A stretch of DNA of 64,000 bases from Candidatus Bathyarchaeota archaeon. Lineage in GTDB: Archaea > Thermoproteota > Bathyarchaeia > TCS64. The stretch covers positions 1-64,000 of the forward strand of contig JBDRQD010000046.1 of NCBI GenBank assembly GCA_043826455.1, in the 5' to 3' direction. This document shows, in pieces, positions 1 through 64,000 of the stretch. Made by a program: the position numbers and the translations under genes. The notes beneath the pieces are model-generated. The model did no database searches. It was not told the origin of the DNA and saw nothing but the letters and a program-made list of their open reading frames with translations. Position 1 is the stretch's first letter; each line of letters begins with the position of its first letter.

Positions 1-36
1 TTTTAGTCACTCGGGGCACCCACCCACGACGACGCA

Positions 37-285
37 CATGAGGCTCGGGCCACATATGAAAAAACGTAGGAGGGCACCCCATTTAGCACAAAAAAACCCC
101 AGAAACACAGCCCACAGCACCTCAAACCCCCGAAAAAGCAGCACCCCACAACGAACACCGCCACCCACCACCACCGCCAAACAACCCCGGAAAACCCTCA
201 GAACACGAAAACAAACCAGAAAACAGGGAACCGCGGTGGCGGTGAAGGGACCCCCCCCCTCCCCCCCACGCACACACACGGACAC
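37..285 (+). repeat. Dispersed element copy E1 (motif D at 53-78; inverted arms 166-177 and 233-244; C-tract/(CA)n tail); probably continues off the window start
   Basis: 156-280 aligns with the reverse complements of 3957-4085 and 60823-60940; 37-130 aligns with 26062-26160. Confidence 0.9.
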
Positions 286-325
286 CCCAGATAAACCCAA
301 ATACCCCCAAACCACAACACACCCA

Positions 326-619
326 ATGACCATCCCAGGCCCCAAACGCAGAAAACTCAAAGCCCAAGCCCACCACCTAAACCCCACCATCCAGATAGGC
401 AAAGAAGGAGTCACCCCCGCCCAAATAGAAACCATAAGACGCCAACTAGACCACCACGAACTCATCAAAATCAAGTTCATCGAACACAAACAACAGCGCA
501 GAGAACTATCCACCCACATCGCCCAACAAACCGACTCAGAAGCCATAGACCTCATAGGAAACACCCTCATCCTCTACAAACAGAACCCAGACCCAACAAA
601 ACGCAAAATAGAAGCCTAA
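326..619 (+). CDS. yhbY: YhbY/CRS1 family RNA-binding protein
   Basis: LKAQAHHLNPTIQIGKEGVT...HELIKIKF...IGNTLILYK; start placed at ATG 326, upstream ORF extension is repeat-derived. Confidence 0.9.
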   Translation: MTIPGPKRRKLKAQAHHLNPTIQIGKEGVTPAQIETIRRQLDHHELIKIKFIEHKQQRRELSTHIAQQTDSEAIDLIGNTLILYKQNPDPTKRKIEA

Positions 620-670
620 ACTCTACGCCCCAAAACAAGTCTTATAAGACAACATCCAGCAGTTCGCATC

Positions 671-1141
671 ATGGCACTCGACCCCACCGACACCGCCATC
701 CTCAGAGCCCTCCAGCAGGACGCCCGAACCAAGTACAGCACCATAGCAGAGGAACGCGGCGTCAGCGTGGACACCATCATCAAACGCTTCAAAAAACTCC
801 AACAACAAGGAATAGTCAAACACACAACCCTCCTCCTCGACCCCCGCAAACTCGGCTACGAAATAATAGCCAACCTGGCCATAGCCGCCGAGCCCAGCTG
901 CATCACCGAAGTCGTAGGCTACCTCCAGAACCGGGAGGGCGTCCTCTTCGCCACCCACACCATGGGCCAGTACGACGTACTCGCCCTAGCCGCCACCCGC
1001 ACCATGAACGAGATGAACGCCCTCAAAGAAGCCATCCAGAGCCACACCAAGGTCACCGACGTCAAAGCCAGCATATGGGTAGACCAGTTCCTCCTATGCC
1101 CCCAGAACTTCGAACTAGAACCAAAGGAGAAGACACAATGA
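671..1141 (+). CDS. Lrp/AsnC family transcriptional regulator
   Basis: LDPTDTAILRALQQDAR HTH; C-terminal RAM domain (GQYDVL). Confidence 0.9.
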   Translation: MALDPTDTAILRALQQDARTKYSTIAEERGVSVDTIIKRFKKLQQQGIVKHTTLLLDPRKLGYEIIANLAIAAEPSCITEVVGYLQNREGVLFATHTMGQYDVLALAATRTMNEMNALKEAIQSHTKVTDVKASIWVDQFLLCPQNFELEPKEKTQ

Positions 1142-1590
1142 ACGAACTCGACAAAAAGATCATAGAAACCCTCACACAGGACGCCAGAACCAGCTTCAGA
1201 AGCATAGCCGCTGAGACAGACAAGTCCACCGACACCATCATCAACCACTACAAACAACTCACAGCCGAAGGCGTCATCAGAGGCAGCACCGTCGTCCTCG
1301 ACACCCAACACATCGGCTACGAAGGCACAGCAGCCTTCCACATAGACGTAACAACCACCGCAGGCCACACACCAGCCCAAGTCCTACAGACCCTCATACG
1401 GATGCCCAACATCATCGTCGCCACCAAGACCGTCGGCGAACACGACCTCCTAGCCCTCGCCGTCATCCACAGCATCCAACACTACACGGAGCTAGGCCGC
1501 CAGATCGCCGCCATACCCGGCGTCCGAAACATCTCATCCAACGTCTGGGCCGGAAACCAAGAGATATGCCCCAAGTACTTCATCATATAG
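1138..1590 (+). CDS. Lrp/AsnC family transcriptional regulator (tandem paralog)
   Basis: MNELDKKIIETLTQDAR...GEHDLL; ATGA overlap with upstream paralog. Confidence 0.9.
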   Translation: MNELDKKIIETLTQDARTSFRSIAAETDKSTDTIINHYKQLTAEGVIRGSTVVLDTQHIGYEGTAAFHIDVTTTAGHTPAQVLQTLIRMPNIIVATKTVGEHDLLALAVIHSIQHYTELGRQIAAIPGVRNISSNVWAGNQEICPKYFII

Positions 1591-1617
1591 AGCCGTCAGC
1601 TGCCGCAGACACACAGA

Positions 1618-2229
1618 TCACTGTCTACGGGCAGACAGCACCCGGTACCCGCTGCCCCTAGACACCACCGTGTGCCCCCTAAAGTACCTGTCCAGGAACC
1701 CGGCCAGGGTCCTACCCCCCGTGTTACTCTGAACAACCAGCTGCAGCAGCCCCCCCGCCTCAAGGTGATCCACGGCCCCAGACACCAGAGGCTCCACCAC
1801 CTTCCTCATCCCCGCCGAGATGGGCGGATTAGAGACGATGGTCGAGAAGACCCGGCCCCCCACAGGCCCGTACAGGTCCCCGGTGAGCACCTCCACGTTA
1901 CCCACCCCCATCCTCCGGACGTTCACCCCGGCCAGCATGGTGGCCCGACTGTTCACGTCCGTCAACGTAACCCTGAGACCCGGCTCCGTCACCGCCGCCA
2001 CTAATCCGATGACGCCGATGCCGCAGCCCATGTCCAGGAGGCCGCCCTCCGCCGGCACCCACATGGACTCCACCAGCAGCCTGGTGCCGTTGTCAATCCT
2101 CTTGTGGCTGAAGACCCCGGTGGCCGTCATGAACCTGTATCGGCGGCCCCTGAGAATCGCCTCTATGATCCCCTTCTCCATCCTGGACCCAGGCTCAGAC
2201 GAGAAGTAGTGGCTCGCCACCGCTACCAC
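1618..2229 (-). CDS. Class I SAM-dependent methyltransferase (RsmC/MTS-like)
   Basis: GVFSHKRIDNGT, LLDMGCGIG, SNPP motifs. Confidence 0.85.
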   Translation of the reverse strand: MVAVASHYFSSEPGSRMEKGIIEAILRGRRYRFMTATGVFSHKRIDNGTRLLVESMWVPAEGGLLDMGCGIGVIGLVAAVTEPGLRVTLTDVNSRATMLAGVNVRRMGVGNVEVLTGDLYGPVGGRVFSTIVSNPPISAGMRKVVEPLVSGAVDHLEAGGLLQLVVQSNTGGRTLAGFLDRYFRGHTVVSRGSGYRVLSARRQ

Positions 2230-3203
2230 GTCTTAGGGTAGACACCCATGGGCATGATCACCCTGACGGCGGACGCCACGATGCCGTGTTCCTCGGCCTG
2301 GATCTTGCCGCTGCTCATCTCGGCCTTCATCAGCGCCACGGACTCCCCCTTCTGAGTCATGACCGCCACCATGTCGCCCACCTCGATCCCGGTCTCGTAA
2401 CGCACCACCCCCGGCACCGCCAGCTGAGCCCCGTTGCAGACGGCCTCAACAGCCGAGTCCCTTATCCACACCTTGGGGAGCAGCCGCAGGCCATCCTCCA
2501 CCGGCCTGATGATCCTCCTAAGAGGTCCCTCGTCCCCCTCGTCTCTCCTGTCGAGGGCGTCCGTGAGGTCGTACATGGTGAAGACCTCCTCCTCCGTGAA
2601 GGGTCCGGCCCGTGTCCTCCTCAGCTCCTGCATGTGGGCGCCGCAGCCCAGCACCTCACCCACGTCGAAGCAGAGCTTCCGTATGTAGGTGCCGCTCTGG
2701 CAGGCCACCCTGAACAGCCAGTTCCTGCCGTCGCCCTCGTAGAAGTCCACTTGGTATATCCACCGGGTCCTGAGGCGGCGGCTCACGCTGCTCCTGAGGG
2801 GCGGCCTCTGGAAGATCTCGCCGGTGAACAGGTCCAGGGCCTCGCGCACCCGTCTCTCAGACACATCCTCGTGGGTCCTCATGACGCAGACGTACTCCTT
2901 GCCGGACTCTAGGAGGGCCTGCACTACCTTGGTGCTGTCCTGCAGCGTCACGGGCAGCACCCCGGTGACCTTGGGGTCTAGGGTTCCGCCGTGGCCTACT
3001 TTATCCAGTTCTAGGAGTTTCTTCACCCAGCTGGCTACTTCGTGGCTGGTGGGTCCGGGCACCTTGTCTATCACCACTAGGCCGAACCTGATGTATTGGG
3101 GTAGAGGTCTCTGGTCTGGGGTGCACCCGTAGTTGGGGTTGGTTGTGTCATCGACTTTGACGCGGGTCTCTCTGGCTGTCTCCCAGGCGGGCCTCTTCTG
3201 CAT
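2223..3203 (-). CDS. cbf5: H/ACA RNA-guided pseudouridine synthase Cbf5 (TruB family)
   Basis: DKVPGPTSHEV, GHGGTLDPKVTG, GTYIRKLC, C-terminal PUA domain. Confidence 0.97.
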   Translation of the reverse strand: MQKRPAWETARETRVKVDDTTNPNYGCTPDQRPLPQYIRFGLVVIDKVPGPTSHEVASWVKKLLELDKVGHGGTLDPKVTGVLPVTLQDSTKVVQALLESGKEYVCVMRTHEDVSERRVREALDLFTGEIFQRPPLRSSVSRRLRTRWIYQVDFYEGDGRNWLFRVACQSGTYIRKLCFDVGEVLGCGAHMQELRRTRAGPFTEEEVFTMYDLTDALDRRDEGDEGPLRRIIRPVEDGLRLLPKVWIRDSAVEAVCNGAQLAVPGVVRYETGIEVGDMVAVMTQKGESVALMKAEMSSGKIQAEEHGIVASAVRVIMPMGVYPKTW

Positions 3204-3276
3204 GGGTATCCATCAACGACTTGGTGACTATAAAGTATAGCTCTTTATACTCAGGAGATCCTCCGACAATTAGGCC

Positions 3277-3951
3277 ATGGCTAAGGCTGTCCTCTTCGAC
3301 CTGGGCAACACCCTGGTGAGCTACTACCAGAGGCATGAGTTCCCCGGGATACTTGAGGAGGCCGTCAACGGCTGCGTGGAGCACCTGCGTGACGCCGGCA
3401 TTGGGTTCCGTGAGGAGGGTCTCTGGGACAGGGTCAAGGAGCAGGATCATGGTTCCCCTGATAACAGGGTTTATCCTCTGGGGTTGCGGCTGGCAGCTAT
3501 ATTTGGTTTGGACGACCAGGTGACCATTGACGGGTTGTGCCGGGTGTTCATGGAGCCTATTTTCGTGCGGGGTAGGCTTTACAGTGATGTGAAGCCTGCC
3601 TTGAGAGCTCTTAGGGCGGGTGGTGTGAAGACGGCTATTGTTTCTAATACGCCTTGGGGTAGTTCTGCTGGTTTGTGGAGGTTGGAGTTGGAGCGGTTGG
3701 GGTTGGCGAGGTTGGTGGATGAGGCTGTGTTTTGTGGTGATGTGGGTTGGAGGAAGCCGGATCCCCGTGTCTTCCAATACGCCTTGAGCAGGATCGGTGT
3801 CGAGGCTGGGGATTGTTTGTTTGTGGGTGATGATCCGAGGTGGGATGTGGTGGGGGCTGTGGGGGTGGGTATGAGGGCGGTGCTGGTGGATAGGACGGGG
3901 GAGGACCCTGATGCCCTGCACGGTCTCGGTGGGCTTCTGGGGCTTCTTTAG
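3277..3951 (+). CDS. HAD-superfamily hydrolase
   Basis: FDLGNTL, VSN, KPDPRVF, VGDD motifs. Confidence 0.9.
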   Translation: MAKAVLFDLGNTLVSYYQRHEFPGILEEAVNGCVEHLRDAGIGFREEGLWDRVKEQDHGSPDNRVYPLGLRLAAIFGLDDQVTIDGLCRVFMEPIFVRGRLYSDVKPALRALRAGGVKTAIVSNTPWGSSAGLWRLELERLGLARLVDEAVFCGDVGWRKPDPRVFQYALSRIGVEAGDCLFVGDDPRWDVVGAVGVGMRAVLVDRTGEDPDALHGLGGLLGLL

Positions 3952-3954
3952 GCT

Positions 3955-4090
3955 GTTTGTGTGTGTGCGTGTGGGGGGGGAGGGGGGGGTCTCTTCACCG
4001 CCACCGCGGTTCCCTGTTTTCGGGGTTGTTTTCTTGTTCTGAGGCTTTTTCTGGGTTGTTTGGCGGTGGTGGTGGTTGGCGGTGGTCGCC
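3955..4090 (-). repeat. Dispersed element copy E2 (arms 3996-4007 and 4063-4074; G-tract 3973-3989)
   Basis: Near-identical reverse complement of 156-280. Confidence 0.92.
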
Positions 4091-4260
4091 GCGGTTTTGT
4101 GTTTGGTGTGTGTGTTCTTTCTTGGTGTGGTTCTCTGCGGGAAAGCCGTGGTAGGTAGATTAAAGGAATTACTTTTTTGATGGGGGTTTATCGTCAACAG
4201 GCCTGGGTGTTGAGTCTTGCGCCTTTGTCATGTTTATTTATTAGGTTTAGCTTGAATTAA

Positions 4261-4557
4261 TTGATGGTTCAGGTTTGTCCTTTTTGTAGGAAACAGATCG
4301 CGGATGAGGATATGGTTTGCCCTTACTGTGGTGATCTCTTGATTTACGAGTATCCGAAGCAGGTAGCGTCTGAGAGAAACGCTGTGTTGTTTCCCGTTGG
4401 GTTTATGCTTCTAATTGGTGCTATTTTGTATGGGGTGTTTCAGTCAGAGTTCAGTGGTGTTATGCGTGGATTGTTTTTCGTCTTCTGGTTGTCTGGGTTC
4501 GTAGTCTTTTGTGTGTACGTTGGTAAAGGGGACAGGGATTTCTGGTGGGGAAGATAA
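4261..4557 (+). CDS. Zinc-ribbon membrane protein
   Basis: CPFC...CPYC followed by two hydrophobic helices. Confidence 0.75.
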   Translation: MMVQVCPFCRKQIADEDMVCPYCGDLLIYEYPKQVASERNAVLFPVGFMLLIGAILYGVFQSEFSGVMRGLFFVFWLSGFVVFCVYVGKGDRDFWWGR

Positions 4558-4673
4558 ATCCAGCCATATAGTGAAAACGTGCGCGTTTAACACAAACCAC
4601 TCTCCCGAGTGTTTGAATTAGTCAATTTATTATCAAGTCGTGGCGAATCGGCGCGCGCACCTAGGCCCCATTA

Positions 4674-4688
4674 TCCTCCGGGCTACCA
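4674..4688 (+). mobile_element. att-like remnant resembling the 3' end of archaeal tRNA-Gln (tcctccgggctacca)
   Basis: Resembles the CCCGGGCTACCA acceptor end; overlaps the 3' end of the integrase remnant; no upstream tRNA body. Confidence 0.5.
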
Positions 4689-5029
4689 CTGTCCATGCTC
4701 AGATATCTGCTACTTCTGAGCTTCTCTAACAGGGTTTTTCAGATAGTTTTCGACAGTATGGTGTATTCTTCTTCCTGTCTCTGCGTAGGATCAATGCTTG
4801 TTCTGTGTGGCTTCAATATAGCTTCCCGGCTCAACACCTCGCTAGGGTCCAAGCCCAATGCCATGGCAACGCCCCTCAGGGTCTCTATCTTGTTCATCTT
4901 GGTTTGTGGCCTGATGCTCAACCCTGCGTTACGATAGACTTCTCTGAGCTCCTCAACGTCTGTACTCTGCATATCGAGATACGTGTCCTGAATGTACCCC
5001 ATCATGCGCGACCACTTGTGTGTTATCAT
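4676..5029 (-). pseudogene. C-terminal remnant of a tyrosine recombinase/integrase
   Basis: MMGY...TY (degenerate H/Y catalytic region) then ELREVY..AGLSIRPQTK..KIE..GLDPSEVLSREA..PHRT; TGA at 4739-4741 interrupts a frame that continues KTLLEKL...SGSPE; N-terminus absent. Confidence 0.7.
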
Positions 5030-5068
5030 TTAAATTGATCCCTGTTTCAGACATTACATAATCTACAA

Positions 5069-5614
5069 ATGGAGAATCATACAATGGAAAGACCTTCAGT
5101 TTTTAAGGACCCCAACTTGTGGGGGGCATCGGTAATAATTCTTATCACAATCATTCTCTCGATAGCCACCTTTTTCCGTTGGTTCTCATTGCGTTTCCAA
5201 GTCGGTCCATTCTCTTTTACTCATTGGCTGGGTTGGATAGGGGCCCTGTTCATAGCATTTTACACGCCAATATACTATGTATTGAAGCGAAGAAACCCGA
5301 AACTAGTCAAAACACTCATCAAAATCCATGTATTTGGTAACCTACTTGGTGTCATGTTGATATCAATACACTACGCCCAACAGATGGGTAGGCCAGCAGA
5401 ATTCTATCCGGAGTTAGGAACAGGATTAACATTGTACATTGTAATGTTCATACTGGTAGCTACAGGTTTCCTTCACAGATTTGGGGTGTTAGATAAATTA
5501 GGGCGATATCGTATATTTCTGCCTCATCAAAATAGGTTTTTACATATTGCTATTACTTTGACTTTTTATATTGTTATACTTGTCCATATACTCCGAAACG
5601 TGGGTATTTTATAG
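5069..5614 (+). CDS. Multi-pass membrane protein with several in-membrane His (possible cytochrome b/ferric-reductase-like)
   Basis: About 5 hydrophobic segments; THWLG, KIHV, SIHY, FLHIA, LVHI; AT-rich. Confidence 0.6.
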   Translation: MENHTMERPSVFKDPNLWGASVIILITIILSIATFFRWFSLRFQVGPFSFTHWLGWIGALFIAFYTPIYYVLKRRNPKLVKTLIKIHVFGNLLGVMLISIHYAQQMGRPAEFYPELGTGLTLYIVMFILVATGFLHRFGVLDKLGRYRIFLPHQNRFLHIAITLTFYIVILVHILRNVGIL

Positions 5615-5665
5615 ACACCTTCATTTTTTTCTTGAAACCACTCAGATGCGCGCGCGTTAAACACT

Positions 5666-6484
5666 TTATTTCAAGTTAGCAGGTTGAGGATTTAGGTCTG
5701 TTATGGAGGATTTTATGGAATCAACTGTTTCCTTGTTCATCGTTACGATGCCCGCCTCCCATGTGATACCTGCGGTAGCATTTTGCTGGAAGTTCATCGA
5801 TGAAACAACCGCCAGTAAATCATCAATGATGACTATTTTTGCGTGTAAATTATTTTCATATAATATTTTTATCCCTTCCTTCAAAAGCCACTCGTGAAGC
5901 TTCTTCACATAAGGTCCACTAGAACTACGAGTTACTACCACAACAGTTCTACCATTTCTCCGTGCTGTGGTCAATAATTTTGTTGGCATACTCCGATCAA
6001 TAAACGGATTAACTACAATTATTGTGTTGAAAGCATGTGTGATGATATATTTAGTGAACGTGTCTAAGTAATGGCCTTCGAGGAAGAAATGCTCTTTTTC
6101 CAGTGAAATTTCAGGTTTTTCTAGTTTTACCCATGACTCAGTTGAAGTGATTATATCAGGATATTTTGGAGAAGGTTCTTCGTAATCATCGGGATATTCC
6201 CATTCCTCGGGAGGTTCAAGCCATTCATCCATATGTTCTTCAAAATATTCATAATCTGCCTCAAGTTCCGGACGTACTCTATATTTACCTGAATCTTCTA
6301 GAATAACATCGCCTTCTTGGATCAGTTCACCTAATAAAATATGAAGGTCAGTCCATTGATACAAAATGGTTTGGTTTAAAATTTTTTCTATTTCTTGAAA
6401 TGTTCTAGCCCCATGAAGAACAATCGCAGAAATAACTTCACCTTTCTCGGTAAACAGATGCTTGATCTCTTTTGGAGCCATCAA
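5666..6484 (-). CDS. Phospholipase D (HKD) superfamily protein, probable nuclease, with N-terminal wHTH-like domain
   Basis: LHAKIVIIDD...SSMN...EAG motif; AT-rich. Confidence 0.8.
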   Translation of the reverse strand: MMAPKEIKHLFTEKGEVISAIVLHGARTFQEIEKILNQTILYQWTDLHILLGELIQEGDVILEDSGKYRVRPELEADYEYFEEHMDEWLEPPEEWEYPDDYEEPSPKYPDIITSTESWVKLEKPEISLEKEHFFLEGHYLDTFTKYIITHAFNTIIVVNPFIDRSMPTKLLTTARRNGRTVVVVTRSSSGPYVKKLHEWLLKEGIKILYENNLHAKIVIIDDLLAVVSSMNFQQNATAGITWEAGIVTMNKETVDSIKSSITDLNPQPANLK

Positions 6485-6573
6485 AAGATAGTAGAGTATT
6501 CAAATTAAAAAATTATGCAAAGCGCTCGCAACACTTAAATAATTTATATTTTGGAAGTATTATATGAAAATTA

Positions 6574-7023
6574 ATGGACTTTATTACAGCATACATCATA
6601 TTTGTAATTCTTTTTATCTTCATTCTAGTTAAATTCGCAAAAAAGCCAACACACAAAACCTATGGCATCCAATCAATTACTAGTGACGGAAGAGAAGTAA
6701 AAAGCTATTCTGAAAAAATATTAGCAGATTACTTTCAAAATATAAATTTACGTTACCAGTATGAGCCAGGCTTAAATGACATATATGCAAATCCCGATTT
6801 CTACTTACCTGATTATGATGTATATGTTGAGTATTGGGGATTGCTTGAAGCAGACGATCCTTATGTCAAGCGTAACTATGAAAATCATATGAAACGTAAA
6901 ATGGCAATTTATTATGAAAATAAAATAAAATTCATTTCGATATACCCAAAAAACTTGGAAAACCTAGACTGGATTTTTAGAAAAAAATTTGAAAACGTAA
7001 CAGGTAAAAAACTACCTCACTAA
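6574..7023 (+). CDS. Membrane-anchored PD-(D/E)XK nuclease-like protein
   Basis: N-terminal TM; VKSYSEKILADY, PDFYL..YVEYWG. Confidence 0.7.
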   Translation: MDFITAYIIFVILFIFILVKFAKKPTHKTYGIQSITSDGREVKSYSEKILADYFQNINLRYQYEPGLNDIYANPDFYLPDYDVYVEYWGLLEADDPYVKRNYENHMKRKMAIYYENKIKFISIYPKNLENLDWIFRKKFENVTGKKLPH

Positions 7024-7331
7024 AATTATCCAACTATTAATCCGAGAATAATGCTTTATTGAACGTAAAATACTCTGATGAACGAATACTCCAAAACTCA
7101 AGATAAGATAATTTCACACTCCATGAATCATACTTACCGTTCACGTCAGCCCAGAAACCAACGAGAACCCATCTATATATTGTGTTTCCTTCAAGATCTA
7201 CCTGACCACGGGGCCCACTCTCCATCTCACAGACAAACAACTCACCGAACTGAAACCAGACTAGATCAGTACCTAGACCCCAGTATCCACCGGGCAACCA
7301 TTATATGAGGCACAGCCCCATGTAACCCATC

Positions 7332-8513
7332 TTGCTGAGTAAAACAGCCGTCAGACGCCTCATGCTCGATAAACAGGGTATAGGCCCCCACACCGGCTCA
7401 GCCGACAAGGAAGCCGTCTACAGGACCATAGACCGCCTGGGCTGCCTCCAGATCGACACCATCAACGTCGTCGAACGAGCCCAGTACCTCACCCTCTGGA
7501 CCAGACTAGACCAATACGACAAGAACAGCCTGGACACCCTAGCCTACCAGGACAGACGCCTCTTCGAGCACTGGGCCCACGCAGCCAGCTACATCCCCCT
7601 CAACGACTACAGGTACTACCTACAATCCATGCAGCAGAGAAGAGAGGAAGCAGAGCAGAGATTCAACCGCCGCACAGGCAAGGACCCAGAACTCATCAAC
7701 AGAGTACTAGACAGGATCAGAGACGAGGGCCCCCTGGGCTCCAGCGACTTCGAGGGCCCCAAACGGAAAGGCGGCTGGTGGAACTGGAAACCCGCCAAGC
7801 TAGCCCTGGAGCTCCTCCTCGGCGCAGGCATCCTCCAAGTCCACCACAGGAACAACTTCCAAAGATACTACGACCTCTCGGAGAACGTCCTGCCCCAATG
7901 GGTGAACACGGAGCCGCCCCCCGACGACGAACGGGTCAGGTTCTTCACCCTCAGAACCCTGGGCGCCCTGGGGGCCGTCAAACCCTCAGACATCAGGGAG
8001 TACTACCACCACTGGTCCGTCAAGCTGGGCCGCACCACCAAGCAGCTGGAGACCACCCTGGAGGAGCTGGTATCGGATGGCTCAGTCGAGAAGCACAGGA
8101 TCGAAGGTGAGAGGCCCAACTACTACGCCCTGGCCTCAGACTCCGCGGACGCCGAGCGACTATCCGACGACTGGGACCTAAACCAGGTGCGCCTCCTCAA
8201 CTACTTCGACAACCTCATGTGGAACCGGGGAAGAGTCCACACCCTCTTCGGGTTCCAGCCCAAGCTGGAGGTTTACCTCCCCGTAGATCAGAGAGTCTAC
8301 GGCTACTACCACCTACCGGTCCTACACGGAGACAGACTGGTGGCCCGCCTCGAACCCAAACTGGAGCGATCCGAGAGCAGCCTCAAGGTGAGAGGCTACT
8401 GGCTGGAGCCTGGCTTCAAACCCACCGAGGAGTACCAGGACAAACTGGAACAAAACCTGTGGTCCCTGGCCCGGCTCACGGGCGCGGACACCGTGACGTG
8501 GGCTACTTCTTAG
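7332..8513 (+). CDS. ycaQ: YcaQ/AlkZ family winged-helix DNA glycosylase (interstrand crosslink repair)
   Basis: LQIDTINVVERAQYL (QxD motif), FEHWAH, RVYGYYHLPVL. Confidence 0.88.
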   Translation: MLSKTAVRRLMLDKQGIGPHTGSADKEAVYRTIDRLGCLQIDTINVVERAQYLTLWTRLDQYDKNSLDTLAYQDRRLFEHWAHAASYIPLNDYRYYLQSMQQRREEAEQRFNRRTGKDPELINRVLDRIRDEGPLGSSDFEGPKRKGGWWNWKPAKLALELLLGAGILQVHHRNNFQRYYDLSENVLPQWVNTEPPPDDERVRFFTLRTLGALGAVKPSDIREYYHHWSVKLGRTTKQLETTLEELVSDGSVEKHRIEGERPNYYALASDSADAERLSDDWDLNQVRLLNYFDNLMWNRGRVHTLFGFQPKLEVYLPVDQRVYGYYHLPVLHGDRLVARLEPKLERSESSLKVRGYWLEPGFKPTEEYQDKLEQNLWSLARLTGADTVTWATS

Positions 8514-9285
8514 GCCAGCCCGTGACCTGAGTCTTGAGAGGCGGCTCACCCTTCACCTTACCCAGGACATCCATGGCCAGCTCCACGTTATCCTTAGGAC
8601 CCTCCAGGAGAAAGACCTTACAGCCCTCGGCACCATCAATGCCACCAGCTGCAATAGGAACAACGTCCACCCCGAAGAGAAGCCTCATGGCCTCCATCTC
8701 AGTGATGACCTGACCGTGAACCACAATGATGCCACACTTCCAGCCCATGCAGCGGTCGATGACCTCCGTGCCCATCATGCTCTGCAAAGCATCCAAGGGG
8801 CCCGGCACCAGCTTCTCCAAGCCGGCCGGTATTATGAGCTGAATCCCGTTCCTCACTATGTAGCCCCACGCCGTCCCTATGGTGCCCCCGCCGGCCCCCG
8901 CCAATAGTATCCCTGCGGCGCCGAAAGAGTCGATGGCGTTGGCACCCTTGATGAACACATCGTCCGGCCCCATCCTAGACAGATAGGGCACGAGCTCACC
9001 CGTGTTGCACTCCTTAAGCTGCCCCTTCTCAAACACATAGTGACTGTACCTGCCCTCCGTCTTGGTGATGTTGAGGCCCGTGGCCGTCACCACACCCGCG
9101 GTGAACATGCCCTTGTCGGGTATCTTCTTATCCATGAGCTCCTCGGCCACGTAGGCCGTGGTGGTGCTGGTGGCTAAGATTAGGATGCCCTCCTGGTACG
9201 CCTTCTGCACCGGCTCCATGCAACTGATGGCCTTGGCTATGAGCCGCTTGCCCTCGGCGGGGGTGAGAACTACCTGTGCCTTCAT
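8503..9285 (-). CDS. Conserved hypothetical protein
   Basis: VLTPAEGKRLIAKA, FIKGANAID, GLEKLVP; coherent codon usage. Confidence 0.75.
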   Translation of the reverse strand: MKAQVVLTPAEGKRLIAKAISCMEPVQKAYQEGILILATSTTTAYVAEELMDKKIPDKGMFTAGVVTATGLNITKTEGRYSHYVFEKGQLKECNTGELVPYLSRMGPDDVFIKGANAIDSFGAAGILLAGAGGGTIGTAWGYIVRNGIQLIIPAGLEKLVPGPLDALQSMMGTEVIDRCMGWKCGIIVVHGQVITEMEAMRLLFGVDVVPIAAGGIDGAEGCKVFLLEGPKDNVELAMDVLGKVKGEPPLKTQVTGWPKK

Positions 9286-9505
9286 GTCTGTTCCTCGGAT
9301 AACTATGCATGGAGATTGGGGCTTTAAATAAAAAGGTAGCTAAAGAGAGGCGGCCCGCCACCAAATAATACCCTAAGACCTGTCACCGTGCGCCATATTA
9401 TGGTGGCGGCTGAGCCGGAGTCCACATTAAAAATTTGAGCAAAGAGACCCCTGCCCCCATGAACACGTTTACAGTAAAGGATAAACTCGCCCGGCCGGAC
9501 CCGGG

Positions 9506-10297
9506 CTACACCGCGCCCTCCGCCAGGGCCTCCGCGTATATCTCCCCGAACTCCGTGAGACGGATGACCTTCATCTTGCTGCCCTTCTCGGCGTCCACCA
9601 GGCCCTTCATCTCCAGCCGCGCCACGATCCTGCTGAACCTGTTCCTCAGGGTGCTGTTAGCCGCCTTGTACCCAAACCACCGGATAATGTCGCTGATGCT
9701 CTCAGCCTCACCCCCGTTCTCCCGCAGCAGCACCAGGAGCTTCTTCTCCCGGGCCCACTCCTTCTCCTCGTGCTTGCTGCTGGGCTCCAGCCTGTACCCT
9801 GGAAGCTGGATCTCCGTAGGCTCCCTGCTGGGCTGCTCCCTGGCCCGGCTGAACCACTTCTCGAACTCGGGGGCCCCCGGCCTGCCGCTCACGTACCAGC
9901 CCGGGTCCTCGCTGGGGACACTGTAGACGCGGGCGTTCCTGAACATGAGGGCTATGGTGAGGGCTATCCCCATGGCCGTGTTGGTGGTGCTGGTGATGTC
10001 AATGAGGGCCTCCTCCCCAGAATCCCTGGCCTGGCTCATGATGCCGTGTATGGTGCGGAAGATGCTGCGCTGATCCATGGGGTCGTAGGGCACCATTATG
10101 GGGTCCAGTATCTCCAGCTTCTCCTTCAGCTCCTCGGCGTTCACCCGGCTCATGTAGCTGAACACGTTGCCGCCGCTCTCAGCCTCGTCGCTGTACAGGA
10201 GGTACAGCTTGGTTATTCCGTGAACCTTGCTCCAGTACCTGATGCCGTCGAAGGCTCGACGGTAGTGTTGTCCCACGAGGCAGATGATGATGGTCAT
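9506..10297 (-). CDS. CARF-like (Csa3/DUF6293-like) domain plus C-terminal wHTH regulator
   Basis: Rossmann-like N-terminus (IICLVG, KLYLLYS, LIDITSTT, VYSVP) and wHTH (SRIVARLEMKGLV...IRLTEFG). Confidence 0.65.
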   Translation of the reverse strand: MTIIICLVGQHYRRAFDGIRYWSKVHGITKLYLLYSDEAESGGNVFSYMSRVNAEELKEKLEILDPIMVPYDPMDQRSIFRTIHGIMSQARDSGEEALIDITSTTNTAMGIALTIALMFRNARVYSVPSEDPGWYVSGRPGAPEFEKWFSRAREQPSREPTEIQLPGYRLEPSSKHEEKEWAREKKLLVLLRENGGEAESISDIIRWFGYKAANSTLRNRFSRIVARLEMKGLVDAEKGSKMKVIRLTEFGEIYAEALAEGAV

Positions 10298-10568
10298 GGC
10301 GGATCCCCGGATGATTCACTCTTCCACTGATAAACCATTAACGCGTAGAATATATAAAATATGGTGAATGGAGACGGGGCGCCACTCATCATTCCCTTGT
10401 TTTGAGACAATCCCACATGTATCCGGGTTATCGTGACTATTCATCCGCTCAGAATTATAAGTATTATGGAGAGGACAAACACTCTAATATAGCACGATTC
10501 GCCTTACATATTTCATCTATGCGTAGTGTGCTCCATCGGAGACACACACTATTAAGGTTGCAAGTAAA

Positions 10569-10820
10569 ATGAAGGTCACAGTATACTCTTTACCCGACTG
10601 CCCCAAGTGCGACAAGCTCAAGAACTACTTGGAGAAGCGGGGAGTGGATTTCGAGGCCCGCTGGTTCGACACCGAGGCGCAGACGGATTTCATAATGATG
10701 AACATGTTCGGCAACCCGCCAATACTCGCGGCGGGCTCCGCCGTGAGGCCCTCCGAGGAGATGTTCGAGGGCGACACCCTGAGAGAAGAGAGGGTTGTGG
10801 AGGTTTTGGAGAGTGGCTAA
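10569..10820 (+). CDS. Glutaredoxin/NrdH-like redoxin
   Basis: VYSLPDCPKC; overlaps the nrdD start. Confidence 0.85.
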   Translation: MKVTVYSLPDCPKCDKLKNYLEKRGVDFEARWFDTEAQTDFIMMNMFGNPPILAAGSAVRPSEEMFEGDTLREERVVEVLESG

Positions 10821-13059
10821 GCTTAGGGACCTGCCCCCGTACCAGCGCAGGATAGAGGAGTTCTTCACAGAGAACATGTACATGGGGATGCCCATGGTGC
10901 ACACCACGGACGGGTACCTGGTGCCGTGGGAGAAGACCCGGATCACCGACATGCTGGCTCTGGAGACCACACTGGCTGAGAAGATGTTCGACATCCCCGC
11001 CATCGGAGATTCCACAGCCCAGAAGATAGCGGACGAGGTAGAGAGGCGCATCAAGCTGACCAAGCCCAGGTTCGTGTCGGGCCCCATGGTGAGAGAGATC
11101 ACCAACAACATCCTCCTGGAGTGGAGCCACGAGGTCCCCGAGTTCGGCATCTACAGGAACCTCCTGACCAGGGTAGGCGCCCCCGTCTACGACGCCTACC
11201 AGATCGACACCGGCGGCGGCTTCGAATCCAAGGAGAACGCCAACCTCCAGCCCAACCCTGAGACGATCCACAAGAAGAAGGCGGACATGCTCAGCAAGGA
11301 GCAGTACCTGCTGCTGATGGACCCCAAGCTGGCCACCGCCCACCACCAGGGGGACATCCACATCCACACCCTGGAGTACTTCGGCTCCAGGCCCTTCTGC
11401 CAGGACTGGGACCTCCGCTACTTCCTCTACTATGGGCTGATCCCCGACGGCAGCGGATTCAGATCCAGCGTCGCGGGCCCGGCGAAGCAGCCCGAGGTGG
11501 CCATACTCCACAGCGTCAAGGTGCTGGCCGCCGGCCAGACCAACTTCAGCGGCGGCCAGGGCTTCATGTACTACACCATGTTCCTGGCGCCCTTCCTGCG
11601 GGGCCTAGACTACAAGCAGATCAAGCAGCTGGCCCAGATGATGTTCTACGAACTCACCCAGACCTACGTGACCAGAGGCGGCCAGCTGGTGTTCAGCAAC
11701 ATCCAGCTCCCCATGGGAGTCCCCAAGATATGGAGGGACGTCCCCGTGGTCATGAAGGGCAGGATAGGGCCCGACACCTACGGGGACTACGAGGACGAGG
11801 TCCAGAAGTTCTTCCGGGCCATCAACGAGGTGGCCCTGGAGGGGGACTACTGGGGCAAGCCCTTCAACTTCCCCAAGAACGAGAACTATGTGTCCCCGGA
11901 GTTCTTCAAGCCCGAGTACGACGACCTTTGGCTCCTGGTGCACGAGGCCGTGAGCAAGTTCGGGGCCCCCTACTTCGACAACATGCTGCCCGCGTACCGC
12001 GGCTACGGCAACGGCATCAGCTGCTACCAGTGCTGCGCCTACCAGTTCGCCAACACGCCGGAGACGGACCCCAAGTTCTACGAGAAGCTGTACTTCCAGG
12101 ACGGCCAGCACTTCAGCATGGGCGGCTGGCAGGTGGTGAGCCTCAACATGCCCAGGCTCGCCTACAGGGCCAACGGCGACTACGACAGGCTGCTGGAGGC
12201 CGCCAAGGAGAACATGAGGCTGGCCATGGGGGTCTTCGACGCCAAGCGGAAGTGGATGGACAAGACCATAGGCGGGGGCATGGTGCCCTTCGCCACCCAG
12301 ACCCCCAGGGACCCCAGGACAGGGAAGAAGGGGCCCCCGGCCGTGGACTTCAGCGAGCTGGTGAACGTCATAGGCGTCGTGGGCATCAACGAGATGGTCC
12401 AGTACTTCACCGGGGGCCAGCTCCACGAGACCGACGACGCGGTGCGCCTCGCCGTCAGGCTGCTCCTGGACCTGGAGAAGTTCAGGAAGGGCCTGGAGAT
12501 GAGGAGCGGCTGGAAGGTGATGCTGGCCAGGACCCCGGCCGAGTCCACGGCCCAGACCTTCGCCGTCGCCGACCTCCTCCACCCAGAGTACAAGACCATG
12601 GCGCGGGGCATGATCAAGGGAGACCTGAGCAGCGTCAACGGCGTCACCAGCAAACGCGACCTCCCCATCTACTACACCAACGGCACCCACACGTATGTCG
12701 GGGCAAAGGTGCCCCTGGGGAAGCGGATCGACATAGAGCACAAGTTCTTCCCCATCCTCAGCGGAGGAAACATATTCCACGCCTGGATCGGTGAGAGCGC
12801 CTCGGACCCGGAGGCCCTGTACAAGCTGACGCAGCGCATCTGCCGCAACAGCCAGATAGGGTACTTCAGCTACACCAAGGACCTGACGGTGTGCAGCATG
12901 TGCCAGAGCACCAACGCCGGGATGCTGAAGAGCTGCCCCACGTGCGGCTCCGAGAACGTCCGGTACTGGAGCAGGATCACGGGGTACTACACGGATGTGA
13001 CGGGGTGGAACGAGGGCAAGCGCCAGGAGCTCATGGACAGGTACAGGGTAACAGTGTAA
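10813..13059 (+). CDS. nrdD: Anaerobic (class III) ribonucleoside-triphosphate reductase
   Basis: ATP-cone-like N-terminus, PFCQD, QCC, TPAES, YTNG, CxxC..CxxC, glycyl-radical RITGYY; GTG start. Confidence 0.96.
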   Translation: MAKLRDLPPYQRRIEEFFTENMYMGMPMVHTTDGYLVPWEKTRITDMLALETTLAEKMFDIPAIGDSTAQKIADEVERRIKLTKPRFVSGPMVREITNNILLEWSHEVPEFGIYRNLLTRVGAPVYDAYQIDTGGGFESKENANLQPNPETIHKKKADMLSKEQYLLLMDPKLATAHHQGDIHIHTLEYFGSRPFCQDWDLRYFLYYGLIPDGSGFRSSVAGPAKQPEVAILHSVKVLAAGQTNFSGGQGFMYYTMFLAPFLRGLDYKQIKQLAQMMFYELTQTYVTRGGQLVFSNIQLPMGVPKIWRDVPVVMKGRIGPDTYGDYEDEVQKFFRAINEVALEGDYWGKPFNFPKNENYVSPEFFKPEYDDLWLLVHEAVSKFGAPYFDNMLPAYRGYGNGISCYQCCAYQFANTPETDPKFYEKLYFQDGQHFSMGGWQVVSLNMPRLAYRANGDYDRLLEAAKENMRLAMGVFDAKRKWMDKTIGGGMVPFATQTPRDPRTGKKGPPAVDFSELVNVIGVVGINEMVQYFTGGQLHETDDAVRLAVRLLLDLEKFRKGLEMRSGWKVMLARTPAESTAQTFAVADLLHPEYKTMARGMIKGDLSSVNGVTSKRDLPIYYTNGTHTYVGAKVPLGKRIDIEHKFFPILSGGNIFHAWIGESASDPEALYKLTQRICRNSQIGYFSYTKDLTVCSMCQSTNAGMLKSCPTCGSENVRYWSRITGYYTDVTGWNEGKRQELMDRYRVTV

Positions 13060-13219
13060 GCACCAGCACCCTTTCTTTCAATCATGATTAACCATAAAGG
13101 ATTTAAGCAGTGGTAGGACACTCATTCATGATTAATAACGGCCCCCGTTGGCAAACAATACAGCCAACGGGTCATCAATACTTTTAATATATTCTGAATA
13201 TAATCCTAAATGTTACGCT

Positions 13220-13804
13220 TTGAAGACAGCCATACTCGTTGACAACATGTACCTCCAAAACCTGAAGGACGAGTACTGCGTGGGCACCCTAGACCCACGG
13301 CTATACCCCGCGCACCTCCTCAGACCAGGAGAGAACCACTTCATGACCTACATCTTCGACGCTGAGCCCTACGTGCCCAAGGAGGGAGCGACCGATATAC
13401 ATTTTGAGCAGAGGCGGAGGAAGAGGGAGTACTTCGAGGCTATCCAGATGCTTGAGCGTGTCAAGGTCGAACTGGGCTATGTTGTGCCCCGACCCGGGAG
13501 GTGCCCGCAGTGCGGGGAGATGTTCACCGTGCCGGTCCAGAAACAGGTAGACGTGAAGATATCTGTGAGGCTAATGTCCCTCGCCTGGGAGAGGGCCGCG
13601 GAGAAGATCGTGCTCCTCTGCGGCGACGGGGACGTGCTCCCAGCCGTTAGGGCGGTCGAGCCGACGGGGACCATCGTGAGGCTTGCCTATGGACAGGTTG
13701 GAAGGGTAAGGGCGAGCAGGGCGCTGATCAGGGAGTGCCCGGAGAAGATGGAGCTAACCAGGGAGAACCTAGAGAGAATGATGCTCAAGCCCAGAGAGGT
13801 ATAA
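13220..13804 (+). CDS. NYN domain (LabA/DUF88, PIN-like) protein
   Basis: AILVDNMY, QKQVDVK, LCGDGD; CPQC insert; TTG start. Confidence 0.85.
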   Translation: MKTAILVDNMYLQNLKDEYCVGTLDPRLYPAHLLRPGENHFMTYIFDAEPYVPKEGATDIHFEQRRRKREYFEAIQMLERVKVELGYVVPRPGRCPQCGEMFTVPVQKQVDVKISVRLMSLAWERAAEKIVLLCGDGDVLPAVRAVEPTGTIVRLAYGQVGRVRASRALIRECPEKMELTRENLERMMLKPREV

Positions 13805-13844
13805 TTATGTCTCACAAGGAATGCGAAATAATGTTCGGGTACGT

Positions 13845-14105
13845 CTAAGTTATTATTATGGCGGACTCCACGAGAGCCCTTAACTTATCGTTGTTTACCC
13901 CTGTGTAGACTATGGCTCCGTCCTCGTCGTAGATGATCTTGTTGGACGCCTCAAGGTAATCCAGCACCCGTTTGAAGGTCTGATACTGGACCTTCCTGGG
14001 CAGGCTCCTCCACAGCTTCATCTTGGTCGGGTACTCCTCCGCGTCTATGATGGCTTTCTCAATCATGAGTATAGTGTCCAGCCGGGGCTCGTGCAGAACC
14101 TTCAT
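13845..14105 (-). CDS. Small wHTH-like hypothetical protein
   Basis: PRLDTILMIEKAI...LWRSLPRKVQYQTFKRVLDYLE. Confidence 0.7.
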   Translation of the reverse strand: MKVLHEPRLDTILMIEKAIIDAEEYPTKMKLWRSLPRKVQYQTFKRVLDYLEASNKIIYDEDGAIVYTGVNNDKLRALVESAIIIT

Positions 14106-14159
14106 CACAGCCCAACAAAATATACAGTTATATAAACTTATACAACTCAACGATTGAGG

Positions 14160-14771
14160 TCACATAGCCAGACTTAGCAGGAGCCCTGCAAGGTCGTGGA
14201 GTACCCCCACCACAACAATCCACAGAAGCACAACAACCACAGCTCTCCCCCAAGAAAGGCTGAACACCTCCCTGACCGCCAGGCCCTGCCACACCGTGGC
14301 CCAAAGACCCACAGCGTAGAAGGGGTTAGGAGCCCAGCCGAAGAGGAACCCCGGCGTCATACCGTAGACCACGGCCACGGCGGACAGCCTCTGAAAGTCA
14401 CCGAACGCGGGCCTCCCCATGACGAGCCAGGCAGCCGACGCCAACACGGGGGCGCTCACCGCGGCCAGCACCAGATAACCCGCCATCACGAACCCTGCGA
14501 AGAACAGGGCCTCAGCCAAGCCGCCCACCTTCAAGCCCAGGGTCTCAAGAGCCCAAGGCGCGAAGATCTGTGCAGAACCCCCCGCGTTACTGGGGTTGGA
14601 GTAGTCCACCCCGTAGAGGCTGAGGACACCGGAGATGAGGGCAGTGACCCACCCAATGGTCAGGACGTGGCACAGGGAGTCCCTGAAGCCTCTATCCCTG
14701 AGCGACCTGAACGCGCCGAGGGGGTCAACAACGATCCTGTAGACCAGGCGCAGCCGCTCCAAACAGGCCAC
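14160..14771 (-). CDS. Yip1-like membrane protein
   Basis: IVVDP..AF N-terminus, five TM helices, LAVREVFSLSWGRA. Confidence 0.7.
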   Translation of the reverse strand: MACLERLRLVYRIVVDPLGAFRSLRDRGFRDSLCHVLTIGWVTALISGVLSLYGVDYSNPSNAGGSAQIFAPWALETLGLKVGGLAEALFFAGFVMAGYLVLAAVSAPVLASAAWLVMGRPAFGDFQRLSAVAVVYGMTPGFLFGWAPNPFYAVGLWATVWQGLAVREVFSLSWGRAVVVVLLWIVVVGVLHDLAGLLLSLAM

Positions 14772-14864
14772 CGTTGATAAATCCCAGCCTGGAAATATAT
14801 CTATAGTTGAAACTTAGAATACACCAAGCCCACCCTTTTTATCACTCAGCAACTCCATCCCCTC

Positions 14865-15311
14865 ATGGAGCTCGTCTACATAGGCCGCGTCCGCTCACCC
14901 GTCACCGAGGCCGTGGACATGAACTGGGGCCATGTCGTCTCCGAGATCGTCCTGGAGCCCGAGTACGCCCCCGGCCTCCAGGGCCTAGAAGAGTTCAGCC
15001 ACGTCCTCGTCCTCACCCACCTCCACAAGGCAGAGTGGGACCCGGAGAAGCACCTCCGGCGCCGCCCCCAGGAGCGCAGCGACATGCCCCTCACCGGCAT
15101 CTTCGCCCAGAGGGCCCGCCACCGCCCCAACAGGATAGGCGTCACAGCCGCCGAGATAGTCGAGGTCACCGGTAACACATTGAAGGTCCGGGCCCTGGAC
15201 GTCGTGGACGGCACCCCCATCATCGACATCAAACCCTACGTACCCTACTACGACCGCAGAGACGCCGCTATCCCCGAGTGGATGACCCGAATGATGAAAG
15301 ACTACTTCTAG
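14865..15311 (+). CDS. trmO: tRNA m6t6A37 methyltransferase TrmO/TsaA family
   Basis: GLEEFSHV, GIFAQRARHRPNRIG, LDVVDGTPIIDIKPY. Confidence 0.92.
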   Translation: MELVYIGRVRSPVTEAVDMNWGHVVSEIVLEPEYAPGLQGLEEFSHVLVLTHLHKAEWDPEKHLRRRPQERSDMPLTGIFAQRARHRPNRIGVTAAEIVEVTGNTLKVRALDVVDGTPIIDIKPYVPYYDRRDAAIPEWMTRMMKDYF

Positions 15312-15363
15312 TTAGCTAAATGCAACCCGAAAAATTATCACATTCTTCCACGCAGCTGTCATC
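15311..15363 (+). repeat. Short intergenic repeat family C, copy 1
   Basis: ttagctaaa-gcaa-cc-aaaaa-tatcacattct...gtcatc shared with 51759-51810. Confidence 0.7.
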
Positions 15364-15475
15364 AGTCCCCCGTATTCGCCTCATTACATGCCATATGTAA
15401 CAAACCCTGAGCCCCCCCACAACACAATTCCCAGCCACTAGGAACAAACCCCAAGAATACCAGAGAAACCAGAGG

Positions 15476-16105
15476 CTACAGCCTATGCGGCGGCGGATAC
15501 CTGGGATACGCCACCCTACTAGGCCCCAGGCCCAACTCCACGGCCACCTCCGCCAACTTCAGGCTGGCCTCACCCCCATCCACCACCGGCAGCCCCGTCC
15601 TCTCCCGGAGAGGCCGCCCCATACCGAACATGCCCAGACAGTCCAGGTAGAAGGAGTCATACCCCTCCGCAACAGCGGCGCGGATAGCCTCCTCCGTCAG
15701 CCTGTAAGTCAGATCCAGGTCGTCCCTGAGCCGGAGCACCGGCAACGGGTGACGAATCCTACCCACCCGCTTACCCGCCATGGACGCCAGCAGCCGCATG
15801 GCCTCCCCCGGCCCGATGACGGGGATATCCACCAGGGTCCTGGCCTCCTCCACACCAGGGTCACCGCCACACCAGCTGATAACCGCGTCGTAGCCATCAG
15901 CCTCAGCCGCCTCCACATGCTTGATGACCTCAGCCGCGGCCTGAAGATGATCCACGGCGCACTCGATGGCCGGAGGCCCCTCCCTCACCTGAAGGTACTC
16001 CACCTCGGTCCCGTCCCTCGCGATGGACCTGAGGAAGCTCATCCTCTCCTCCATCTTGCCGCCGTCCAACCCAGTGATGGAGACAATCACCAGAATCCTC
16101 ATCAC
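15476..16105 (-). CDS. Asp/Glu/hydantoin racemase family protein
   Basis: GPPAIE, CGGDPG, PVIGPGEA, LDCLGM, PVVDG. Confidence 0.85.
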   Translation of the reverse strand: MMRILVIVSITGLDGGKMEERMSFLRSIARDGTEVEYLQVREGPPAIECAVDHLQAAAEVIKHVEAAEADGYDAVISWCGGDPGVEEARTLVDIPVIGPGEAMRLLASMAGKRVGRIRHPLPVLRLRDDLDLTYRLTEEAIRAAVAEGYDSFYLDCLGMFGMGRPLRERTGLPVVDGGEASLKLAEVAVELGLGPSRVAYPRYPPPHRL

Positions 16106-16198
16106 CCTGGAATAAGTGGCACAGGTTTATAACGTCCACTAGCCCAGGGCCCCCAGAAAACATTTATCGTCAACCCGCCCACGTTTACCTGAGCAGGG

Positions 16199-16660
16199 TT
16201 GACCTTCAGAGTAGGCTACCTCACCCAGAGGGAGCAGGACATCTGGGACCTCAGGCGCCGCCGCAACACCCAGTCACAGATAGGCCGCATGATGGGCGTC
16301 AGCCGCCAGGCCATCCACAAGGCGTACCAGATCATTGACCAGAAGGTTGAGCAGGCCTTCCTGGAGGCCGCGGACGCCAACCACCTGGAGCCGAGCACCA
16401 TCAACCTGGTGGAGGGTGTCATGGAGGCCCACAGCCCCGCCTACAGGATCCCCGTGGTAGTCAGCTTCAGCAAAACCAACGGCGTCAAGGTCTGGTACCT
16501 CTACGAGGGTAAGTGCGGCGAGTGCCACCTGGAGAGCAGCTGTAGGGCGACCCTGGAGAACGAGGCCCAGGAGCGGGGCGTAGACATCACCGCCGCCGAC
16601 AAGCTGAGGACCCCCACCCGGCTCGCCACAAAGATATTCGGGTTGGACGACGCAGGATGA
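16199..16660 (+). CDS. HTH DNA-binding protein (sigma-4/LuxR-like) with C-terminal Cys cluster
   Basis: LTQREQDIW..TQSQIGRMMGVSRQAIHK; CGECHLESSC. Confidence 0.7.
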   Translation: MTFRVGYLTQREQDIWDLRRRRNTQSQIGRMMGVSRQAIHKAYQIIDQKVEQAFLEAADANHLEPSTINLVEGVMEAHSPAYRIPVVVSFSKTNGVKVWYLYEGKCGECHLESSCRATLENEAQERGVDITAADKLRTPTRLATKIFGLDDAG

Positions 16661-16971
16661 TCGAAGCCGAGTTCATGAACGCGTGCCCGTTCCCCCCGGG
16701 GGAGCCTAAACCCGAGGCCATGGACGTGGCCCCCAGGCCCAGGACGCCATGGATCAGGCGGTTCATGAGTGGCAGGGCCCTGGCCCTCGCCCTAGCCTTC
16801 ATCGCCCTAACAGCCGTATACGTCTACAACTACCAGAACATGAGCCTGCCCAACAAGTCTCTGATGTATCAGCCCGACTTCGCTGTAGCCCTCAGCATGT
16901 ACACCTACGCCTCGGTGATGCTCACCTACTTCATAAAACGTCACAGGGACAGGGCGAGAAAAAGCAGGTAG
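16657..16971 (+). CDS. Small 2-TM hypothetical protein
   Basis: ATGA overlap with upstream gene; two hydrophobic stretches. Confidence 0.6.
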   Translation: MIEAEFMNACPFPPGEPKPEAMDVAPRPRTPWIRRFMSGRALALALAFIALTAVYVYNYQNMSLPNKSLMYQPDFAVALSMYTYASVMLTYFIKRHRDRARKSR

Positions 16972-17071
16972 CCTTCAAAGAACGCCTAAGAGCCTCTTTG
17001 AACACGTTTATATGTAGCCATCCACAGGTAATCCGAAACCATATCGCATTCGATATCGGAAGTGATAACAT

Positions 17072-17569
17072 TTGAGGATGCACCGCGGACTAGGAAGAAG
17101 AATAGGAGTCCCCAAGGGGTTCCTGCGCCACATAACCCTGCAGCTTCTGAGGCAGACACCCATGTCCGGCAGCGAGATCATGGACCAGCTACAGGAGTAC
17201 ACGGACTGGAGGCCCAGCCCCGGCAGCGTGTACCCGCTCCTGTCCATGCTCCAGGATGAGGGGCTCATTAGGCCCCACGAGGATAAGGATCCCAGCGTCA
17301 AACGCTTCACTCTAACTGACGCCGGCCTGAAGGAGACGGATGAGCTGGCTGAGCACAGCCAGCACATGAGGAGCAGAAACAAGTCCATTCGGAAGATATA
17401 CTGGAGGCTCCACATGGAGATGCCTGAGGACCTCTACATGAGCTTCGCTGGGCTCCTGGACACCTTCGAGACCATATACTCCAGGAACAGGGGAAATCGG
17501 GAGATAACCGGAAAGCTGAAGATGACCCTGGACAGGGCCGTCGAGGAGCTTTCGCTGATAGAGGCCTAA
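17072..17569 (+). CDS. PadR family transcriptional regulator
   Basis: PMSGSEI..WRPSPGSVYPLL..FTLTDAG. Confidence 0.92.
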   Translation: MRMHRGLGRRIGVPKGFLRHITLQLLRQTPMSGSEIMDQLQEYTDWRPSPGSVYPLLSMLQDEGLIRPHEDKDPSVKRFTLTDAGLKETDELAEHSQHMRSRNKSIRKIYWRLHMEMPEDLYMSFAGLLDTFETIYSRNRGNREITGKLKMTLDRAVEELSLIEA

Positions 17570-17571
17570 AG

Positions 17572-19314
17572 ATGAATGCCCTCCGCAGAGCGTTAAGCTA
17601 CCTCTCACCCTACAAACGGGAGGCCGTGCTGGCCACTGTCCTACTGGGGCTGGTGGTGGTCACCGACCTATCCATCCCCAGGCTCGTCCAGGTCATAGTG
17701 GACGACGGCGTCGCCAAGATGGACATAGGAGTCATCCTGTGGACCAGCCTCCTCATGATAGGGGCCAGCCTCCTCAGCGCCGTGTTCATGATAGCCAACA
17801 CTGTATACGCCGTCAGGGCGGCCAGGGGCATGGAGGCCGACCTGAGAGAGGGGCTCTTCAGGAAGATACAGACCTTCAGCTTCGACAACCTGGACGAGTT
17901 CCAGACGGGGCAACTTCTGACCAGGCTGACCAGCGACATCAACCAGATCCAGATGATAGTGTTGATGGCTCTCAGGATGTTCACCCGGGCGCCCCTCATG
18001 TTCGTGGGCAGCGTCACCATAATGTACGTCACCAACCCCACGCTGGCTACCTCTATGCTGGCTGTGCTTCCGGTGGTCATCGTCCTGGTTACCCTGTTCA
18101 TAAGGTGGATAGAGCCTCTGTTCACCAAGGTCCAGGAGAAGCTTGAGGCGTTGAACCAGGTGCTCCAGGAGAACATCTCAGGGATCAGGGTGGTCAAGGC
18201 CTTCGTGCGCCGCGACTACGAGGGGGCCAGATTCAACAGGGCCAACTATGAGCTCACCAGCACATCGGTGCGGGTGACCCAGCTCCTGAGCGTCTTCTTC
18301 CCCCTCATCATGGCCATCATGAACCTGGCGGGGGTGGCCCTCATCTACTACGGCGGCGTCCAGGTCAGCCTAGGGACGGCCACGGTGGGGGAGATCATGG
18401 CCTTCACCAACTACCTGATGAGCACCATGTTCCCGGTGATCATGCTGGCCATGATGGCGGGCCAGATATCGGCGGCCAACGCTTCGGCGGTGAGGATCAT
18501 GCAGATCATGGACGCGGAGCCGGGGATCAGGGACAGGCCCGACGCGGCGCCCTTCGAGAATGTCTCAGGCAGAGTGGCCTTCGAGAACGTCACCTTCAGC
18601 TACAGGGACGACGGCGGTGACCCGGTGCTCCAGGACGTGTCCTTCACGGCTGAGCCGGGGCAGAGGGTGGCCATTCTGGGGTCCACGGGCAGCGGCAAGT
18701 CAAGCCTCATCAACCTGATACCCAGGTTATATGACGTCTCATCGGGGAGGGTGACAGTGGACGGCGTGGATGTCCGGGACATCACCTTGGATAGCCTCCG
18801 GGGCGCCATGGGCATCAGCCTACAGGAGGCCGTGCTCTTCACCGGCACCATACGGGACAACATAAGGTACGGGCGAGGCTCTGCCACCGACGAGGAAGTG
18901 GTGGCCACGGCCAAGGCGGCCCAAGCCCACGACTTCATAGTCGGGTTCCCCCAGGGCTACGACACCATGGTGGGGCAGCGGGGGGTCAACTTGAGCGGCG
19001 GGCAGAAGCAGAGGATCGCCATCGCGAGGGCTCTGCTGGTGAACCCTAAGATACTGATTCTTGATGACAGCACGAGCAGTGTGGATGTGGAGACGGAGAT
19101 ACTCATCGAGAGGGCTCTGGAGGAGCTCATGAGGGATCGTACCAGCTTCGTCATCGCCCAACGTATAAGCACGGTTCTCACGGCGGACAAGATACTGGTC
19201 CTAGACAACGGCAGGATCGCTGCGGAGGGGGACCACGCCACGCTCATGGAGACGAGCCCCATCTACAAGGAGATATATGATAGCCAGCTGGGCGACGGAG
19301 GCGCTGCACAATGA
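17572..19314 (+). CDS. ABC exporter, fused permease/ATPase (heterodimer subunit, degenerate site)
   Basis: GSTGSGKS, LSGGQ, Walker B LILDD, switch His replaced (IAQR). Confidence 0.95.
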   Translation: MNALRRALSYLSPYKREAVLATVLLGLVVVTDLSIPRLVQVIVDDGVAKMDIGVILWTSLLMIGASLLSAVFMIANTVYAVRAARGMEADLREGLFRKIQTFSFDNLDEFQTGQLLTRLTSDINQIQMIVLMALRMFTRAPLMFVGSVTIMYVTNPTLATSMLAVLPVVIVLVTLFIRWIEPLFTKVQEKLEALNQVLQENISGIRVVKAFVRRDYEGARFNRANYELTSTSVRVTQLLSVFFPLIMAIMNLAGVALIYYGGVQVSLGTATVGEIMAFTNYLMSTMFPVIMLAMMAGQISAANASAVRIMQIMDAEPGIRDRPDAAPFENVSGRVAFENVTFSYRDDGGDPVLQDVSFTAEPGQRVAILGSTGSGKSSLINLIPRLYDVSSGRVTVDGVDVRDITLDSLRGAMGISLQEAVLFTGTIRDNIRYGRGSATDEEVVATAKAAQAHDFIVGFPQGYDTMVGQRGVNLSGGQKQRIAIARALLVNPKILILDDSTSSVDVETEILIERALEELMRDRTSFVIAQRISTVLTADKILVLDNGRIAAEGDHATLMETSPIYKEIYDSQLGDGGAAQ

Positions 19315-21185
19315 GTAGACAGGGCAGAGGCGGGCCCCAGGACGAGGGCGGCCAGCGGAGGCCGCCCATGGGACCCAGGCACGGCCCGGGCGGCATGGGG
19401 GCCATGGAGAAGGCTAAGAACCCACGGAACGCGTTGCTGAGGCTTCTGGACTACCTGAGGCCTTTCAGGCTGCACCTGGCCGCCATTGGCCTGCTCACTG
19501 TTGCGGGCACGGTCCTGGGCCTGGCGGGGCCCTACCTGATGGGGGTGGCCATAGACAGGTACATCATGGTGAGGGACCTAGAGGGGCTACTAGACATCTC
19601 TCTGCTTCTGGCGGGGACATACGTGGCCAGCGCCGCGGCGTCCATGGCGGCGGGCTGGATCGCGGCGGGCATCAGCCAGAGGAGCCTGATGCAGATGAGG
19701 AAGGAGCTCTTCGACCACATGCAGACCCTGAGCCTAGGCTACTTCGACAGGAACCCTGCGGGGGACCTGATGAGCAGGCTCACCAACGACATTGACGCCA
19801 TTAGCTCGGCTTTGACGCAGAACGTCACTAGCCTCATTTCAAATGGGATTACCATCGTGGGGGTCCTGGCGCTGATGCTGGTGCTGAACGTGAGGCTTAC
19901 CTTGGCCAGCCTCATAGTGTTTCCGCTGATGACGGTTTTCACGGCGGTGGTGGGTAAGAGGACCCGGGAGAGCTTCATGGGGCTCCAGGTGAACCTGGGG
20001 GCCATGAACAGCGTTATGCAGGAGACGGTGAGCGGCCAGCGGGTGGTCATAGCCTTCAACCAGCAGGCCACGGTGACGGCCAAGTTCTCCGAGGCTAACA
20101 GGAGGGTGAAGGAGATGGGGATAAAGGCCATGACCTACGCCATGCTGGTGCCCCCCATGATGGGCATCCTGAGCAACACAAACATCGCCATCGTGGCGGG
20201 TCTAGGAGGCTGGATGGCCCTCAGCGGGTTGGCTACGGTGGGCACCATCGCGGCCTTCATAGCCTATAGCCGCAGGTTCGCTGACCCCCTCCGGCAGATA
20301 GCCAACCTTTACAACAACATCATGTCAGCCCTGGCCGGCTCCGAGAGGATATTCGAGGTGCTGGACACCGATCCGGAGATCGTTGACGCGGAGGACGCCG
20401 CGGGCTTCGAGGACTTTGAGGGGGCTGTGGAGTTCAGGGACGTGGACTTCGGGTACGTTGAGGGCGTGCCCGTGCTGAGGCATGTGAGCCTCAGGGCTGA
20501 GCCTGGGCAGACAATAGCCCTAGTGGGGCCCACGGGGGCGGGTAAGACTACGATAGTTAACCTCCTCACCCGGTTCTACGATATCCAGGGGGGCAGCATC
20601 AGCATCGACGGCGTGGACGTCAGACACATCAGGAAGGATGACCTCCGGCGGCAGCTGGGCATAGTGCTGCAGGACGTGTTCCTGTTCAGCGGCTCGGTGA
20701 TGGATAACATCAGGTACGGGCGCCTGGACGCCACCGAGGAGGGGGTCATGGCCGCTGCGAGGCTGGCTAACGCGGATGGGTTCATCAGGCGCCTGCCCCG
20801 GGGGTACAGGACGGAGCTGAGTGAACGGGGCGGCAACCTTAGCCAGGGGCAGAGGCAGCTTCTGAGTATAGCGAGGGCGATCCTGGCTGACCCGGCTATC
20901 CTAGTGCTGGACGAGGCCACGAGCAGCGTGGATACGCGTACGGAGCGGCAGATACAGGAGGCGCTGCTGAACCTGATGAAGGGGCGGACCAGCTTCGTGA
21001 TAGCCCACAGGCTGAGCACCATCAGGAACGCTGACCTGGTGCTGGTCATCAACCGGGGTGAGATCATTGAGCGGGGGACCCACGATGAGCTGCTGGCGGC
21101 GCGGGGCTTCTACTACCACCTGTACATGAGCCAGTTCAAGGGCACCAACCACAGGCCGGAGCTGGCTGAAAAAACGGTGGGGTGA
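19311..21185 (+). CDS. ABC exporter, fused permease/ATPase (heterodimer subunit)
   Basis: GPTGAGKT, LSQGQ, LVLDE, IAHR. Confidence 0.95.
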   Translation: MSRQGRGGPQDEGGQRRPPMGPRHGPGGMGAMEKAKNPRNALLRLLDYLRPFRLHLAAIGLLTVAGTVLGLAGPYLMGVAIDRYIMVRDLEGLLDISLLLAGTYVASAAASMAAGWIAAGISQRSLMQMRKELFDHMQTLSLGYFDRNPAGDLMSRLTNDIDAISSALTQNVTSLISNGITIVGVLALMLVLNVRLTLASLIVFPLMTVFTAVVGKRTRESFMGLQVNLGAMNSVMQETVSGQRVVIAFNQQATVTAKFSEANRRVKEMGIKAMTYAMLVPPMMGILSNTNIAIVAGLGGWMALSGLATVGTIAAFIAYSRRFADPLRQIANLYNNIMSALAGSERIFEVLDTDPEIVDAEDAAGFEDFEGAVEFRDVDFGYVEGVPVLRHVSLRAEPGQTIALVGPTGAGKTTIVNLLTRFYDIQGGSISIDGVDVRHIRKDDLRRQLGIVLQDVFLFSGSVMDNIRYGRLDATEEGVMAAARLANADGFIRRLPRGYRTELSERGGNLSQGQRQLLSIARAILADPAILVLDEATSSVDTRTERQIQEALLNLMKGRTSFVIAHRLSTIRNADLVLVINRGEIIERGTHDELLAARGFYYHLYMSQFKGTNHRPELAEKTVG

Positions 21186-21194
21186 GGCCCGGCC

Positions 21195-21410
21195 TCACCC
21201 TTTGTAGTGTATGGGGTTGGGGGCTCCGCACCCTGGGCATGTCTTGTCGTCGAACTTGAGGCTTTGGCCGCACTTGCACCTGGTCCACAGCTGTTGGCCG
21301 CAGCCGGGGCAGTAGCGTTTGCCTGTGAGGGGGTGGGGCCCCGCGGCGAGGTCGCTTCTGATGCTGGCGCCGCAGTAGGGGCAGAGCCACTGGGTGATCG
21401 TGTGCTCCAT
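21195..21410 (-). CDS. Small multi-zinc-ribbon protein
   Basis: CPYC, CPGC, CKC, CPGC. Confidence 0.75.
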   Translation of the reverse strand: MEHTITQWLCPYCGASIRSDLAAGPHPLTGKRYCPGCGQQLWTRCKCGQSLKFDDKTCPGCGAPNPIHYKG

Positions 21411-21549
21411 GTTTGATGTTTGGTTGTGGGGGGAGATAAGGTTTGAGGGGGCTGGCCTTTCAGCTGTTTGAGGACCTTGTCTACCCCTCCGCCATTAACT
21501 GTATGCACTCGCATAATGGCATAAATACGAAAGCTAACTTGTTTTTGCT

Positions 21550-22911
21550 ATGATTGATCTAACCGATTTTCTCGGGATTATCCCTGATTGGACCAGGTAC
21601 TACACAGTTGACGAGCTCCATAAGAGGAGTACAGAGATCGCGGATAAGTACCCTGGTAAGGTGAAGTTAATGAATCTCGGTAAGTCGACACAGGGCGAGA
21701 CCATCGACTGCCTGAAGGTGGGCGATGGCAAGTACAACGCATTGATCCACGGCTTCCCGAACAGCGAGGAACCCTACGGTGGGAACCTCATCGACTACCT
21801 AGCCTGTAGGCTAGCCGAGGATGATGAGATCAGGGGGGAGCTCGACTACACCTGGTACTTGATCGGGTGTAGTGACCCAGATGGAGCGAGGCTAAACGAG
21901 GGATTCCAACTCGGCCCCCATACACCGATGAACTTCAGTCTGAACTACTATAGGACGCCGACCAACATGACTCCTGAGTGGTGCTTTCCCTTCAGATTTG
22001 GGCCACTGGACTTGAACAGCCCGGTTGCTGAGACTCGTGCATTGATGAACCTCATGGATAGGATAGATTTCCACTTCGTCAGCAGCCTCCACATGATGAA
22101 ATGGGGTGGAGTCACCTATCAGGTTCCCCATGCTTGCCCTGAGCTGTATGTTCACCTCTGGGAGTCAGCGAGGAGGTTCAACATCTTCCCAAGGAAGAGG
22201 CCGGGTACCACGATTGCTCCGGGAGTGAGTAAGGCATATTACCTGACCGTTGCGAGGGGTTACCTGCGTCAATGGGCTGAGGGGAACACGAACATTGAGC
22301 CCATTAAGGGGTGTTACATTTACGAGTATGGGCAGATGCGGAATCCCCACATGTTTATGATGATACCTGAGTGCACATTCTGGTACGACCCTAGGATGTG
22401 GGATGATACTCCTACGGATGAACCAGTCGGGGACTCCTTAAAGTACGCTCAAAGCGTTGTGACGGATGTGGAAAGCTTCATGCTTGGAGTCTGGAGAGAG
22501 GCGTTGCCCCGTCTGAGGGTGGCGTCCCCATTCAAGCTGATGATTGAGGAGATGATGGAGCCACTCATCAAGAAGTACACTAATGTCAGCAACCCGACGT
22601 TAAGGTTTGACGATAGCGTCCATAACCGTAAGGCTACGGTGGCTGAGAAGGTCGCTATTGAGGGACGCGAGGTCTCTTTCCGCATGACTCACTTGGGAGG
22701 GCTCATTAGGGTTCTGGACGCAGAGCTGGATCAGAGTGTAGATGGAGTGGTTGAGAAGCTACGGGATGAGGTAAATGGCAAATTAGGTGAATATGACAGA
22801 CTTCTCCATAAGAATTTCAAAGTGACTTTAAACCCGATTAAAAATAATGTAGGTATGGGGATAAGCTCCATATTGCACTCGGCGATTTACGCTAGGGGAA
22901 GACAACCCTAG
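21550..22911 (+). CDS. M14 zinc carboxypeptidase-like protein
   Basis: LGKSTQGE, DPDGARLNE, PVAETRAL, SSLH; lower GC than flanks. Confidence 0.8.
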   Translation: MIDLTDFLGIIPDWTRYYTVDELHKRSTEIADKYPGKVKLMNLGKSTQGETIDCLKVGDGKYNALIHGFPNSEEPYGGNLIDYLACRLAEDDEIRGELDYTWYLIGCSDPDGARLNEGFQLGPHTPMNFSLNYYRTPTNMTPEWCFPFRFGPLDLNSPVAETRALMNLMDRIDFHFVSSLHMMKWGGVTYQVPHACPELYVHLWESARRFNIFPRKRPGTTIAPGVSKAYYLTVARGYLRQWAEGNTNIEPIKGCYIYEYGQMRNPHMFMMIPECTFWYDPRMWDDTPTDEPVGDSLKYAQSVVTDVESFMLGVWREALPRLRVASPFKLMIEEMMEPLIKKYTNVSNPTLRFDDSVHNRKATVAEKVAIEGREVSFRMTHLGGLIRVLDAELDQSVDGVVEKLRDEVNGKLGEYDRLLHKNFKVTLNPIKNNVGMGISSILHSAIYARGRQP

Positions 22912-23016
22912 CCTTAACCATATTATTAGATCACAGGTATACACATCAAAATAGTATACGTATGAGCTTCATGTAACAAGGCATAGAATTATTTTACCTG
23001 ACTCCTGTATCAACCC

Positions 23017-23400
23017 ATGAAAGGCATTGAAGGCATGATCACCTTCACCTACCACGACAACATAGAGAAGGCCAGCGAATTCTACCGCGACGTCCTCGGC
23101 CTCCAACCCGTAATGAACCGGGACTGGGTAAAGATATACAAGGCCGGAGCAGACAGCCACATCGGCCTCGTGGACAGCGAACACGGCTACCTCAAACCCT
23201 CAAAGGACAAGCCCGTCATGCTCAGCATCATGGTGCAGGACATAGACGCATGGCACAGGAGGCTCACAGAGAAGGGCGTCAAGACCAACCACCCGCCCAA
23301 GGAAGCCGACGGCATCCACATGAGGGGCTTCCTCACCTGGGACCCCTCAGGCTACGTCATAGAGCTCCTGGAGTTCCTCACCAAGCCCTACGGCGAATAA
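23017..23400 (+). CDS. VOC/glyoxalase family protein
   Basis: ASEFYRDVLGL...DPSGYVIE. Confidence 0.88.
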   Translation: MKGIEGMITFTYHDNIEKASEFYRDVLGLQPVMNRDWVKIYKAGADSHIGLVDSEHGYLKPSKDKPVMLSIMVQDIDAWHRRLTEKGVKTNHPPKEADGIHMRGFLTWDPSGYVIELLEFLTKPYGE

Positions 23401-23524
23401 TGGAACACCGATCCATAACATTGTTAAAAGGGGGCCCGGACCAGCCACCGAGGACAGAAACCCCGCGCCACACTAGAGCGGCGAGACCACTCGTGGCTCG
23501 CCCCTAGGGCCGCGGGCCCCCTCC

Positions 23525-24937
23525 TCACCTTATCAGCACCAAACCGTCCGGGCCCGGCCTCCACCCCTCGGCACTCCTCCCCAGGGCCCAGTGGTAAGTG
23601 GGTCGGTAGAGGAACACCCAGGGGGCGTCATCTCTCACAGCCCTGAATATTCTCCGATAAATCCGCTGCCGGGCGCCGTCGTCGAAGGTCCTCTGAGCCT
23701 CCCCGGCCATGCGATCCACCTCCGGGCTACTGTACCCTTCCCACCAGGGGCCTTTGAAGGCTGAGTGTAGCTTCTCCCTGAGCACCCTGAAGGTGCTGCG
23801 GGGGCTGGAGTCGAAGCAGCACATGTCGCCGATCCGCTTATCCCGAACCATCTCAGCGTAGGCTGGCCGGTCCCCGTGGCATTTAACCTCCACCTCCACA
23901 CCCACTGCCCCGTACATCCTCTCCATGGCCGCAGCAAGCTGGAGTGCTTCATCGGGCATCGAGGTGGGCACATCCATCACAAGCCTCAGCCCGTCACCGT
24001 ACCCAGCCTCGGTCAGAAGCCTCCAAGCCCGGTCCGGTTCGAAGCCGTAGGGCGGCGTCTCAGGGTCATACCCATAGTGGTGAGCAGTGAGATAACCAGA
24101 TAGCTGGGTCGCCTCCCCCCGCTTCACCCGGCTGATGATCCCCGGCACATCCAGCGCGTAGTTCAACGCCTGCCTGACGCGGCCATCCACGCAGGGCCCC
24201 TTGAAACAGTTGAGCATGAAGATGATGCAGAGGCCGCTGTCCAGCTCGGCCACGGGGGCCCCCTCCGCCCCCGCCAGGCGTTTACCCTCGGCTCCAACCA
24301 TGCACGCTATGTCGGCCTCCCGATCTAAAACCATCTGGGCCCTCATAATGGGGTCAGGCTCTGCAAGCCACGTCAACGCCTCAACCTTAGGAGACCCGCC
24401 CCAGTACCCCCTGAAGGCCTCCAGAACAAGCTCGTCGCGGCCAGCCGACCCCACTAGGTAGGGACCGGTGCCCACGTACTCCCGGGGGAGCCGGTCCAGC
24501 TCATCCTCGGGGCCTATGGGCATCTCCGAGAGCAGGTCCAGGAGATCGGCCATGGGCTCACCTGTCCTGATCCTCACCACGTCCCGCGTGACGGCCTCGA
24601 ACTCGGCGTCACCTATGTAGCCGGCGTAGACGCCCTGGGTGCCGTAGGCGCCCCCGATGGACGGGTCGACGACGCGCCTCAGGGACGCCACGACGTCCGA
24701 AGCCTTGAGCTGATCTCCGCTGTGGAACCTCACGCCCTCCCGGAGCTGGAAGAGCCATGTCAGGCCGTCCTGCTCGACGCCCCAGCTCCTGGCCAGGCAG
24801 GGGCTGAAGCCCCCGGCCTTGTTCCGGGTGACCAGCGCCTCGTACACCGAGTACACTATGTTGTTCCTGGCGTTGCTGTCGCTGCAGATGTGGGGGTCAC
24901 CCGCCTGCACGCTGCTCTGAGCTACCGTGAACTCCAT
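23525..24937 (-). CDS. Family 5 (peptide/nickel) solute-binding protein, no evident signal peptide
   Basis: VYEALV, LARSW, LREGVRFHSG, GTGPY, VRQALNYA. Confidence 0.88.
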   Translation of the reverse strand: MEFTVAQSSVQAGDPHICSDSNARNNIVYSVYEALVTRNKAGGFSPCLARSWGVEQDGLTWLFQLREGVRFHSGDQLKASDVVASLRRVVDPSIGGAYGTQGVYAGYIGDAEFEAVTRDVVRIRTGEPMADLLDLLSEMPIGPEDELDRLPREYVGTGPYLVGSAGRDELVLEAFRGYWGGSPKVEALTWLAEPDPIMRAQMVLDREADIACMVGAEGKRLAGAEGAPVAELDSGLCIIFMLNCFKGPCVDGRVRQALNYALDVPGIISRVKRGEATQLSGYLTAHHYGYDPETPPYGFEPDRAWRLLTEAGYGDGLRLVMDVPTSMPDEALQLAAAMERMYGAVGVEVEVKCHGDRPAYAEMVRDKRIGDMCCFDSSPRSTFRVLREKLHSAFKGPWWEGYSSPEVDRMAGEAQRTFDDGARQRIYRRIFRAVRDDAPWVFLYRPTYHWALGRSAEGWRPGPDGLVLIR

Positions 24938-24969
24938 GGCACCATGAACCGCCCTCAAATATTTAACGC

Positions 24970-25575
24970 CTAGGCGAAGTCCTCCAGGTCGGCGGGCTCC
25001 TCCTCCGCGGCCACCTGCTCCAAGCTGCGCCCCGACACCATCGAGTTGGGCATCTCCTCCGCCACGTCCGAGCCTGGCCTAGCCTCACCGTCCTTCATCT
25101 TGAAGAACAGCCACCTGGGCCTGCCGCCCCCGCCGGTCCTGATGAGGGCGAAGCCCCCGCGGAGCTTCTCACCGTCCAGCCGTATGGTGGCGTGGCCCTC
25201 CTCCAGGCTCTCAGCGAAGCCCTTACCCTCCTTCATGTTGGCGAAGGTGCCCCGGTCCCAGACTATCACCGTTCCCGCCCCGTAGTGGCCCTCCGGGATT
25301 ACCCCCTCGAACCCCGCGTAGGCCATGGGGTGGTCCTCCGTGGGCACGGCCAGCCGCCTCACCTTGGGGTCCATGCTGGGCCCCTTGGGCACGGCCCAGC
25401 TCTTCAGGACGCCCCCCGACTCCAGCCGGAGGTCGTAGTGGAGGGTGCTGGCGGCGTGCTTCTGGACCACGAACATGGGTTTCTCGGCGCCCTCAGCCAC
25501 CTCACCGGCAGGCTCGGGGCTCTCGGAGAGGTCTCTCCTGTCCCTGTACTTCGCCAGAGGATCAGAATCGTTCAT
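24970..25575 (-). CDS. Stand-alone LigD 3'-phosphoesterase domain protein
   Basis: FVVQKH...HYDLRLE..LKSWAVPKGPS..TEDHP..FEG..YGAG. Confidence 0.92.
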   Translation of the reverse strand: MNDSDPLAKYRDRRDLSESPEPAGEVAEGAEKPMFVVQKHAASTLHYDLRLESGGVLKSWAVPKGPSMDPKVRRLAVPTEDHPMAYAGFEGVIPEGHYGAGTVIVWDRGTFANMKEGKGFAESLEEGHATIRLDGEKLRGGFALIRTGGGGRPRWLFFKMKDGEARPGSDVAEEMPNSMVSGRSLEQVAAEEEPADLEDFA

Positions 25576-25699
25576 ACAATAGTAATGGGTGCAGGATGCA
25601 ATAAAGAGGATACCGAGCAACGCTTTTCCCGTCGGCACCGGTCTCAGTTATTCCTGACGCCTCCGCGTGCTCGTAGAGACAAGCAGACCGTGAAAAAAC

Positions 25700-26190
25700 G
25701 AATGAGGCATTTCACTGAGGAAAAGCACAGAATATAAGATGGAATTTTTTTTCCGCCTTATCCCGGCTGGTACGGGATAGGCCACCTAACTAACGATACG
25801 CCCACCATGTCAGCACCGGAGCCCCAGACAGAGACAGGGGGGTAGAGCAGGTGAACCGTGAACGGCCGCCCCCGGCCAAAAGGAGCCCGGGAAACACGCC
25901 TTATCGATCCCATTCTATGCAAAAACGTCGTCCATTCCATATAAAAACCCGGCCCAAAAATCACATCAACCACTGCGCAATGGAGAGCCTGATGTGAAAA
26001 AACGTAGGGGGGTATCATATAATGGCGAATATTTTCAACAATACAAGAATTTTAGGGGCCTCATGAAGCCTATGGGCGGGCACATGTGAAAAAAGGTAGG
26101 GGGGTATCGATTTTAGGAAGAAAAAACCTCCTAAAATACGGGCTTCGGACCCTAACCCCACAATAATATGAAATGTGACCCAAATCCTCT
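25700..26190 (+). repeat. Dispersed element copy E3 (core B 25737-25760 plus hairpin; motif D at 25991-26016 and 26083-26108)
   Basis: Collinear with 55565-55945; also matches 37-130 and the reverse complement of 61000-61210. Confidence 0.88.
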
Positions 26191-26217
26191 AAAAATGAAA
26201 AAAGTTGGGTTGAGCTT

Positions 26218-27087
26218 CTAGCTCTGAGCCATCTTCTTGCCGACCCTGCTGGCCAGGCTCCTGGCCTGGGCGTTGGCCTTGGCCACCAGCAGCTCGATGG
26301 TGTCCGGTGTGGGCCACTCGGCCTCCACGGCCACCGCCCGGGCCTGCTGGAACGCCTTCGCCAGTATGGTGGGCGCCGTTACTGGGGTGACATACGCGGC
26401 CTCCACGGCCACCTTCAGCGCGTTGCCTATGGCGGCCTCCAGGTTCCTCCTGTAGGCGCCCAGGTCCAGGATCAGGGCGTCGCCGGGTATGATCTCACCC
26501 CGCTCGTACACAGCCTTGATCCGTAGACCCATCTCGGAGGCCCTGACGCCCATGCGCTGCAGCAGGTCAGCCAGGTCATCGTTTATAACCTGACCCTTCC
26601 TGACCACCACGGTGTCCTGGACTACCCAGATGCTGCCCGCCTCTATCCTGGTTCTGACGCTCAGGGCGCCGAACTTGCCGATGAGGGGGCCCGGGCTAAG
26701 CCCCGTGTTGCCCGCCGATATGGTTATTTCGTTGAGTGCTACGTCCCCGGCCTTGGCGAACACCTTGACCTTGTTGGACTCCAGCTCCATGGCCACCCTG
26801 AAGGGGTTGCCGTTGGTGAACAGGAACACGTTGGGCCCGGAGACCATCTCCATGAACCCGTCCCCGCCCTTCTTGCCGGCCTCCTCCATGCTGATCCTCA
26901 TGAGGGTGTTCTTCAGCACCTTGAACTCCAGGCGGCCCCTCAGCTGGCGCCTCATGTCCTGGAGCATGCCGCTGTTGACCTTGTTCAGGTCGGCGGCGGC
27001 TATGACGTCGTACCCCTTGAGAAGCTCGACAGTCTCCTGAACCGTCTCCGTTTTCTCCTGTGGAATGTGACTCGACATGGCATTCAC
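26218..27087 (-). CDS. rplP0: 50S ribosomal protein L10 (P0/uL10)
   Basis: KNTLM, TNGNPF, GNTGLSPGP. Confidence 0.96.
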   Translation of the reverse strand: MNAMSSHIPQEKTETVQETVELLKGYDVIAAADLNKVNSGMLQDMRRQLRGRLEFKVLKNTLMRISMEEAGKKGGDGFMEMVSGPNVFLFTNGNPFRVAMELESNKVKVFAKAGDVALNEITISAGNTGLSPGPLIGKFGALSVRTRIEAGSIWVVQDTVVVRKGQVINDDLADLLQRMGVRASEMGLRIKAVYERGEIIPGDALILDLGAYRRNLEAAIGNALKVAVEAAYVTPVTAPTILAKAFQQARAVAVEAEWPTPDTIELLVAKANAQARSLASRVGKKMAQS

Positions 27088-27732
27088 CTAGTAAACCTTC
27101 ACCGCGTCGCCCATAGTCAGCTTCAGGTAGATGCTGCGCACGTTGGCGAAGCCCCTCCTGGTGGCCTTGGTCACGTTCTGCACCACGGCCTCTATGTTCT
27201 GGGCGACCTCCTCGTCGCTCATGTCCTCCTTCCCCACTATGCAGTGGATGAAGGGCTTGTCCCTGCTCCTCAGGACCACGGTTCTGCGCTCGCGCTCGAG
27301 TATGCTGTCTATCGGTGCCTGGGGCGGCACAGGGGTGGGCATCTTGCCCCTGGGGCCCAGGATGGGTCCAGCAACGCGACCTACTGTAGGCATCATGGGT
27401 GCCTCCGCGACGAACGAGTCATAAGGTTGAAGGGCCTTCTTGGCTGCCTTCTTGTCCGTCGCAAGCTGATCAAGTTCAGCGGGCTCTACAACTGCATCCG
27501 CTCCTGCCCTCCTTGCTCTCAGCGCTAGGTCGCCCGAGGCGAACACCAGTACCTTGCGGGCGCCCACACCGTTGGGTAGGGTGAACCGCAGGTTAACTCT
27601 CTGGTCAGGCCTGTTCATGTCGAGCTCCCTTAGGTTGATGGCGAGGTCGAAGCTCTGCTGGAAGTTCCTTGCAGGGCTGGCCTCCCTCGCCTTCTCGATG
27701 GCTTCCGTTATCTTGTTCTTTGGGAGCGACAT
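27088..27732 (-). CDS. rpl1: 50S ribosomal protein L1
   Basis: RNFQQSFDL, LGPRGKMP, KLTMG. Confidence 0.97.
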   Translation of the reverse strand: MSLPKNKITEAIEKAREASPARNFQQSFDLAINLRELDMNRPDQRVNLRFTLPNGVGARKVLVFASGDLALRARRAGADAVVEPAELDQLATDKKAAKKALQPYDSFVAEAPMMPTVGRVAGPILGPRGKMPTPVPPQAPIDSILERERRTVVLRSRDKPFIHCIVGKEDMSDEEVAQNIEAVVQNVTKATRRGFANVRSIYLKLTMGDAVKVY

Positions 27733-27777
27733 TTTGAGTTCCTCTCAATCTCACCTTAGATACAATTTAAAGGTTGT

Positions 27778-28263
27778 TTATGCCTCCGCCAGCTTCTCGT
27801 CGAACTCCCCCGCCTTGATGGCCATCTGGACCTCCTTGGCGGGTCTCCCCTCGACGGTGACGCCGGCACTCTGGCACGTCCCCAGAACCTCTCGCACAGC
27901 GGTCTTGAGGCTGGCAGCGTATAGTCCCGCCCGCTTCTTCTTGGCTATGCTTATCAGCTGATCCATGGTTAGGTTGGCGACGTAGGCCGTGTTGGGTGTG
28001 CCACTGCCCTTCTCCAGGCCCGCAGCCTGGCTGATGAGGGCGAACGTGGTTAACATGCCCACCTTTACGGTGAACTTCTTGGTATCGGTGTCTATTACGA
28101 CGTCCACCGGCACCGGCAGCCCGTCGTACTCCTTTGTCTGGGCGTTGATCTCGTTGACGATGGCCATGATGTTGACGCCCATGGGCCCCAGGGCGGGGCC
28201 GATGGGCGGGCCGCCCGTGGCCTTGCCGCCGTTGACGATGAAGTTGAAGGATTTCTCGACCAT
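27778..28263 (-). CDS. rpl11: 50S ribosomal protein L11
   Basis: GGKATGGPPIGPALGP. Confidence 0.97.
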   Translation of the reverse strand: MVEKSFNFIVNGGKATGGPPIGPALGPMGVNIMAIVNEINAQTKEYDGLPVPVDVVIDTDTKKFTVKVGMLTTFALISQAAGLEKGSGTPNTAYVANLTMDQLISIAKKKRAGLYAASLKTAVREVLGTCQSAGVTVEGRPAKEVQMAIKAGEFDEKLAEA

Positions 28264-28730
28264 TAACTTTTCATTCCTTTTAGCTCTCTTACGTAGTCAG
28301 CGTGTACCGTGATAGGCAGAGTGAACGCGGCCTCCAGTATCTCGATGGTGACCTCCTCCTTGCCGACGTCAACACGTACGATCCGGGCCTGCATTCCCTT
28401 GAAGGGCCCCGCGATAACCTCCACGAGGGTCCCCTCCTCTAAGCCTTCGACCACTGGCTTGGTCTCGATGTAGTGGTCCACCTCCTCGGGGCTGATGGTG
28501 CCCTGCACCCTCTCCCGGGTGTGGCGCATCCCCCTGATGAGCTCGTCCACTATGTGGGGCCTCTCGGCCTCTATGATGATGTACCCCTTCAGCTCGGCGG
28601 GCGCCAGTATGGCAGCTATGGGCAGGCCCTCAACCTTCGCCTTGTCGGCGAGCATGAGGGAGACTGTCCTCTCCTGGCCGTTGGTCACCTTCACCGCGTA
28701 CAGGGACGTTCTCACCGCTTTTTCGGACAA
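28263..28730 (-). CDS. spt5: Transcription elongation factor Spt5 (NusG)
   Basis: YAVKVTNGQE, LKGYI, KOW VIAGPFKG. Confidence 0.96.
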   Translation of the reverse strand: MSEKAVRTSLYAVKVTNGQERTVSLMLADKAKVEGLPIAAILAPAELKGYIIIEAERPHIVDELIRGMRHTRERVQGTISPEEVDHYIETKPVVEGLEEGTLVEVIAGPFKGMQARIVRVDVGKEEVTIEILEAAFTLPITVHADYVRELKGMKS

Positions 28731-28849
28731 TTAGACCACTCACGATGCACCATCCTTGATGAGCCCCAAAGATATTAATATTGCTCAAAGCTTCCCCGGT
28801 GGATACAAATATTAAACACCTCAAGGATGATACGTTGACTGGTGAAAAC

Positions 28850-29023
28850 ATGGGCATCCACGCTTTACTCTCCCTTATACAGGAGCGCACCACCGACTTA
28901 TCGATCCTGTTCCTCGAGTTCGAGGAGATCTTCGCCATAGCCACAGGCTTCGTGCTCGTCCTCATGTACCTCTTCTACGTGAGGTACAGCTACGACAAAG
29001 AGGACACCCTGGATACGCCTTAG
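28850..29023 (+). CDS. Small single-TM hypothetical protein
   Basis: 57-codon ORF with one hydrophobic helix and host-like codon usage; preceded by ggtga. Confidence 0.5.
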   Translation: MGIHALLSLIQERTTDLSILFLEFEEIFAIATGFVLVLMYLFYVRYSYDKEDTLDTP

Positions 29024-29025
29024 GC

Positions 29026-29199
29026 TCAGAGCCCGCCCTGCAGGGTCACGGACAGCAGCCTTACGAGGAAGCCCACCGCCCCCAGAACGCCTATCCCCGC
29101 GAAGACTATCTTGATGCTCATCCAGTACGTCTTCCAGTCGGGCCTTGTCAGCGTCCTGAGGAGCCTGTCCGCGGACTGGAGGAACTCGTTAAACGGCAT
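29026..29199 (-). CDS. secE: Protein translocase SecE/Sec61-gamma
   Basis: RLLRTLTRPDWKTY..GIGVLGAVGF; between ftsY and spt5. Confidence 0.88.
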   Translation of the reverse strand: MPFNEFLQSADRLLRTLTRPDWKTYWMSIKIVFAGIGVLGAVGFLVRLLSVTLQGGL

Positions 29200-29237
29200 A
29201 CCTGTCACCCTATCGATCAATGGTTCCTAGTTAAAGT

Positions 29238-30149
29238 TTACGTATCAGCCAGGAGCCTCTCGGCGAACCAGCCCGCGTCGAAGGCCTGGAGGTCCCCGTA
29301 GCCCTGGCCCACCCCCACGTAGATCACCGGCTTGCCGGTGAGGTAGCTGACGCTGAGGCTGCTGCCCCCCTTGGCGTCGGCGTCCACCTTGGTGAGGATG
29401 GCCGCGTCGAAGCTCACGGCCCTGTTGAAGGTCATGGCCTGCTCGGTGGCGTCGTTCCCTATGAGGCTGTCCAGTATCATTATCGTTAGGCTGGGCTGGA
29501 CGACGCGCTTCACCTTCTGCAGCTCGTCCATGAGGTTCCTGTTGGTCTGCATCCTGCCCGCCGTGTCTATGAGCACCACGTCTATTCCCTGGGCCCTGGC
29601 GTGCTGGACGGCGTCGAAGCCCACGGCAGCCGAGTCGGAGCCGTACTTGTGGCGAATTACCCGGACCCCCAGCCTCCTTCCGTGCTCCTCCAGCTGCTCT
29701 ATGGCCCCGGCCCGGTACGTGTCCCCGGAGGCCAGCACCACGGTGTACCCTTTGTCCATGAGGAGCCTGGCCACCTTGGCTATGGTGGTGGTCTTTCCGG
29801 TGCCGTTGATGCCTACGAACATGACGCTGAGAGGCTCACCCCGTTTCCGGTACTCGGAGGCCAACTGGATGAGGTCCACTCCCTGCTGGCCGTTGAGCAC
29901 CGCCGCGATGGACTCCCTGAGGGCCTCCCGGACGAGCCTGGACCTGTCCCCGAACCTGGGTGCCTCAGCGCCCAGAAGCCGCTGCTTCAGCTCCGCGCAC
30001 ACCCTCTCAGCCACCTCCACGGACACGTCGTTCCCTATGAGGTGAAGCTGCAGATCCCACAGCGCCGGGTCCAGGTCCTTCTCGGTGAGCCCAGAGCTGC
30101 TGATCCTTTCTACAATGCCCTTGAGGCCCTGGCGGAGCTTCTCAAACAA
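29238..30149 (-). CDS. ftsY: SRP receptor FtsY
   Basis: GINGTGKTTTIAK, DTYRAGA, DTAGR, TKVD. Confidence 0.97.
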   Translation of the reverse strand: MFEKLRQGLKGIVERISSSGLTEKDLDPALWDLQLHLIGNDVSVEVAERVCAELKQRLLGAEAPRFGDRSRLVREALRESIAAVLNGQQGVDLIQLASEYRKRGEPLSVMFVGINGTGKTTTIAKVARLLMDKGYTVVLASGDTYRAGAIEQLEEHGRRLGVRVIRHKYGSDSAAVGFDAVQHARAQGIDVVLIDTAGRMQTNRNLMDELQKVKRVVQPSLTIMILDSLIGNDATEQAMTFNRAVSFDAAILTKVDADAKGGSSLSVSYLTGKPVIYVGVGQGYGDLQAFDAGWFAERLLADT

Positions 30150-30593
30150 CTACTTTGCACCCTGAATGGCGTTCTGGATCTCCACTGATAACCTTTCCGC
30201 CATTCTGTTGTGGGTCTCCAGCTGGCCCAGGACCTGGCCCATCTGCTCCTGCACGGACTCCTGGGCCTTCTCCATCTCCTGGAGCCTCACGCCTATGTCC
30301 TCCACGGCCTTATCGTACTCCATCTCCACGGAGACGTCGGCGCCGATGCCCACGATGACCTTGCCTATGTCCCCCAGGCTGGCGTTCATGAAGACGCCGC
30401 CTCCCACGGGCACCAGGAGGCTGCTGCCCTGCTCCACGTTCCTCAGTTCCCCCAGGCTGCCCTGGGCGAGACGCAGCTCCGCGATGGTTGCGTTGAGAAT
30501 CTGTAGCCTCTGCTCCAGGACCTGGGCCGTGCCCTCCATCATCCTGATCTCGGATACGAGGCGGCGCAGCTGCTTCTCCTGTTCCTGGGACAC
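30150..30593 (-). CDS. pfdA: Prefoldin alpha subunit
   Basis: LVPVGGGVF...VIVGIGADVSVE between coiled coils. Confidence 0.93.
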   Translation of the reverse strand: MSQEQEKQLRRLVSEIRMMEGTAQVLEQRLQILNATIAELRLAQGSLGELRNVEQGSSLLVPVGGGVFMNASLGDIGKVIVGIGADVSVEMEYDKAVEDIGVRLQEMEKAQESVQEQMGQVLGQLETHNRMAERLSVEIQNAIQGAK

Positions 30594-30599
30594 CTGGGG

Positions 30600-30800
30600 C
30601 TACTCCTCGGGCTTCTCTTCCTCTACGCCGTGGATGGTGATCTGGTGGCGCTTGGCCCTGTGGCGGCTGCCTATGTCGGCGTAGACGTTCTCCAGGGCGT
30701 GCTCCTCCTTGGTGGCGGCCACAACCTTGTCGAAGGTGAGGGGCTCGAAGAAGGTCTTCTTGTTGACCTCACCCCAGACCCTGAACTGTTTGACGCTCAC
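30600..30800 (-). CDS. rplX: 50S ribosomal protein LX (eL20/L18a)
   Basis: MSVKQFRVWG...ALENVYADIGSRHRAKRHQITI; GTG start overlaps the L31e stop. Confidence 0.9.
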   Translation of the reverse strand: MSVKQFRVWGEVNKKTFFEPLTFDKVVAATKEEHALENVYADIGSRHRAKRHQITIHGVEEEKPEE

Positions 30801-31060
30801 TCCGCCGCCTCCGCCATGGTGACTGTGACGACGCCCTCGCCGTCCCGGTTCATCTTGACTCTGATCTTCCTGGGCGGGTGGTATATGCCCCTGGCCCATA
30901 TGGCCTCGTTGACGGTGGGGTCGATGATGATCTCGGTGGGCTTCATGTGGCGCTTGGTGAAGTTCTTGAGCACCGTCATGGCCTTCTCGGCCCTGCGGTA
31001 GCCCGGGGCGATCCATGCCCTTCCCAGAGGGACCGTGTAGACTCTTTCCAGTTCAGACAT
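30797..31060 (-). CDS. rpl31e: 50S ribosomal protein L31e
   Basis: ERVYTVPL, RRAEKA, VNEAIWARG..PPRKIRV. Confidence 0.96.
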   Translation of the reverse strand: MSELERVYTVPLGRAWIAPGYRRAEKAMTVLKNFTKRHMKPTEIIIDPTVNEAIWARGIYHPPRKIRVKMNRDGEGVVTVTMAEAAE

Positions 31061-31071
31061 GCCTCAATCTC

Positions 31072-31230
31072 CTATAATCTGAGCTTCCGGACGCGCCAGT
31101 TGCGCCTGCTCTTGGGGCTCCACCTGACGTCGCCCCTGGTCTTGGCGATGATCCAGGCCGGGACGCTCTTCTTGGACTTCCCCGCCTTGGCGAGGCGTAG
31201 CTTGTATGCGAGGTGTTTGTTCCGTGCCAC
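31072..31230 (-). CDS. rpl39e: 50S ribosomal protein L39e (not in ORF track)
   Basis: Manual translation: MARNKHLAYKLRLAKAGKSKKSVPAWIIAKTRGDVRWSPKSRRNWRVRKLRL. Confidence 0.93.
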   Translation of the reverse strand: MARNKHLAYKLRLAKAGKSKKSVPAWIIAKTRGDVRWSPKSRRNWRVRKLRL

Positions 31231-31232
31231 AT

Positions 31233-31565
31233 TCATACTCTCCTGATGTTTATGTCCCTCTTAGCTACTTGGCTCTGTAACTCAGCCAGCAGCTTCTTTA
31301 ATAAGTCATCGGTGATGGGCAGCGGCACCCTCCCGGTCTGGGCCACCTGGATGAGCTGCAGCTCAACCTGGGCTGCGAAGTCCGGCCGCACCAGCTTCAC
31401 GTTCTGGAGCCTCGCCCTAGCCTCGGGTGTGAGGATCTTGCGCAGCACGGCCTCCTTCTGGGCCTCCGCCTGGGCCTGAGCCGACTGCTCCTGCTGGGCC
31501 CCCCGTGCCTGAAGCTCGGCTATCCTACGCTGCCTAAGCTTCTCAAGTTCCTCATCCGAAGACAT
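31233..31565 (-). CDS. PDCD5-like double-stranded DNA-binding protein
   Basis: ILTPEARARLQNVKLVRP...VELQLIQ. Confidence 0.93.
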   Translation of the reverse strand: MSSDEELEKLRQRRIAELQARGAQQEQSAQAQAEAQKEAVLRKILTPEARARLQNVKLVRPDFAAQVELQLIQVAQTGRVPLPITDDLLKKLLAELQSQVAKRDINIRRV

Positions 31566-31574
31566 CTGAGTTCA

Positions 31575-32030
31575 CTAATAATCCTTGAGCTCTGGACGCT
31601 CCCGGTCCAGGTCACGTTTTATCTGGGTGCTCATGGCGTCCAGCAGGCTGCGGCCCTTCTTGGACACGGCCCTGCCCTTGTTGCTGTCCTTCTGGGCTAG
31701 GCCAGCCTGCTCCAGCTGCTGCATGATGGTTCTGATGATGTTGCCGCCGGCCTTGGCGAAGTGGGCCGGCCTCATGCCCACCCTCTTCCTTCCGCCGTAC
31801 TCCTTCCTGAGCCTGGAGACGCCCACGGGGCCGTTCATGTAGAGCTTCCTGAGGAGGGACGCTGACCTGATGTACCACCAGTCCTGGTTCTGGGGGACCC
31901 TCTCCACGTGGCTCCCCGTCTTGACGTAGCCCGCCCACTCGGGGGGCTGGATCTCCTTGACGTTCTCCTTGATGTAGCCTGACAGCTTCTCTATCAGCAC
32001 GTCCGCCGGTATGTCGTATGCGGTTGTCAT
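31575..32030 (-). CDS. rps19e: 30S ribosomal protein S19e
   Basis: PEWAGYVKTG, WWYIRSASLLRKLY. Confidence 0.97.
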   Translation of the reverse strand: MTTAYDIPADVLIEKLSGYIKENVKEIQPPEWAGYVKTGSHVERVPQNQDWWYIRSASLLRKLYMNGPVGVSRLRKEYGGRKRVGMRPAHFAKAGGNIIRTIMQQLEQAGLAQKDSNKGRAVSKKGRSLLDAMSTQIKRDLDRERPELKDY

Positions 32031-32400
32031 TTTCCTTCTTCCCAGATGCTTGAACCATACAGGGTTCCGGCATATATACCTAGCCTTTTCCTGTAGGTTT
32101 CAGCAACTCATAACCTCAGAATTAAAATAAAAGGGTTTAGGCGCACGGAGGACGGAGGGAGATGCGCCTCGGTGGGTTCAGGGGGCTGGTAGACGCAGCT
32201 GTCTGCAGGTTTTTCGTATTTTTTAGGTGATTTAACGCCTGTGTGATGAATGTGGTTTTTAACACTTTTATGTTAATTTCCGGGGGCCATAACCATCGTC
32301 ATACATCGATATACCAGTAGTTTACCACAGGTTTACGCTCGTTAACAGATTAAAGTGATAAACAAGTATAGATTAATGGTCTGTAAAGAGGATCAAGAAG

Positions 32401-32886
32401 ATGAAGAGACGAAACATCGCCCTGATGGTACTTCTCCTAGCCATGGCCGGGGTGACCTACACCCAGGCCTTCACCCTCACCCCCCTACAACAGGTGGCCG
32501 AATTCTACGAGGCCACGACGACTGAATCTGATAGAGCCATATCCAACTTCAGGTCCAGGCCCCTGGGCAAGAACAAGATACTCATAACCTTCACTCTGAG
32601 CGCAGGGACCCAGGACGCCAACGTGACCGTGCAGCCCATGGATGTAGACGGAAACATACTGACTAGTCAGGGTACCGGGTCACTGATACAGTACAAGGCG
32701 GGAACAGGGAACCTGGTGAGCTGGAGAACTTTCCCCGTAGCAGGCGAGGAGATGTTCTTCTTCTACGAGTACAACAGCACTACAGGCCCAGGCTACCCGG
32801 GGCCGGTGGACATCAGGGTGCTGTTCGCGATACCCAACATCGTGCTGAACTATGAGACCTGCCTGGTAGAGGTAAGGGACTACTGA
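32401..32886 (+). CDS. Secreted beta-rich hypothetical protein
   Basis: Signal peptide MKRRNIALMVLLLAMAG...TQA. Confidence 0.7.
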   Translation: MKRRNIALMVLLLAMAGVTYTQAFTLTPLQQVAEFYEATTTESDRAISNFRSRPLGKNKILITFTLSAGTQDANVTVQPMDVDGNILTSQGTGSLIQYKAGTGNLVSWRTFPVAGEEMFFFYEYNSTTGPGYPGPVDIRVLFAIPNIVLNYETCLVEVRDY

Positions 32887-32897
32887 GAGGACTGGGG

Positions 32898-33596
32898 ATG
32901 AGTGGGCAGAAGCTGTGCGTCTTCGTACAAGGAAGACTCTGCCCATTCCCTACCCAGGAGCTGCCCCTCCAGACGTGCCAAGTGTGCGTGGAGGCTTGGA
33001 AGACCGAGCTCACCATGAAGGCCCAGAGCCAGGCAACTGAGGCTCCCCTCAGGACGTTGACCGTCGCCCACGACGGCTCAGTGGCTGAGGCCCGGGAGAC
33101 CCTGAACAGGCTCAACGAGCTGGACGAGCTCTTCATGGGGGACAACCTGGACCCCATGGACTATGTGAGGCTCAGGAAGGAGCACATAGGCAAGCTGGCA
33201 TCGAACGACAGGCCCAGGCTCGTGCTGGAGGCCCTGGACGGGGAGACCGCGGCTCAGCCAACGCTCAGGGACACCCGACTGGTCCTGGTAGTGAGAAGCT
33301 TCCTGGGCGACAAGACGCACACCTATCCTCAGGGCTGGGACGCGCCTGAGGCCCTCAGCGAGGGAGTCATAGACCAGTTGTTCAAGCTGGCCGAGAGCAA
33401 GAAGGCTGAGGACATCAGGGCGGGGGCCGGGGGATACAGGTTCGCCTGCGTCCGCCACGGCAAGGGCAAATTACTGCTCATGGTGCTGGACGGCGACGAG
33501 GAGTTCGAGACCTACGAGGACGAGATAAGGCGCCTCTCCAAGGTGTTCAAGGGAGAGGGCCACTGGGTCAAGACCCTGAGAGAGATGAGAGGCTAG
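32898..33596 (+). CDS. Hypothetical protein with N-terminal Cys cluster
   Basis: CVFVQGRLCPF...CQVC; coherent codon usage. Confidence 0.7.
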   Translation: MSGQKLCVFVQGRLCPFPTQELPLQTCQVCVEAWKTELTMKAQSQATEAPLRTLTVAHDGSVAEARETLNRLNELDELFMGDNLDPMDYVRLRKEHIGKLASNDRPRLVLEALDGETAAQPTLRDTRLVLVVRSFLGDKTHTYPQGWDAPEALSEGVIDQLFKLAESKKAEDIRAGAGGYRFACVRHGKGKLLLMVLDGDEEFETYEDEIRRLSKVFKGEGHWVKTLREMRG

Positions 33597-34519
33597 CCCT
33601 CCAGGTACCTTTTATCCAGTTTAGCAACCACCGTGTAGAGGGGGTCCACTATCTGGGCAACCCTTGCCTTGGCGGCCTGGCTCAGGAACATGTAAGCGTC
33701 GTCTCTGCTCCACCCGTAGTCAGTCATCCAGTGGATGAGCTCACGGTAGGCCAGGCGGGCCGCGTCCTCCAGGGGCCTAGCGCTGCACACGGCCATGATC
33801 TCTGAGGTGCTCTCTACTCTGGGCCAGGCTATGGTCTTGTGCTCTACGCTGAACCTAAGCTTCACGGTGGCCTCCACCTCGATGGCTGTGCCGCATATCT
33901 CGCCGTCGCCCTGGACGGCGTGTACGTCGCCTAGGCCGAAGAGGGCGCCCCTCTGGGACACGGGCAGGCTGAGTCGGTTCCCCGGCTTTATGTCGGGGCA
34001 GTCCATGTTGCCTCCGTGGGGGCCAGGCGCCAGGGTCTGGATGGCCTCGTGAGCCGGGGAGACGCCTATGGTGCCTATGAAGGGGTCGACGGGAATCTCC
34101 AGGACCTTGCCGTGGTCCGCCTCGTAGAGGACCTTACCGTCCTTGATGGCGCAGACCTTGGTCCTGGGCTCCATGAGGTTCAGCCAGCCTTCCAGTGCCC
34201 CGAAGCCGGGTATGATGCTGGCGGCGCCCCACTGGGGGAGATCGATGCCCAGGAGCTCCACGACAAGGGTGTCACCGGGCTCAGCCCCCTCCACGTATAT
34301 GGGGCCTGTCACCGGGTTCAAGGCGCCCACGAGGCCCTTCTCGGCCGCGTCCTGGAAGCTCTGGGTGGGGGACACAACGCCGCCGTAGGCGTCCCAGGTC
34401 TCCACATCCACAGTCTCCCCGGGCCTGACCCTGGCCACTGACGGGGTGTAGGGGTTGAGGGTGGAGTTATCCTTGGCGGTGAGCTGATCCCTCTCCTTGC
34501 GCTTGATCAGTTTAACCAT
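33593..34519 (-). CDS. Acetamidase/formamidase family protein
   Basis: NPVTGPIYVEGAEPGD, HGGNMD, GDVHAVQGDGE. Confidence 0.92.
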   Translation of the reverse strand: MVKLIKRKERDQLTAKDNSTLNPYTPSVARVRPGETVDVETWDAYGGVVSPTQSFQDAAEKGLVGALNPVTGPIYVEGAEPGDTLVVELLGIDLPQWGAASIIPGFGALEGWLNLMEPRTKVCAIKDGKVLYEADHGKVLEIPVDPFIGTIGVSPAHEAIQTLAPGPHGGNMDCPDIKPGNRLSLPVSQRGALFGLGDVHAVQGDGEICGTAIEVEATVKLRFSVEHKTIAWPRVESTSEIMAVCSARPLEDAARLAYRELIHWMTDYGWSRDDAYMFLSQAAKARVAQIVDPLYTVVAKLDKRYLEG

Positions 34520-34660
34520 ACGACCACGGGTAGCCATGGGTTTCAGAGGGATTAAACGGTTGCCCGCCTGGGCGACGGCAAAAACGGAAAGAATAAAAAT
34601 AGGGGGTGTGGTTGTCATATAGCAGTCCGATAGGACAGACTATCAATAGAGGTGAAAAGT

Positions 34661-34963
34661 ATGGAATACATGTATGCCGCTATGCTCCTACACAGCGCAG
34701 GCAAGAAGATCACAGAGGAAGCCATCACAGGCACGCTCACAGCGGCGGGACTCAAGCCTGAACCCACAAGGGTCAAGGCCCTCGTCGCCGCCCTCTCAGA
34801 CATCAACATCGATGAGGCCCTCAAGGCGCCCGTCTTCACGGCCGGCGCCGCCCCCGCCGCTGCTCCGGCAGCCGCTGAGGAGGAGGCCGCTCCCGCTGAG
34901 GAGCCTGAAGAGGAGAAGAAGGAAGAGGAAGACCTGCAGGGTCTCGGCGCCCTCTTCGGCTAA
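34661..34963 (+). CDS. rpl12: 50S ribosomal protein L12 (P1)
   Basis: [11 protein letters not shown]...acidic tail ending GLGALFG. Confidence 0.97.
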
Positions 34964-35108
34964 GTCTCCCCAAGTTTCTTTTAGGTATATCCACCCTATC
35001 CTAGTTTTAGGAGCCTGACCGTATGCAGATACCAACAGATAGCTTACATCTCGTTTATGTGCCTAAGATATCCTTAAATGATTTACAAATGCAACTAAGG
35101 TGGTTTAA

Positions 35109-36887
35109 TTGATTAGTTCTGACAAATTGAAAAAGATGTACTTGGAGTTTTTCCAAAAAAACGGACATAAAGTAATTGCGAACGCATCTCTTATACCAGA
35201 AAACGACCCAACCGCATTATTCATCTCAGCTGGGATGCACCCACTTGTACCATACCTACTGGGTCAACCGCATCCAAGTGGGAAAAAACTCGTAAACGTA
35301 CAGAAATGCCTCAGAACTAGCGACATCGATGAAGTGGGGGATAGTTTCCACCTGAGCTTCTTTGAGATGCTGGGAAACTGGTCTCTCGGAGACTACTTCA
35401 AGGAAGAATCAATTCCGTGGAGCTACGAGTTTCTCACGAGCAAAGAATGGCTCAATATCGATAAAAATAAGCTAAGTGTCACAGTCTTCGAAGGAGACGA
35501 AAAAGCACCAAGAGACACAGAAAGCGCGAAGATATGGGAAGGACTTGGAGTCCCCAAAGATCGAATATTCTATCTGCCTAGAGAGGATAACTGGTGGGGC
35601 CCCATAGGCAGCACTGGGCCATGTGGACCTGACACCGAGATGTTCTATGACACGGGTAAAGAGCCGTGCGGAAGTGAATGTAAGCCTGGTTGCTCCTGCG
35701 GAAAATTCAATGAGATATGGAACAATGTCTTCATGGAGTACAATAGAACCTCAGACGGAGAGTATGAACTGCTTGAACAGAAGAACGTTGACACGGGGAT
35801 GGGGGTTGAGCGAACAGTCGCGGTTTTACAGGGAAAGGATAACGTATATGAGACCGAGATATTCGCTCCCTTAATTGAAAAAATTATAGAACTTGCTGGT
35901 AATGGAGTAATCCCCTATGAAATCCCTGAAAATCAGATTAGAAGCGTCAGAATAATATGTGATCATTCTCGTGCAGCCACTTTTCTTCTAGCCGAAGGAA
36001 TAGTTCCTTTGAATGTGGAGCAAGGATACGTTTTAAGGAGAGTCATTAGAGGAGCTATCAGACACGGAAAACTGATAGGAATAGAAGACGAGTTCCTAAG
36101 CATACTAGCTCAGATCGTAATAGAAACATACTCTGAAGATTACCCTCACCTAAAGTCGAGTGAAGACTTTATCGTAACCGAGCTAGGAGAAGAGTACAAG
36201 AAATTTAACAACACACTGGCAAGGGGTTTAAACAGATTCAATAGAATAGCCAGAAACAATAAAAAAATCGACGGCAAGGACGCGTTCCTACTTTACCAGA
36301 GCTTTGGCTTCCCAATAGAAATAACGAAGGAGCTGGGGAAGGAGAACGGCATCTTCGTTGATGTAGATGGATTTCATGAGGAGTTCGAGAAACATCAAGA
36401 AGTGTCCAGAGCCAGCGCTGACAAAAAGTTTGGGAGCGGTCTAGCTGACACGGCTGACGAGACGGTGAAACTGCACACCGCGACACACTTGCTCAATGAG
36501 GCGTTGAGACGGGTCTTGGGGAAAGATATCACCCAGAAGGGCTCAAACATAACACAGGAGCGTCTACGGTTTGACTTCAACTTCGACAGAAAGCTATCTG
36601 ACGAAGAGATTGAGGAAGTGGAAAAGGTGGTTAACGAGCAGATCAGGAAAGCTCTTCCAGTTAAGAGAATTGAGACTACATTAGACAAAGCAATAAAGAT
36701 GGGGAGTCAGGCGGTGTTCGAGCAGAAATACGGGGAAAAGGTCTCGGTATATTCTGTTGGTGGCTTCTCGACGGAGCTATGCAGCGGCCCACATGTGAAG
36801 AATACGCGTGAGCTTGGACGATTTAAGATAGTTAAGGAAGAAGGTATCTCCGCAGGCGTCCGCAGGATAAGAGCAGTCCTCGAATAA
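35109..36887 (+). CDS. alaS: Alanyl-tRNA synthetase, short bacterial-type (no C-Ala domain)
   Basis: PENDPTALFISAGMHPL, FEMLGNWS, DTGMGVER, editing HTATH and ELCSGPHV, ends GVRRIRAVLE. Confidence 0.95.
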   Translation: MISSDKLKKMYLEFFQKNGHKVIANASLIPENDPTALFISAGMHPLVPYLLGQPHPSGKKLVNVQKCLRTSDIDEVGDSFHLSFFEMLGNWSLGDYFKEESIPWSYEFLTSKEWLNIDKNKLSVTVFEGDEKAPRDTESAKIWEGLGVPKDRIFYLPREDNWWGPIGSTGPCGPDTEMFYDTGKEPCGSECKPGCSCGKFNEIWNNVFMEYNRTSDGEYELLEQKNVDTGMGVERTVAVLQGKDNVYETEIFAPLIEKIIELAGNGVIPYEIPENQIRSVRIICDHSRAATFLLAEGIVPLNVEQGYVLRRVIRGAIRHGKLIGIEDEFLSILAQIVIETYSEDYPHLKSSEDFIVTELGEEYKKFNNTLARGLNRFNRIARNNKKIDGKDAFLLYQSFGFPIEITKELGKENGIFVDVDGFHEEFEKHQEVSRASADKKFGSGLADTADETVKLHTATHLLNEALRRVLGKDITQKGSNITQERLRFDFNFDRKLSDEEIEEVEKVVNEQIRKALPVKRIETTLDKAIKMGSQAVFEQKYGEKVSVYSVGGFSTELCSGPHVKNTRELGRFKIVKEEGISAGVRRIRAVLE

Positions 36888-37010
36888 CTGGGCTCCAACC
36901 CAACTCCACCGGGATATTTGTTTCGAAACCAAAAATAGGCAACCGTTTTTACTCATAACCTTTATTCTAGCAGCGTCCAAGAATCACATTGGTTAGAGGA
37001 TAGAGCGCAT

Positions 37011-39926
37011 ATGGTTGACTGGAAACAGATCGAGGAGAAGTGGCAGAAACGGTGGGCCGAGGCAAAGGCATTCGAGACCGACCCCGACCCCGACAAGCCC
37101 AAGTTCTACCTGACAGTGGCGTACCCCTACCCCAACAGCCCCCAGCACATCGGCCACGGCCGCACGTACACCCTGACCGATGTGCACGCCAGGTACAAGC
37201 GGATGCACGGCTACAACGTGCTCCTGCCCATGGCCTGGCACTATACTGGTACTCCGCTGTTCGCCATGGTGGAGCGGCTTAAGGAGAAGGACCCAGCCCT
37301 CCTCGACACCTTCCTCAACCTTTACAACATCCCCAAGAAGAAGCTCAAAAGCCTGGAGGACCCCATCGCCATGGCCGAGTACTTCGCAGAGGAGATCAAG
37401 CACGGGATGCAGCGCATCGGGTACAGCATTGACTGGCGCCGCGAGTTCACTACGGTGGACGAGTACTACCACAAGTTCATAGAGTGGCAGTTCGAGAAGC
37501 TGCGGCAGCGCGGCTACATCACCCAGGGCAGCCACCCCGTGGGCTGGTGCCCAGGCTGCGGCAACCCCGTGGGCCAGCACGACACCGTGGGCGACAAGGA
37601 GCCCGAGATCGAGGAGTTCACGGTCATCAAGTTCACCAAGGACGACATGGTGTTCCCGGCGGGAACCCTGCGCCCCGAGACCGTGTTCGGGGTCACCAAC
37701 ATGTGGCTCAACCCCGACGCCGTCTACGTGGAGGCCAGGGTGGACGACGAGACCTGGGTGGTGAGCGCCGAGGCAGCCGACAAGATGCAGCTCCTGGGCC
37801 ACAAGTTGGAGATCATCAGCGAGTTCCAGGGAAGCCGCTTCATAGGCGCCACCCTCACCAACCCGGCCACAGGCAGAGAGATGCCCATACTGCCCGCCAC
37901 CTTCGTGGACCCCAAGGCGGTCACAGGCGTCGTCATGTCGGTGCCCGCCCACGCACCCTTCGACCTAGTCGCACTGGAGCAGCTGAAGCGGGACGTGAAG
38001 AAGAGCCCCAAGGACTACAAGTTCAAGCCCGAGGCCGTGAAGGACCTGGCGCCCATAAGCGTCATAGAGGCCAACGGCTACGGGGAGAGCCCCGCCGTGG
38101 ACGTCGTAGCCAAGATGGGCATCACCGACCAGAACGACGAGAGGCTCGAGAAGGCCACCAAGGAGGTTTACAGCGCAGAGTTCCACGGGGGCAGGATGAG
38201 AGGCAACACAGGCCAGTACTCTTCGCTACCCGTCCAGCAGGCCAAGGAGGCCGTCAAGCAGGACATGATCGCCAAGGGCACCGCCACCACCATGTACGAG
38301 CTCCTGGAGCCCATCAGGTGCCGCTGCGGCTCAGAGGTGGTCGTCAAGATATTCGAGAACCAGTGGTTCATCAACTACGGCGACCCGGCCTGGAAGAGGC
38401 TGGCCCACGAGAACATCGAGGCCATGGACATAGTGCCCAGGGAGCTACGGCAGGAGTACCATAACGTCATCGACTGGCTCAGAGAGAAGGCGTGCGCAAG
38501 GAAGGCCGGCCTGGGCACCAAGCTGCCCTGGGCCGAGGACTGGATCATCGAGGCCCTGAGCGACTCTGTGATTTACATGGCCTACTACACGGTCATCAAG
38601 GGCATCAACGAAGTGAAGCCGGAGCCCGAGCAGCTGACGGAGGACTTCTGGGACTACGTGTTCCTGGGCAGGGGCGACCCCCTGAAGGTGAGCGTCAAGA
38701 CAGGGTTCCCGGAGGATAAGCTGGGGGAGCTGCGCAGGGAGTTCACCTACTTCTACCCCATGGACGCCAGGCACAGCGGCCGCGACCTCATCAGCAACCA
38801 CCTCACATACATGGTGTTCTGCCACGACGGCATCTGGCCCAGAGACATGTGGCCCAGGGGCATCTACGTCAACGGCTCGGTGCTCATGGAGGGCGCCAAG
38901 ATGAGCAAGAGCCTCAACAACATAATACCCCTGATAAACGCCATCGACTTGTTCGGGGCCGACCCGCTGAGGCTGAGCCTCATGATCACCGCGGAGCCCC
39001 TCAAGGACGCCGACTTCAGCCCCGACCTGGCCAAGAGCATGAGGGACAACCTGGAGAAGTTCTACGCCAGGGCCCAGGAGATCATCAAGCAGGGCAAGGG
39101 CAGCCCCAAGGACCTGCGGGACATCGACCGCTGGATGCTCAGCAAGCTCCAGGGCTACATAGCCGAGGCCGACGAGGCCATGACCGAGCTGAAGATGAGG
39201 AAAACCATCCACGCCGCCCTATACGAGCTCAACCAGGACCTGGACTGGTACCTGAAACGCGTTGCCAGATACAGGGACAACAAGGACAGGAAGAAGGCCA
39301 TCCACCACGTGGAGTGGACTGTCCTGGACACCCAGGTCAGGATGCTCACCCCCTTCACACCCCACCTCAGCGAGGAGATATGGGAGATGATGAAAGGCGG
39401 CGGCTTCGTAGCCTTCGCCGAGTGGCCCAAGGTGGACCAGTCCCTCATCAGCAGGGACAGCGAGGAGCTGGAGAGGATAATCCAGAACAGCCTGGAGGAC
39501 GTCCAGAACATCACCAAGGTCACCAACATAACTCCGGCCAAGGTCCACTTCTACGCCGCCGACGGCTGGAAGTGGAAGATATACTTGAAGGCCCTGGAGC
39601 TGGCCAGGAGGAGCACCCTGGACGTGGGCACCCTCATCAAGGAGAGCTTCAAGGACGAGGAGATGAAGGTCCGCAGCAAGGTGGTGCCCGGCTTCGCCCG
39701 CGCCCTGGTGGACGACGTCATAAAGCTGCCCGCCCAAGACGTGGAGATGCGCCTCAAGATGGGGCAGCTCAACGAGGTCACCATACTGCAGGACGCCTCC
39801 AGCTTCCTGGAGGCCGAGTTCGGGTGCCCCGTGGTGTTCTCAGGGGAGTCTGACCCCTGGGTAGAGGACCCCGCCAAGCGCGCCAACAGGTCCAAGCCCT
39901 ACAGGCCGGCCATCTACGTCGAGTAG
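37011..39926 (+). CDS. leuS: Leucyl-tRNA synthetase (archaeal type)
   Basis: YPYP..HIGH, TLRPET, KMSKS, KPYRPAIYVE. Confidence 0.97.
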   Translation: MVDWKQIEEKWQKRWAEAKAFETDPDPDKPKFYLTVAYPYPNSPQHIGHGRTYTLTDVHARYKRMHGYNVLLPMAWHYTGTPLFAMVERLKEKDPALLDTFLNLYNIPKKKLKSLEDPIAMAEYFAEEIKHGMQRIGYSIDWRREFTTVDEYYHKFIEWQFEKLRQRGYITQGSHPVGWCPGCGNPVGQHDTVGDKEPEIEEFTVIKFTKDDMVFPAGTLRPETVFGVTNMWLNPDAVYVEARVDDETWVVSAEAADKMQLLGHKLEIISEFQGSRFIGATLTNPATGREMPILPATFVDPKAVTGVVMSVPAHAPFDLVALEQLKRDVKKSPKDYKFKPEAVKDLAPISVIEANGYGESPAVDVVAKMGITDQNDERLEKATKEVYSAEFHGGRMRGNTGQYSSLPVQQAKEAVKQDMIAKGTATTMYELLEPIRCRCGSEVVVKIFENQWFINYGDPAWKRLAHENIEAMDIVPRELRQEYHNVIDWLREKACARKAGLGTKLPWAEDWIIEALSDSVIYMAYYTVIKGINEVKPEPEQLTEDFWDYVFLGRGDPLKVSVKTGFPEDKLGELRREFTYFYPMDARHSGRDLISNHLTYMVFCHDGIWPRDMWPRGIYVNGSVLMEGAKMSKSLNNIIPLINAIDLFGADPLRLSLMITAEPLKDADFSPDLAKSMRDNLEKFYARAQEIIKQGKGSPKDLRDIDRWMLSKLQGYIAEADEAMTELKMRKTIHAALYELNQDLDWYLKRVARYRDNKDRKKAIHHVEWTVLDTQVRMLTPFTPHLSEEIWEMMKGGGFVAFAEWPKVDQSLISRDSEELERIIQNSLEDVQNITKVTNITPAKVHFYAADGWKWKIYLKALELARRSTLDVGTLIKESFKDEEMKVRSKVVPGFARALVDDVIKLPAQDVEMRLKMGQLNEVTILQDASSFLEAEFGCPVVFSGESDPWVEDPAKRANRSKPYRPAIYVE

Positions 39927-39959
39927 AGGCCCTAATTTATATTTTACAGGTTTTTAAGC

Positions 39960-40010
39960 ACGAAGAAAAAGATGGAAAATTTTTTCCGCCTTATATCCTC
40001 TAGGACGGTA
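39960..40010 (+). repeat. Dispersed element partial copy E4 (core B only)
   Basis: agatggaaaattttttccgcctta at 39970-39993 matches 25737-25760 and 55605-55628. Confidence 0.7.
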
Positions 40011-40033
40011 CAAGCCAGCTACAGTGACGGGGG

Positions 40034-40693
40034 CTACCCGATGTTTATCTTGACGCCACTGAAGCCGGCGTCGGTCCTGAACCTGCCCTCGAAGAGCTGG
40101 TGGAAGCCCTGGAACTGCTCGTCCAGGCCGTCCAGCTCGAACTTGTAGAAGCCGCCCCTCGTCCTTATCTCCAGCTTATAGTAGACCTGCTCCACGGCCT
40201 CGCCCCCCCTGCCCCTGCGGTCACTGAACAGGCTCACCGTCTCCACGGAGTCATTGGGCAACACCTCAGAGCCCGGGTTATCGGCAACCACAGCCTCGTA
40301 GGTCCACCCCATGAACCTGTCAGCGTACCTGAAGCTGGTGCCCAGCTGGGCGCCCCACTGGTCCCAGAACCCCTTACCCTCGCCCTTTGCCTTGTCCCTG
40401 GCCTCATTGACGGCCTTGTTGATGGCTTCCCCCGTGAGGGGCACCAGGATCATCCTCTGAGGCGTCACCAAGAGGTTGAAGGTGTCCCACCTGCCGAAGC
40501 TCTTAGGCTTCTTCAAGCCGGTGACGGCAATGACCACCACCTCACCCACCTGCTGGCCACGCGAACCCTGGGCTGCCAGCGGAGGCGACTGGGCCTGCTG
40601 AGGCGAAGCCGCCTGCTTCAAGGCAGCGCCGCAGTCGCTACAGAACTTGTCCCCAGGCTGCACCTGGGCCCCACAGTTGGAGCAGAAAGGCAT
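40034..40693 (-). CDS. Zinc-ribbon domain protein
   Basis: FCSNCG...FCSDCG N-terminus. Confidence 0.8.
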   Translation of the reverse strand: MPFCSNCGAQVQPGDKFCSDCGAALKQAASPQQAQSPPLAAQGSRGQQVGEVVVIAVTGLKKPKSFGRWDTFNLLVTPQRMILVPLTGEAINKAVNEARDKAKGEGKGFWDQWGAQLGTSFRYADRFMGWTYEAVVADNPGSEVLPNDSVETVSLFSDRRGRGGEAVEQVYYKLEIRTRGGFYKFELDGLDEQFQGFHQLFEGRFRTDAGFSGVKINIG

Positions 40694-40796
40694 AACGATT
40701 CCTTCTATCAAGCGCCGCAGGCCCGTTTATCACCCTTTCGGGCAACTCGAAGGCGCCTGTAAAGGTTTTTATGGGCTCCACGTTCACTCGGAGTGA

Positions 40797-41786
40797 ATGA
40801 TAGCGCTAGGCGTCGAGTCCACGGCGGACAACCTGGGCATAGGCATAGTGTCCAGCGACAAACGCGTCCTAGCCAACATACTGGACGTCCACGTCCCCCA
40901 GGAGGGCGGCATCCACCCACGGGAGGCCGCCAGGCACCACAGCGAGCAGATGGGCGCCACCGTCAGGAAGGCCCTCGACACCGCCGGCATAAGCATCAGC
41001 GAGGTGGACATCATAGCCTTCGCCCAGGGACCCGGCCTCGGCCCCTGCCTCAGAACCGGAGCCACCAGCGCCCGCGCCCTCGCCAGCTACCTGAACAAGC
41101 CCCTGGTGGGCGTCAACCACTGCGTCGCCCACGTGGAGATAGGCCGCATGGCCACAGGCGCAGAGGACCCCCTCACCCTATACGTCTCGGGGGGCAACAC
41201 CATAGTCAGCGGCTACGAGTCGGGCAGGTACCGCATATTCGGGGAGACCCTGGATATAGCCGTGGGCAACTGCCTAGACAGCTTCGCCCGGGCCGCCGGC
41301 CTCGAGTACCCCGGAGGCCCCGACATAGAGCGGAAGGCCGCCCAGGGCGAGAAGCTGATACCGCTACCCTACACGGTGAAGGGCATGGACCTCAGCTACA
41401 GCGGCCTGCTGACGGCCATCACAGCCGAACTCCAGACGGGCAGGCACAGAATCGAGGACCTGTGCTTCAGCCTTCAGGAAACGGCCTACGCCATGCTGGG
41501 GGAGATCACGGAGCGGGCTCTGGCCCACACCGCCAAGCCCGAGCTGCTCCTAACCGGCGGCGTCGCCGCCAACAAGCGGCTGGGCAGCATCGTCAAGGCT
41601 ATCGCGGAGGAGCACGGCGCCAAGCCCTTCGTGGTACCGATAAGGCTGGCGGCGGACAACGGCGCCATGATCGCGTGGACAGGGATACTCGCGTACAACT
41701 CCGGCATCAGGACACCCATAGAGGAGAGCCTCGTGAACCCAAGCTGGAGAATGGATCAGGTGGAGGTACCATGGCGAAGCTCATAG
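40797..41786 (+). CDS. kae1: KEOPS t6A synthase Kae1
   Basis: LGVESTA, GPGLGPCL, HCVAHVE, VSGGNT, DNGAMIA. Confidence 0.97.
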   Translation: MIALGVESTADNLGIGIVSSDKRVLANILDVHVPQEGGIHPREAARHHSEQMGATVRKALDTAGISISEVDIIAFAQGPGLGPCLRTGATSARALASYLNKPLVGVNHCVAHVEIGRMATGAEDPLTLYVSGGNTIVSGYESGRYRIFGETLDIAVGNCLDSFARAAGLEYPGGPDIERKAAQGEKLIPLPYTVKGMDLSYSGLLTAITAELQTGRHRIEDLCFSLQETAYAMLGEITERALAHTAKPELLLTGGVAANKRLGSIVKAIAEEHGAKPFVVPIRLAADNGAMIAWTGILAYNSGIRTPIEESLVNPSWRMDQVEVPWRSS

Positions 41787-42400
41787 CCAGAGGCGCCGAG
41801 GCCGACCTCATCCTCACAGACTGGAACGGGCTCAGAGCCCTCGTCAAGACCCGTAAACCAAAGAAGTACAGGCACCCCGAGCTGGACAGGCAGCTCAGGA
41901 AGACCCGCACCAGGGCCGAGGCGGACATCATCCACAGGGTCAAGGCGGCCGGCGTACCAACACCCCTCCTATACCAGGTGGACCCCGAGAACGCCATCAT
42001 AGTCATGGAGTACATCGACGGCGTCAAGGTCCGGGACCTGGTGGACAGGTTAAACGACGAGGATAGGCGAACCCTGTTCCTAAGGATCGGCCGCTACGCG
42101 GGCACGCTACACGGCATGGGCGTCATCCACGGGGACCTCACCACCAGCAACATAATAAAAAGCGGGGACAGGATCGTGTTCATAGACTTCGGCCTCAGCG
42201 AGGTGAGCCGGGAAGTGGAGAAACGGGGCGTGGACCTGAACCTCATGAACAGGATGCTCACCAGCACACACTACAGGCACCAGGAGGCCCTGCTCGAAGC
42301 CTTCAAGGCCGGTTACAGGGAGACCAACCCGGAGGCCGAGGAAGCCCTCCAGCGGATGGAGGAGGTCGCCCGGAGGGGACGCTACATTGAGAAGAACTAG
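41771..42400 (+). CDS. bud32: KEOPS kinase Bud32
   Basis: RGAEA, HGDLTTSN, IDFGL, RGRY; ATG at 41771 after ggagg. Confidence 0.95.
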   Translation: MAKLIARGAEADLILTDWNGLRALVKTRKPKKYRHPELDRQLRKTRTRAEADIIHRVKAAGVPTPLLYQVDPENAIIVMEYIDGVKVRDLVDRLNDEDRRTLFLRIGRYAGTLHGMGVIHGDLTTSNIIKSGDRIVFIDFGLSEVSREVEKRGVDLNLMNRMLTSTHYRHQEALLEAFKAGYRETNPEAEEALQRMEEVARRGRYIEKN

Positions 42401-42944
42401 GATATGGATGGGCACCAGCAGCGACCACAAATACGAGGAAGCAAAGGAAGTGCTCGCGGAGTACGGCGTCGAGCTGGAGCGCCTGGGCATAGACCGCGTA
42501 GAGATACAGGCGGACGACCCGGAGATCATCGCAGAGTTCAGCCTAAGGCAGCTGGACGTGGACGTGCCCATACTCATCGAGGACGCGGGCCTCTACATAG
42601 ACAAGTACTTCGGGTTCCCGGGCCCCTACAGCAGCTACACCCTCCGCACCATCAGCAACGAGGGCATACTCAAGCTCATGGAGGGCGAAGAAGAGCGCGG
42701 CGCCCGCTACCTCTCGGCTGTGGCCTACCGCGACGGCGACACCTCGGTCACCTTCACCGGCGAGGTCCGCGGAGTGATAGCCCACGAGTGCAGGGGCACC
42801 GGGGGCTTCGGCTACGACCCCATCTTCATCCCTGATGAGGGGGACTGGCGAACTTTCGGCGAGATGACCCCCGAGGAGAAGGCCAGAATAAGCCACAGGG
42901 CCAGAGCCTTCAGGAAGCTGGGGGAGTGGCTCAGGAAACAGTAG
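42387..42944 (+). CDS. rdgB: Non-canonical purine NTP pyrophosphatase (RdgB/HAM1)
   Basis: EDAGL, FPGPYS, GFGYDPIF, SHRARA. Confidence 0.95.
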   Translation: MRRTRIWMGTSSDHKYEEAKEVLAEYGVELERLGIDRVEIQADDPEIIAEFSLRQLDVDVPILIEDAGLYIDKYFGFPGPYSSYTLRTISNEGILKLMEGEEERGARYLSAVAYRDGDTSVTFTGEVRGVIAHECRGTGGFGYDPIFIPDEGDWRTFGEMTPEEKARISHRARAFRKLGEWLRKQ

Positions 42945-42948
42945 CCTA

Positions 42949-43887
42949 CTAGGCCAGAATTTCGGGCCACCTGTCGATCATGTACTTGGTGGCGTCCGCT
43001 ATCTCGAAGGGCCTCGAACCGTTGCCCGTGCGCACGTAGAAGTGCTGCTTGCCCTTGTGGCTCATGAAGGCGGGTTCCTGGCTGCTCTGCACGGTGACGC
43101 GGCACACCTCCATGCCGTCCACCTCGTAGAATCTGAACCTGACGTACCTGAGGTACAGGTCCCCGATCTTGTTGGAGATCTGGTTGATGATATAGTTCTC
43201 GAAGCCGTCCCTGTTGGGCTTAGGCAGTGTCCGGTAGTCGTGCCCCAGGCCCACCACGGCTCGGTCATCGTTCACACCTATGACCAGCTCGCCGCCGTCA
43301 GCGTTCATGAAGGCGCACAGCGTCTTCAGGCAGTTGACCTCAAGCTCCTGGTCCACACACTTGCCCCGGGTGTTGTACCTGAGGCTGGCCTTGAACTCCA
43401 GGTGGGGCCCCTCGTCCAGGTTTATAAGCTCCTCCACGTCCGGGGGGGCATTGAGCTCCCAGCTGTTCTTGGCGTAGTTCCTCATTATCTCGGGCTGAAG
43501 GCTGGCGATGTCGGTTAGGCTCAGGATGCCCAGGACCTTCCCCCCGTCTCGGGGGTGGATGACGGGCAGCTTCTTGATCCGTTTGTTGAGCATGATCTTG
43601 CCGGCCTCCTCTAGGCTCATCTCGGGGTCAGCCGAGATGACGGACCGGGTCATGACTTCCTCCACGGCGGTGACCTTGGGGTCCCTGCCGCTGGCCACCA
43701 CCCTCTGAAGGACGTCCCTCTCCGTGAGTATCCCGTCCACGTTGCCGCTGCCCGAGACGATGACGCTGCTGATGCCGAACCGGGTCATCACCCGGGCCGC
43801 GTCCTCCACGGACTCGACGGGGGAAATGGAGACGACGCTGAGAGTCATAAGGTCCTTTACCTTGAGGGCCGAAGCTTGTGGCCTCAT
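42949..43887 (-). CDS. CBS-pair fused to Schlafen AlbA_2 domain
   Basis: Two CBS repeats, then EGPHLEFK, CAFMNADGGELVIGVND, FYVRTG. Confidence 0.85.
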   Translation of the reverse strand: MRPQASALKVKDLMTLSVVSISPVESVEDAARVMTRFGISSVIVSGSGNVDGILTERDVLQRVVASGRDPKVTAVEEVMTRSVISADPEMSLEEAGKIMLNKRIKKLPVIHPRDGGKVLGILSLTDIASLQPEIMRNYAKNSWELNAPPDVEELINLDEGPHLEFKASLRYNTRGKCVDQELEVNCLKTLCAFMNADGGELVIGVNDDRAVVGLGHDYRTLPKPNRDGFENYIINQISNKIGDLYLRYVRFRFYEVDGMEVCRVTVQSSQEPAFMSHKGKQHFYVRTGNGSRPFEIADATKYMIDRWPEILA

Positions 43888-44044
43888 AGCGTTCTTCCCT
43901 CAGCCGTGAGCCTATTGATGGTTATGGAGCATTGTACTAGAGCCTTAAAGGGGTTTAATTATCCCTGAGTTTATCGGTGGCTGAAGATAACCCCAGGCCT
44001 CCAGACATATGGATAGACGCATGTGATGAGCGTCGGTGCGAAGG

Positions 44045-44968
44045 TCACATCGTCTTGTGCCAGTAATAGTAGTCATACCTCTCAGTGAACCCAGTCACCT
44101 CGTACAGCCGGTTCGCCGCCGGGTTGTCCGCTGCCCCGCCGATGTAAAGCAGCGCCGGATCATACCTCTCCAGGCGCCTGAAGCCCTCGCATAGTAGGGC
44201 CCTCGCAAGGCCTCGCCCACGGTACTCCGGGAGGGTCCCCATCGGCTCCAGCTCGGTTATACCGCTGGGAGGGTCCAGCCTGAAGGTGCAGAACGACGCT
44301 ATCTTCCCGTCCTGGTCAACGGCCACGAGGTCAAGGTCCTTATGATAGAACGACGCGCGGGAGGTCTCCTCCAAGACCTCCTTGGTGAACCACTCACCGT
44401 GCCCGAAGACAGCCCTGACGCCCCTGGCGATCTCCTCAAAGTCCTTCTCAGGGCATACGGACCGCACCTCAAACCCGTCCGGGACCCTGTAGCCGGGAAT
44501 GGGGGCGTCCACGTCGCGCAGACGCAGTATACCGTAGACCGCCCCTCTCTCGAAGCCGTGCCTCCGGAGCGCCTTCTCCCTCGCCGGGTTCCCCTCGAGG
44601 GCGACGACTGAGAGCCTCAGCCCCCCGGGCTCCGCCCTCTGAGCGGCGCTGTGATCCTCGATCCATTGGATGATCTCCTCCTCGAGGAAGCTGTGGTCAG
44701 GGTGGATCTGGATGAAATAGCGGAACTTGGCCTCGGGGTTGGCCACCGCCAGTATCCTCGGCCTCTGCTCTCCACTGCAGAACTCCCATATGCGTGTGTC
44801 GGACTCCATTCCTCTGCCGCTGTTCTCGAAGCGGGGTGGCAGCCAGTTGTGAAGGCTAGCAGTCTCGGAGTAGGTGTCCCGGAGAAAGCTCATTACCGCC
44901 TGGAAATCGTCTTCGCGTCGGTACCCGCGTGAAGATACTGGCATGCGTATTGGTGTCATGGGGATCAA
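44045..44968 (-). CDS. GNAT family acetyltransferase
   Basis: EPMGTLPEYRGRGLARALL, ANRLYEVTGF. Confidence 0.88.
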   Translation of the reverse strand: MIPMTPIRMPVSSRGYRREDDFQAVMSFLRDTYSETASLHNWLPPRFENSGRGMESDTRIWEFCSGEQRPRILAVANPEAKFRYFIQIHPDHSFLEEEIIQWIEDHSAAQRAEPGGLRLSVVALEGNPAREKALRRHGFERGAVYGILRLRDVDAPIPGYRVPDGFEVRSVCPEKDFEEIARGVRAVFGHGEWFTKEVLEETSRASFYHKDLDLVAVDQDGKIASFCTFRLDPPSGITELEPMGTLPEYRGRGLARALLCEGFRRLERYDPALLYIGGAADNPAANRLYEVTGFTERYDYYYWHKTM

Positions 44969-45153
44969 ATTATCTCTTCTGGACGCGTTCGCTGTCCAGA
45001 TAACAAGCGCAGTAAAATAGTTGTCAACGCCCCAGCTTCAGTAAAACTAAAAGGAATAGCTGTTTTTAGTTATTTTTATTACAAGATAACGATACCAAAA
45101 ACCTTTTTATAGGCAGCAGAGTCTAACCTTAGAGCACCCGGAGAAAACACAGA

Positions 45154-45600
45154 ATGGTAGGAAAACTCTCAACGATGCGGGGCGGAAGCCGAAGCACCAG
45201 GCCGGTGAGCAAGAGGCCCCCCAACTGGGTAGTCTACCAGCCCGACGAAGTACAGGCACTCATCATAAACCTGACCAGGGAGGGCAAGACCCAGAGCCAG
45301 ATAGGCAACATCCTCAGAGACGTCCACGGAGTGCCTCTGGTCAAGCCTATAGTGGGCCACGGCATCAGGAAGGTCCTGGACGAGGCCGGGCTAGCTCCCA
45401 AGATCCCCGAGGACATCTACAACCTGATGGTGGTCGCCACGCGCCTCCGGAGACACCTGGACCGTAACCCCAAGGACTTTCACAACAAGAGGAGCCTCCA
45501 GCTGACGGAGAGCAAGATATACAGGCTCACCCGGTTCTACAAGAAGCGGGGACTTCTGCCCAAGGACTGGAGTCACAGGCAGGAGATAGTCACCGTCTAG
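45154..45600 (+). CDS. rps15: 30S ribosomal protein S15 (uS15)
   Basis: IGNILRDVHG, PEDIYNL, ESKIYRL. Confidence 0.96.
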   Translation: MVGKLSTMRGGSRSTRPVSKRPPNWVVYQPDEVQALIINLTREGKTQSQIGNILRDVHGVPLVKPIVGHGIRKVLDEAGLAPKIPEDIYNLMVVATRLRRHLDRNPKDFHNKRSLQLTESKIYRLTRFYKKRGLLPKDWSHRQEIVTV

Positions 45601-45610
45601 CGGGGTCCCT

Positions 45611-47032
45611 ATGGCCCAGCCTGACGGCTTCCTTCGATCCTTTGCGCCCGCAGTCCACCTCTTTCGTGAGCACGCCAGTAGAGGCAGCAGGATACGTATT
45701 GTGACCCACAACGACGCTGACGGCCTCAGCAGCGGAGGCATAGTCTGCGTCGCCGCCCACAGGGCGGGAGCGTCTTTCAGGGTGACAAGCGAGAAGAAGC
45801 TGGACGAGAAGCTGGCCCGGAGCCTGGGGGATGAGAACCCGCCCCTGACGGTGTTCACTGACTTCGGCAGCGGCTACCTGGACATCATCTCGGAGAACCT
45901 GAGCCGTGACGTCATAGTGCTGGATCACCACCTGTGCCAGGAGGCTGAGGCGGCCAACATTGTCCACGTGAACCCCATGCTCCACGGTATCGACGGGGCC
46001 AGGGACATTGCGGCCTCGGGCATCAGCTACCTCTTCGCCAAGGCCCTTGACCCCAGGAACATGGACCTGAGCTGCCTGGGCCTCATAGGGGCCCTGGGGG
46101 ACCAGCAGGACAAGGGGGAGCGCAAGTCTCTCGCCGGCCTCAACGCGCTCATCGAGGAGGACGCAACAGGCGCTGGGCTCCTGGAGAAGCACGTGGGCCT
46201 CATCTTCTACGGGTACGAGACCAGGCCCCTGCCCAGAGCCATCGCCTACACCACAACCCCCTACATTCCTGGACTGAGCGGCAACGAGGGCAACTGCGTG
46301 GCCTTCCTCAAGCAGATAGGGATAGAGCTGAGCAAGGGGGAGCAGCTCAGGGCCCTCGCGGACCTCACGGAGGACGAGAAGCGCACCCTCTTCAGCGCCC
46401 TCAGCAGCCACATGGTGAGCACCGGCTGCGACCCGGGGAGCGTCCACGAGCTCATAGGCACCATCTACACCTTCAGGCTGGAGGACCCCGGCACCGCCCT
46501 CAGGAGCGGCCGCGAGTACGCCAGCCTCCTCAACGCCTGTGGCAGGATGGGGAAGGGGGGGCTCGGCCTCAGCATATGCCTCGGGGACAGGGGGGAGGCC
46601 ATGGAGGAGGCCCAGCAGACCCTGGACGAGTACCGCCGCAGGATCGGCTCGGCCCTGGACCTGGTGCAGATGAAGGGCATGGTGGAGGAGCTGGAGGGCA
46701 TCTACGTGATCCGGGCCGGGGACAGGATAGACGACACAGTCATAGGCGTCGTCTCAGGCATCCTTCTTAGTCAGGGGATGCTGAAGGCCACGAAGCCCAT
46801 AGTTGCCACGGCCCTCAGCGAGGACGACCAGGTAAAGGTCTCCGCCAGGGGCACCGAGGAGCTGGCCAAAGGGGGTCTCCACATGGGCAAGGTGATGCAG
46901 GAGGCGGCTGAGGCCCTGGGGGGCGGCGGCGGTGGACATGACGTGGCGGCCGGAGCATACGTACCTGTTGATAAGGAGGAAGATTTCATAGCTAAGGTGA
47001 ACAGCCTTGTCCGGGAGAAGCACGCCGAGTGA
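45611..47032 (+). CDS. DHH/RecJ-like phosphoesterase
   Basis: HNDADG, TDFGSG, LDHH, GGGHDVAAG. Confidence 0.92.
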   Translation: MAQPDGFLRSFAPAVHLFREHASRGSRIRIVTHNDADGLSSGGIVCVAAHRAGASFRVTSEKKLDEKLARSLGDENPPLTVFTDFGSGYLDIISENLSRDVIVLDHHLCQEAEAANIVHVNPMLHGIDGARDIAASGISYLFAKALDPRNMDLSCLGLIGALGDQQDKGERKSLAGLNALIEEDATGAGLLEKHVGLIFYGYETRPLPRAIAYTTTPYIPGLSGNEGNCVAFLKQIGIELSKGEQLRALADLTEDEKRTLFSALSSHMVSTGCDPGSVHELIGTIYTFRLEDPGTALRSGREYASLLNACGRMGKGGLGLSICLGDRGEAMEEAQQTLDEYRRRIGSALDLVQMKGMVEELEGIYVIRAGDRIDDTVIGVVSGILLSQGMLKATKPIVATALSEDDQVKVSARGTEELAKGGLHMGKVMQEAAEALGGGGGGHDVAAGAYVPVDKEEDFIAKVNSLVREKHAE

Positions 47033-47264
47033 GACTAGGATCACCATCAGGTACAGCAGCCCCGAGGCCGCTGAGGCCATAATGAGGGCCATCGCGCCGG
47101 ACAACACGGGGGCCCCGGAGGGTATGAGCATTGAGGCTCATGTGGATGGAAGCACTCTCAGCGTCGACGTCGTGAGCAGCAGGGGTCTGGGAAGCCTGGT
47201 GTCCACCTTGGACGACCTTCTCAGCTGCGTCCAGGCCGCCGAGGCGGCTTTAAAACAGTTATAG
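47007..47264 (+). CDS. pcc1: KEOPS subunit Pcc1 (start uncertain)
   Basis: AEAIMRAIAPDN...LVSTLDDLLSC; conserved position after the DHH gene. Confidence 0.85.
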   Translation: MSGRSTPSETRITIRYSSPEAAEAIMRAIAPDNTGAPEGMSIEAHVDGSTLSVDVVSSRGLGSLVSTLDDLLSCVQAAEAALKQL

Positions 47265-47690
47265 TATGGTGATGGTCGGCTCTAGGGACACCTGGGCCTT
47301 GACGCTCTGCCAGATCAGGCTGTACTTCTCGGCCATCTGGAGGGCCCTGTTGACCCGGTCCTCCGTGGTGCCCCTCGCCACGATGTGGGGTTTGATGGTC
47401 ATCCTGCTGAAGGCGCTGGTCCTGTCCAGGTACTCCTCCACGTGGCCCGTAGTCTCGCAGCTGTAGCTCACGAGATCGATCTTGAGCTTCTCTGCAGCCC
47501 AGATGACCATCAGAGTGTAGCAGGTGTTGAGGGCGCCTACGAAGGCGTCCTCGGGCGTCAGCACCCCGTGCTCGCCGTGGAGGTCCTTGGGGGCGCTGAA
47601 GGGCATCTCGGCGCCGTTGCTGCACCTGAGGACGCCCCTGTGTCCGCCCAGCCACTCTACGCTTGTGTGGTACTCAGGCACCCTGCTCAC
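47259..47690 (-). CDS. OsmC/Ohr family protein
   Basis: TPEDAFVGALNTCY; AEKYSLI where the family usually has a second Cys. Confidence 0.85.
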   Translation of the reverse strand: MSRVPEYHTSVEWLGGHRGVLRCSNGAEMPFSAPKDLHGEHGVLTPEDAFVGALNTCYTLMVIWAAEKLKIDLVSYSCETTGHVEEYLDRTSAFSRMTIKPHIVARGTTEDRVNRALQMAEKYSLIWQSVKAQVSLEPTITIL

Positions 47691-48084
47691 CCTGAACCCA
47701 GTCGATCTTCTCAGCTATCTCCAAGGCGACGCGCTCAGCCAGCTTAACATCATCTTCGCTGAGGACCCGCCTAGAAGCCGGGGGCTCCACGCCCCACCCC
47801 TCTATGAGGGCCTCCACGTCCACGTCCGCCGCCGTCAAGCCACTGTACTTCTCAATTGCCTTCTTGGCGCACTGCCTGTGGCAGCCATCCACGGGGATTG
47901 TGGGGAACCTTTGAGCGAACTCCCGTTCACCCGAGTCGCCCGCCAGGAATAGGGGCAGGCAGAGGGTGACCGTGCCGGGCCTTACCCCTTCAAGGATCAT
48001 ACGTGTCGCGACGCGGCTCAGGGTGCCCATGCTGCAGCACTCGCCGCTGCAGCTGATGACACCCACCTTGGGTTTGATATTCAT
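47674..48084 (-). CDS. DGC domain (putative zinc-binding) protein
   Basis: ISCSGECC, CL, VDGCHRQCAKK; start at ATG 48084. Confidence 0.85.
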   Translation of the reverse strand: MNIKPKVGVISCSGECCSMGTLSRVATRMILEGVRPGTVTLCLPLFLAGDSGEREFAQRFPTIPVDGCHRQCAKKAIEKYSGLTAADVDVEALIEGWGVEPPASRRVLSEDDVKLAERVALEIAEKIDWVQGEQGA

Positions 48085-48485
48085 TGCCTTTCCTCCAGCA
48101 GCTCGTCCACCTTGGCCGCTATCCTCTCGGCCAGCAGCCCTGAGAGCCTCTCTCCGTCCTCGTCCAGGAAGGTTACCTCCCTGGGCTTCAGTCCACGGTT
48201 CTCCCTGAGCAGGTCCATGACTCGTATGTGGGCCGCCACGTTGCCGCCCGCGATCTCGATGTTCTTGCCTGCGCACTCCAGGGGGCACCCGTCCACGGCT
48301 ATGCACTTGCTGCCCTTGACCTGCCTCGTGGCCTCCTTGTCCCCCATGACCAGTAGGCTCAGGCAGTTGGTCTCAGCCTTACCTGGGCGGAGCTCGTCCA
48401 CTACCCTGAACGTGGCGTCGCGGCCTATGGTTCCAAAGGGTTTCCCGATGCCGCTGCACGGGATTACCAGTATCTTATCAGTCAT
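48081..48485 (-). CDS. DGC domain (putative zinc-binding) protein
   Basis: IPCSG, CL, VDGCPLECA. Confidence 0.85.
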   Translation of the reverse strand: MTDKILVIPCSGIGKPFGTIGRDATFRVVDELRPGKAETNCLSLLVMGDKEATRQVKGSKCIAVDGCPLECAGKNIEIAGGNVAAHIRVMDLLRENRGLKPREVTFLDEDGERLSGLLAERIAAKVDELLEERQ

Positions 48486-48942
48486 CCTCGGCCCCCTTGA
48501 GCTTCCTGACCTCTGCCTCCGCCTTCATCTTCATGTACTTGAAGTACTCCTGGTCGCTGAGGAGTCCCTTCATCTGGTTGGGGGCCACTGATTTCACCTC
48601 GGCGACCCATCCCTCCCCGTAGGGGTCCGTGTTCATGAGCTCAGGGTAATCGTTGAGGCGGTTGTTCACCCGAGCTACGCTGCAGTCGAAGGGGGCCTTG
48701 ACGTCCAGCACCGCCTTGATGGTCTCGTAGGCGGCCAGGGGCTCACCCATCTTTAACTCGCCCTGGCTCAGGAAGTCCACGAAGACTATGTCGCCGCCCA
48801 TCCTCTGGGCCAGGTCGGTGATGCCGACCCTGTAGGCTTCACCGGTCTGCTGGACCCAGACGTCGTCTTGGGTGTATCTCAGGCCCTTCCTGACCTTGAT
48901 TATGAACTTGTCTATTGTTGTGGAGATGTAATCGTCGGCCAT
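48478..48942 (-). CDS. Glycine cleavage H-like lipoyl-carrier protein
   Basis: VGITDLAQ..GDIVFV, ETIKAV (lipoyl Lys), NTDPYGEGW. Confidence 0.9.
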   Translation of the reverse strand: MADDYISTTIDKFIIKVRKGLRYTQDDVWVQQTGEAYRVGITDLAQRMGGDIVFVDFLSQGELKMGEPLAAYETIKAVLDVKAPFDCSVARVNNRLNDYPELMNTDPYGEGWVAEVKSVAPNQMKGLLSDQEYFKYMKMKAEAEVRKLKGAEDD

Positions 48943-48979
48943 CTGCTCACTGTCCTGGAGTATGCTCCCCCGCGTTTCA

Positions 48980-48996
48980 TATAAATATATTTAGAT
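48980..48996. promoter_or_regulatory. Putative ArsR box/promoter upstream of the GcvH-like operon
   Basis: tataaatatatttagat resembles the boxes at 49403 and 49439. Confidence 0.4.
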
Positions 48997-49014
48997 TTGT
49001 ATTGGTTGGGTTCG

Positions 49015-49392
49015 CTAAAGCTCCCCCATCCTCTCCTTGTAGCGGGACGACATGAAGGTCCACTTGCCCTCCTTCCGCTTCTCCACGAAGCCCTCGGCCT
49101 CCAGTATCTTCAGGTGGTGAGACAGGTTAGGCTGGCTTATCCCCAGGGCCACCATGAGCTCGCAGACGCACATATCCCTGACCTCCAGGAGCCTGAGTAT
49201 CCTGAGCCTCTTGGCGTCCGATAGGGCCTTGAAGACCCTGCTCTTCTTTCTGGCTTCCTTGGGCTCCGCTGCCTGGGCCGCCAGCTGCTTGAGCTCCTCC
49301 TTGTAGTCGGCTAGGCAGGTGCCGTCGCAGACGTTACTCTCTATGAGTCTCTGGAGCCTCTGATCTAGTACGTTCTTGGGCATCTGATCCAA
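49015..49392 (-). CDS. arsR: ArsR/SmtB family metalloregulator
   Basis: FKALSDAKRLRIL..DMCVCEL..SQPNLSHHL. Confidence 0.92.
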   Translation of the reverse strand: MDQMPKNVLDQRLQRLIESNVCDGTCLADYKEELKQLAAQAAEPKEARKKSRVFKALSDAKRLRILRLLEVRDMCVCELMVALGISQPNLSHHLKILEAEGFVEKRKEGKWTFMSSRYKERMGEL

Positions 49393-49402
49393 GTAATCTA
49401 TT

Positions 49403-49456
49403 TTTAAACGAATTTAAATATGTTTCAATCCAAGTTCATATAAACGGATTTAAATA
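49403..49456. promoter_or_regulatory. Two near-identical quasi-palindromic boxes in the arsR/acr3 divergent promoter (putative operators)
   Basis: tttaaacgaatttaaata (49403-49420) and tataaacggatttaaata (49439-49456). Confidence 0.6.
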
Positions 49457-49487
49457 CAAGCATGGTGTACGGTCTCTGAATAGTAGG

Positions 49488-50516
49488 GTGAAACACGTGA
49501 CGGAGCAAAAACCTCACCTAGGTTTCTTCGAGAAGTACCTGGCCGTCTGGGTCATAGCCTGCATGGGCGTCGGCCTCGTCCTGTCCCAGTACCTGCCCGG
49601 CCTCAGCCAGGCCATAGACAGCTGGCAGATCAGGGGCATCAGTGTGCCCATCGGCATCTGCCTGTTCCTCATGATGTACCCGGCCTTGCTCAACCTCAGG
49701 CTCGAGGAGCTCAGGAAGCTGGCCAGGAACCCGAAACCCATCATCCTGACCCTGTTCAGCAACTGGGTCATAGCCCCCATAGTGACGGTTATACTGGCCA
49801 ACGTGTTCCTTAGGGGCTACGACCAGCTCACGGTGAGCCTTATACTGTTGGGGGCAAGCCCCTGCACGGCCATGGTGCTTGTGTGGGGCAGCCTGGCCGG
49901 GGGCAACCAGGAGCAGAACTTCATCACGACGAGCCTCAACACCATAACCATCATGATACTGTACGCGCCTCTGGTGGCCTTGCTCACCGGCGTCCAGAAC
50001 ATAGCCATCGACAGGGGGCTACTAGTAATATCGGTTCTGGTCTTTATCGGGGTGCCTCTCATCCTCGGCTACTTCAGCAGGAGGTACCTGACGAGCACGA
50101 GGGGCGAGAAATGGTTCCAGGGCGTCTACAGGCCCGCCGTGGGCAAGGTGGCCATCGCGGCCCTGCTGACCACCCTCATAGTGCTGTTCAGCCTGAACGG
50201 CGACGTGCTGCTCACTAACCCGGACCTCATGGTCCTCATGAGCGCGCCCCTGCTGGTGGGCTTCTTCGTGGTGGTGGGCTTCAACCTGGTTGTTACGAGG
50301 CTCATGGGGCTAAGGTACCGTGAGGGCATCATCACGGTCATCATCGGGAGCAGCAGCCACTTCGAGATAGCCATAGCCACCGCCATCAGCCTCTACGGGC
50401 TGGGGTCTCAGGCGGCCCTGGGCACCACCATGGGCCTCTTCTGGGAGGTCCCCATCATGCTGAGCCTGGTTTGGCTGGGCAAGAGGCTCAACGAGAAGGG
50501 CTTCTGGGGAAAATAG
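49488..50516 (+). CDS. acr3: Acr3 arsenite efflux transporter
   Basis: FFEKYLAVWV, MMYP, NW, PCTAMVLVW, SHFEIAIA, EVP. Confidence 0.95.
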   Translation: MKHVTEQKPHLGFFEKYLAVWVIACMGVGLVLSQYLPGLSQAIDSWQIRGISVPIGICLFLMMYPALLNLRLEELRKLARNPKPIILTLFSNWVIAPIVTVILANVFLRGYDQLTVSLILLGASPCTAMVLVWGSLAGGNQEQNFITTSLNTITIMILYAPLVALLTGVQNIAIDRGLLVISVLVFIGVPLILGYFSRRYLTSTRGEKWFQGVYRPAVGKVAIAALLTTLIVLFSLNGDVLLTNPDLMVLMSAPLLVGFFVVVGFNLVVTRLMGLRYREGIITVIIGSSSHFEIAIATAISLYGLGSQAALGTTMGLFWEVPIMLSLVWLGKRLNEKGFWGK

Positions 50517-50677
50517 GGTCACCCGAACGTAGTCTCAACCCACACTCTTATCTCGTCCCTGATCCTCCTAACCTGTGCTATGACTTCATTCTCAGAGCCT
50601 GCTATGGCTGAGGGGTCTCTGAAGCTGCGGTGGATAAGCTCACCCCCCGGGAAGCCTGGGAGATAAAAAGGGGTCGG

Positions 50678-51031
50678 TTAGAAGCTGACCACCCTGTCGC
50701 TGTCCCTTATCCACTCGGCCAGAATCTTCATGGAGCCCTTCTCCACGCCCTCCACCAGCTCCGAGGGGTCCAGGCCGCGGGCGGTTATGCAGGTGCCGCA
50801 TACCTTCACCTCCACTCCCCTGTGGATGAGGGCTTGGAGCATCTTCTCCATGTTGTAGAAGCCGTCAGGCGTCTTCTGGCCACGTTTTGCAGCCACCACG
50901 CTGTCCCCCATGAGGAACACCCGCACCTTCATAGCCATCTCTTCGGATGCAGCAGTTGAAGCCAGGCGCAGGGCGTTCCACGGCTTCTCAGAGCCGTAAG
51001 GCGGGTCGTTCACTATTATCGTCAGATTCAT
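50678..51031 (-). CDS. DsrE family sulfur-relay protein
   Basis: PPYGSE..NALRLA, FLMGDSV, CGTCITARG. Confidence 0.9.
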   Translation of the reverse strand: MNLTIIVNDPPYGSEKPWNALRLASTAASEEMAMKVRVFLMGDSVVAAKRGQKTPDGFYNMEKMLQALIHRGVEVKVCGTCITARGLDPSELVEGVEKGSMKILAEWIRDSDRVVSF

Positions 51032-51145
51032 ACATCTGATGCACGGAAGCCGGAACTAAAGGGGTTTTCCTCCCGGACACTGTCAAAACCTATATATGAC
51101 TGCACTGCATTGTCTGGTCACTGAAACAGGGAGAGAAAAAACAGC

Positions 51146-51721
51146 TTGTCCAGGGCAGTCAGGGATAAATGGCGGCGCAAAGAGTGGTACGACATCATAC
51201 TGCCCCGCTACTTCGGGGAGACCAAGGTGGGGGAGACGCCATGCGAGGGCCCCGACAAGGTGATGGGCCGAGTCTTTGAGACCACCCTCGCAGCCATCAC
51301 GGGCGACTTCAGCCAGGAGTACATGAAGATGTACTTCCAGGTCAACGAGGTGGAGGGCCACACGGCCCGCACAGTCTTCAAGGGCCACGAGTACCTACGC
51401 GACTACCTCCGCAGCCTGGTCCGCAGGCGCAGCACCAAGGTGGACGGCTACTTCAGGGTCTACACCAAGGACGGGTACAGGATCAAGATCATAGTCACCG
51501 CCATGACCCAGACCAGGATAAAGACCAGCGACGAGAAGGTCATCCGCAAGATCATGGAGGACATAGTGACCGAGAAGACTCAGACCCTCACCTTCGACCA
51601 ATTGGCCCACGAGATGGTGCTGGGCAAGCTAGCCAGCGACGTCTACAACCTTGCCAAGAACATCACGGGCCTCAGGCACGTGGGGGTCAGGAAGAGCGAG
51701 CTCCTAGCCCTACCCAACTAA
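51146..51721 (+). CDS. rps3ae: 30S ribosomal protein S3ae (eS1)
   Basis: DKWRRKEWY, GRVFETTL, YLRSLVRR. Confidence 0.96.
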   Translation: MSRAVRDKWRRKEWYDIILPRYFGETKVGETPCEGPDKVMGRVFETTLAAITGDFSQEYMKMYFQVNEVEGHTARTVFKGHEYLRDYLRSLVRRRSTKVDGYFRVYTKDGYRIKIIVTAMTQTRIKTSDEKVIRKIMEDIVTEKTQTLTFDQLAHEMVLGKLASDVYNLAKNITGLRHVGVRKSELLALPN

Positions 51722-51758
51722 ACCCTTATGGGGCGCCGCCCCTGCGCCCAGAAACGTT

Positions 51759-51810
51759 TTTAGCTAAAAGCAATCCAAAAAATATCACATTCTACCCAGC
51801 CACAGTCATC
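51759..51810 (+). repeat. Short intergenic repeat family C, copy 2
   Basis: Matches 15311-15363 with one indel. Confidence 0.7.
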
Positions 51811-51877
51811 TCAAGCCACACCATCATGGCGTAGACCCCAAAGAAACAAAAGCCTAGACCTCCACAGAATCATTGAG

Positions 51878-52489
51878 TTGGACGCCCGCAGACAGGTAGC
51901 CTACGAGGCCGCCCGCCTCCTCTACGACGGAGCCTACGATGAGTACAAGGACGCCAAGGAGGTCGCAGCCACCAGCCTGGGAGTGAGAAGCATACCCAGC
52001 AACTACGAGGTCGCAGAGCAGCTGGAACGGGTAGCGGAGGCTGAGGAGGGCTCAGACCGGCTGAGAAGGCTCATGGAGATGAGGATGGTCGCCGTGGAAG
52101 TCATGAAGGCCCTGGGCGACGTGAGCCCCAGGCTCATAGGAAGCGTCTGGAGGGGCACGGCCAGAATGGGCAGCGACGTGGACGTGGTGGTCTACGGCGA
52201 CCACGACCTCGTGGAGTTAACGCTATCAGAGAAATACTCAGTGAAGGAGAAGACCGCCAAGTCATTCATGGTGGAGGGGGCCCCCAGGACCTCCACCCAC
52301 CTCAAACTAGAGGTGGGGGGCTACGACGTGGAGGTGGTGGTGCGCCCCCCCAGGGACGTAGAGGCGTACAGGGATGAGCGGTGCGACATCTACGGTGACT
52401 TTAAGCGCGGCGTGGGGCTGGGGGAGCTGGAAAGACTTATGAAGACTGACCCCCTCCGCAGATTCATCCCAAGGAGGCGGCAGCGTTAA
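51878..52489 (+). CDS. Pol-beta-type nucleotidyltransferase domain protein
   Basis: RLIGSVWRG...SDVDVVV. Confidence 0.85.
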   Translation: MDARRQVAYEAARLLYDGAYDEYKDAKEVAATSLGVRSIPSNYEVAEQLERVAEAEEGSDRLRRLMEMRMVAVEVMKALGDVSPRLIGSVWRGTARMGSDVDVVVYGDHDLVELTLSEKYSVKEKTAKSFMVEGAPRTSTHLKLEVGGYDVEVVVRPPRDVEAYRDERCDIYGDFKRGVGLGELERLMKTDPLRRFIPRRRQR

Positions 52490-53850
52490 AGCCCAAGCTC
52501 TTCGGCTCGTCAGGCATCAGAGGCCTCGCCAACGTGGAGGTCACAATCACGCTAGCCCAGCGGGTGGGGGCCGCCCTGGCCACGGTACACAGCGGCGGAA
52601 CCTTCGTCGTCGGCAGGGACGCCAGGACCACGGGCCCCATGCTGGAGGCCGCCCTCCTCAGCGGCATAGTCTCCGGGGGAGCCGACGCCCTCTCAGTGGG
52701 CATGGTGCCCACGCCGGTGGCGGCCTGGATGATCAAGGAGACGGGCTCCGAGGCCGGCGTCGCCATAACCGCCAGCCACAACCCCCCCGAGTACAACGGC
52801 CTTAAGGTCTTCAACGGGCGGGGCATGAGCCTCACCAACCGGGAGCAACTGGAGCTAGAGGCCGTCCTGGAGAAGGAGGCCTACAGCCTGGCCCGATGGG
52901 ACGAGGTGGGCACAGTGGACCAGGTGGACGCCGTTGAGCCCTACTTGGAGGCCGTCTCCGAAGCCCTAGACGAGCTGGGCGACCGCAAGGTGGCCTGCGA
53001 CCTGTTCAGCGGGGCCACCTGCACCGTGGCGCCTGCCGCCTTCCAGGAGCTGGGCGTGGAGGCAGAGTTCATCAACAGCGTCCCGGACGGGGCCTTCCCG
53101 GCAGGCAACCCCGAGCCGTTACCTGAGTCCCTGGCTCGGCTTGGAAGCTACCTGAAGGCAAGAGACCTAGATCTGGGCTTCGGGTTCGACGGCGACGGCG
53201 ACAGGATGATGCCCGTGGACAGGGGCGGCGTCACGGTTAGCCCGGACAGGGCCCTGGCGGCCTACGCCGGCTACGTGGTCGATCGGAAGGGCGGAGGCAC
53301 CGTGGTGACCCACGTAGGCGCCAGCATGAACGTGGACGACATGGTGGAGGAGGCGGGGGGCACCGTGGTGAGGACACCCGTGGGAGACGCTTTCATTACG
53401 GAGGCCATGGAGAAGCACAGGGCCGTCTTCGGCGGCGAGCCCGTGGGGGCCTGGGTGATGCCCGAGGTCCACATGTGCCCCGACGGGGTGCTCTCGGCCC
53501 TGAAGCTCCTGGAGGCCCTGGAGGACACGGGCCTCAGCCTCAGAAAGTTCGCGGAGAGGGCCCCCGAGTACCCCCTGGACAGGGCCAAGGTGGAGTGCCC
53601 CAACAGGCACAAGCAGAAGGCCATGGAGCTGCTGGCCGAGGAGTACCGGGGCGTCTTCGGTGAGGTCAAGGGCGTCAACACGGTGGACGGTGTGCGCTTG
53701 GAGCTGGAGGAGGGCTGGGTGCTCATCAGGCCCAGCGGCACAGAGCCCCTCATGAGGCTGACCGTGGAGGGCCGGGACTCTAAGAAGGTCCGGGGGCTAA
53801 TGGAAAAAGGTAAGACCCTGGTGAACAAGGTTATAGGGGGTCTGAAGTGA
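52486..53850 (+). CDS. glmM: Phosphoglucosamine mutase (start codon non-canonical or uncertain)
   Basis: KLFGSSGIRG, TASHNP, FDGDGDR, IRPSGTEP; adjacent to glmU. Confidence 0.92.
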   Translation, partial: LKPKLFGSSGIRGLANVEVTITLAQRVGAALATVHSGGTFVVGRDARTTGPMLEAALLSGIVSGGADALSVGMVPTPVAAWMIKETGSEAGVAITASHNPPEYNGLKVFNGRGMSLTNREQLELEAVLEKEAYSLARWDEVGTVDQVDAVEPYLEAVSEALDELGDRKVACDLFSGATCTVAPAAFQELGVEAEFINSVPDGAFPAGNPEPLPESLARLGSYLKARDLDLGFGFDGDGDRMMPVDRGGVTVSPDRALAAYAGYVVDRKGGGTVVTHVGASMNVDDMVEEAGGTVVRTPVGDAFITEAMEKHRAVFGGEPVGAWVMPEVHMCPDGVLSALKLLEALEDTGLSLRKFAERAPEYPLDRAKVECPNRHKQKAMELLAEEYRGVFGEVKGVNTVDGVRLELEEGWVLIRPSGTEPLMRLTVEGRDSKKVRGLMEKGKTLVNKVIGGLK

Positions 53851-55115
53851 AGGCAGTCATACTGGCCGCTGGTAAGGGTACCAGGCTTTGGCCGTTGACG
53901 GAGTACACGCCCAAGCCGCTGCTGCCCGTGGGGGGCCGCCCCCTACTAGAATGGATGATCCAGAGGGTCAGAGAGGCGGGCATACATGATGTCCTAATGG
54001 TCACCAACTACCTTGAGGACCAGATCAAGGGCCACTTCGGGGACGGCTCAGGCCACGGCGTCAGGATCAGCTACGCACGCCAGAACGAGATGCTGGGCAC
54101 CGCCGACGCCTTCAACGTAGCCCGGGACTGGGCCGCGGGTGACGAGTTCATGGGGCTCTACGGTGACCACTACCTGGCTGAGGGCACCTTGAAGAAGGTT
54201 ATTGAGGCCCACAGGCCGGGGGAGGTGACTGTCGCGGCCCTGGAGGTGAAAGACCCCAGCCAGTACGGAGCCTTCGCACTAGAGGGAGACCTCGTTAAAC
54301 GGGTGGTGGAGAAGCCCCCCAGGGGCAATGAGCCCAGCAAGCACGCCAACGTGGGCATCTACGTGTTCCCGCCACAGGTCTTCGACTACATCAGCAGGAC
54401 CCAGAAGAGCCCACGGGGCGAACATGAGATCACAGACACCCTGCAGCTCATGATAGACGAGGGCACCACGGTGAGGAAGCACGACCTGGGGCCAGGCGAC
54501 TGGTTGGACATAGGCCTCCCCTGGACACTGCTAGAGGCCAACGAGAGGGCCATGGTGGGCCTGGAGCGCAGGATCGAGGGAACGGTGGAGGAGGGGGCAC
54601 ACATCCACGGCCCCGTCTGGGTCAAGGAGGGGGCCCGCGTCAGGTCAGGCGCCTACATCGAGGGCCCTGTTGTGGTGGGGGAGGGCAGCGACGTGGGACC
54701 CAACTGCTACATCCGGGCAAACACCTGCCTCTGCAGGAACGTCCGGATAGGCAACGCCTGCGAGGTGAAGAACAGCGTAATCATGGACGGCACCCACGCC
54801 GCCCACCTCAGCTACATAGGGGACAGCGTCCTGGGCAAGGGCTGCAATCTGGGGGCCGGCACCATCACCGCCAACCTGCGCTTCGATAAATCGCCCATAG
54901 AGGTGACGGTTAAGGGGGAGCGCCTGGACAGCAGCCGACGGAAGCTGGGGGTCATCATGGGTGACAACGTGCAGACAGGGGTCAACGTGAGCATCCACCC
55001 CGGCGTCGTCATCGGTCCCGACGCCTGGATAGCCCCGGGGCTCATAATCCAGAAGGATGTCCCGGCCAAGGTGATCAAGTTCAGGATACCGGACAATAAG
55101 GAGAAGCAGCGGTAA
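53847..55115 (+). CDS. glmU: Bifunctional sugar-1-phosphate nucleotidylyltransferase/acetyltransferase
   Basis: ILAAGKGTRL, hexapeptide repeats, HLSYIGDS, GAGTITAN. Confidence 0.93.
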   Translation: MKAVILAAGKGTRLWPLTEYTPKPLLPVGGRPLLEWMIQRVREAGIHDVLMVTNYLEDQIKGHFGDGSGHGVRISYARQNEMLGTADAFNVARDWAAGDEFMGLYGDHYLAEGTLKKVIEAHRPGEVTVAALEVKDPSQYGAFALEGDLVKRVVEKPPRGNEPSKHANVGIYVFPPQVFDYISRTQKSPRGEHEITDTLQLMIDEGTTVRKHDLGPGDWLDIGLPWTLLEANERAMVGLERRIEGTVEEGAHIHGPVWVKEGARVRSGAYIEGPVVVGEGSDVGPNCYIRANTCLCRNVRIGNACEVKNSVIMDGTHAAHLSYIGDSVLGKGCNLGAGTITANLRFDKSPIEVTVKGERLDSSRRKLGVIMGDNVQTGVNVSIHPGVVIGPDAWIAPGLIIQKDVPAKVIKFRIPDNKEKQR

Positions 55116-55161
55116 CCCACCACATTTATTATACTCCAAGCATTTTGAGTGGCTGGACCAG

Positions 55162-55479
55162 ATGGAGCGCGACGATTTAAAGAAAAGGTACCCGGCCCTG
55201 GCCAAGGAGATGAAGGAGGGCAAGGGGAAGGCGGACCTCAGCTTCGAGGTAGAGGCCCCTCAGCCGGACCGCAGGTTCTCGGGCTACGACCCCAACGTTG
55301 TGGACTTCCTCCGAAGGTGCAGTAGCGACCAGGAGGCCCTGGAGATCATCGAGTACATGAGGAAACGAGGCGAGGTCACAGAGAAAGAGGCCGAGACGCT
55401 GTGCACCCAGCTGCAGGAGAAGGGAGTCAGAAGCTTCGGTCCCAAGAAGAAGCCCGGCTACTACGAGAAAGAGGGGTAG
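55162..55479 (+). CDS. DUF2095-like protein
   Basis: YPALAKE, GYDPNVVDFLRRC, GVRSFG..KKPGYY. Confidence 0.8.
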   Translation: MERDDLKKRYPALAKEMKEGKGKADLSFEVEAPQPDRRFSGYDPNVVDFLRRCSSDQEALEIIEYMRKRGEVTEKEAETLCTQLQEKGVRSFGPKKKPGYYEKEG

Positions 55480-55564
55480 CCGGCACAATAAGGTAGGTAC
55501 CCCCGCCTGAATAGATTTGTAGAAATTTTCGGTTAACCGTGTTTTCTGGGTCTCCAGAGTCTAG

Positions 55565-55945
55565 GACGAGGAGGCGTCTCACCGAGGAAAAAGCATGAAT
55601 CATGAGATGGAATTTTTTTTCCGCCTTATCCCGGCTGGCACGGGATAAGCCACCCAGGAAACTACACGCCAGCGCGTCGGCCCCAGGAATAAGGAGGGGG
55701 TAGAGCAGGTGAACCGGAAACGGCCGCACCACACCAAAAGGGCTCCTAAAACCGGTCCGACGCCGCAAGAATCTTCACAGAAACACGGTCTATTCAGCAC
55801 ATCAGACACGCTGCATCGGAGCCGATGTGAAAAAAGGTAGGGGGTATCACCTAATGACGATTTTCTCTATTATTAAGGGATACCCGCCCCCATGAAACCG
55901 ACACCCGAGGCACCAGCCAAAGAAGAACATAACCCAAATCCTCTT
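55565..55945 (+). repeat. Dispersed element copy E5 (core B 55605-55628, hairpin, motif D 55824-55848)
   Basis: Collinear with 25700-26190. Confidence 0.88.
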
Positions 55946-55977
55946 GTAATATAAGCAGGGGTTCCCCACAAGATATT

Positions 55978-56445
55978 ATGTCTGACATAGTCAAGAAGCT
56001 ACAGGAGCAGAAGGAGCTTGAGCTGAGCCACGTCAAGAGCCTGACGCCCTTGGCCAAGAAGACAGGCCACCCCCTAGTGAAGGTGATCCTCCAGTCCGTT
56101 ATCCATGACAGCGGTAAGCACGCCTCCATATGCCAGGCTCTAATAGACGTCAACGCCGGCGAGACGCCTTACAAGCTGGACCTGGACATGGCTAAGGCCG
56201 TGGAGTTGCACCAGAACATCAAGCAGCACATCAGGGTCGAGTCCAAGATGATCACAAGGCTCGAGACCATGGTGAAGGAGGCTAAGGATGACAGAGTCGC
56301 GGAGCTCCTCAGGTTCATGCTGGAGGACGAGAGGAGACACCATAGGCTCCTCACCGGGCTCTCCAACCTCCTGGACAGGGACGAGACCGCCCTGGACGAG
56401 TACATGAAGCTCTTCCAGACCTTCATGATCGTCCCCCCAGAGTAA
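55978..56445 (+). CDS. Ferritin-like domain protein
   Basis: DSGKH and DERRH helix-bundle motifs. Confidence 0.75.
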   Translation: MSDIVKKLQEQKELELSHVKSLTPLAKKTGHPLVKVILQSVIHDSGKHASICQALIDVNAGETPYKLDLDMAKAVELHQNIKQHIRVESKMITRLETMVKEAKDDRVAELLRFMLEDERRHHRLLTGLSNLLDRDETALDEYMKLFQTFMIVPPE

Positions 56446-56562
56446 TAACCCACCTTTTTCTTCATCCTCTTCACGTAGAGGGCGGATAGCAGAACTTTTA
56501 CAATGAAACTCTTTCATCCATAAACTTATGCAGCCTAAACCAACAGGATCATTGAAGCAGCC

Positions 56563-57774
56563 TTGCCCAAGATAGTCGGACTCGTCGGAAAAGCCAACGT
56601 CGGTAAGAGCACCTTCTTCGCGGCAGCCACCCTCAAACACGTAGAGATCGCGGCCTTCCCCTTCACCACCATCAAGGCCGATAGGGGGGTCGGCTACATC
56701 AGGGCCCCCTGCGTCTGCAAGGAGCTGGAGGTCACGGACAACCCCCAGAACAGCGCCTGCGTGGACGGCGTCCGCCTCATCCCCGTGGACCTCATAGACA
56801 CCCCCGGCCTCATCCCCGGCGCCCACATGGGCAAGGGCCTGGGCAACCAGTTCTTGGACGACGTGCGCCGCGCCGACGCCCTCATAGTTGTGGCCGACGC
56901 CTCGGGCGCCACGGACATCAACGGTCAGCCCACTGACCCGCTGAGCCACGACCCCGTGGAGGACGTCCAGATGTTCGAGGAGGAGTTCGACCTGTGGCTC
57001 AAGGCCCTTCTGGCCAAGGACTGGGACAGCATCGTCCGCACGGCCCAGGCCAAGAAGGAGAACGTGGACAGGCACCTGGAGGACAAGCTCACGGGCCTAG
57101 GCATCAACCGGGTTCAGATAGCTCAGGCGCTGCAGGAGGCCGGCCTGGACGGCTTCAAGAGCGGCCAGTGGACGGATGAAGATTTCATGGGGTTCGCCAC
57201 CACCCTCAGGAAGGTGAGCAAGCCCCTGATAGTGGCGGCCAACAAGGCGGACAGGGACGGCGCCGAGGAGAACGTGAAGAGGATCAGGGACGCAGGGTAC
57301 AGGGTGGTAGCCATCTGCGCGGAAGCCGAGCTTGCGCTGAGGCGGGCGGCGGACGCCGGCCTCGTGGAGTACACGCCGGGAGATGGTGACTTCAAGATCA
57401 AGAGCCCGGAGAAGCTTTCGGAGGGCCAGAGGCGGGCCCTGGAGAGGATCAGGGAGAAGGTTTTCAGTAAGTACGGGTCCACGGGGCTACAGCAGGCCAT
57501 CAACGAGGCGTTCTTCAGCCTCCTGGACATGATAACAGTGTACCCCGTGGAGAACGCTGAGAAGCTCACCAACCACCACGGCCACGTGCTCCCTGACTGC
57601 TACCTGGTCCCCAGGGGCACCACGGCCAAACAGTTCGCAGCCCTCATACACACGGAGCTGGCGGAGGGCTTCATATACGCCTTGGACGCCCGCACCAAGA
57701 AGCGGCTGGGCGACACCTATATCCTAGAGGACCGCGATGTTATTCAGATCGTCTCGGCCAGGGGCCGAAGATAG
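56563..57774 (+). CDS. ychF: YchF/Obg-family translation-associated NTPase
   Basis: GKANVGKST, FPFTTI, DTPGL, NKAD, TGS domain. Confidence 0.93.
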   Translation: MPKIVGLVGKANVGKSTFFAAATLKHVEIAAFPFTTIKADRGVGYIRAPCVCKELEVTDNPQNSACVDGVRLIPVDLIDTPGLIPGAHMGKGLGNQFLDDVRRADALIVVADASGATDINGQPTDPLSHDPVEDVQMFEEEFDLWLKALLAKDWDSIVRTAQAKKENVDRHLEDKLTGLGINRVQIAQALQEAGLDGFKSGQWTDEDFMGFATTLRKVSKPLIVAANKADRDGAEENVKRIRDAGYRVVAICAEAELALRRAADAGLVEYTPGDGDFKIKSPEKLSEGQRRALERIREKVFSKYGSTGLQQAINEAFFSLLDMITVYPVENAEKLTNHHGHVLPDCYLVPRGTTAKQFAALIHTELAEGFIYALDARTKKRLGDTYILEDRDVIQIVSARGRR

Positions 57775-57780
57775 GTGAAC

Positions 57781-58701
57781 ATGATGGTTAAGGTGCTGGT
57801 GGCGGACTCCATCCACGAGGACGGGGTCAAGATGATGAGGGACGCGGGCCTGGAGCTGGACCTCCAGACCGAGATCACGGCGGATGCCCTCAAGAAGGTG
57901 ATAGGCGGCTACGACGCCATAGTGGTCCGAAGTCGGACGAAGCTCACCAAGGAGGTCCTGGAGAAATCCGGGAAGCTGAAGGTGATCGCCAGGGCGGGCG
58001 TCGGCCTGGACAACGTGGACGTGGCCTACGCTAAGGAGAAAGGTATCGAGGTCTATAACAGCCCGGAGGCGCCCAGCAACGCGGTCGCGGAGCTGGTGCT
58101 GGGTTATATGCTGGACCTGGCCAGAAACATCAGCCGCGGCGACCACGGCCTCAAGCAGGGCAAGTGGCTCAAGAAGGACCTGGGCGGCTTCGAGCTCCAA
58201 GGTAAGACTCTGGGCATCATAGGGTTCGGCCGCATCGGGTACCTGCTGGGCAAGAAGGCCAAGGCCCTGGGCATGGAGGTCCTGGCCTACGACGTGATCA
58301 TGGACAAGCTCAGACACTTCGTCGTGGAGATAGGGGCCAGGGACGTGCCCCTGGACACCCTGCTGGCTGAGAGCGACTTCGTCACAGTCCACGTGCCCCT
58401 TCTACCCCAGACCAGGCACATGATCAGCGCAGCCCAGTTCAACAAGATGAAGAAGGGCTCCTACATCATCAACGCGGCCAGGGGCGGCGTCGTGGACGAG
58501 GCGGCCTTGAAGGCGGCTCTTGACGCGGGGCGGCTGGCGGGGGCCGCCCTGGATGTCTTCGAGCAGGAGCCGGACCCGGACCCTGACCTGGTGACCAGAC
58601 ACAACGTGGTGTGCACGCCCCACATAGGGGCGGAGAGCGAGGAGGCCCAGGTAGGCAACAGCACCATCGTGGCCGAGAAGCTCATCAAGTTCTTCAAGTA
58701 G
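57781..58701 (+). CDS. serA: D-3-phosphoglycerate / D-2-hydroxyacid dehydrogenase
   Basis: RAGVGLDNVD, GFGRIG, INAARG, TPHIGA; no ACT domain. Confidence 0.85.
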   Translation: MMVKVLVADSIHEDGVKMMRDAGLELDLQTEITADALKKVIGGYDAIVVRSRTKLTKEVLEKSGKLKVIARAGVGLDNVDVAYAKEKGIEVYNSPEAPSNAVAELVLGYMLDLARNISRGDHGLKQGKWLKKDLGGFELQGKTLGIIGFGRIGYLLGKKAKALGMEVLAYDVIMDKLRHFVVEIGARDVPLDTLLAESDFVTVHVPLLPQTRHMISAAQFNKMKKGSYIINAARGGVVDEAALKAALDAGRLAGAALDVFEQEPDPDPDLVTRHNVVCTPHIGAESEEAQVGNSTIVAEKLIKFFK

Positions 58702-58769
58702 CCCCCTTTTCTTCAACCACCCGAAATCGTATCATTCATTAACCTGTCCACCAGCCCTATGGATAACTG

Positions 58770-60047
58770 ATGATAACCATACTAGGTGCAGGCCTGGCGG
58801 GCCTCAGCGCCGCCTACCACCTGGGAGACGGCTACAGGGTCCTGGAGCGTGAGGCTGAGCCGGGCGGCCTGTGCAGAAGCTTCGAGGAGAAGGGCTACGT
58901 CTTCGACATCGCCCCCCACATACTGTTCTCGAGGGATGAGTACGCCCGCGGCCTCTTCGCCAGGCTGCTGGAGGGCAACCTGCTGACCCATGACCGCCGA
59001 GCCTACATCTACATGATGGGCACCTACGTCAAGTACCCCTTTGAAGTTAACCTGTACCCCCTTCCCCGGGAAGTCATAGAGGAGTGCATCCAGGGGGTGG
59101 TGGACAGGCCCGCCCTGAAGCCGGGTAACTTCAGGGAGTGGATTCTCGCCTCCTTCGGGGAGGGGATTGCCAGGCACTACATGGTGCCCTACAACGATAA
59201 AACATGGAAGTACCCCCTGGAGAAGATGAACACTGAGTGGCTAGGGGGCCGCGTCCCAAGCCCCAGCGTCGAGGAGATGAGGAGGGGCGCCAAGGGCGAG
59301 CAGGAAGTAGACTACGGCCCCAACGCCCAGTTCTGGTACCCCATGGTGGGCGGGATCGGCTCACTGCCCAATAGGCTGGCTGAGGGGCTGAACGTGTCCT
59401 ACGGGTCCGACGCCGTTGCGGTGAGGCCCACCGAGAAGGGTGTGAAGGTCACCTACAGGAAAGGTGGAGCCGCCAAGACGGTGGAGTCGGAGTACGTGAT
59501 GTCGTCGCTTCCTCTACCAGAGCTCGTGAAGATGTTGCCCGAGGTCCCCGAGGACGTGGTGAAGGCCACGGACAGGCTGGTCCACAACAGCATCGTCTGC
59601 GTCAATGTGGGGGTCAAGAGGCCCAGCATCACAGACAAGCACTGGCTCTACTTCCCGGAGGCCCACCTGCCCTTCAACAGGATCAGCTTCCCCATGAACT
59701 TCAGCCCGGGGACCACCCCGCCTGGCCGCAGCAGCGTCCTGGTGGAGGTGACGTACAGGAGCAGGCAGCCGGACCTAGAGGAGACAAAGGAGGGGGTGCT
59801 GCAGGGCCTGGTGGACGCGGAGCTCATGTTGGAGGGCGACGAGGTGGAGGTCTGCCAGGCGTCCAGCTACAGGTACGCCTACGTCATCTACGACCTGGAC
59901 CACAGGAGGAACGTCGAGGCCGTACACAGGTACCTCAGGGAGAACAGGGTCATACCCATAGGCAGGTTCGGGGAGTGGGAGTACTACAACATGGATAAGG
60001 CCATCCTCTCGGGTAAGAGAGCGGCTGAGGCCCTGAAGGGGAGCTAG
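58770..60047 (+). CDS. FAD-dependent oxidoreductase (UDP-galactopyranose mutase/HemY-like)
   Basis: GAGLAGL, GGLCRS, GRFGEWEYYNMD. Confidence 0.85.
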   Translation: MITILGAGLAGLSAAYHLGDGYRVLEREAEPGGLCRSFEEKGYVFDIAPHILFSRDEYARGLFARLLEGNLLTHDRRAYIYMMGTYVKYPFEVNLYPLPREVIEECIQGVVDRPALKPGNFREWILASFGEGIARHYMVPYNDKTWKYPLEKMNTEWLGGRVPSPSVEEMRRGAKGEQEVDYGPNAQFWYPMVGGIGSLPNRLAEGLNVSYGSDAVAVRPTEKGVKVTYRKGGAAKTVESEYVMSSLPLPELVKMLPEVPEDVVKATDRLVHNSIVCVNVGVKRPSITDKHWLYFPEAHLPFNRISFPMNFSPGTTPPGRSSVLVEVTYRSRQPDLEETKEGVLQGLVDAELMLEGDEVEVCQASSYRYAYVIYDLDHRRNVEAVHRYLRENRVIPIGRFGEWEYYNMDKAILSGKRAAEALKGS

Positions 60048-60048
60048 C

Positions 60049-60777
60049 ATGATCTCCGTGGTGGTGCCCACCTACAACGAGGAGAAGAACATAGAGGGCT
60101 GCCTAAGGTCACTGGTAGATCAGACGGTGCCCCGTGAAGAGATCGACATCATCGTGGTGGACGGGGACAGCACGGATCGGACCAGAGAGATCGCCGAGGG
60201 CATAGCCGACAACTTCATCATCCAAACCAGTGAGGGAGTGGGCGGAGCCAGGAACGACGGCTTCGCCATAGCTCGCGGCGAGATAGTGGCCACCACGGAC
60301 GCTGACTGCCACCCCTTCCCGGACTGGCTAGAGATCATCCAGCGCAACTTCATGGATCCGAAGGTTGTGGCCGTCACCGGGGTCCTGGTGCCCTTCGACT
60401 TCGGCGGCATGGGCAGAGTGGAGGAGTTCGCGTACCGGCTCCTCTTTGACCTGTCTAACGTCGCACTGGTGGTGATGAGCTGGTTCGGTAAGATGCACCT
60501 GTGCGGGGCCAACTCGGCCTTCAGGAAGGACGCGTTCCTGGAGGCTGGGGGCTACCTGCCCCTGGCCTACGCAGATGACGTGGAGATATACAAGAGGGTC
60601 AAGGAGAAGGGTACTGTGAGGCTGGACACCGGGATGAGGATAAACTATAGTGTCCGCCGCATCAGGAAGGTGGGGCTCCTAAGGTACATTCTGCTGTTGT
60701 TCAGGATGGAGTGGGATGTCATGGTGATGGGTAGGAAGCCTGTGAAGGGTGGGTACGCTAGGCAGACCTATGAGTGA
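60049..60777 (+). CDS. Glycosyltransferase family 2
   Basis: SVVVPTYNEE, VDGDSTD, TDAD. Confidence 0.92.
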   Translation: MISVVVPTYNEEKNIEGCLRSLVDQTVPREEIDIIVVDGDSTDRTREIAEGIADNFIIQTSEGVGGARNDGFAIARGEIVATTDADCHPFPDWLEIIQRNFMDPKVVAVTGVLVPFDFGGMGRVEEFAYRLLFDLSNVALVVMSWFGKMHLCGANSAFRKDAFLEAGGYLPLAYADDVEIYKRVKEKGTVRLDTGMRINYSVRRIRKVGLLRYILLLFRMEWDVMVMGRKPVKGGYARQTYE

Positions 60778-60819
60778 GGTGGGGTTTTTGTTGGGGGGAT
60801 CGTTGGGTCTTTGTGTTTT

Positions 60820-61210
60820 CGTTGTGTGCGCGTGGGGGGAGGGGGGGTCCCATCACCGCCACCGCGATTCCCCGTTTTCCGGCTTTTTTTCTGGTTCAGA
60901 GGCTTTTTTAGGGTTCTTTGGCGGTGGCGGTGGTTTGTGGTGTCCGTCGTGTCTGTGGTCGCGTGGGTTGTGTCGTTGTGGGGGGTGGTCGGTGTTCCTG
61001 TGTGGATCAGGGTCGTGTTAGACTGGTTTCTGGGGTCTTTTCGGTCTGGTGTGGACGTTTCTGGTTTCTCTGCCATCTCCCTTTCTGGGGGCTGGTGCCA
61101 GTGTGGTGGGTGATGAGTTGCATGCAAGGCTTATGCTCTCCAGGAGGGTGTAAGGTGGAAAAATATTCCATCTCCTGCCTCATGATTTTACTTCAGTGAG
61201 ATGTTTCCCC
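60820..61210 (-). repeat. Dispersed element copy E6 (core B 61151-61173; perfect arms 60854-60865 and 60921-60932)
   Basis: Carries both the B core and the inverted-repeat module, linking the two repeat sets. Confidence 0.88.
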
Positions 61211-61282
61211 GTTTAACTGGTTTGTTACATGGAACAATGTAGCTAACATCCCATTTTCTGAATTCTTCATAGGTGAACTGGT

Positions 61283-62197
61283 CTACTCTCTGTTTCTCAG
61301 CTTCACCGCGTCGTAGACCCCCGCCAACAGAAACTGAACACCCACACCCAGGAACAGCCCCGAGTCGAACACCAGCCTATCATACCTCTCCCTCAGCCCC
61401 GGCAACTCAAAGACGACCCTGAAAGACTGTAGCAGAGGATACCCGTGAGGACTACCGAACCTGACGCTGCCCTCCAAGATGAGAGACCTGTGACCCGCCG
61501 CCCACTCGCGCCAGTAGATCGACTCGCCCACCGGCTGAGGAATTGACTCCACGACCCTGCTTTCAACGGGCAGGTCCACCCTCAGGCTGACCAGCGGCTC
61601 ACCGCTCAGCCAGCAGGCGTCAGGCCTCACATCCAGCGCCGCCTCCGAGTCGCTGTTGCTGAAGGGCACGGCCAGCTCGTAGCTCGTGTACCCGACCCTG
61701 GAGACCGCACCGAACCACCGGAAGCTCACCATGACCGTGAACATCGGGTACTTCGACTCCGGCTTGAACTCATAGTACATGACCGAGACGTCCTCTTCGG
61801 GCACCCACTCTATGACCGCGTCCCCCGTGTAGTATATCTCCCGGGACTTCTCGTCGTCGAGCCCCATCACCTTGAAGAAGGCACCCTCGACCCTGTGGGG
61901 CACCTGCAGGCCGAACATGATCTCCCCCTCGCCCTGTACAGCGACCTCCCCCGCCAGCATGCAGTCCACGTACCCCTCCTCCAGCGAGATCGACGTCACC
62001 TCGAAGGTCATCTCATCGGCCTCAAAGTCCCGCGACGCGAAGGGCAGAACACCGTAGTAGGGGAGGATGACCGCCTGGTGCCCCTGCGAGACCTCCATGG
62101 AATACATCACCCCGAGGGCCGTGAACACGATCCCCACCACAAGCGGGAAATACACTATAGCGGCCCGCAGCCTCTGACGGTAAAGGCGCTCAAACAT
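61283..62197 (-). CDS. Hypothetical membrane protein (N- and C-terminal TM helices, beta-rich middle)
   Basis: 304-aa ORF with terminal hydrophobic helices. Confidence 0.7.
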   Translation of the reverse strand: MFERLYRQRLRAAIVYFPLVVGIVFTALGVMYSMEVSQGHQAVILPYYGVLPFASRDFEADEMTFEVTSISLEEGYVDCMLAGEVAVQGEGEIMFGLQVPHRVEGAFFKVMGLDDEKSREIYYTGDAVIEWVPEEDVSVMYYEFKPESKYPMFTVMVSFRWFGAVSRVGYTSYELAVPFSNSDSEAALDVRPDACWLSGEPLVSLRVDLPVESRVVESIPQPVGESIYWREWAAGHRSLILEGSVRFGSPHGYPLLQSFRVVFELPGLRERYDRLVFDSGLFLGVGVQFLLAGVYDAVKLRNRE

Positions 62198-62450
62198 GAA
62201 TAATCATCGCGAGCCACGACATATATAGCGTTAATCAGCAGGCAACACTGAAAAGACGACGCAAAGAACCATTACAATTGTTATCCTTTTAATAATTTCA
62301 ACGTAGAACATAGATGTGATAAACCATGAAGCGTGCGCGCTCCGTTTCTATAACAATTAATTATTATAAGACGAGAAAGTGCACTGAAATCTTCCACCTT
62401 TTACATGGAACACGTTCAAATGAAACCTGGTCGATTGTAGGGTTTCTGGG

Positions 62451-62909
62451 CTAGTTCTTTCTGCCTGCGACCCAGCCCACGTCCTTGTCGGACTTTATGG
62501 CCGGGTGGCTTGGGTCCACCATGATTACCTCGAACCACTTGTAGCGGCCGTCCTGCCACACCCAGTAGCTGTTAAGCACCTCCATGTTGGGGTACTTCCG
62601 GGCCGCCCTCTCCTCGGCTATGAGCCTCCTGCTCTTGGCCGGCGTGTACTTGGTTACGCCCATCCGTTTCTGCCTGCGCCCCAGCACCGGCCTCAGCTTC
62701 TTGCGGCCGCCCCTGGGCACCCGTGACCTGACCACAACGAAGCCCTTCTTAGCCTTGTAGCCCAGGCTGTGGGCCCTGTCGAGCCTCGTGGGCGTGTCCA
62801 GTCTGACCACTGAGGGCTGCTTGCGCCAGGTTATGGCCCTCTCCCGCATGATGTCTTGAACGTAGCTGTCCTTGGGGCTCTTCCAAGCGTCTCTGAGGTA
62901 CTTGTACAT
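62451..62909 (-). CDS. rpl15e: 50S ribosomal protein L15e (short C-terminus)
   Basis: [31 protein letters not shown]. Confidence 0.96.
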
Positions 62910-62981
62910 GGCTGTTTTCCTCGTTGGGCTATCAAAGTAGACTGGTTCAAACTAATAAAGATAATGGGAACCCCGCACCGC

Positions 62982-64000
62982 CTAGAATATGGAGAAGAGG
63001 AGGAAGAGGGGCAGGAAGACGTGGGCCACCAGCCCGATGACCGTGATGAGCGTGTTCAGGCTGGGCCCCGCCGTGTCCTTGAAGGGGTCACCCACGGTAT
63101 CGCCTATGACAGCGGCGTGGTGGGCGTCGCTGCCCTTGCCTCCCAGATGGCCCTCCTCTATGTACTTCTTGGCGTTGTCCCAGAGGCCGCCCGCGTTGCT
63201 CATGAGGAGCGCTAACAGGAGGCCGCTGAAGATGCAGCCCGCAAGGTACCCGCCCAATGCCTCCACGCCGAAGATGAAGCCCACGGCCAGGGTCACGACG
63301 ATGGCCGTGACGCTGGCGGGCAGCAGCTCCTTGATGGCGCCCACTGTGGCTATGTCCACGCACTTGGCGTAGTCGGGCACGACGCCCTCCTTACCCTCCC
63401 GGAGGCCCGGTATCTCGCGGAACTGGCGCTGGATCTCCTCGATCATCCTAGACGCGTTCCTGCCGACCCCCAGCATGAGCTGGCTGCTGAAAACAGCTGG
63501 CATGGCGACGCCGATAAGGGCGCCCACCATGACCAGGGGGTTCATGAGGTCGAAGGAGACCGCGGCGCCCAGCTCGGCCTCGGCCACCGCCTTGAAGGCG
63601 GCTAGGATGCTGATGACCGTCAGCCCGGCCGCGCCAATGGCGAAGCCCTTGGTGATGGCCTTGCTGGTGTTGCCGGCCGCGTCCATGGCGTCCAGTATCT
63701 CGATTGTCTTGTGGTCCAGGCCACCCTGCTCGGCGATGCCCTTGGCGTTGTCACCGATGGGGCCGAAGCTGTCGGTAGCCACCACCATGCCCACGATGCT
63801 GAGCATACCGAAGGCGGCGATGCCGATGCCGTAGACGCCGTAACCGGGGCCTATGGCCTCGGTCACCGTGTGGGCTATCCACGCGGCCAGGCCGATCCCC
63901 ACCAGGGGCGGGAACACGCTGAGGAGCCCGTAGCTGAAGCCCGTGATGATGTTGATGGCGGCGCCCGTGACGCTGCTCTCGGCAGTGTTCTTGGCTGGGG
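62982..64000 (-). CDS. hppA: Membrane-bound H+-translocating pyrophosphatase, 3' part (5' end beyond window); likely K+-independent
   Basis: [21 protein letters not shown] (Lys at the K+-dependence position), [20 protein letters not shown]. Confidence 0.95.

What the first reader, a model, noticed from the sequence alone, without database searches (positions are those of the whole stretch)
1..4560. Extreme, gene-orientation-independent C/A versus G/T skew gradient between two inverted element copies
Seen: G+T is 9 of 60 bases at 301-360 and 50 of 60 at 3661-3720. The + strand shifts gradually from C/A-rich beside E1 to G/T-rich beside the inverted copy E2. The + strand genes yhbY and HAD show opposite third-position bias, so transcription direction does not explain it. 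Protein composition follows (K/Q/H/T/P-rich YhbY; G/V/L-rich HAD C-terminus). Direction is visible: motif D at 53-78 (catatgaaaaaacgtaggagggcacc) differs from both E3 copies (25991, 26083) at four positions, two G>A and two T>C. Inference: this equals C>T and A>G on the opposite strand, the deamination signature of DNA repeatedly left single-stranded, so the element may mark a polar site of persistent ssDNA exposure.
Basis: partly seen in the sequence, partly recalled or inferred. Interest (0 to 1): 0.85.

Follow-up and report, generated by a model that had tools for sequence, protein, structure and literature searches.

The report
One-strand base drift beside variable sites
In this uncultured archaeon, the DNA for about one kilobase beside a dispersed repeat and other insertion-prone sites drifts towards A and C on the outward-pointing strand, whichever way the genes face, which points to an undescribed one-directional repair or recombination bias rather than to faster mutation.

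Summary
The 'gradient' is two opposed skew zones, each decaying over about 0.9 kb from a copy of a ~130-bp repeat (44 copies in the genome). Synonymous sites downstream are C/A-rich in 37 of 39 scorable copies, in both gene orientations. E2 plus a 3.3-kb island is absent in relative G019, whose HAD gene lacks the skew. But the repeat is not required: zones also flank element-free island edges and relatives lacking it, and the sign flips 2.5-6 kb upstream. Polarised with relatives, on the C/A strand G>A is about 2.3-fold up, C>T about 4-fold down, G>C exceeds C>G, and divergence is not raised. Plain deamination of exposed single strands cannot lower a rate. Best reading (0.4, inferred): strand-polar biased gene conversion at variable-site edges, filtered by EndoMS/NucS (present; MutS not found), which cuts G/T, G/G, T/T but not A/C, C/C, A/A. 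Rivals: ssDNA damage with strand renewal, local replication starts, selection. This scan noted the phenomenon earlier on other DNA of this genome; five paper searches for it returned nothing.

The parts
30..98 (+). End of a family-B dispersed repeat, holding motif D (53-78)
   Evidence: BLAST hits to other B copies; four derived G>A/T>C states against an 18-copy consensus
152..287 (+). E1, family-A repeat on its C-rich strand: CRCCRCC repeats, helically phased A-tracts, inverted GGYGGYG repeat, C7TC7-like tract, CA-rich tail
   Evidence: 44 copies in the genome; a degenerate ortholog at the same site in G019
288..2400 (+). Skew zone 1: + strand C/A-rich, decaying rightwards from E1
   Evidence: Synonymous score -0.74, -0.65, -0.59, -0.18; G000 lineage G>A 10/22, C>T 0/95
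326..619 (+). yhbY (CRM domain)
   Evidence: PF01985, E 5e-25
671..1141 (+). Lrp/AsnC regulator 1
   Evidence: PF13404, PF01037
1138..1590 (+). Lrp/AsnC regulator 2
   Evidence: PF13412, PF01037
1618..2229 (-). Small methyltransferase (MTS)
   Evidence: PF05175
2223..3203 (-). Cbf5/TruB pseudouridine synthase; the two zones cancel here
   Evidence: PF01509, PF01472; score near 0 at 2501
2900..3951 (-). Skew zone 2: - strand C/A-rich (+ strand G/T-rich), decaying leftwards from E2
   Evidence: Score +0.34, +0.77; -0.44 in G000 against +0.06 in G019 on the same 237 sites
3277..3951 (+). HAD hydrolase
   Evidence: PF00702; G000 lineage third-position C>T 34/70, G>A 1/42
3955..4088 (-). E2, family-A repeat, inverted to E1, at the left edge of the island
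   Evidence: absent at the orthologous site in G019, G002, G045, G018
3954..7277 (.). AT-rich insertion (zinc-ribbon, PLD-like and unknown genes; GC3 0.28-0.63 against 0.81 in the next gene) that G019 lacks
   Evidence: G019 aligns to 304-3953 and 7278-13184 with one shared junction
7001..9000 (+). Skew zone 3: + strand C/A-rich, pointing outward from the island's right edge, with no A, B or C repeat at its head
   Evidence: Score -0.44, -0.47, -0.21, -0.32
15310..15461 (+). Family-C repeat with its own zone (14001-16500)
25701..26142 (+). Family-B repeat holding the two E3 motifs (25991, 26083)
60822..60946 (-). Third family-A copy; the skew changes sign at it (+0.36 left, -0.52 right)

Best explanation
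SHOWN: beside family-A repeats, family-C repeats, several tRNA 3' ends and the edges of AT-rich insertions, the strand that runs 5' to 3' away from the site gains A and C over about 1-2 kb; keto-to-amino changes on that strand are fixed more often and the reverse less often than elsewhere, with no rise in total divergence; the sign reverses on the far side of the variable site. INFERRED: this is a strand-polar biased gene conversion. In recombination next to a site whose content differs between lineages (or that starts a transfer), only a 3' tail pointing outward can pair, so the incoming strand always has one polarity. The lineage's mismatch enzyme EndoMS/NucS cuts G/T, G/G and T/T but not A/C, C/C and A/A, so incoming G and T are rejected and incoming A and C pass. 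Far from such sites tails of both polarities cancel. The decay length (about 0.9 kb) would be the heteroduplex length. Because conversion acts like selection, rare events suffice. The repeat marks long-lived variable sites and may itself start the events; it is not required.
For: Polarity and orientation independence: 17 of 18 sense and 20 of 21 antisense cases negative, mean -0.37 against a null minimum of -0.11 in 20,000 draws. Sign flip 2.5-6 kb upstream in 25 of 32 A copies (p 0.0002) and 32 of 43 C copies, none far downstream (17 of 35); divergent tract pairs 21, convergent 9, of 50 adjacent pairs. Element-free island borders skew outward (92 of 130, mean -0.10). G>A 108/1266 against C>T 20/2123, background 0.038; latent-class estimates 0.090 [0.069-0.115] and 0.007 [0-0.012] against 0.036; one fixation-bias parameter of 2-2.5 gives both factors. 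Rise exceeds the twofold ceiling of a fixed-fork model near heads (34/70 and 10/22 against 51/639). G>C over C>G (16/442 against 13/1042; 43/149 against 20/263), T>A over A>T at codon positions 1-2 (16/1229 against 5/1407, p 0.008 uncorrected), C>A equal to G>T at fourfold sites: the EndoMS preferences of PMC4838380. NucS in G000 and 25 of 32 genus genomes, MutS_I in 1 of 32 and not in G000; no such zones in samples of two MutS-bearing controls (1 of 223 and 1 of 117 bins).
Against: No recombination event, polymorphism spectrum or enzyme action was observed. Zone strength did not correlate with loss of upstream synteny in relatives (rho about 0, n 15-27), and A copies with native DNA upstream still have zones (-0.28). 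The A copy beside cdc6 has broken upstream synteny and no zone (-0.01). The predicted fall of A>G and rise of T>C is seen (HAD) but not (23/1229 against 32/1407) and is unresolved. With stricter outgroups (5 elements) G>A was only 10/239 against 0.033 background, though C>T stayed low (5/486). C>A exceeds G>T at positions 1-2, which the simple model does not predict. G034 and G025 have NucS but showed no zones in small samples (0 of 39, 0 of 64 bins). Which strand wins after an EndoMS cut in archaea is assumed from mycobacterial oligonucleotide recombination (PMC11551744).
Confidence: 0.4

Rival explanations
1. One reading: the G/T strand is repeatedly left single-stranded with its 3' end at the site (resection of a one-ended break, or a polymerase stalled at the G7AG7 quadruplex on the leading template) and the C/A strand is remade, so lesions on the G/T strand are fixed and those on the other strand erased.
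For: Geometry and 1-kb decay fit resection; C>T on the G/T strand is the largest class and C>G could come from abasic sites; 33 of 44 A copies carry a tight four-tract G motif and only 38 such motifs exist in the genome; A>G is unchanged.
Against: To cut C>T on the other strand fourfold the renewal must happen in nearly every generation at well over 100 sites; divergence is not raised; A copies without the G motif keep zones (-0.21 to -0.55 in 7 of 10 scorable), as do family C and element-free sites; no TpC or other deaminase context; T>A over A>T is not a deamination product.
Confidence: 0.25
2. The sites are local starts of DNA synthesis, so strand roles are fixed there (C/A strand nascent and pointing outward) and mixed elsewhere; errors that escape EndoMS accumulate on the nascent strand.
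For: Divergent polarity and sign flip; rates are redistributed rather than added; in H. volcanii an origin lies at a maximum of third-position GC skew, the reverse of bacteria (PMC12999951); the single cdc6 gene lies about 400 bp from an A copy.
Against: Pure mixing caps the rise at twofold, but it is 3-fold within 750 bp and about 6-fold at HAD and yhbY; skew autocorrelation vanishes by 6 kb, which would need a start every few kb; the cdc6 copy has no zone and A was found at only 1 of the 29 cdc6 loci of relatives.
Confidence: 0.17
3. Weak selection keeps the strand whose 3' end faces a break-prone site G/T-rich, for example as a better RadA substrate, as RecA filaments are most stable on TGG repeats; the repeat works like Chi.
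For: Same fixation-bias arithmetic as the best reading; the G strand of A ends in TGG/CGG triplets; RecA preference in the abstract of PMC3763553.
Against: It predicts a fall of A>G and of G>T/T>G neutrality that the data do not show consistently; the drift changes proteins; the triplets lie on both strands of A; RadA preference was not tested.
Confidence: 0.12
4. Artefact of assembly, codon usage or transcription direction.
For: The genome is a metagenome bin with 7% contamination; genes were called with a home-made model.
Against: Frames are intact and match Pfam; source contigs agree; both gene orientations; coding-strand background is symmetric; repeated in independently assembled relatives.
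Confidence: 0.02

Closest known systems
Vertebrate mitochondrial heavy-strand deamination gradient and the CSB II G-tract (recalled; also named in note e1-4652954)
   Same: One strand G/T-rich along a gradient; A carries a G7AG7-like tract
   Different: Here about 1 kb long, at many chromosomal sites; the G/T strand has its 3' end at the element, the reverse of a D-loop started there; no rate increase; transversions involved
Strand-asymmetric mutation and GC-biased gene conversion at meiotic break hotspots (recalled)
   Same: Kilobase scale, sign flip across a centre, fixation bias without selection
   Different: Bias is keto-to-amino on one strand, not AT-to-GC; prokaryote; centre is a variable site
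Replication-linked skew at origins (bacteria; reversed at H. volcanii ori3, PMC12999951)
   Same: Gene-independent skew that reverses across a site
   Different: Decays within 2-3 kb instead of spanning a replichore; 187 tracts in one genome
EndoMS/NucS mismatch repair (PMC4838380, PMC11551744)
   Same: Substrate set G/T, G/G, T/T matches the direction of drift; gene present
   Different: No compositional footprint of it was found in my searches; action here is inferred
Chi sites and REP/MITE-type interspersed repeats (recalled)
   Same: Polar, dispersed, intergenic, often beside tRNA 3' ends or insertions
   Different: 130-bp homologous element in 44 copies, no terminal inverted repeats or target duplication seen, no RecBCD context tested

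Membership tests
ssDNA deamination gradient (mitochondrial type) | Excess C>T on one strand that decays with distance | tested here: met
ssDNA deamination gradient (mitochondrial type) | Raised total substitution rate, other strand unchanged | tested here: not met
   Divergence 0.162-0.168 against 0.175; C>T on the other strand down to 0.007-0.009
ssDNA deamination gradient (mitochondrial type) | Excess A>G on the same strand | tested here: inconclusive
   Yes (HAD), no, wide interval
ssDNA deamination gradient (mitochondrial type) | Physical single-strandedness in vivo | not testable with these tools
   No ssDNA mapping data
Biased gene conversion | Favoured change up and reverse change down by one bias parameter | tested here: met
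   Factors about 2.5 and 0.2 fit a bias of 2-2.5; the 750-1500 bp bin fits less well
Biased gene conversion | Skewed allele-frequency spectrum and link to recombination rate | not testable with these tools
   Only contigs, no raw reads
Biased gene conversion | Strength follows variability of the neighbouring site | tested here: not met
   No correlation with upstream synteny loss, coarse test on fragmented bins; weak support from GC3 (-0.44 against -0.28)
Archaeal oriC (Orc1/Cdc6, ORB) | Conserved position beside cdc6 | tested here: not met
   A at 1 of 29 cdc6 loci of relatives; no zone at the G000 copy
Archaeal oriC (Orc1/Cdc6, ORB) | ORB repeats around an unwinding element | not tested
   Only a resemblance by eye of family C to a recalled ORB; no model search
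MITE or IS-derived repeat | Terminal inverted repeats and target-site duplication | tested here: not met
   Inverted repeats are internal; no duplication visible in three filled/empty alignments of diverged relatives
MITE or IS-derived repeat | Autonomous partner with the same ends | tested here: inconclusive
   No match in phages or IMG/VR by one exact pattern; no systematic search in the genome
Structured non-coding RNA | Rfam match or compensatory pairs | tested here: not met
   No Rfam hit; 1 of 12 pairs compensatory, covariation term -0.21; no RNA holder listed

The most novel reading that the evidence does not exclude
Archaea that rely on EndoMS alone carry a strand-polar, keto-to-amino biased gene conversion that writes the position, direction and tract length of past DNA exchange into the genome, strongly enough to reshape core proteins; the family-A repeat is a cis signal that starts or stops such exchange in one direction.
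Probability: 0.3. Interest if true: 0.92.

Novelty: new variant of a known kind. Interest (0 to 1): 0.78.

Why it matters
Archaeal chromosomes are held to have little strand-specific mutation or repair (PMC12999951), yet here synonymous sites reach 39 of 39 C/A. If the bias is conversion filtered by EndoMS, it is a new evolutionary force of the size of codon selection, gives a sequence-only map of recombination sites and heteroduplex length in uncultured archaea, and makes the open question of how EndoMS chooses a strand testable. If it is ssDNA exposure or local replication starts, it marks over a hundred unusual chromosomal sites. Either way it distorts protein composition and phylogenies of neighbouring core genes.

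Tried and rejected
Origin beside cdc6: a seeming allelic series in raw skew vanished at synonymous sites, because the raw bins held the element itself. Quadruplex as sole cause: copies without the motif keep zones. D-loop, rolling-circle or CSB II-type start at the element: wrong polarity (inference). Transcription: orientation-independent, background symmetric. Deaminase context: none. Replichore-scale skew: autocorrelation gone by 6 kb, 25-kb bins mostly within 0.09. Shared hidden motif at 21 element-free heads: none, though two held diverged C copies. RNA structure and Rfam: nothing; no RNA holder listed. Reads: only contigs were available, so no SNP spectrum; runs other than X1 hold small shares and were not used as evidence. 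Copy-versus-consensus spectra of A, B, C were only mildly asymmetric and uninformative. Four ortholog searches gave tables without DNA, so four regions are missing from the polarised counts and the A>G/T>C question stays underpowered. Paper searches with no hit; the library lacks most subscription journals and no supplements were read.
Full report
Setting. The window is G000:C46:1-64000 of a 2.95-Mb, 81-contig archaeal bin. The name Bathyarchaeia comes from earlier notes of this scan and agrees with my recall of the gene content; no tool named the organism. The genes in the finding are yhbY, two Lrp regulators, a small methyltransferase, Cbf5 and a HAD hydrolase. Genes genome-wide were called with a simple dipeptide model (3,224 calls), and skew was scored at synonymous third positions after removing the coding-strand mean, negative meaning C/A-rich.

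The observation. The counts, the gradient, the opposite bias of yhbY and HAD, the protein composition and the four motif D differences all check out. At synonymous sites the stretch is two opposed zones that cancel near 2500, and a third zone begins at 7001. Contigs of the probable source run agree with the window.

The element. E1 and E2 are members of a ~130-bp intergenic family (A): 43 BLAST hits plus one by profile. It has CRCCRCC repeats, phased A-tracts, the inverted GGYGGYG repeat, a C7TC7-like tract and a CA tail. Seven of the 40 ARAGORN tRNA calls lie within 150 bp of a copy, all with their 3' side towards it. Two more families, B (61 regions) and C (47), were found by self-comparison. 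A occurs in 4 of 40 relatives in the first search and in G044, all in the genus. It has no Rfam match and little covariation.

The zone is general. Within 250 bp downstream of A, fourfold sites are A .30 C .62 G .06 T .02 for genes on the C-rich strand and A .02 C .18 G .54 T .26 for genes on the other strand, against a baseline of .12/.45/.31/.11. Of 44 copies 39 could be scored: mean -0.37, 37 negative, against a null whose most extreme mean in 20,000 draws was -0.11. The profile peaks at the C-tract, decays with 0.89 kb downstream and 0.47 kb upstream, and turns positive beyond 2.5 kb upstream (25 of 32 copies, p 0.0002). C has the same zone (-0.25) and B a weak one (-0.12). A copies in G013, G008 and G019 have zones too (raw skew).

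Element: marker or cause. Gains of A go with stronger zones on the same sites: E2 -0.44 against +0.06 in G019; C6 -0.73 against -0.16 to -0.18 in three relatives; C35 -0.40 against +0.05 and +0.23. E2 arrived with a 3.3-kb AT-rich insertion. But A is not needed: yhbY is strongly skewed (-0.76 or lower) in 8 of 14 relatives, 7 of them without A in the fetched locus; 122 of 187 tracts in G000 had no A, B, C or tRNA at the head (two later proved to hold diverged C copies); 92 of 130 element-free borders of AT-rich DNA skew outward; the island's right edge in this window is one. Nor is it sufficient: the copy beside cdc6 has no zone. Adjacent tracts are divergent 21 times and convergent 9 times among 50 pairs. 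In samples of other genomes, bins beyond 0.33 were 12 of 208 (G017), 5 of 226 (G018), 7 of 147 (G036, another family), 1 of 98, 0 of 39 and 0 of 64, against 38 of 845 in three G000 contigs; H. volcanii pHV4 gave 1 of 223 and E. coli 1 of 117.

Direction of change. Orthologous DNA came from targeted searches, covering 172 kb of G000 in G044, 229 kb in G013 and 191 kb in G008, not whole genomes. With G000 and G044 as sisters, within 1.5 kb downstream of 13 A or C copies and on the C/A strand, G>A was 108/1266 and C>T 20/2123, background 0.038 each, in both gene orientations. A latent-class fit gave 0.090 [0.069-0.115] and 0.007 [0-0.012] against 0.036, A>G 0.081 [0.009-0.138] against 0.099, T>C not estimable. 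With stricter outgroups (5 copies) G>A was 10/239 against 0.033 and C>T 5/486. Fourfold divergence is not raised. In the window, the G000 lineage shows C>T 34/70 and G>A 1/42 at HAD third positions, A>G 13 and T>C 0 over all positions, and G>A 10/22, C>T 0/95 in yhbY-lrp, against 51/639 in background for the same trio. G>C exceeds C>G; T>A exceeds A>T at positions 1-2 (p 0.008 among 12 tests); T>C against A>G is 21/2649 to 10/2756 but 23/1229 to 32/1407; C>A and G>T are equal at fourfold sites and unequal at positions 1-2. There is no deaminase-like context.

Mechanism (inference). Added damage cannot lower a rate; a fixed fork direction cannot raise one more than twofold. One fixation-bias parameter of 2-2.5 gives both. 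The drift removes G and T from one strand, and G/T, G/G and T/T are the preferred EndoMS substrates while A/C, C/C and A/A are hardly cut (PMC4838380, abstract and passages); mycobacterial NucS rejects such mismatches in incoming oligonucleotides (PMC11551744, passages). G000 has NucS and a uracil glycosylase and no MutS_I match; both controls without zones have MutS_I (control line). Next to a variable site only outward-pointing 3' tails can pair, which gives the polarity, the sign flip and an exponential decay. Against this: zone strength does not follow upstream synteny loss, the A>G/T>C class is unsettled, two NucS-bearing genomes showed no zones in small samples, and nothing was observed at population level. 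I give it 0.4; ssDNA damage with strand renewal 0.25; local synthesis starts 0.17; selection 0.12.

Comparison and novelty. The nearest analogues, recalled and not looked up, are the mitochondrial gradient and meiotic hotspot asymmetry with biased conversion. PMC12999951 (passages and the first part of the Discussion) argues that archaeal chromosomes have little strand-specific mutation or repair and that NucS cannot act strand-specifically. PMC3763553 was seen as abstract and outline; other papers only as listings. Searches returned nothing on this phenomenon. Four earlier notes of this scan describe the same zones on another piece of this genome; they are not independent support.

Noticed in passing
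genome-wide; window 15310-15461, 51759-51811: Family C repeat holds two 7-3-7 palindromes with the same asymmetric core about 45 bp apart, like recombinase or repressor sites, and shares a 5' module with many A copies.
   Followed up: partly
L138 (G044) against G000:C39:61660: The same intergenic gap holds module+A in G000, an unrelated insert with a C motif in G044, and nothing in G013 and G008: independent insertions at one site.
   Followed up: partly
G000:C60:1452-1577 (L011): An A copy lies just downstream of the sole cdc6 and a winged-helix gene; G044 has A, G013 a hybrid of C and the A tail, G008 only the 5' module. No synonymous-site zone.
   Followed up: yes
G000:C39:51119: An A copy beside tRNA-Leu has lost most of its G's, so the element itself is eroded by the zone (agrees with note e1-4652958).
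   Followed up: no
window 3954-7277: AT-rich insertion with a zinc-ribbon membrane protein, a PLD-like protein, a truncated-looking 96-aa ORF and unknown genes; pieces of it occur at high depth in soil metagenome contigs.
   Followed up: no
window 25701-26142, 39956-40017, 55526-55927, 61128-61203: Family B, a 300-450-bp modular intergenic repeat with about 60 copies and several short palindromes; also in G017, G019 and G044.
   Followed up: partly
run X1, record 2: A 24.6-kb contig of the source run is bounded at both ends by A copies.
   Followed up: no
L045, L046, L048, L056, L059, L060, L062: A tRNA gene (Gln by eye) sits divergently upstream of yhbY in seven relatives where G000 and G019 have E1 instead.
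   Followed up: partly
G014:C375: The only MutS_I match in 32 genus genomes lies on one contig of G014; it may be a contaminant or a recent gain.
   Followed up: no

What the first reader, a model, noticed from the sequence alone, without database searches (positions are those of the whole stretch)
37..61210. Modular non-coding dispersed element with 12-bp inverted arms at an invariant 55-nt spacing
Seen: homologous intergenic sequences at ~37-285 (+), 3955-4090 (-), 25700-26190 (+), 39960-40010 (+), 55565-55945 (+) and 60820-61210 (-). They share modules in a consistent order: core B AGATGGAAWWT(n)CCRCCTTA followed in E3/E5 by a hairpin (tatcccg-7nt-cgggata); motif D ATGTGAAAAAASGTAGGGGG(G)TATC; and module A, CACCRCCACCGC-N55-GCGGTGGCGGTG followed by a C-tract and (CA)n. 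In all three A copies the spacer is exactly 55 nt (178-232, 4008-4062, 60866-60920) despite internal substitutions. The G-rich arm survives inside an otherwise G-depleted strand. There is no ORF or terminal inverted repeat around the element. Inference: fixed geometry plus motif retention suggests selection for a protein-binding platform. Inverted sites around an A-tract spacer next to a G-string recall replication origins or DNA-loading/nicking sites, but this is not the canonical archaeal ORB. A structured RNA or a non-autonomous rolling-circle element are alternatives.
Basis: partly seen in the sequence, partly recalled or inferred. Interest (0 to 1): 0.9.

Follow-up and report, generated by a model that had tools for sequence, protein, structure and literature searches.

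The report
Archaeal repeat marking one-strand mutation zones
A short repeat, scattered about 45 times through the chromosome of an uncultured archaeon and kept at matching positions in related species, sits at the start of 1-2 kb zones where one DNA strand has mutated as if repeatedly left single-stranded, and it probably marks recombination hot spots where genes are swapped in and out.

Summary
The motifs and the three 55-nt spacers are real, but they belong to separate interchangeable families: A (~130 bp, 43-46 copies), E (B+G-tract+D, ~410 bp, 46 sites) and an unreported F (53 sites). A's inner 50 nt is indel-free in 103 of 109 copies from 7 genomes; the spacer is as conserved as the arms, has ~10-bp phased A-tracts, and the arms show no register-specific covariation. 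Main finding: silent sites downstream of A shift G>A/T>C on the C-tract strand (37 of 39 copies; mean +0.20 vs 0.007+/-0.08), whatever the gene direction, fading over ~2 kb: the deamination footprint of a single-stranded G-rich strand. A holds orthologous positions across species, is replaced there by other A alleles or by F/E, and has variable, often foreign genes upstream only. The footprint tracks A at filled versus empty sites, yet also occurs at island edges without any repeat. Best reading (0.5): an oriented gap/recombination hot spot working like E. coli RRS or the pilE G4, member of neither; not an ORB origin. The scan noted a repeat-plus-skew on another piece of this genome before.

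The parts
151..280 (+). Module A copy 1: mini right-type arm, left arm 166-177, 55-nt phased A-tract spacer 178-232, right arm 233-244, C-tract, (CA)n
54..78 (+). Degenerate D motif upstream of A copy 1
   Evidence: family D9, 84% to reference
281..2300 (+). Mutation halo of A copy 1 in yhbY (326-619) and two Lrp/AsnC genes: excess A+C at silent sites +0.39, +0.24, +0.33, +0.15, +0.06 per 500 bp; yhbY four-fold sites A0.26 C0.74 G0 T0
3960..4091 (-). Module A copy 2 (arms 4074-4063 and 4007-3996, spacer 4008-4062), at the edge of an AT-rich island
2960..3959 (-). Halo of A copy 2 in the HAD hydrolase gene 3277-3951 (+0.43, +0.16 per 500 bp)
4100..7300 (.). AT-rich island (GC 0.32-0.47) upstream of A copy 2, with a PLD-domain gene; its far edge carries an outward halo (+0.25 falling to +0.08) without any detected repeat
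15310..15453 (+).
25702..26051 (+). Family E copy (B core and hairpin, shortened G-tract, D motif 25992-26016)
26073..26142 (+). Extra tandem D unit after E
39946..40028 (+). Isolated B fragment of family E
51757..51813 (+).
55521..55885 (+). Near full-length family E copy (B hairpin, G-tract, D motif 55825-55849)
60981..61214 (-). Truncated, G-depleted E copy directly upstream of A copy 3
60823..60949 (-). Module A copy 3 (arms 60932-60921 and 60865-60854, spacer 60866-60920); weak halo (+0.13 then about 0)

Best explanation
Module A is an oriented cis-acting DNA site that repeatedly leaves its G-rich (bottom) strand single-stranded on that strand's 5' side, and so acts as a recombination hot spot. 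SHOWN: fixed ~130-bp geometry with phased A-tracts, (CRY)n/(RYG)n arms and a G5-7AG5-7 tract on the bottom strand; a polar C>T and A>G drift of the bottom strand, strongest next to A and fading over ~2 kb downstream and ~0.6 kb upstream with the same sign; orthologous positions kept while the copy itself is overwritten or swapped for F/E modules; variable and foreign genes on the upstream side only. FROM ESTABLISHED KNOWLEDGE: C>T plus A>G on one strand without sequence preference is the spontaneous deamination signature of single-stranded DNA (PMC3269012). INFERRED: synthesis on the G-strand template stalls, or the fork breaks, at a G-quadruplex and/or a protein wrapped on the bent spacer; the gap or resected 3' tail ends at A and extends into the downstream host gene; RadA-dependent exchange in that conserved flank converts A copies among loci and species, shuffles the H/U/A/E/D modules, and pulls in or replaces cargo genes upstream (one-sided homologous anchor, illegitimate joint on the other side). 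No trans-acting protein was identified.
For: Halo: 37 of 39 measurable A copies positive downstream, mean +0.196, null 643 intergenic positions 0.007+/-0.081; equal for co- (15 loci, 0.22) and anti-oriented (19 loci, 0.185) downstream genes and without tRNA (30 loci, 0.21). Four-fold sites 0-300 nt downstream: co genes A.29 C.60 G.08 T.03, anti genes A.01 C.19 G.55 T.25, genome A.12 C.45 G.31 T.11. Decay +0.34,+0.26,+0.18,+0.15,+0.11 per 200 bp; upstream +0.12,+0.13,+0.06. No neighbour-base preference. Same polarity in three relatives and in genus g19 (no baseline computed there). Filled versus empty orthologous sites: keto-switch ratio 1.51 (321:213; 19 loci, 12 distinct sites) against 0.97 (999:1033) for distant genes and 0.92 where G000 has F/other modules. 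At one gene the two genomes with A are skewed (C at four-fold sites 0.03-0.06 in G000, 0.12 near the end in G013) while ten GC-rich relatives without A have 0.19-0.50. Of 61 relatives' A copies with a downstream orthologue, 35 have a same-orientation module at the matching spot in G000 (19 A, 14 F, 2 E fragments); upstream side same-sized in only 16 of 49. Low-GC3 genes: 38 of 118 upstream, 9 of 117 downstream, 10% genome-wide; upstream genes include GNATs, PIN/antitoxin, glyoxalase, nitroreductase. Concerted evolution: GACTAC-type tail in 0 of 38 G000 copies, 17 of 31 G013, 19 of 27 G008; orthologous copies no closer than paralogues (0.736 vs 0.724/0.739, 17 pairs); at three G000/G044 sites A is 73-89% identical while genes 130-1200 nt downstream are 88-95%. 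G070 and G071 share a 98%-identical A patch inside otherwise 72-83% context, with a ~180-bp duplicated stub of the downstream gene. G4Hunter-like score >=1.5 on the bottom strand in 107 of 109 A copies. RadA/Rad51 and NurA genes are present.
Against: Halos also occur without any detected module: 79 of 140 strong skew peaks (my U profile missed some units), 27 of 61 large-island edges above +0.1 versus 5 below -0.1, and at yhbY in most genus members lacking A. In the filled/empty test only 12 of 19 loci lean the expected way and loci are not independent. Family E carries the same G-tract on the opposite strand (31 of 38) yet shows only a weak halo of the same sign (+0.05) and none of opposite sign, so a G4 alone does not explain it. 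Some A copies have almost no halo (e.g. window copy 3). Downstream-stub duplications are anecdotal: 3 of 35 A in G000, 0 of 49 in relatives, 5 of 255 null. Neutral divergence may be near saturation, which weakens the orthologue-versus-paralogue comparison. Single-strandedness itself was not measured; gene calls came from my own ORF picker.
Confidence: 0.5

Rival explanations
1. Passenger model: the halo belongs to hypervariable loci (island edges, tRNA 3' ends), produced by repeated breakage and repair there; A, E and F are non-autonomous mosaic repeats (BIME/MITE-like) that insert in a fixed orientation into such single-stranded hot spots and do not cause them.
For: Halos at island edges and at yhbY without A; 79 of 140 peaks without a detected module; different families at the same orthologous spot; 11 of 45 A and 5 of 53 F abut tRNA 3' ends, all in one orientation; patchy distribution, 8 of 32 genus genomes and 8 of 12 in genus g19; E has a sharp 5' end.
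Against: Halo follows A at filled versus empty sites; no target-site duplication evident in 18 full-length E flanks or 8 inspected A sites (by eye); no partner transposase: one Y1 TnpA with an internal stop, no reverse transcriptase, no large paralogue family tied to the sites; no hits in viral contigs, phages or plasmids; indel-free geometry across two genera is unusual for a decaying passenger.
Confidence: 0.25
2. Dispersed unidirectional replication primers: transcription along the G-strand forms an R-loop or hybrid G4 at the G5-7AG5-7 tract, as at mitochondrial CSB II, and primes strand-displacement or recombination-dependent replication at dozens of sites.
For: The tract matches the CSB II G5AG7 motif (PMC4176368, passages); the displaced G-strand would be deaminated on both sides, as seen; tRNAs read into A in 11 of 45 cases and never the other way; 22 of 38 downstream genes point at A; no long-range skew on the 14 largest contigs; no ORB-like box upstream of cdc6.
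Against: Halo is as strong where downstream genes point away from A; it is stronger on the side a primer would not extend into and dies within 2 kb; F sites lack the tract but have halos; many archaea have weak skew anyway (recalled).
Confidence: 0.12
3. Transcription terminator or structured RNA trailer: the bottom strand is a series of T-tracts after tRNAs and convergent genes, closed by a long stem.
For: Bottom-strand T-tracts; tRNA and convergent-gene context; slightly more arm pairing than shuffles (81.8% vs 80.0%, 4 of 500); the B hairpin of family E has a compensatory pair (A-T 14, C-G 19 of 44).
Against: Sliding the pairing by three columns gives the same covariation score (0.255 vs 0.254); no register stands out among 22; folding z-scores -0.7 to -3.0; no Rfam hit; does not explain a halo upstream of tRNA promoters or in genes pointing away.
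Confidence: 0.08
4. Orc1/Cdc6-bound bidirectional replication origins (ORB pairs around an unwinding element).
For: Inverted arms around an A-rich spacer next to a G-string; one A copy lies ~70 nt after the cdc6-HTH operon in G000 and G044.
Against: One cdc6 for ~45 A sites; no skew inversion across A; recalled ORB patterns give 0 and 2 hits, none at a site; A not found by the model beside cdc6 in five other genomes.
Confidence: 0.05

Closest known systems
E. coli Replication Risk Sequences (RRS/TRIP1; PMC10592627, parts 1 and 3 of 6 read)
   Same: Non-coding, position-conserved repeat with a G4-prone strand; a one-sided ssDNA zone of about 2 kb, greatest next to the element.
   Different: RRS are two 222-bp copies symmetric about dif and act only with G4 on the lagging template; A has ~45 copies in both orientations, opposite copies 3.7 kb apart both have halos, it is swapped between species, borders variable genes, and the gap here is inferred from mutation, not measured.
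Neisseria pilE G4/garP recombination initiator (PMC13463697, abstract read)
   Same: Oriented G-rich cis site next to DNA that undergoes Rec-dependent gene conversion.
   Different: Single locus with silent donor cassettes and a dedicated sRNA; here dozens of sites, no donor array and no transcript shown.
Mitochondrial CSB II and H-strand deamination gradient (PMC4176368, PMC3488243, PMC3269012; passages read)
   Same: G5AG7-like tract; C>T plus A>G on the G-rich strand, graded with distance.
   Different: No homology implied; gradient is local (2 kb) and repeated at many chromosomal sites; no fixed promoter upstream.
BIME/REP mosaic repeats (BIME counts and gyrase binding from PMC10592627 introduction; REP/RAYT details recalled)
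   Same: Dispersed intergenic mosaics of a few modules in fixed orientation.
   Different: No REP-type palindrome in A, no intact HUH transposase found, and no mutation halo known to me for BIMEs.
Homology-facilitated illegitimate recombination (PMC3240628, abstract read) and tRNA-targeted islands
   Same: Conserved anchor on one side, foreign genes on the other, occasional duplicated target ends.
   Different: Those need no dedicated repeat and have no described strand polarity.
Archaeal ORB origins (PMC4010727, PMC5333045; passages read)
   Same: Inverted repeats, A/T-rich centre, G-string.
   Different: Not cdc6-linked, wrong copy number, no skew inversion.

Membership tests
E. coli RRS | G4-forming sequence on one strand | tested here: met
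   Prediction only: G4Hunter-like score >=1.5 on the bottom strand in 107 of 109 copies, top strand 1 of 109
E. coli RRS | One-sided ssDNA gap up to ~2 kb | tested here: inconclusive
   Deamination-type halo of that size and shape; ssDNA not measured
E. coli RRS | Active only with G4 on the lagging template, hence polar along a replichore | tested here: not met
   58 of 103 neighbouring sites share orientation; facing copies 3.7 kb apart both have halos; mixed strands along a 1-Mb contig of G066
E. coli RRS | Conserved chromosomal position | tested here: met
   35 of 61 orthologous spots hold a same-orientation module
E. coli RRS | Sequence homology to the 222-bp repeat | not tested
   No search of E. 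coli genomes was run; an exact A pattern hit no enterobacterial record among 185,579 genomes
Archaeal ORB origin | Adjacent to an orc1/cdc6 gene | tested here: not met
   1 of 45 A sites; single cdc6
Archaeal ORB origin | ORB consensus boxes | tested here: not met
   Two recalled patterns: 0 and 2 hits, none at a site
Archaeal ORB origin | Skew changes sign across the site | tested here: not met
   Same sign on both sides
MITE / IS-derived element | Terminal inverted repeats and target-site duplication | tested here: not met
   None evident in 18 E flanks and 8 filled/empty or swapped A sites, by eye; conserved sequence continues outside the arms
MITE / IS-derived element | Autonomous partner with the same ends | tested here: inconclusive
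   Five-copy transposase-like family lies at no site; one interrupted Y1 TnpA; other genomes not screened
REP/BIME, IS200/IS605 derivatives | Mosaic of modules in fixed orientation | tested here: met
   43 of 43 multi-module clusters
REP/BIME, IS200/IS605 derivatives | Conserved hairpin plus tetranucleotide and an HUH transposase | tested here: not met
   Hairpin with a compensatory pair only in E; no intact TnpA in G000; tetranucleotide not examined
Integron attC/attI | One bottom-strand hairpin site per cassette in an array, with IntI | tested here: not met
   Sites are single or paired, no register-specific pairing; six tyrosine recombinase hits, none tested for the IntI insertion
CSB II-type R-loop primer | G5AG7-like tract | tested here: met
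   C5+TC5+ tract in A; motif from PMC4176368
CSB II-type R-loop primer | Transcription through the tract on the G strand | tested here: inconclusive
   22 of 38 downstream genes and 11 tRNAs point into A, but halos do not depend on this; no RNA holder listed
Structured ncRNA family | Rfam match or register-specific covariation | tested here: not met

The most novel reading that the evidence does not exclude
Bathyarchaeia of this family use about 150 interchangeable, oriented cis cassettes (A, F, E) as programmed single-strand gap or break sites: a chromosome-wide system that starts recombination (and perhaps recombination-dependent replication) at fixed loci, exchanges the cassettes between loci and even between genera, and captures accessory genes on one side without an integrase or transposase, leaving a mitochondria-like deamination scar at each site.
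Probability: 0.25. Interest if true: 0.9.

Novelty: new variant of a known kind. Interest (0 to 1): 0.72.

Why it matters
Local, polar C>T/A>G gradients of this strength in protein-coding genes were not found described for a prokaryotic chromosome in my ten literature searches. They give a sequence-only readout of where single-stranded DNA persists in an uncultured, globally abundant archaeal lineage, tie it to a defined 130-bp element that can be synthesised and tested, and offer a concrete candidate for how these archaea gain genes and possibly replicate without a dominant origin. The skew metric can be run on any archaeal genome to find analogous gap-forming elements, for which the RRS paper says no screens exist.

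Tried and rejected
Rfam: no hit in the window at gathering score or in five loci at E<=0.05. No tRNA in the window. Exact A, E and F patterns in viral contigs: 0 each; E in plasmids and A in phages by blastn: none. Motif search for a short trigger at halos lacking a module returned only A/C-rich words. Replichore polarity and long-range skew: not seen. Islands bracketed by divergent element pairs: not seen (1 of 21 divergent pairs under 5 kb); only 3 of 21 islands have halos on both sides. Enzymatic deaminase context: none. Reverse transcriptase: none found in G000; uracil-DNA glycosylase is present, so the halo is not a simple repair loss. DprA in 3 of 32 genus genomes, not tracking A. Sequencing runs: no RNA holder listed; small-share runs were laid but tell nothing on expression. 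Class labels had an orientation bug and the anchor was off by a triplet; both were redone (59) and only the redone numbers are used. In one search the fuzzy left-arm measure splits between 52 and 55 nt because the arm is a triplet repeat; the inner-block offset (103 of 109 at zero) is the figure to trust. One search used the wrong side of a locus and is uninformative; one search found too few E-like copies in G048 to test polarity. An A-like stretch after cdc6 in G067 seen by eye was not recovered by the model. PMC10730292 gave no passage for my terms. No structure or complex prediction was run because no candidate protein emerged.

Full report
1. Observation. The three A copies, their arms and exact 55-nt spacers are at the stated places, as are the B and D motifs. 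Contigs of run X1 reproduce window 1-4033 and 4057-8000 letter for letter (possibly the source sample). The window is contig C46 of G000 (2.95 Mb, 81 contigs, GC 0.58, 97.7% complete, 7.2% contaminated). An exact A pattern hit 17 loci among 185,579 genomes: 13 in records titled Bathyarchaeia/Bathyarchaeota and 4 in a record titled Ca. Desulfaltia, a label I did not test.

2. Three families, one oriented system. A profile finds 43 A copies in G000 (46 with the cross-genome model). B and D belong to a separate ~410-bp family E: 77 hits, 38 near full length, 46 sites, with patchwork haplotypes, a G-tract on the top strand, a hairpin with one compensatory pair and tandem extra D units. A self-comparison of intergenic DNA revealed a third family F (head H plus palindromic U units; 53 sites). 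Combinations H-A, H-U-U, E-A, E-D-D and A-D-D occur, and all 43 multi-module clusters are single-stranded in orientation. A occurs in 8 of 32 genus genomes (one hit weak) and 8 of 12 genomes of genus g19 (six strong), weakly or not at all in the other 18 genomes searched; E fragments in 3 of 5 genomes; U-like motifs in 12 of 32. Incomplete assemblies limit absence claims.

3. Anatomy of A. In 109 copies from 7 genomes the inner 50 nt has no indel in 103 and a 1-nt shift in 6. The spacer is as conserved as the arms (0.83 vs 0.77 and 0.80), with near-invariant A-tracts whose autocorrelation peaks at 9-10 and 19 nt, the pattern of bent or wrapped DNA (inference). The arms are (CRY)n and (RYG)n triplet repeats with every third base fixed; a short right-type arm precedes the left arm in 86 of 109. 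Pairing between arms is not register-specific: z at most 2.7 in frame and up to 3.4 out of frame among 22 registers; 81.8% paired vs 80.0% shuffled, but the +3 slide scores the same. The bottom strand carries G5-7AG5-7 and scores as G4-prone in 107 of 109.

4. The halo. Using my own ORF picker, silent sites of genes next to A shift toward A and C on the top strand, hence toward T and G on the bottom strand, in genes of either direction. Per copy 37 of 39 are positive downstream (mean +0.196; null 0.007+/-0.081, n=643), 30 of 39 upstream (+0.065); gene direction and tRNA presence do not matter. The profile falls from +0.34 to about +0.05 by 1.4-2 kb. There is no neighbour-base preference, and A loss on the bottom strand is as strong as C loss, matching spontaneous deamination of single-stranded DNA as described for the mitochondrial H strand (PMC3269012, passages). 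F sites show the same polarity (44 of 50, +0.12), E weakly (29 of 43, +0.05). Relatives and genus g19 show it too. No long-range skew was seen on the largest contigs, and site orientation is near random (58 of 103 neighbours alike). I found the halo and noted the CSB II likeness before consulting earlier scan notes, which report the same on another piece of this genome; one of them calls the repeat a bystander of a tRNA promoter.

5. Cause or passenger. For: where a relative has A and G000 has nothing, silent differences lean A/C-ward in the relative 321:213 (ratio 1.51; 12 of 19 loci, 12 distinct sites), against 0.97 for distant genes, 0.92 where G000 has F or remnants, and 0.56 where both have A (G000's halos are the stronger). 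At one gene the two A-bearing genomes are skewed and ten GC-rich relatives without A are not. Halos are no weaker without tRNAs. Against: 79 of 140 strong peaks have no detected module, edges of large AT-rich islands without repeats show outward halos (27 of 61 above +0.1, 5 below -0.1; ordinary intergenic 72 and 50 of 630), and the yhbY locus, an old tRNA-linked hot spot, is skewed in most genus members lacking A and in some other genera. So A is a strong local source or marker of a process that is wider than A.

6. Evolution of the sites. Of 71 relatives' copies, 61 had a downstream orthologue in G000; there G000 has A (19), F (14), an E fragment (2), E reversed (5) or nothing detected (21); the upstream side is same-sized in 16 of 49 assessable cases. 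Low-GC3 genes are enriched upstream of A only (38 of 118 vs 9 of 117) and include cassette-like accessory genes (67 of 105 listed genes scanned). Eleven A and five F sites abut tRNA 3' ends, all with the tRNA pointing in. Copies at orthologous sites are overwritten: genome-specific tails, no excess identity of orthologues, A diverged more than its flanks between close genomes, and a near-identical A patch shared by G070 and G071 with a duplicated stub of the downstream gene. Such stubs are not enriched overall (3 of 35, 0 of 49, null 5 of 255).

7. Mechanism. The geometry means single-stranded G-strand with its 3' side at A, reaching into the conserved host flank. This fits a polymerase stall or fork break at A followed by a gap or resected tail, then RadA-dependent exchange in the flank and extension through A into the variable side (same-sign upstream halo). 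It does not fit resection from the ends of an incoming linear donor (opposite strand expected) or a bidirectional origin (sign flip expected). G4 alone is insufficient because E has the tract on the other strand with no opposite halo; the bent spacer and arms, presumably protein-bound, must contribute (inference). RadA and NurA genes are present; no partner mobile-element enzyme was found. I give this 0.5, the passenger model 0.25, R-loop priming 0.12, terminator/RNA 0.08, ORB origin 0.05.

8. Comparison with known systems. It works most like E. coli RRS (PMC10592627, parts 1 and 3 of 6 read) and the pilE G4 (PMC13463697, abstract) but fails RRS polarity and copy number; it shares the CSB II tract (PMC4176368, PMC3488243, passages), BIME-like mosaicism, and the one-sided anchor of homology-facilitated illegitimate recombination (PMC3240628, abstract). 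ORB criteria (PMC4010727, PMC5333045, passages) are not met. Ten full-text searches listed no paper describing these repeats or such halos in archaea; the library lacks most subscription papers. REP/RAYT, attC and ORB consensus details are recalled.

9. Verdict. Real, constrained, undescribed repeat system with a striking and testable mutational footprint; mechanism inferred, trans factor unknown. New variant of a known kind (gap-forming/recombination-initiating cis element); interest 0.72.

Noticed in passing
window 15310-15453 (+) and 51757-51813 (+): Two copies of a third repeat family (F: head H plus palindromic U units), 53 sites genome-wide, with the same halo polarity as A; it replaces A at 14 orthologous loci.
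   Followed up: yes
window 4100-7300: AT-rich island with a PLD-domain gene and several unknown ORFs; its right edge has an outward halo in the AlkZ-like gene without any detected repeat.
   Followed up: partly
window 35109-36887: Low-GC (about 0.45) alanyl-tRNA synthetase gene next to a GC-rich leucyl-tRNA synthetase gene, suggesting a horizontally replaced synthetase.
   Followed up: no
window 21550-22911: Low-GC M14 peptidase gene; relative G013 has an A copy at the matching position after the upstream ABC gene (L113).
   Followed up: partly
L077, L083, L240-L245 upstream of cdc6: A ~20-nt pyrimidine-rich box is conserved just upstream of cdc6 in all 8 loci examined across four genera; a candidate Cdc6 autoregulatory or mini-origin site.
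   Followed up: no
L258/L275 (G071:C44) versus L257 (G070:C71): Tandem A copies flank a zinc-transporter-like gene; the first A is 98% identical to G070's and is followed by a ~180-bp duplicate of the downstream gene's end. In genus g19 A is followed by a B-like core.
   Followed up: yes
G000:C39:51124-51221 (L151): An A copy so G-depleted that it scores only E 1e-6, at the centre of the second strongest skew peak of the genome, next to a tRNA-Leu.
   Followed up: partly
G000 contigs C1, C8, C45, C52: Sets of 3-5 paralogous unknown membrane and small proteins, suggesting several copies of an integrated archaeal virus or plasmid.
   Followed up: no
L168:10807-17064 (G000:C67): 2086-aa RHS-repeat protein between tyrosine recombinase genes and a DDE transposase.
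   Followed up: no
L191 (G000:C11:12716-13072): The genome's only IS200/IS605 TnpA hit has an in-frame stop.
   Followed up: no
L080:1023-2742 (G000:C75): Three tandem DUF4760 genes directly upstream of an H-A site.
   Followed up: no
L227, L228, L247-L252 (genus g13): E-like G-tract elements upstream of yhbY and in a few copies elsewhere in another genus.
   Followed up: partly
G000 tRNA genes without a nearby module (e.g. C56:4458, C57:83922, C59:27303, C75:11642): Halos of -0.17 to -0.24 on the 5' side of several tRNAs lacking A/E/F, same polarity as A-adjacent tRNAs.
   Followed up: partly
G000:C32:882-1427: DprA gene present in only 3 of 32 genus genomes.
   Followed up: no

Follow-up and report, generated by a model that had tools for sequence, protein, structure and literature searches.

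The + strand of the 64,000-nucleotide stretch of Bathyarchaeota DNA analysed here (the window) appears by eye to turn repeatedly from G/T-rich to C/A-rich, which raises the question of whether these switches outlast correction for coding strand and, if so, what leaves them. Skew was measured as the keto residual at synonymous sites, corrected per codon family for coding strand, on home-made gene calls (3129 genes, 87% coding; some low-GC genes missed). The z values are naive, taking synonymous sites as independent. The saw-tooth described in the first-pass annotation was partly confirmed: it survives correction but has no period. Seven of the ten named switch flanks persist after coding-strand and amino-acid correction, six of them clearly and the one at 61.1 kb only within 0.5 kb. 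The G/T excess left of 4.2 kb (+0.24, z 10.4) and the C/A excesses after 7.1 kb (-0.19, z -8.5), 14.2 kb (-0.17, z -7.0; -0.19 at 15.4-16.6 kb), 23.0 kb (-0.16, z -7.0) and 61.3 kb (-0.17, z -6.9) were all reproduced. A switch had been placed at 21.4 kb; the G/T excess before that point is real (+0.15, z 6.8), but it runs on through the M14 peptidase gene (+0.145), and the switch therefore lies at ~22.95 kb. The G/T excess before 61.1 kb holds close in (60.5-61.0 kb bin, +0.18, z 3.9) and is just +0.06 at 59.9-60.8 kb, while the C/A excess after 51.8 kb is weak (-0.07, z -3.1). The supposed G/T rise left of 13.8 kb (+0.006) vanishes, as do both flanks of the 32.2/32.4 kb switch (left +0.014, right -0.009), which reflects only the usual change of coding strand where a divergent promoter lies. 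The strongest gradient of the window, a C/A excess at 0.3-1.5 kb (-0.34, z -15.6), was absent from the initial list. From left to right, the features are:

153-277, + strand: repeat E1, 127 nt, with stem arms and a C7-T-C7 tract (G7AG7 on the opposite strand), heading the strongest C/A gradient
300-2200, + strand: C/A gradient covering yhbY, two Lrp genes and a methyltransferase on the opposite strand
2750-3960, + strand: G/T gradient rising toward an E1 copy, covering a HAD hydrolase gene (3277-3951) and the 5' part of cbf5
3963-4087, - strand: repeat E1 at the left end of an inserted block, missing together with the island in G019 and L139
4088-7278, no strand: low-GC island with an ORF (5069-5614), a PLD-domain protein (5666-6484) and an ORF (6574-7023)
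7300-9500, + strand: C/A gradient from the right junction of the island over an AlkZ-like gene, with no repeat detected at its head
13220-13804, + strand: accessory NYN-domain gene; G008 and G019 show a shorter gap at the corresponding place
14100-16600, + strand: C/A gradient over genes of both strands, starting at a gene-order break near 14.15 kb
15312-15455, + strand: repeat head E2, 52 nt with a sharp left end, then two short hairpin modules
19000-22911, + strand: G/T gradient over the second ABC-transporter gene and an accessory M14 peptidase gene (21550-22911)
23000-24500, + strand: C/A gradient with no scored repeat at its head
32031-32400, no strand: divergent promoter region, coding-strand change only
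51760-51810, + strand: repeat head E2 without modules, followed by a weak C/A excess
60824-60946, - strand: repeat E1 with a short G/T gradient on its left
61140-61212, - strand: hairpin repeat E3, a diverged copy forming an inverted pair with 55566-55638
61280-62200, + strand: C/A gradient spanning a gene on the minus strand

In the first three genes of the 300-2200 gradient, four-fold sites are ~96-100% C/A, and the gradient also occurs in relatives carrying a tRNA-Gln gene there, often followed by a hairpin module. Loose contig ends accumulate at 15312 in three runs. The gradients at 19000-22911 and 23000-24500 form a true two-sided switch at ~22.95 kb; in G018 and G002 the first of these blocks is either different or absent.

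Codon usage, amino-acid composition or an assembly artefact accounts for the named flanks at 13.8, 32.2 and 32.4 kb and for some of the 51.8 kb signal. As a source of the strong gradients it is refuted by mirror shifts in opposite-strand genes and by a signal that follows insertions across orthologues, and we give this explanation as a whole a negligible probability. Contigs of run X1 agree, tiling 1-20 kb at a flat depth of 12-15 with the island included, so an assembly artefact is not indicated; X1 is probably the source sample and hence not independent data. Runs X2, X4 and X21 (small share) represent other strains and were left out as evidence.

Across the genome the G/T-to-C/A direction is real. 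Gene-junction jumps at |z|>5 run from G/T to C/A 108 times versus 29 times in reverse (2811 junctions), and increment skewness at 500 bp is -0.28 (p ~0.009); it is not negative in G019 (+0.13) or G018 (0.0). A matched filter alone separates the directions poorly (165 vs 153 matches) and is uninformative as a direction test. The proposed 10-20 kb period is absent: autocorrelation falls from 0.52 at 1 kb to 0.02 at 4 kb and stays within ~0.03 of zero between 8 and 30 kb, and the repeats are spaced in a Poisson-like way (62 gaps, median 13.5 kb, CV 0.95). The unit is a one-sided gradient, decaying over ~0.8-1.6 kb and G/T-rich on the strand whose 3' end faces the site.

Oriented repeats, a family missed by the first-pass annotation, number ~106 in the genome and set the polarity of the gradients in a near-absolute manner. 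E1 has 43 copies genome-wide scoring above 25. A C/A excess lies ahead of 7/7 E2+E1, 22/22 E2+module, 16/20 E2-alone and 15/18 module-alone copies; the excess decays exponentially (lambda 844 bp for E1, 1598 bp for E2), and little of it lies behind E2. Among 92 strong gradients, a repeat or tRNA of the same polarity is found within 1.2 kb in 40 and of opposite polarity in 4 (random, 5.3%); 52 of the 92 have no detected repeat or tRNA, and just 10 of these adjoin a scored low-GC island. Repeats E3/E4 show a weak C/A excess of their own in G000, and 3/6 E3 copies head clear gradients in G019, leaving them only partly usable as a negative control. Orthologues in G019 that lack a detected repeat still carry a C/A excess (+0.12, 26/35 positive, vs +0.37 in G000), so the repeats may have been drawn to sites that already existed. 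Gradients in G018 are equally strong (variance of z 5.9 vs 5.5) without E2 and with one marginal E1 match in 294 kb.

The repeats fold only modestly better than shuffled sequences, whichever strand is taken (z -1.0 to -3.0). No protein family was found to recur behind repeat heads, no clean substitution spectrum was obtained from repeat copies against their own consensus, and the window holds no Rfam match at gathering thresholds. The lone Y1 element, of interest for an IS200/IS605 MITE/REP link, lies on contig C11, which has no E1, E2, E3, E4 or module match. Reverse transcriptase PF00078 has 0 matches in the genome, which speaks against cDNA conversion of the retroelement or DGR type.

Mutagenesis by transcription or R-loops, from promoters in the repeats or in tRNA genes, would suit the single polarity of repeats near 15 scored tRNA genes and the co-orientation of repeats with genes in tandem settings (34 vs 15), and the G7AG7 of E1 resembles mitochondrial CSB II. 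However, transcription running into the gradient would leave the C/A strand exposed rather than the G/T strand, and the shift is alike whichever strand codes (0.094 vs 0.084). The signal at bare tRNAs is weak (mean 0.027 vs 0.117 with a repeat nearby), and tRNA transcription was rejected as the cause on this ground. We consider this explanation highly unlikely.

The 4-7 kb island provides a natural experiment, as G019 joins window position 3953 directly to 7278, with island and E1 missing. On the branch with repeat and island, 33/64 synonymous C on the left flank became T versus 0/27 G that became A, and on the right flank (7300-9500) 20/64 synonymous G became A versus 1/119 C that became T, the mirror image. 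The keto4 value of the HAD gene is +0.61, +0.63, +0.47 and +0.52 where E1 is present, and +0.51 where tRNA-Gln is inserted, compared to -0.28, -0.21, -0.04, -0.03 and -0.14 in five loci with neither; it is mildly positive (+0.19 to +0.28) in G018, L120 and L121, although no repeat was seen there. Since a substitution matrix against G019 was near saturation, three-way branch tests were run at a single locus instead, and 79 versus 39 changes were counted there (p 0.0003; control cbf5, 38 versus 41), including 50 C>T, 12 A>G and 6 C>G versus 1 G>A. C>T without G>A, mirrored at the other flank and with the skew missing from empty alleles, fits single-strand deamination.

The geometry of 5' resection and the chemistry of deamination, both anticipated by the first-pass annotation, are borne out: C>T and A>G are gained on the strand that ends 3' toward the site. 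The log-odds of the two transitions move by similar amounts on the exposed strand (1.1-1.7) with no dinucleotide preference, and first and second codon positions shift too. A C-only, motif-bound signature of the APOBEC/AID type was not found, as A>G shifts as much as C>T in similar contexts. Homologues of NurA, UDG, NucS and EndoV are present in G000; a resection nuclease therefore exists and the pattern is not one of simple repair loss, which eliminates loss of UDG, NucS or EndoV as the cause. EndoV was found in only 7/24 congeners.

The similar, context-free log-odds of the two transitions and the presence of NucS would also suit a source other than chemical damage, namely repair tracts that stop at the repeat and undergo strand-biased gene conversion or retain uncorrected G.T polymerase errors, as would the lack of excess long-term divergence of gradients against G019 (p 0.456, with four-fold sites near saturation). 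Set against this are the twofold branch acceleration, mostly C>T with C>G alongside, and the fact that we know of no keto-biased gene conversion. We regard this reading as scarcely probable.

The switches had been said to coincide with variable DNA, and this stands for gene-order breaks and for the polarity of low-GC flanks, but not for plain insertions and deletions. Gradients occur at 7/24 gene-order breaks versus 60/712 colinear junctions (G019; Fisher p 0.004), and flanks of low-GC islands (n=136) show the predicted polarity 41 times versus 12 against; plain insertions or deletions are not enriched (14/121, p 0.30). Two-ended double-strand-break hotspots, resected on both sides and capturing islands during repair, would give the correct polarity and spectrum, and would agree with the enrichment at gene-order breaks, the two-sided switches at 22.95 and 61.2 kb, the low GC behind repeat heads (15 vs 2 of 81 below 50%) and the mirror acceleration of both island flanks on the same branch. 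Two-sidedness is nonetheless not the rule: both flanks carry gradients in 6/68 islands, where ~6 are expected under independence (correlation -0.07), and mirror gradients behind heads are near the random rate (z>6, 14/83 vs 95/668 random places; z>8, 4/83 vs 59/668), although the distribution behind heads is slightly shifted toward mirror gradients (p ~0.001), which suits two-ended breaks. The effect also tracks repeat orientation, and we judge two-ended breaks rather unlikely as the general source. Mirror pairs for the most part do not exceed chance, so polar fork trouble or nicking is favoured over such breaks.

These data demonstrate the geometry, decay, spectrum and insertion dependence of the gradients, and the exposed G/T strand is probably single-stranded. 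We put at about even odds the fuller proposal, source included, that each tooth records, over evolutionary time, a polar single-stranded tract that keeps recurring beside an oriented mobile repeat or, in some cases, an island junction. At E2+hairpin modules, at E1 or at some island junctions, the strand with its 3' end at the site would be left unpaired over a variable length, with a mean of ~1 kb. Unpaired cytosine and adenine would then deaminate (C>T, A>G and some C>G), rewriting genes of either direction. Most likely the site acts as a polar replication obstacle or nick site, where a fork would leave a long gap, or collapse to a one-ended break that undergoes 5'-to-3' resection before recombination restarts replication. 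In this order, the missing Orc1-1/ORB origin may make such fork events routine, a link that is correlational only.

Judging from gene content, the order appears to have lost the canonical oriC1 system (Orc1-1/ORB). Orc1-1, the ORB-linked initiator, is present in 1/52 genomes of this order versus 135/149 others and was not found in G000 (draft, 97.7% complete). There were 0 strict matches to ORB boxes in the genome or the repeats (best matrix score 17.1, versus 24.6-35.3 for 18 training ORBs), and an ORB likeness of the repeat G-tracts was unsupported. No ORBs were found beside the Orc1-1 gene of G077, which begins 461 bp from a contig end. Positive gradients upstream of tRNAs number 4/28 and 3/9 in the Orc1-1 holders G077 and G101, versus 30/42 in G000. 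The remaining cdc6 has a repeat just downstream in G000, G008 and G013. With the canonical origin system missing, the many-origins reading gains some interest.

As origins, the repeats would be dispersed starts in place of oriC, primed by recombination from 3' tails or else unidirectional, with the leading template primed late. Ordinary leading/lagging chemistry at origins yields a strand asymmetry of opposite polarity to these gradients, so an inverted asymmetry would be needed. The rarity of Orc1-1, the low ORB scores, the lack of tRNA-upstream gradients in its two holders and the repeats beside cdc6 all point toward such starts, but the loss is a single lineage-level event, so these are not independent, and no repeat was seen beside cdc6 in G017, G018 or G025. 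The retained Cdc6, closest to that of Pyrobaculum among solved structures, may itself initiate replication. We find replacement of oriC in this form very unlikely. The related proposal that an order without oriC1/Orc1-1 starts or restarts replication by recombination at at least 100 dispersed, mobile, oriented repeats, with kilobase 3' tails in each cycle leaving the deamination gradients, is unlikely but deserves mention.

Several known systems resemble the polar tract proposed here in part. In vertebrate mitochondria the heavy strand accumulates deamination changes, C>T and A>G confined to a single strand and varying with position, in one genome-wide gradient set by two fixed origins and weakest next to the second-strand origin; here there are >100 local gradients, each strongest at its site. 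Polar gaps at template G-tracts in C. elegans dog-1 extend 5' from the tract on the G-rich strand and end in deletions over a few hundred bases. The gradients share this polarity and direction from a G-tract, but E2 and module heads lack a long one. Like prokaryotic MITEs and REP/BIME mosaics, the repeats are short, non-coding, dispersed, intergenic and built of hairpin modules; unlike these, they often sit at tRNA 3' ends in one orientation, each with a one-sided mutation gradient, and terminal inverted repeats and a partner transposase were not found.

Human meiotic double-strand-break hotspots have resected flanks with strand-asymmetric mutagenesis at a similar 1-2 kb scale, with forward-strand ssDNA left of the break and mutation of C and A (Hinch et al. 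2023, PMC7615360). The present gradients are archaeal and mostly one-sided, repeat orientation decides the side, synonymous sites are driven to over 95% C/A, and no programmed nuclease was identified. Thermococcus kodakarensis and origin-less Haloferax volcanii replicate without oriC, apparently by RadA-dependent starts at many sites, and the portions of these reports consulted mention no local mutation footprint (PMC5663688, PMC5333045); those species keep oriC and its initiator, both of which the whole order here appears to have lost. No prior description of such gradients in Bathyarchaeia or other archaea was found in titles and abstract openings of the literature outside subscription papers.

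Orientation-specific, kilobase-scale mutation fields that move with a mobile repeat would be an undescribed route for selfish DNA to rewrite neighbouring core genes. The gradients breach the stationary-composition assumptions of phylogeny and of origin prediction, and they supply a precise list of candidate sites. With the most conserved archaeal origin apparently lost throughout the order, this lineage is a natural place to ask whether archaea sustain themselves by origin-independent replication. If replication does start by recombination at these repeats, base composition would map where an uncultured organism begins replication, and selfish repeats would be replicators and local mutators at once.

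The window, the first 64 kb of contig C46, belongs to a 2.95 Mb archaeal draft genome, and Cbf5, S19e, S3ae and an archaeal LeuRS are its archaeal markers. Genes were called with a home-made script, and skew was computed as the third-position synonymous G/T excess minus the codon-family genome mean, oriented to the + strand. Six switch-point flanks named in the first-pass annotation, which had itself called for such a correction, outlast this control for coding strand and codon family: those to the left of 4.2 and 21.4 kb and those to the right of 7.1, 14.2, 23.0 and 61.3 kb (|z| between 6.8 and 10.4 throughout). The left flank at 61.1 kb holds within 0.5 kb only, the signal at 51.8 kb is weak after correction, and the signals at 13.8, 32.2 and 32.4 kb are gone. 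The strongest gradient in the window, at 0.3-1.5 kb, was missing from that list. Genome-wide, |z|>4 in 366 of 2869 1-kb bins, skew increments show negative skewness, and sharp G/T-to-C/A jumps number 108, versus 29 in the reverse direction. No periodicity was found where a period of ~10-20 kb had been proposed. The unit of the pattern is a tooth, with a sharp head followed by a decaying tail, and G/T richness lies on the strand with its 3' end towards the head.

Dispersed repeats stand at many heads. Repeat E1 (127 nt) is present 43 times in the genome; it has matches in four of the 24 congeners and none in 16 more distant genomes, and each window copy lies at one of the three steepest raw peaks:

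153-277, + strand, E1 copy
3963-4087, - strand, E1 copy
60824-60946, - strand, E1 copy

The left end of repeat E2 (52 nt, 53 genomic matches; window copies at 15312 and 51760) is sharp, and after E2 come E1 or short hairpin modules. Together E1 and the E2 family make up 106 heads, and skew direction matches repeat orientation almost without exception. Skew rises with repeat content, from 0.058 for E2 alone to 0.134 with a module and 0.224 with E1; tails decay with constants of 0.84 and 1.6 kb. Fifteen scored tRNA genes have a repeat of matching polarity within 600 bp, mostly just beyond the tRNA 3' end, and their mean skew is 0.117 versus 0.027 at 28 bare tRNAs, several of which nevertheless carry teeth. 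Among the 92 teeth with z>=8, a repeat or tRNA of the same polarity was present in 40 and one of opposite polarity in 4; 52 had none, and 10 of these adjoin a scored low-GC island. No scored same-polarity repeat was found at the window heads at 7.1, 14.1, 22.95 and 61.2 kb. Contigs often terminate in or near E1 (e.g., C21, C31, C35, C46, C62 and C66); breakage at a repeat or homopolymer is the simple reading, and these may be true molecule ends. A further system occurs at 25721-26112, 39954-40035, 55589-55856 and 55-78, in which hairpin E3 (57 matches) is often followed ~250 bp further on by E4, an A-tract/G-tract box (61 matches; 1-4 copies at ~95-100 bp spacing). In the relative G019, E3 stands at gradient heads. 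An IS605-like element at ~12620-14140 of contig C11 (by eye, an internal stop interrupts its Y1 transposase and a TnpB-like frame comes next) has ends unlike the repeats.

The junction beside the hydrolase gene HAD (3277-3951) provides a natural experiment. In G019, position 3953 is fused to 7278, and both E1 and the low-GC island are absent. HAD is G/T-skewed where E1 follows it (4 loci) or where tRNA-Gln is inserted (locus L117), and lacks G/T skew in 5 loci having neither insertion. It is mildly positive in G018, L120 and L121, where no repeat was seen; the latter two end at contig ends. In L117, from a close relative (3302-3377, reverse-complemented locus), the tRNA-Gln is inverted at the HAD/AlkZ junction, at the place of E1 in our genome, and heads a gradient of equal polarity. 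Within the island, a further short repeated stretch (4560-4700 and ~7184) shows raised depth and a joint in sequencing run X4.

A comparison that takes L139 for the sister and G019 for the outgroup gives HAD 79 changes on the window branch versus 39 (50 C>T, 12 A>G, 6 C>G and 1 G>A). The adjacent cbf5 is even overall (38 versus 41), its window-branch changes bunching at the HAD-side end. Past the island, the AlkZ-like gene compared with L117 has the mirror spectrum, G>A making up 36 of 63 changes (synonymous sites: G>A 20/64 versus C>T 1/119). Nothing prominent was found in the sequence context of skew sites or branch changes. Deamination of an exposed strand would give C>T and A>G, and the spectrum, read from this one locus, is of that expected type. 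Biased conversion or polymerase error as its source appears very improbable. Endonuclease V was found in only 7 of 24 congeners, compared with 15 of the 16 genomes that lie beyond the genus.

In G019, 35 orthologues at which no repeat was detected keep one third of the C/A excess. At yhbY the tooth is ancient, its head in many relatives being tRNA-Gln, often plus a module, and in G018 teeth are present and headed by other things. These observations tell against the repeat as a simple cause: different heads can stand in for one another, and repeats may be drawn to some of the sites.

The proposed coincidence of teeth with variable DNA holds in part. Against G019 (1.2 Mb, 1010 orthologues, with 72 junctions near its contig ends left out), teeth are enriched at gene-order breaks (7/24 versus 60/712) and show no enrichment at plain insertions/deletions (14/121). 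The window junctions at 4-7, 13-14 and 21-23 kb vary among relatives, but so does that at 32 kb, which has no tooth. Flanks of low-GC islands (136) follow the predicted polarity in 41 cases versus 12 against, unevenly on the left (25 versus 1) and right (16 versus 11). Within an island, one flank behaves independently of the other. GC is lower in DNA behind repeat heads. A short alanine-tRNA ligase (PRK01584 type; 35109-36887) is syntenic in G018, G002, G013 and G019 despite a GC4 of 0.43 amid a background of 0.8.

Polarity, decay, spectrum, independence from gene strand, tracking with insertions and a mostly one-sided form are established. We infer that the G/T strand would be single-stranded 5' of the head, either through a template block leaving a long gap beyond it, or through 5'-to-3' resection from a nick or from a fork that has collapsed. 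Jointly, these two inseparable routes have about an even chance of being correct. NurA homologues in the genome fit the resection route, and resected meiotic hotspots are alike in chemistry and geometry (PMC7615360). Two-ended breaks, which would expose both sides, are unlikely. R-loops are a very unlikely source, as transcription running into the tooth would unpair the opposite strand; strand displacement from the head is disfavoured on the same ground.

Firing from dispersed start sites is quite unlikely, and bears on the initiator. The genome encodes one Orc1/Cdc6. A tree of 21 such proteins has two clades: one, of Cdc6-1 type (394 bits to solved Cdc6 homolog 1), has origin recognition boxes (ORBs) adjoining 7 of 7 genes; the other, without ORBs and nearest to Pyrobaculum Cdc6 (151 bits), holds our genome and its order. 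No ORBs were found in our genome. At completeness >=85%, families f1-f4 yielded the ORB-linked Orc1-1 in one genome out of 52, versus 135 of 149 others, whose misses may include further families of the order. The ORB-flanked initiator was thus apparently lost across the whole order (coordinates given with this loss, C60:1992-3077). Orc1-2 of Sulfolobus does not act as an initiator (PMC6061795). Pyrobaculum, however, has four origins (PMC4010727), and therefore the retained Cdc6 could still initiate.

Positive gradients lie upstream of tRNAs in our genome (30/42), G018 (5/7) and G019 (6/12). None is evident in G077, the sole family member with Orc1-1 (4/28 positive), or the outside genome G101 (3/9); these counts cover 30 of the 49 tRNA matches listed for G077 and 10 of the 39 for G101. 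A 200 kb portion of outside genome G036 is less dispersed (2.3 versus 3.1-5.9). The G077 tRNA loci (L198-L227) carry a small, steady, opposite C/A residual upstream (-0.04; 24/28 negative). Because three genomes are compared with three and ancestry is shared, the comparison gives a lead on a link between Orc1-1 loss and gradients rather than a test of it. Literature titles and abstract openings yielded neither such gradients in archaea nor Orc1-1 loss in this order; the genome-wide tooth count, E2/module family, polarised spectrum and initiator loss are new. The apparent loss of Orc1-1 deserves its own study, even if it should prove to have no causal part in the gradients.
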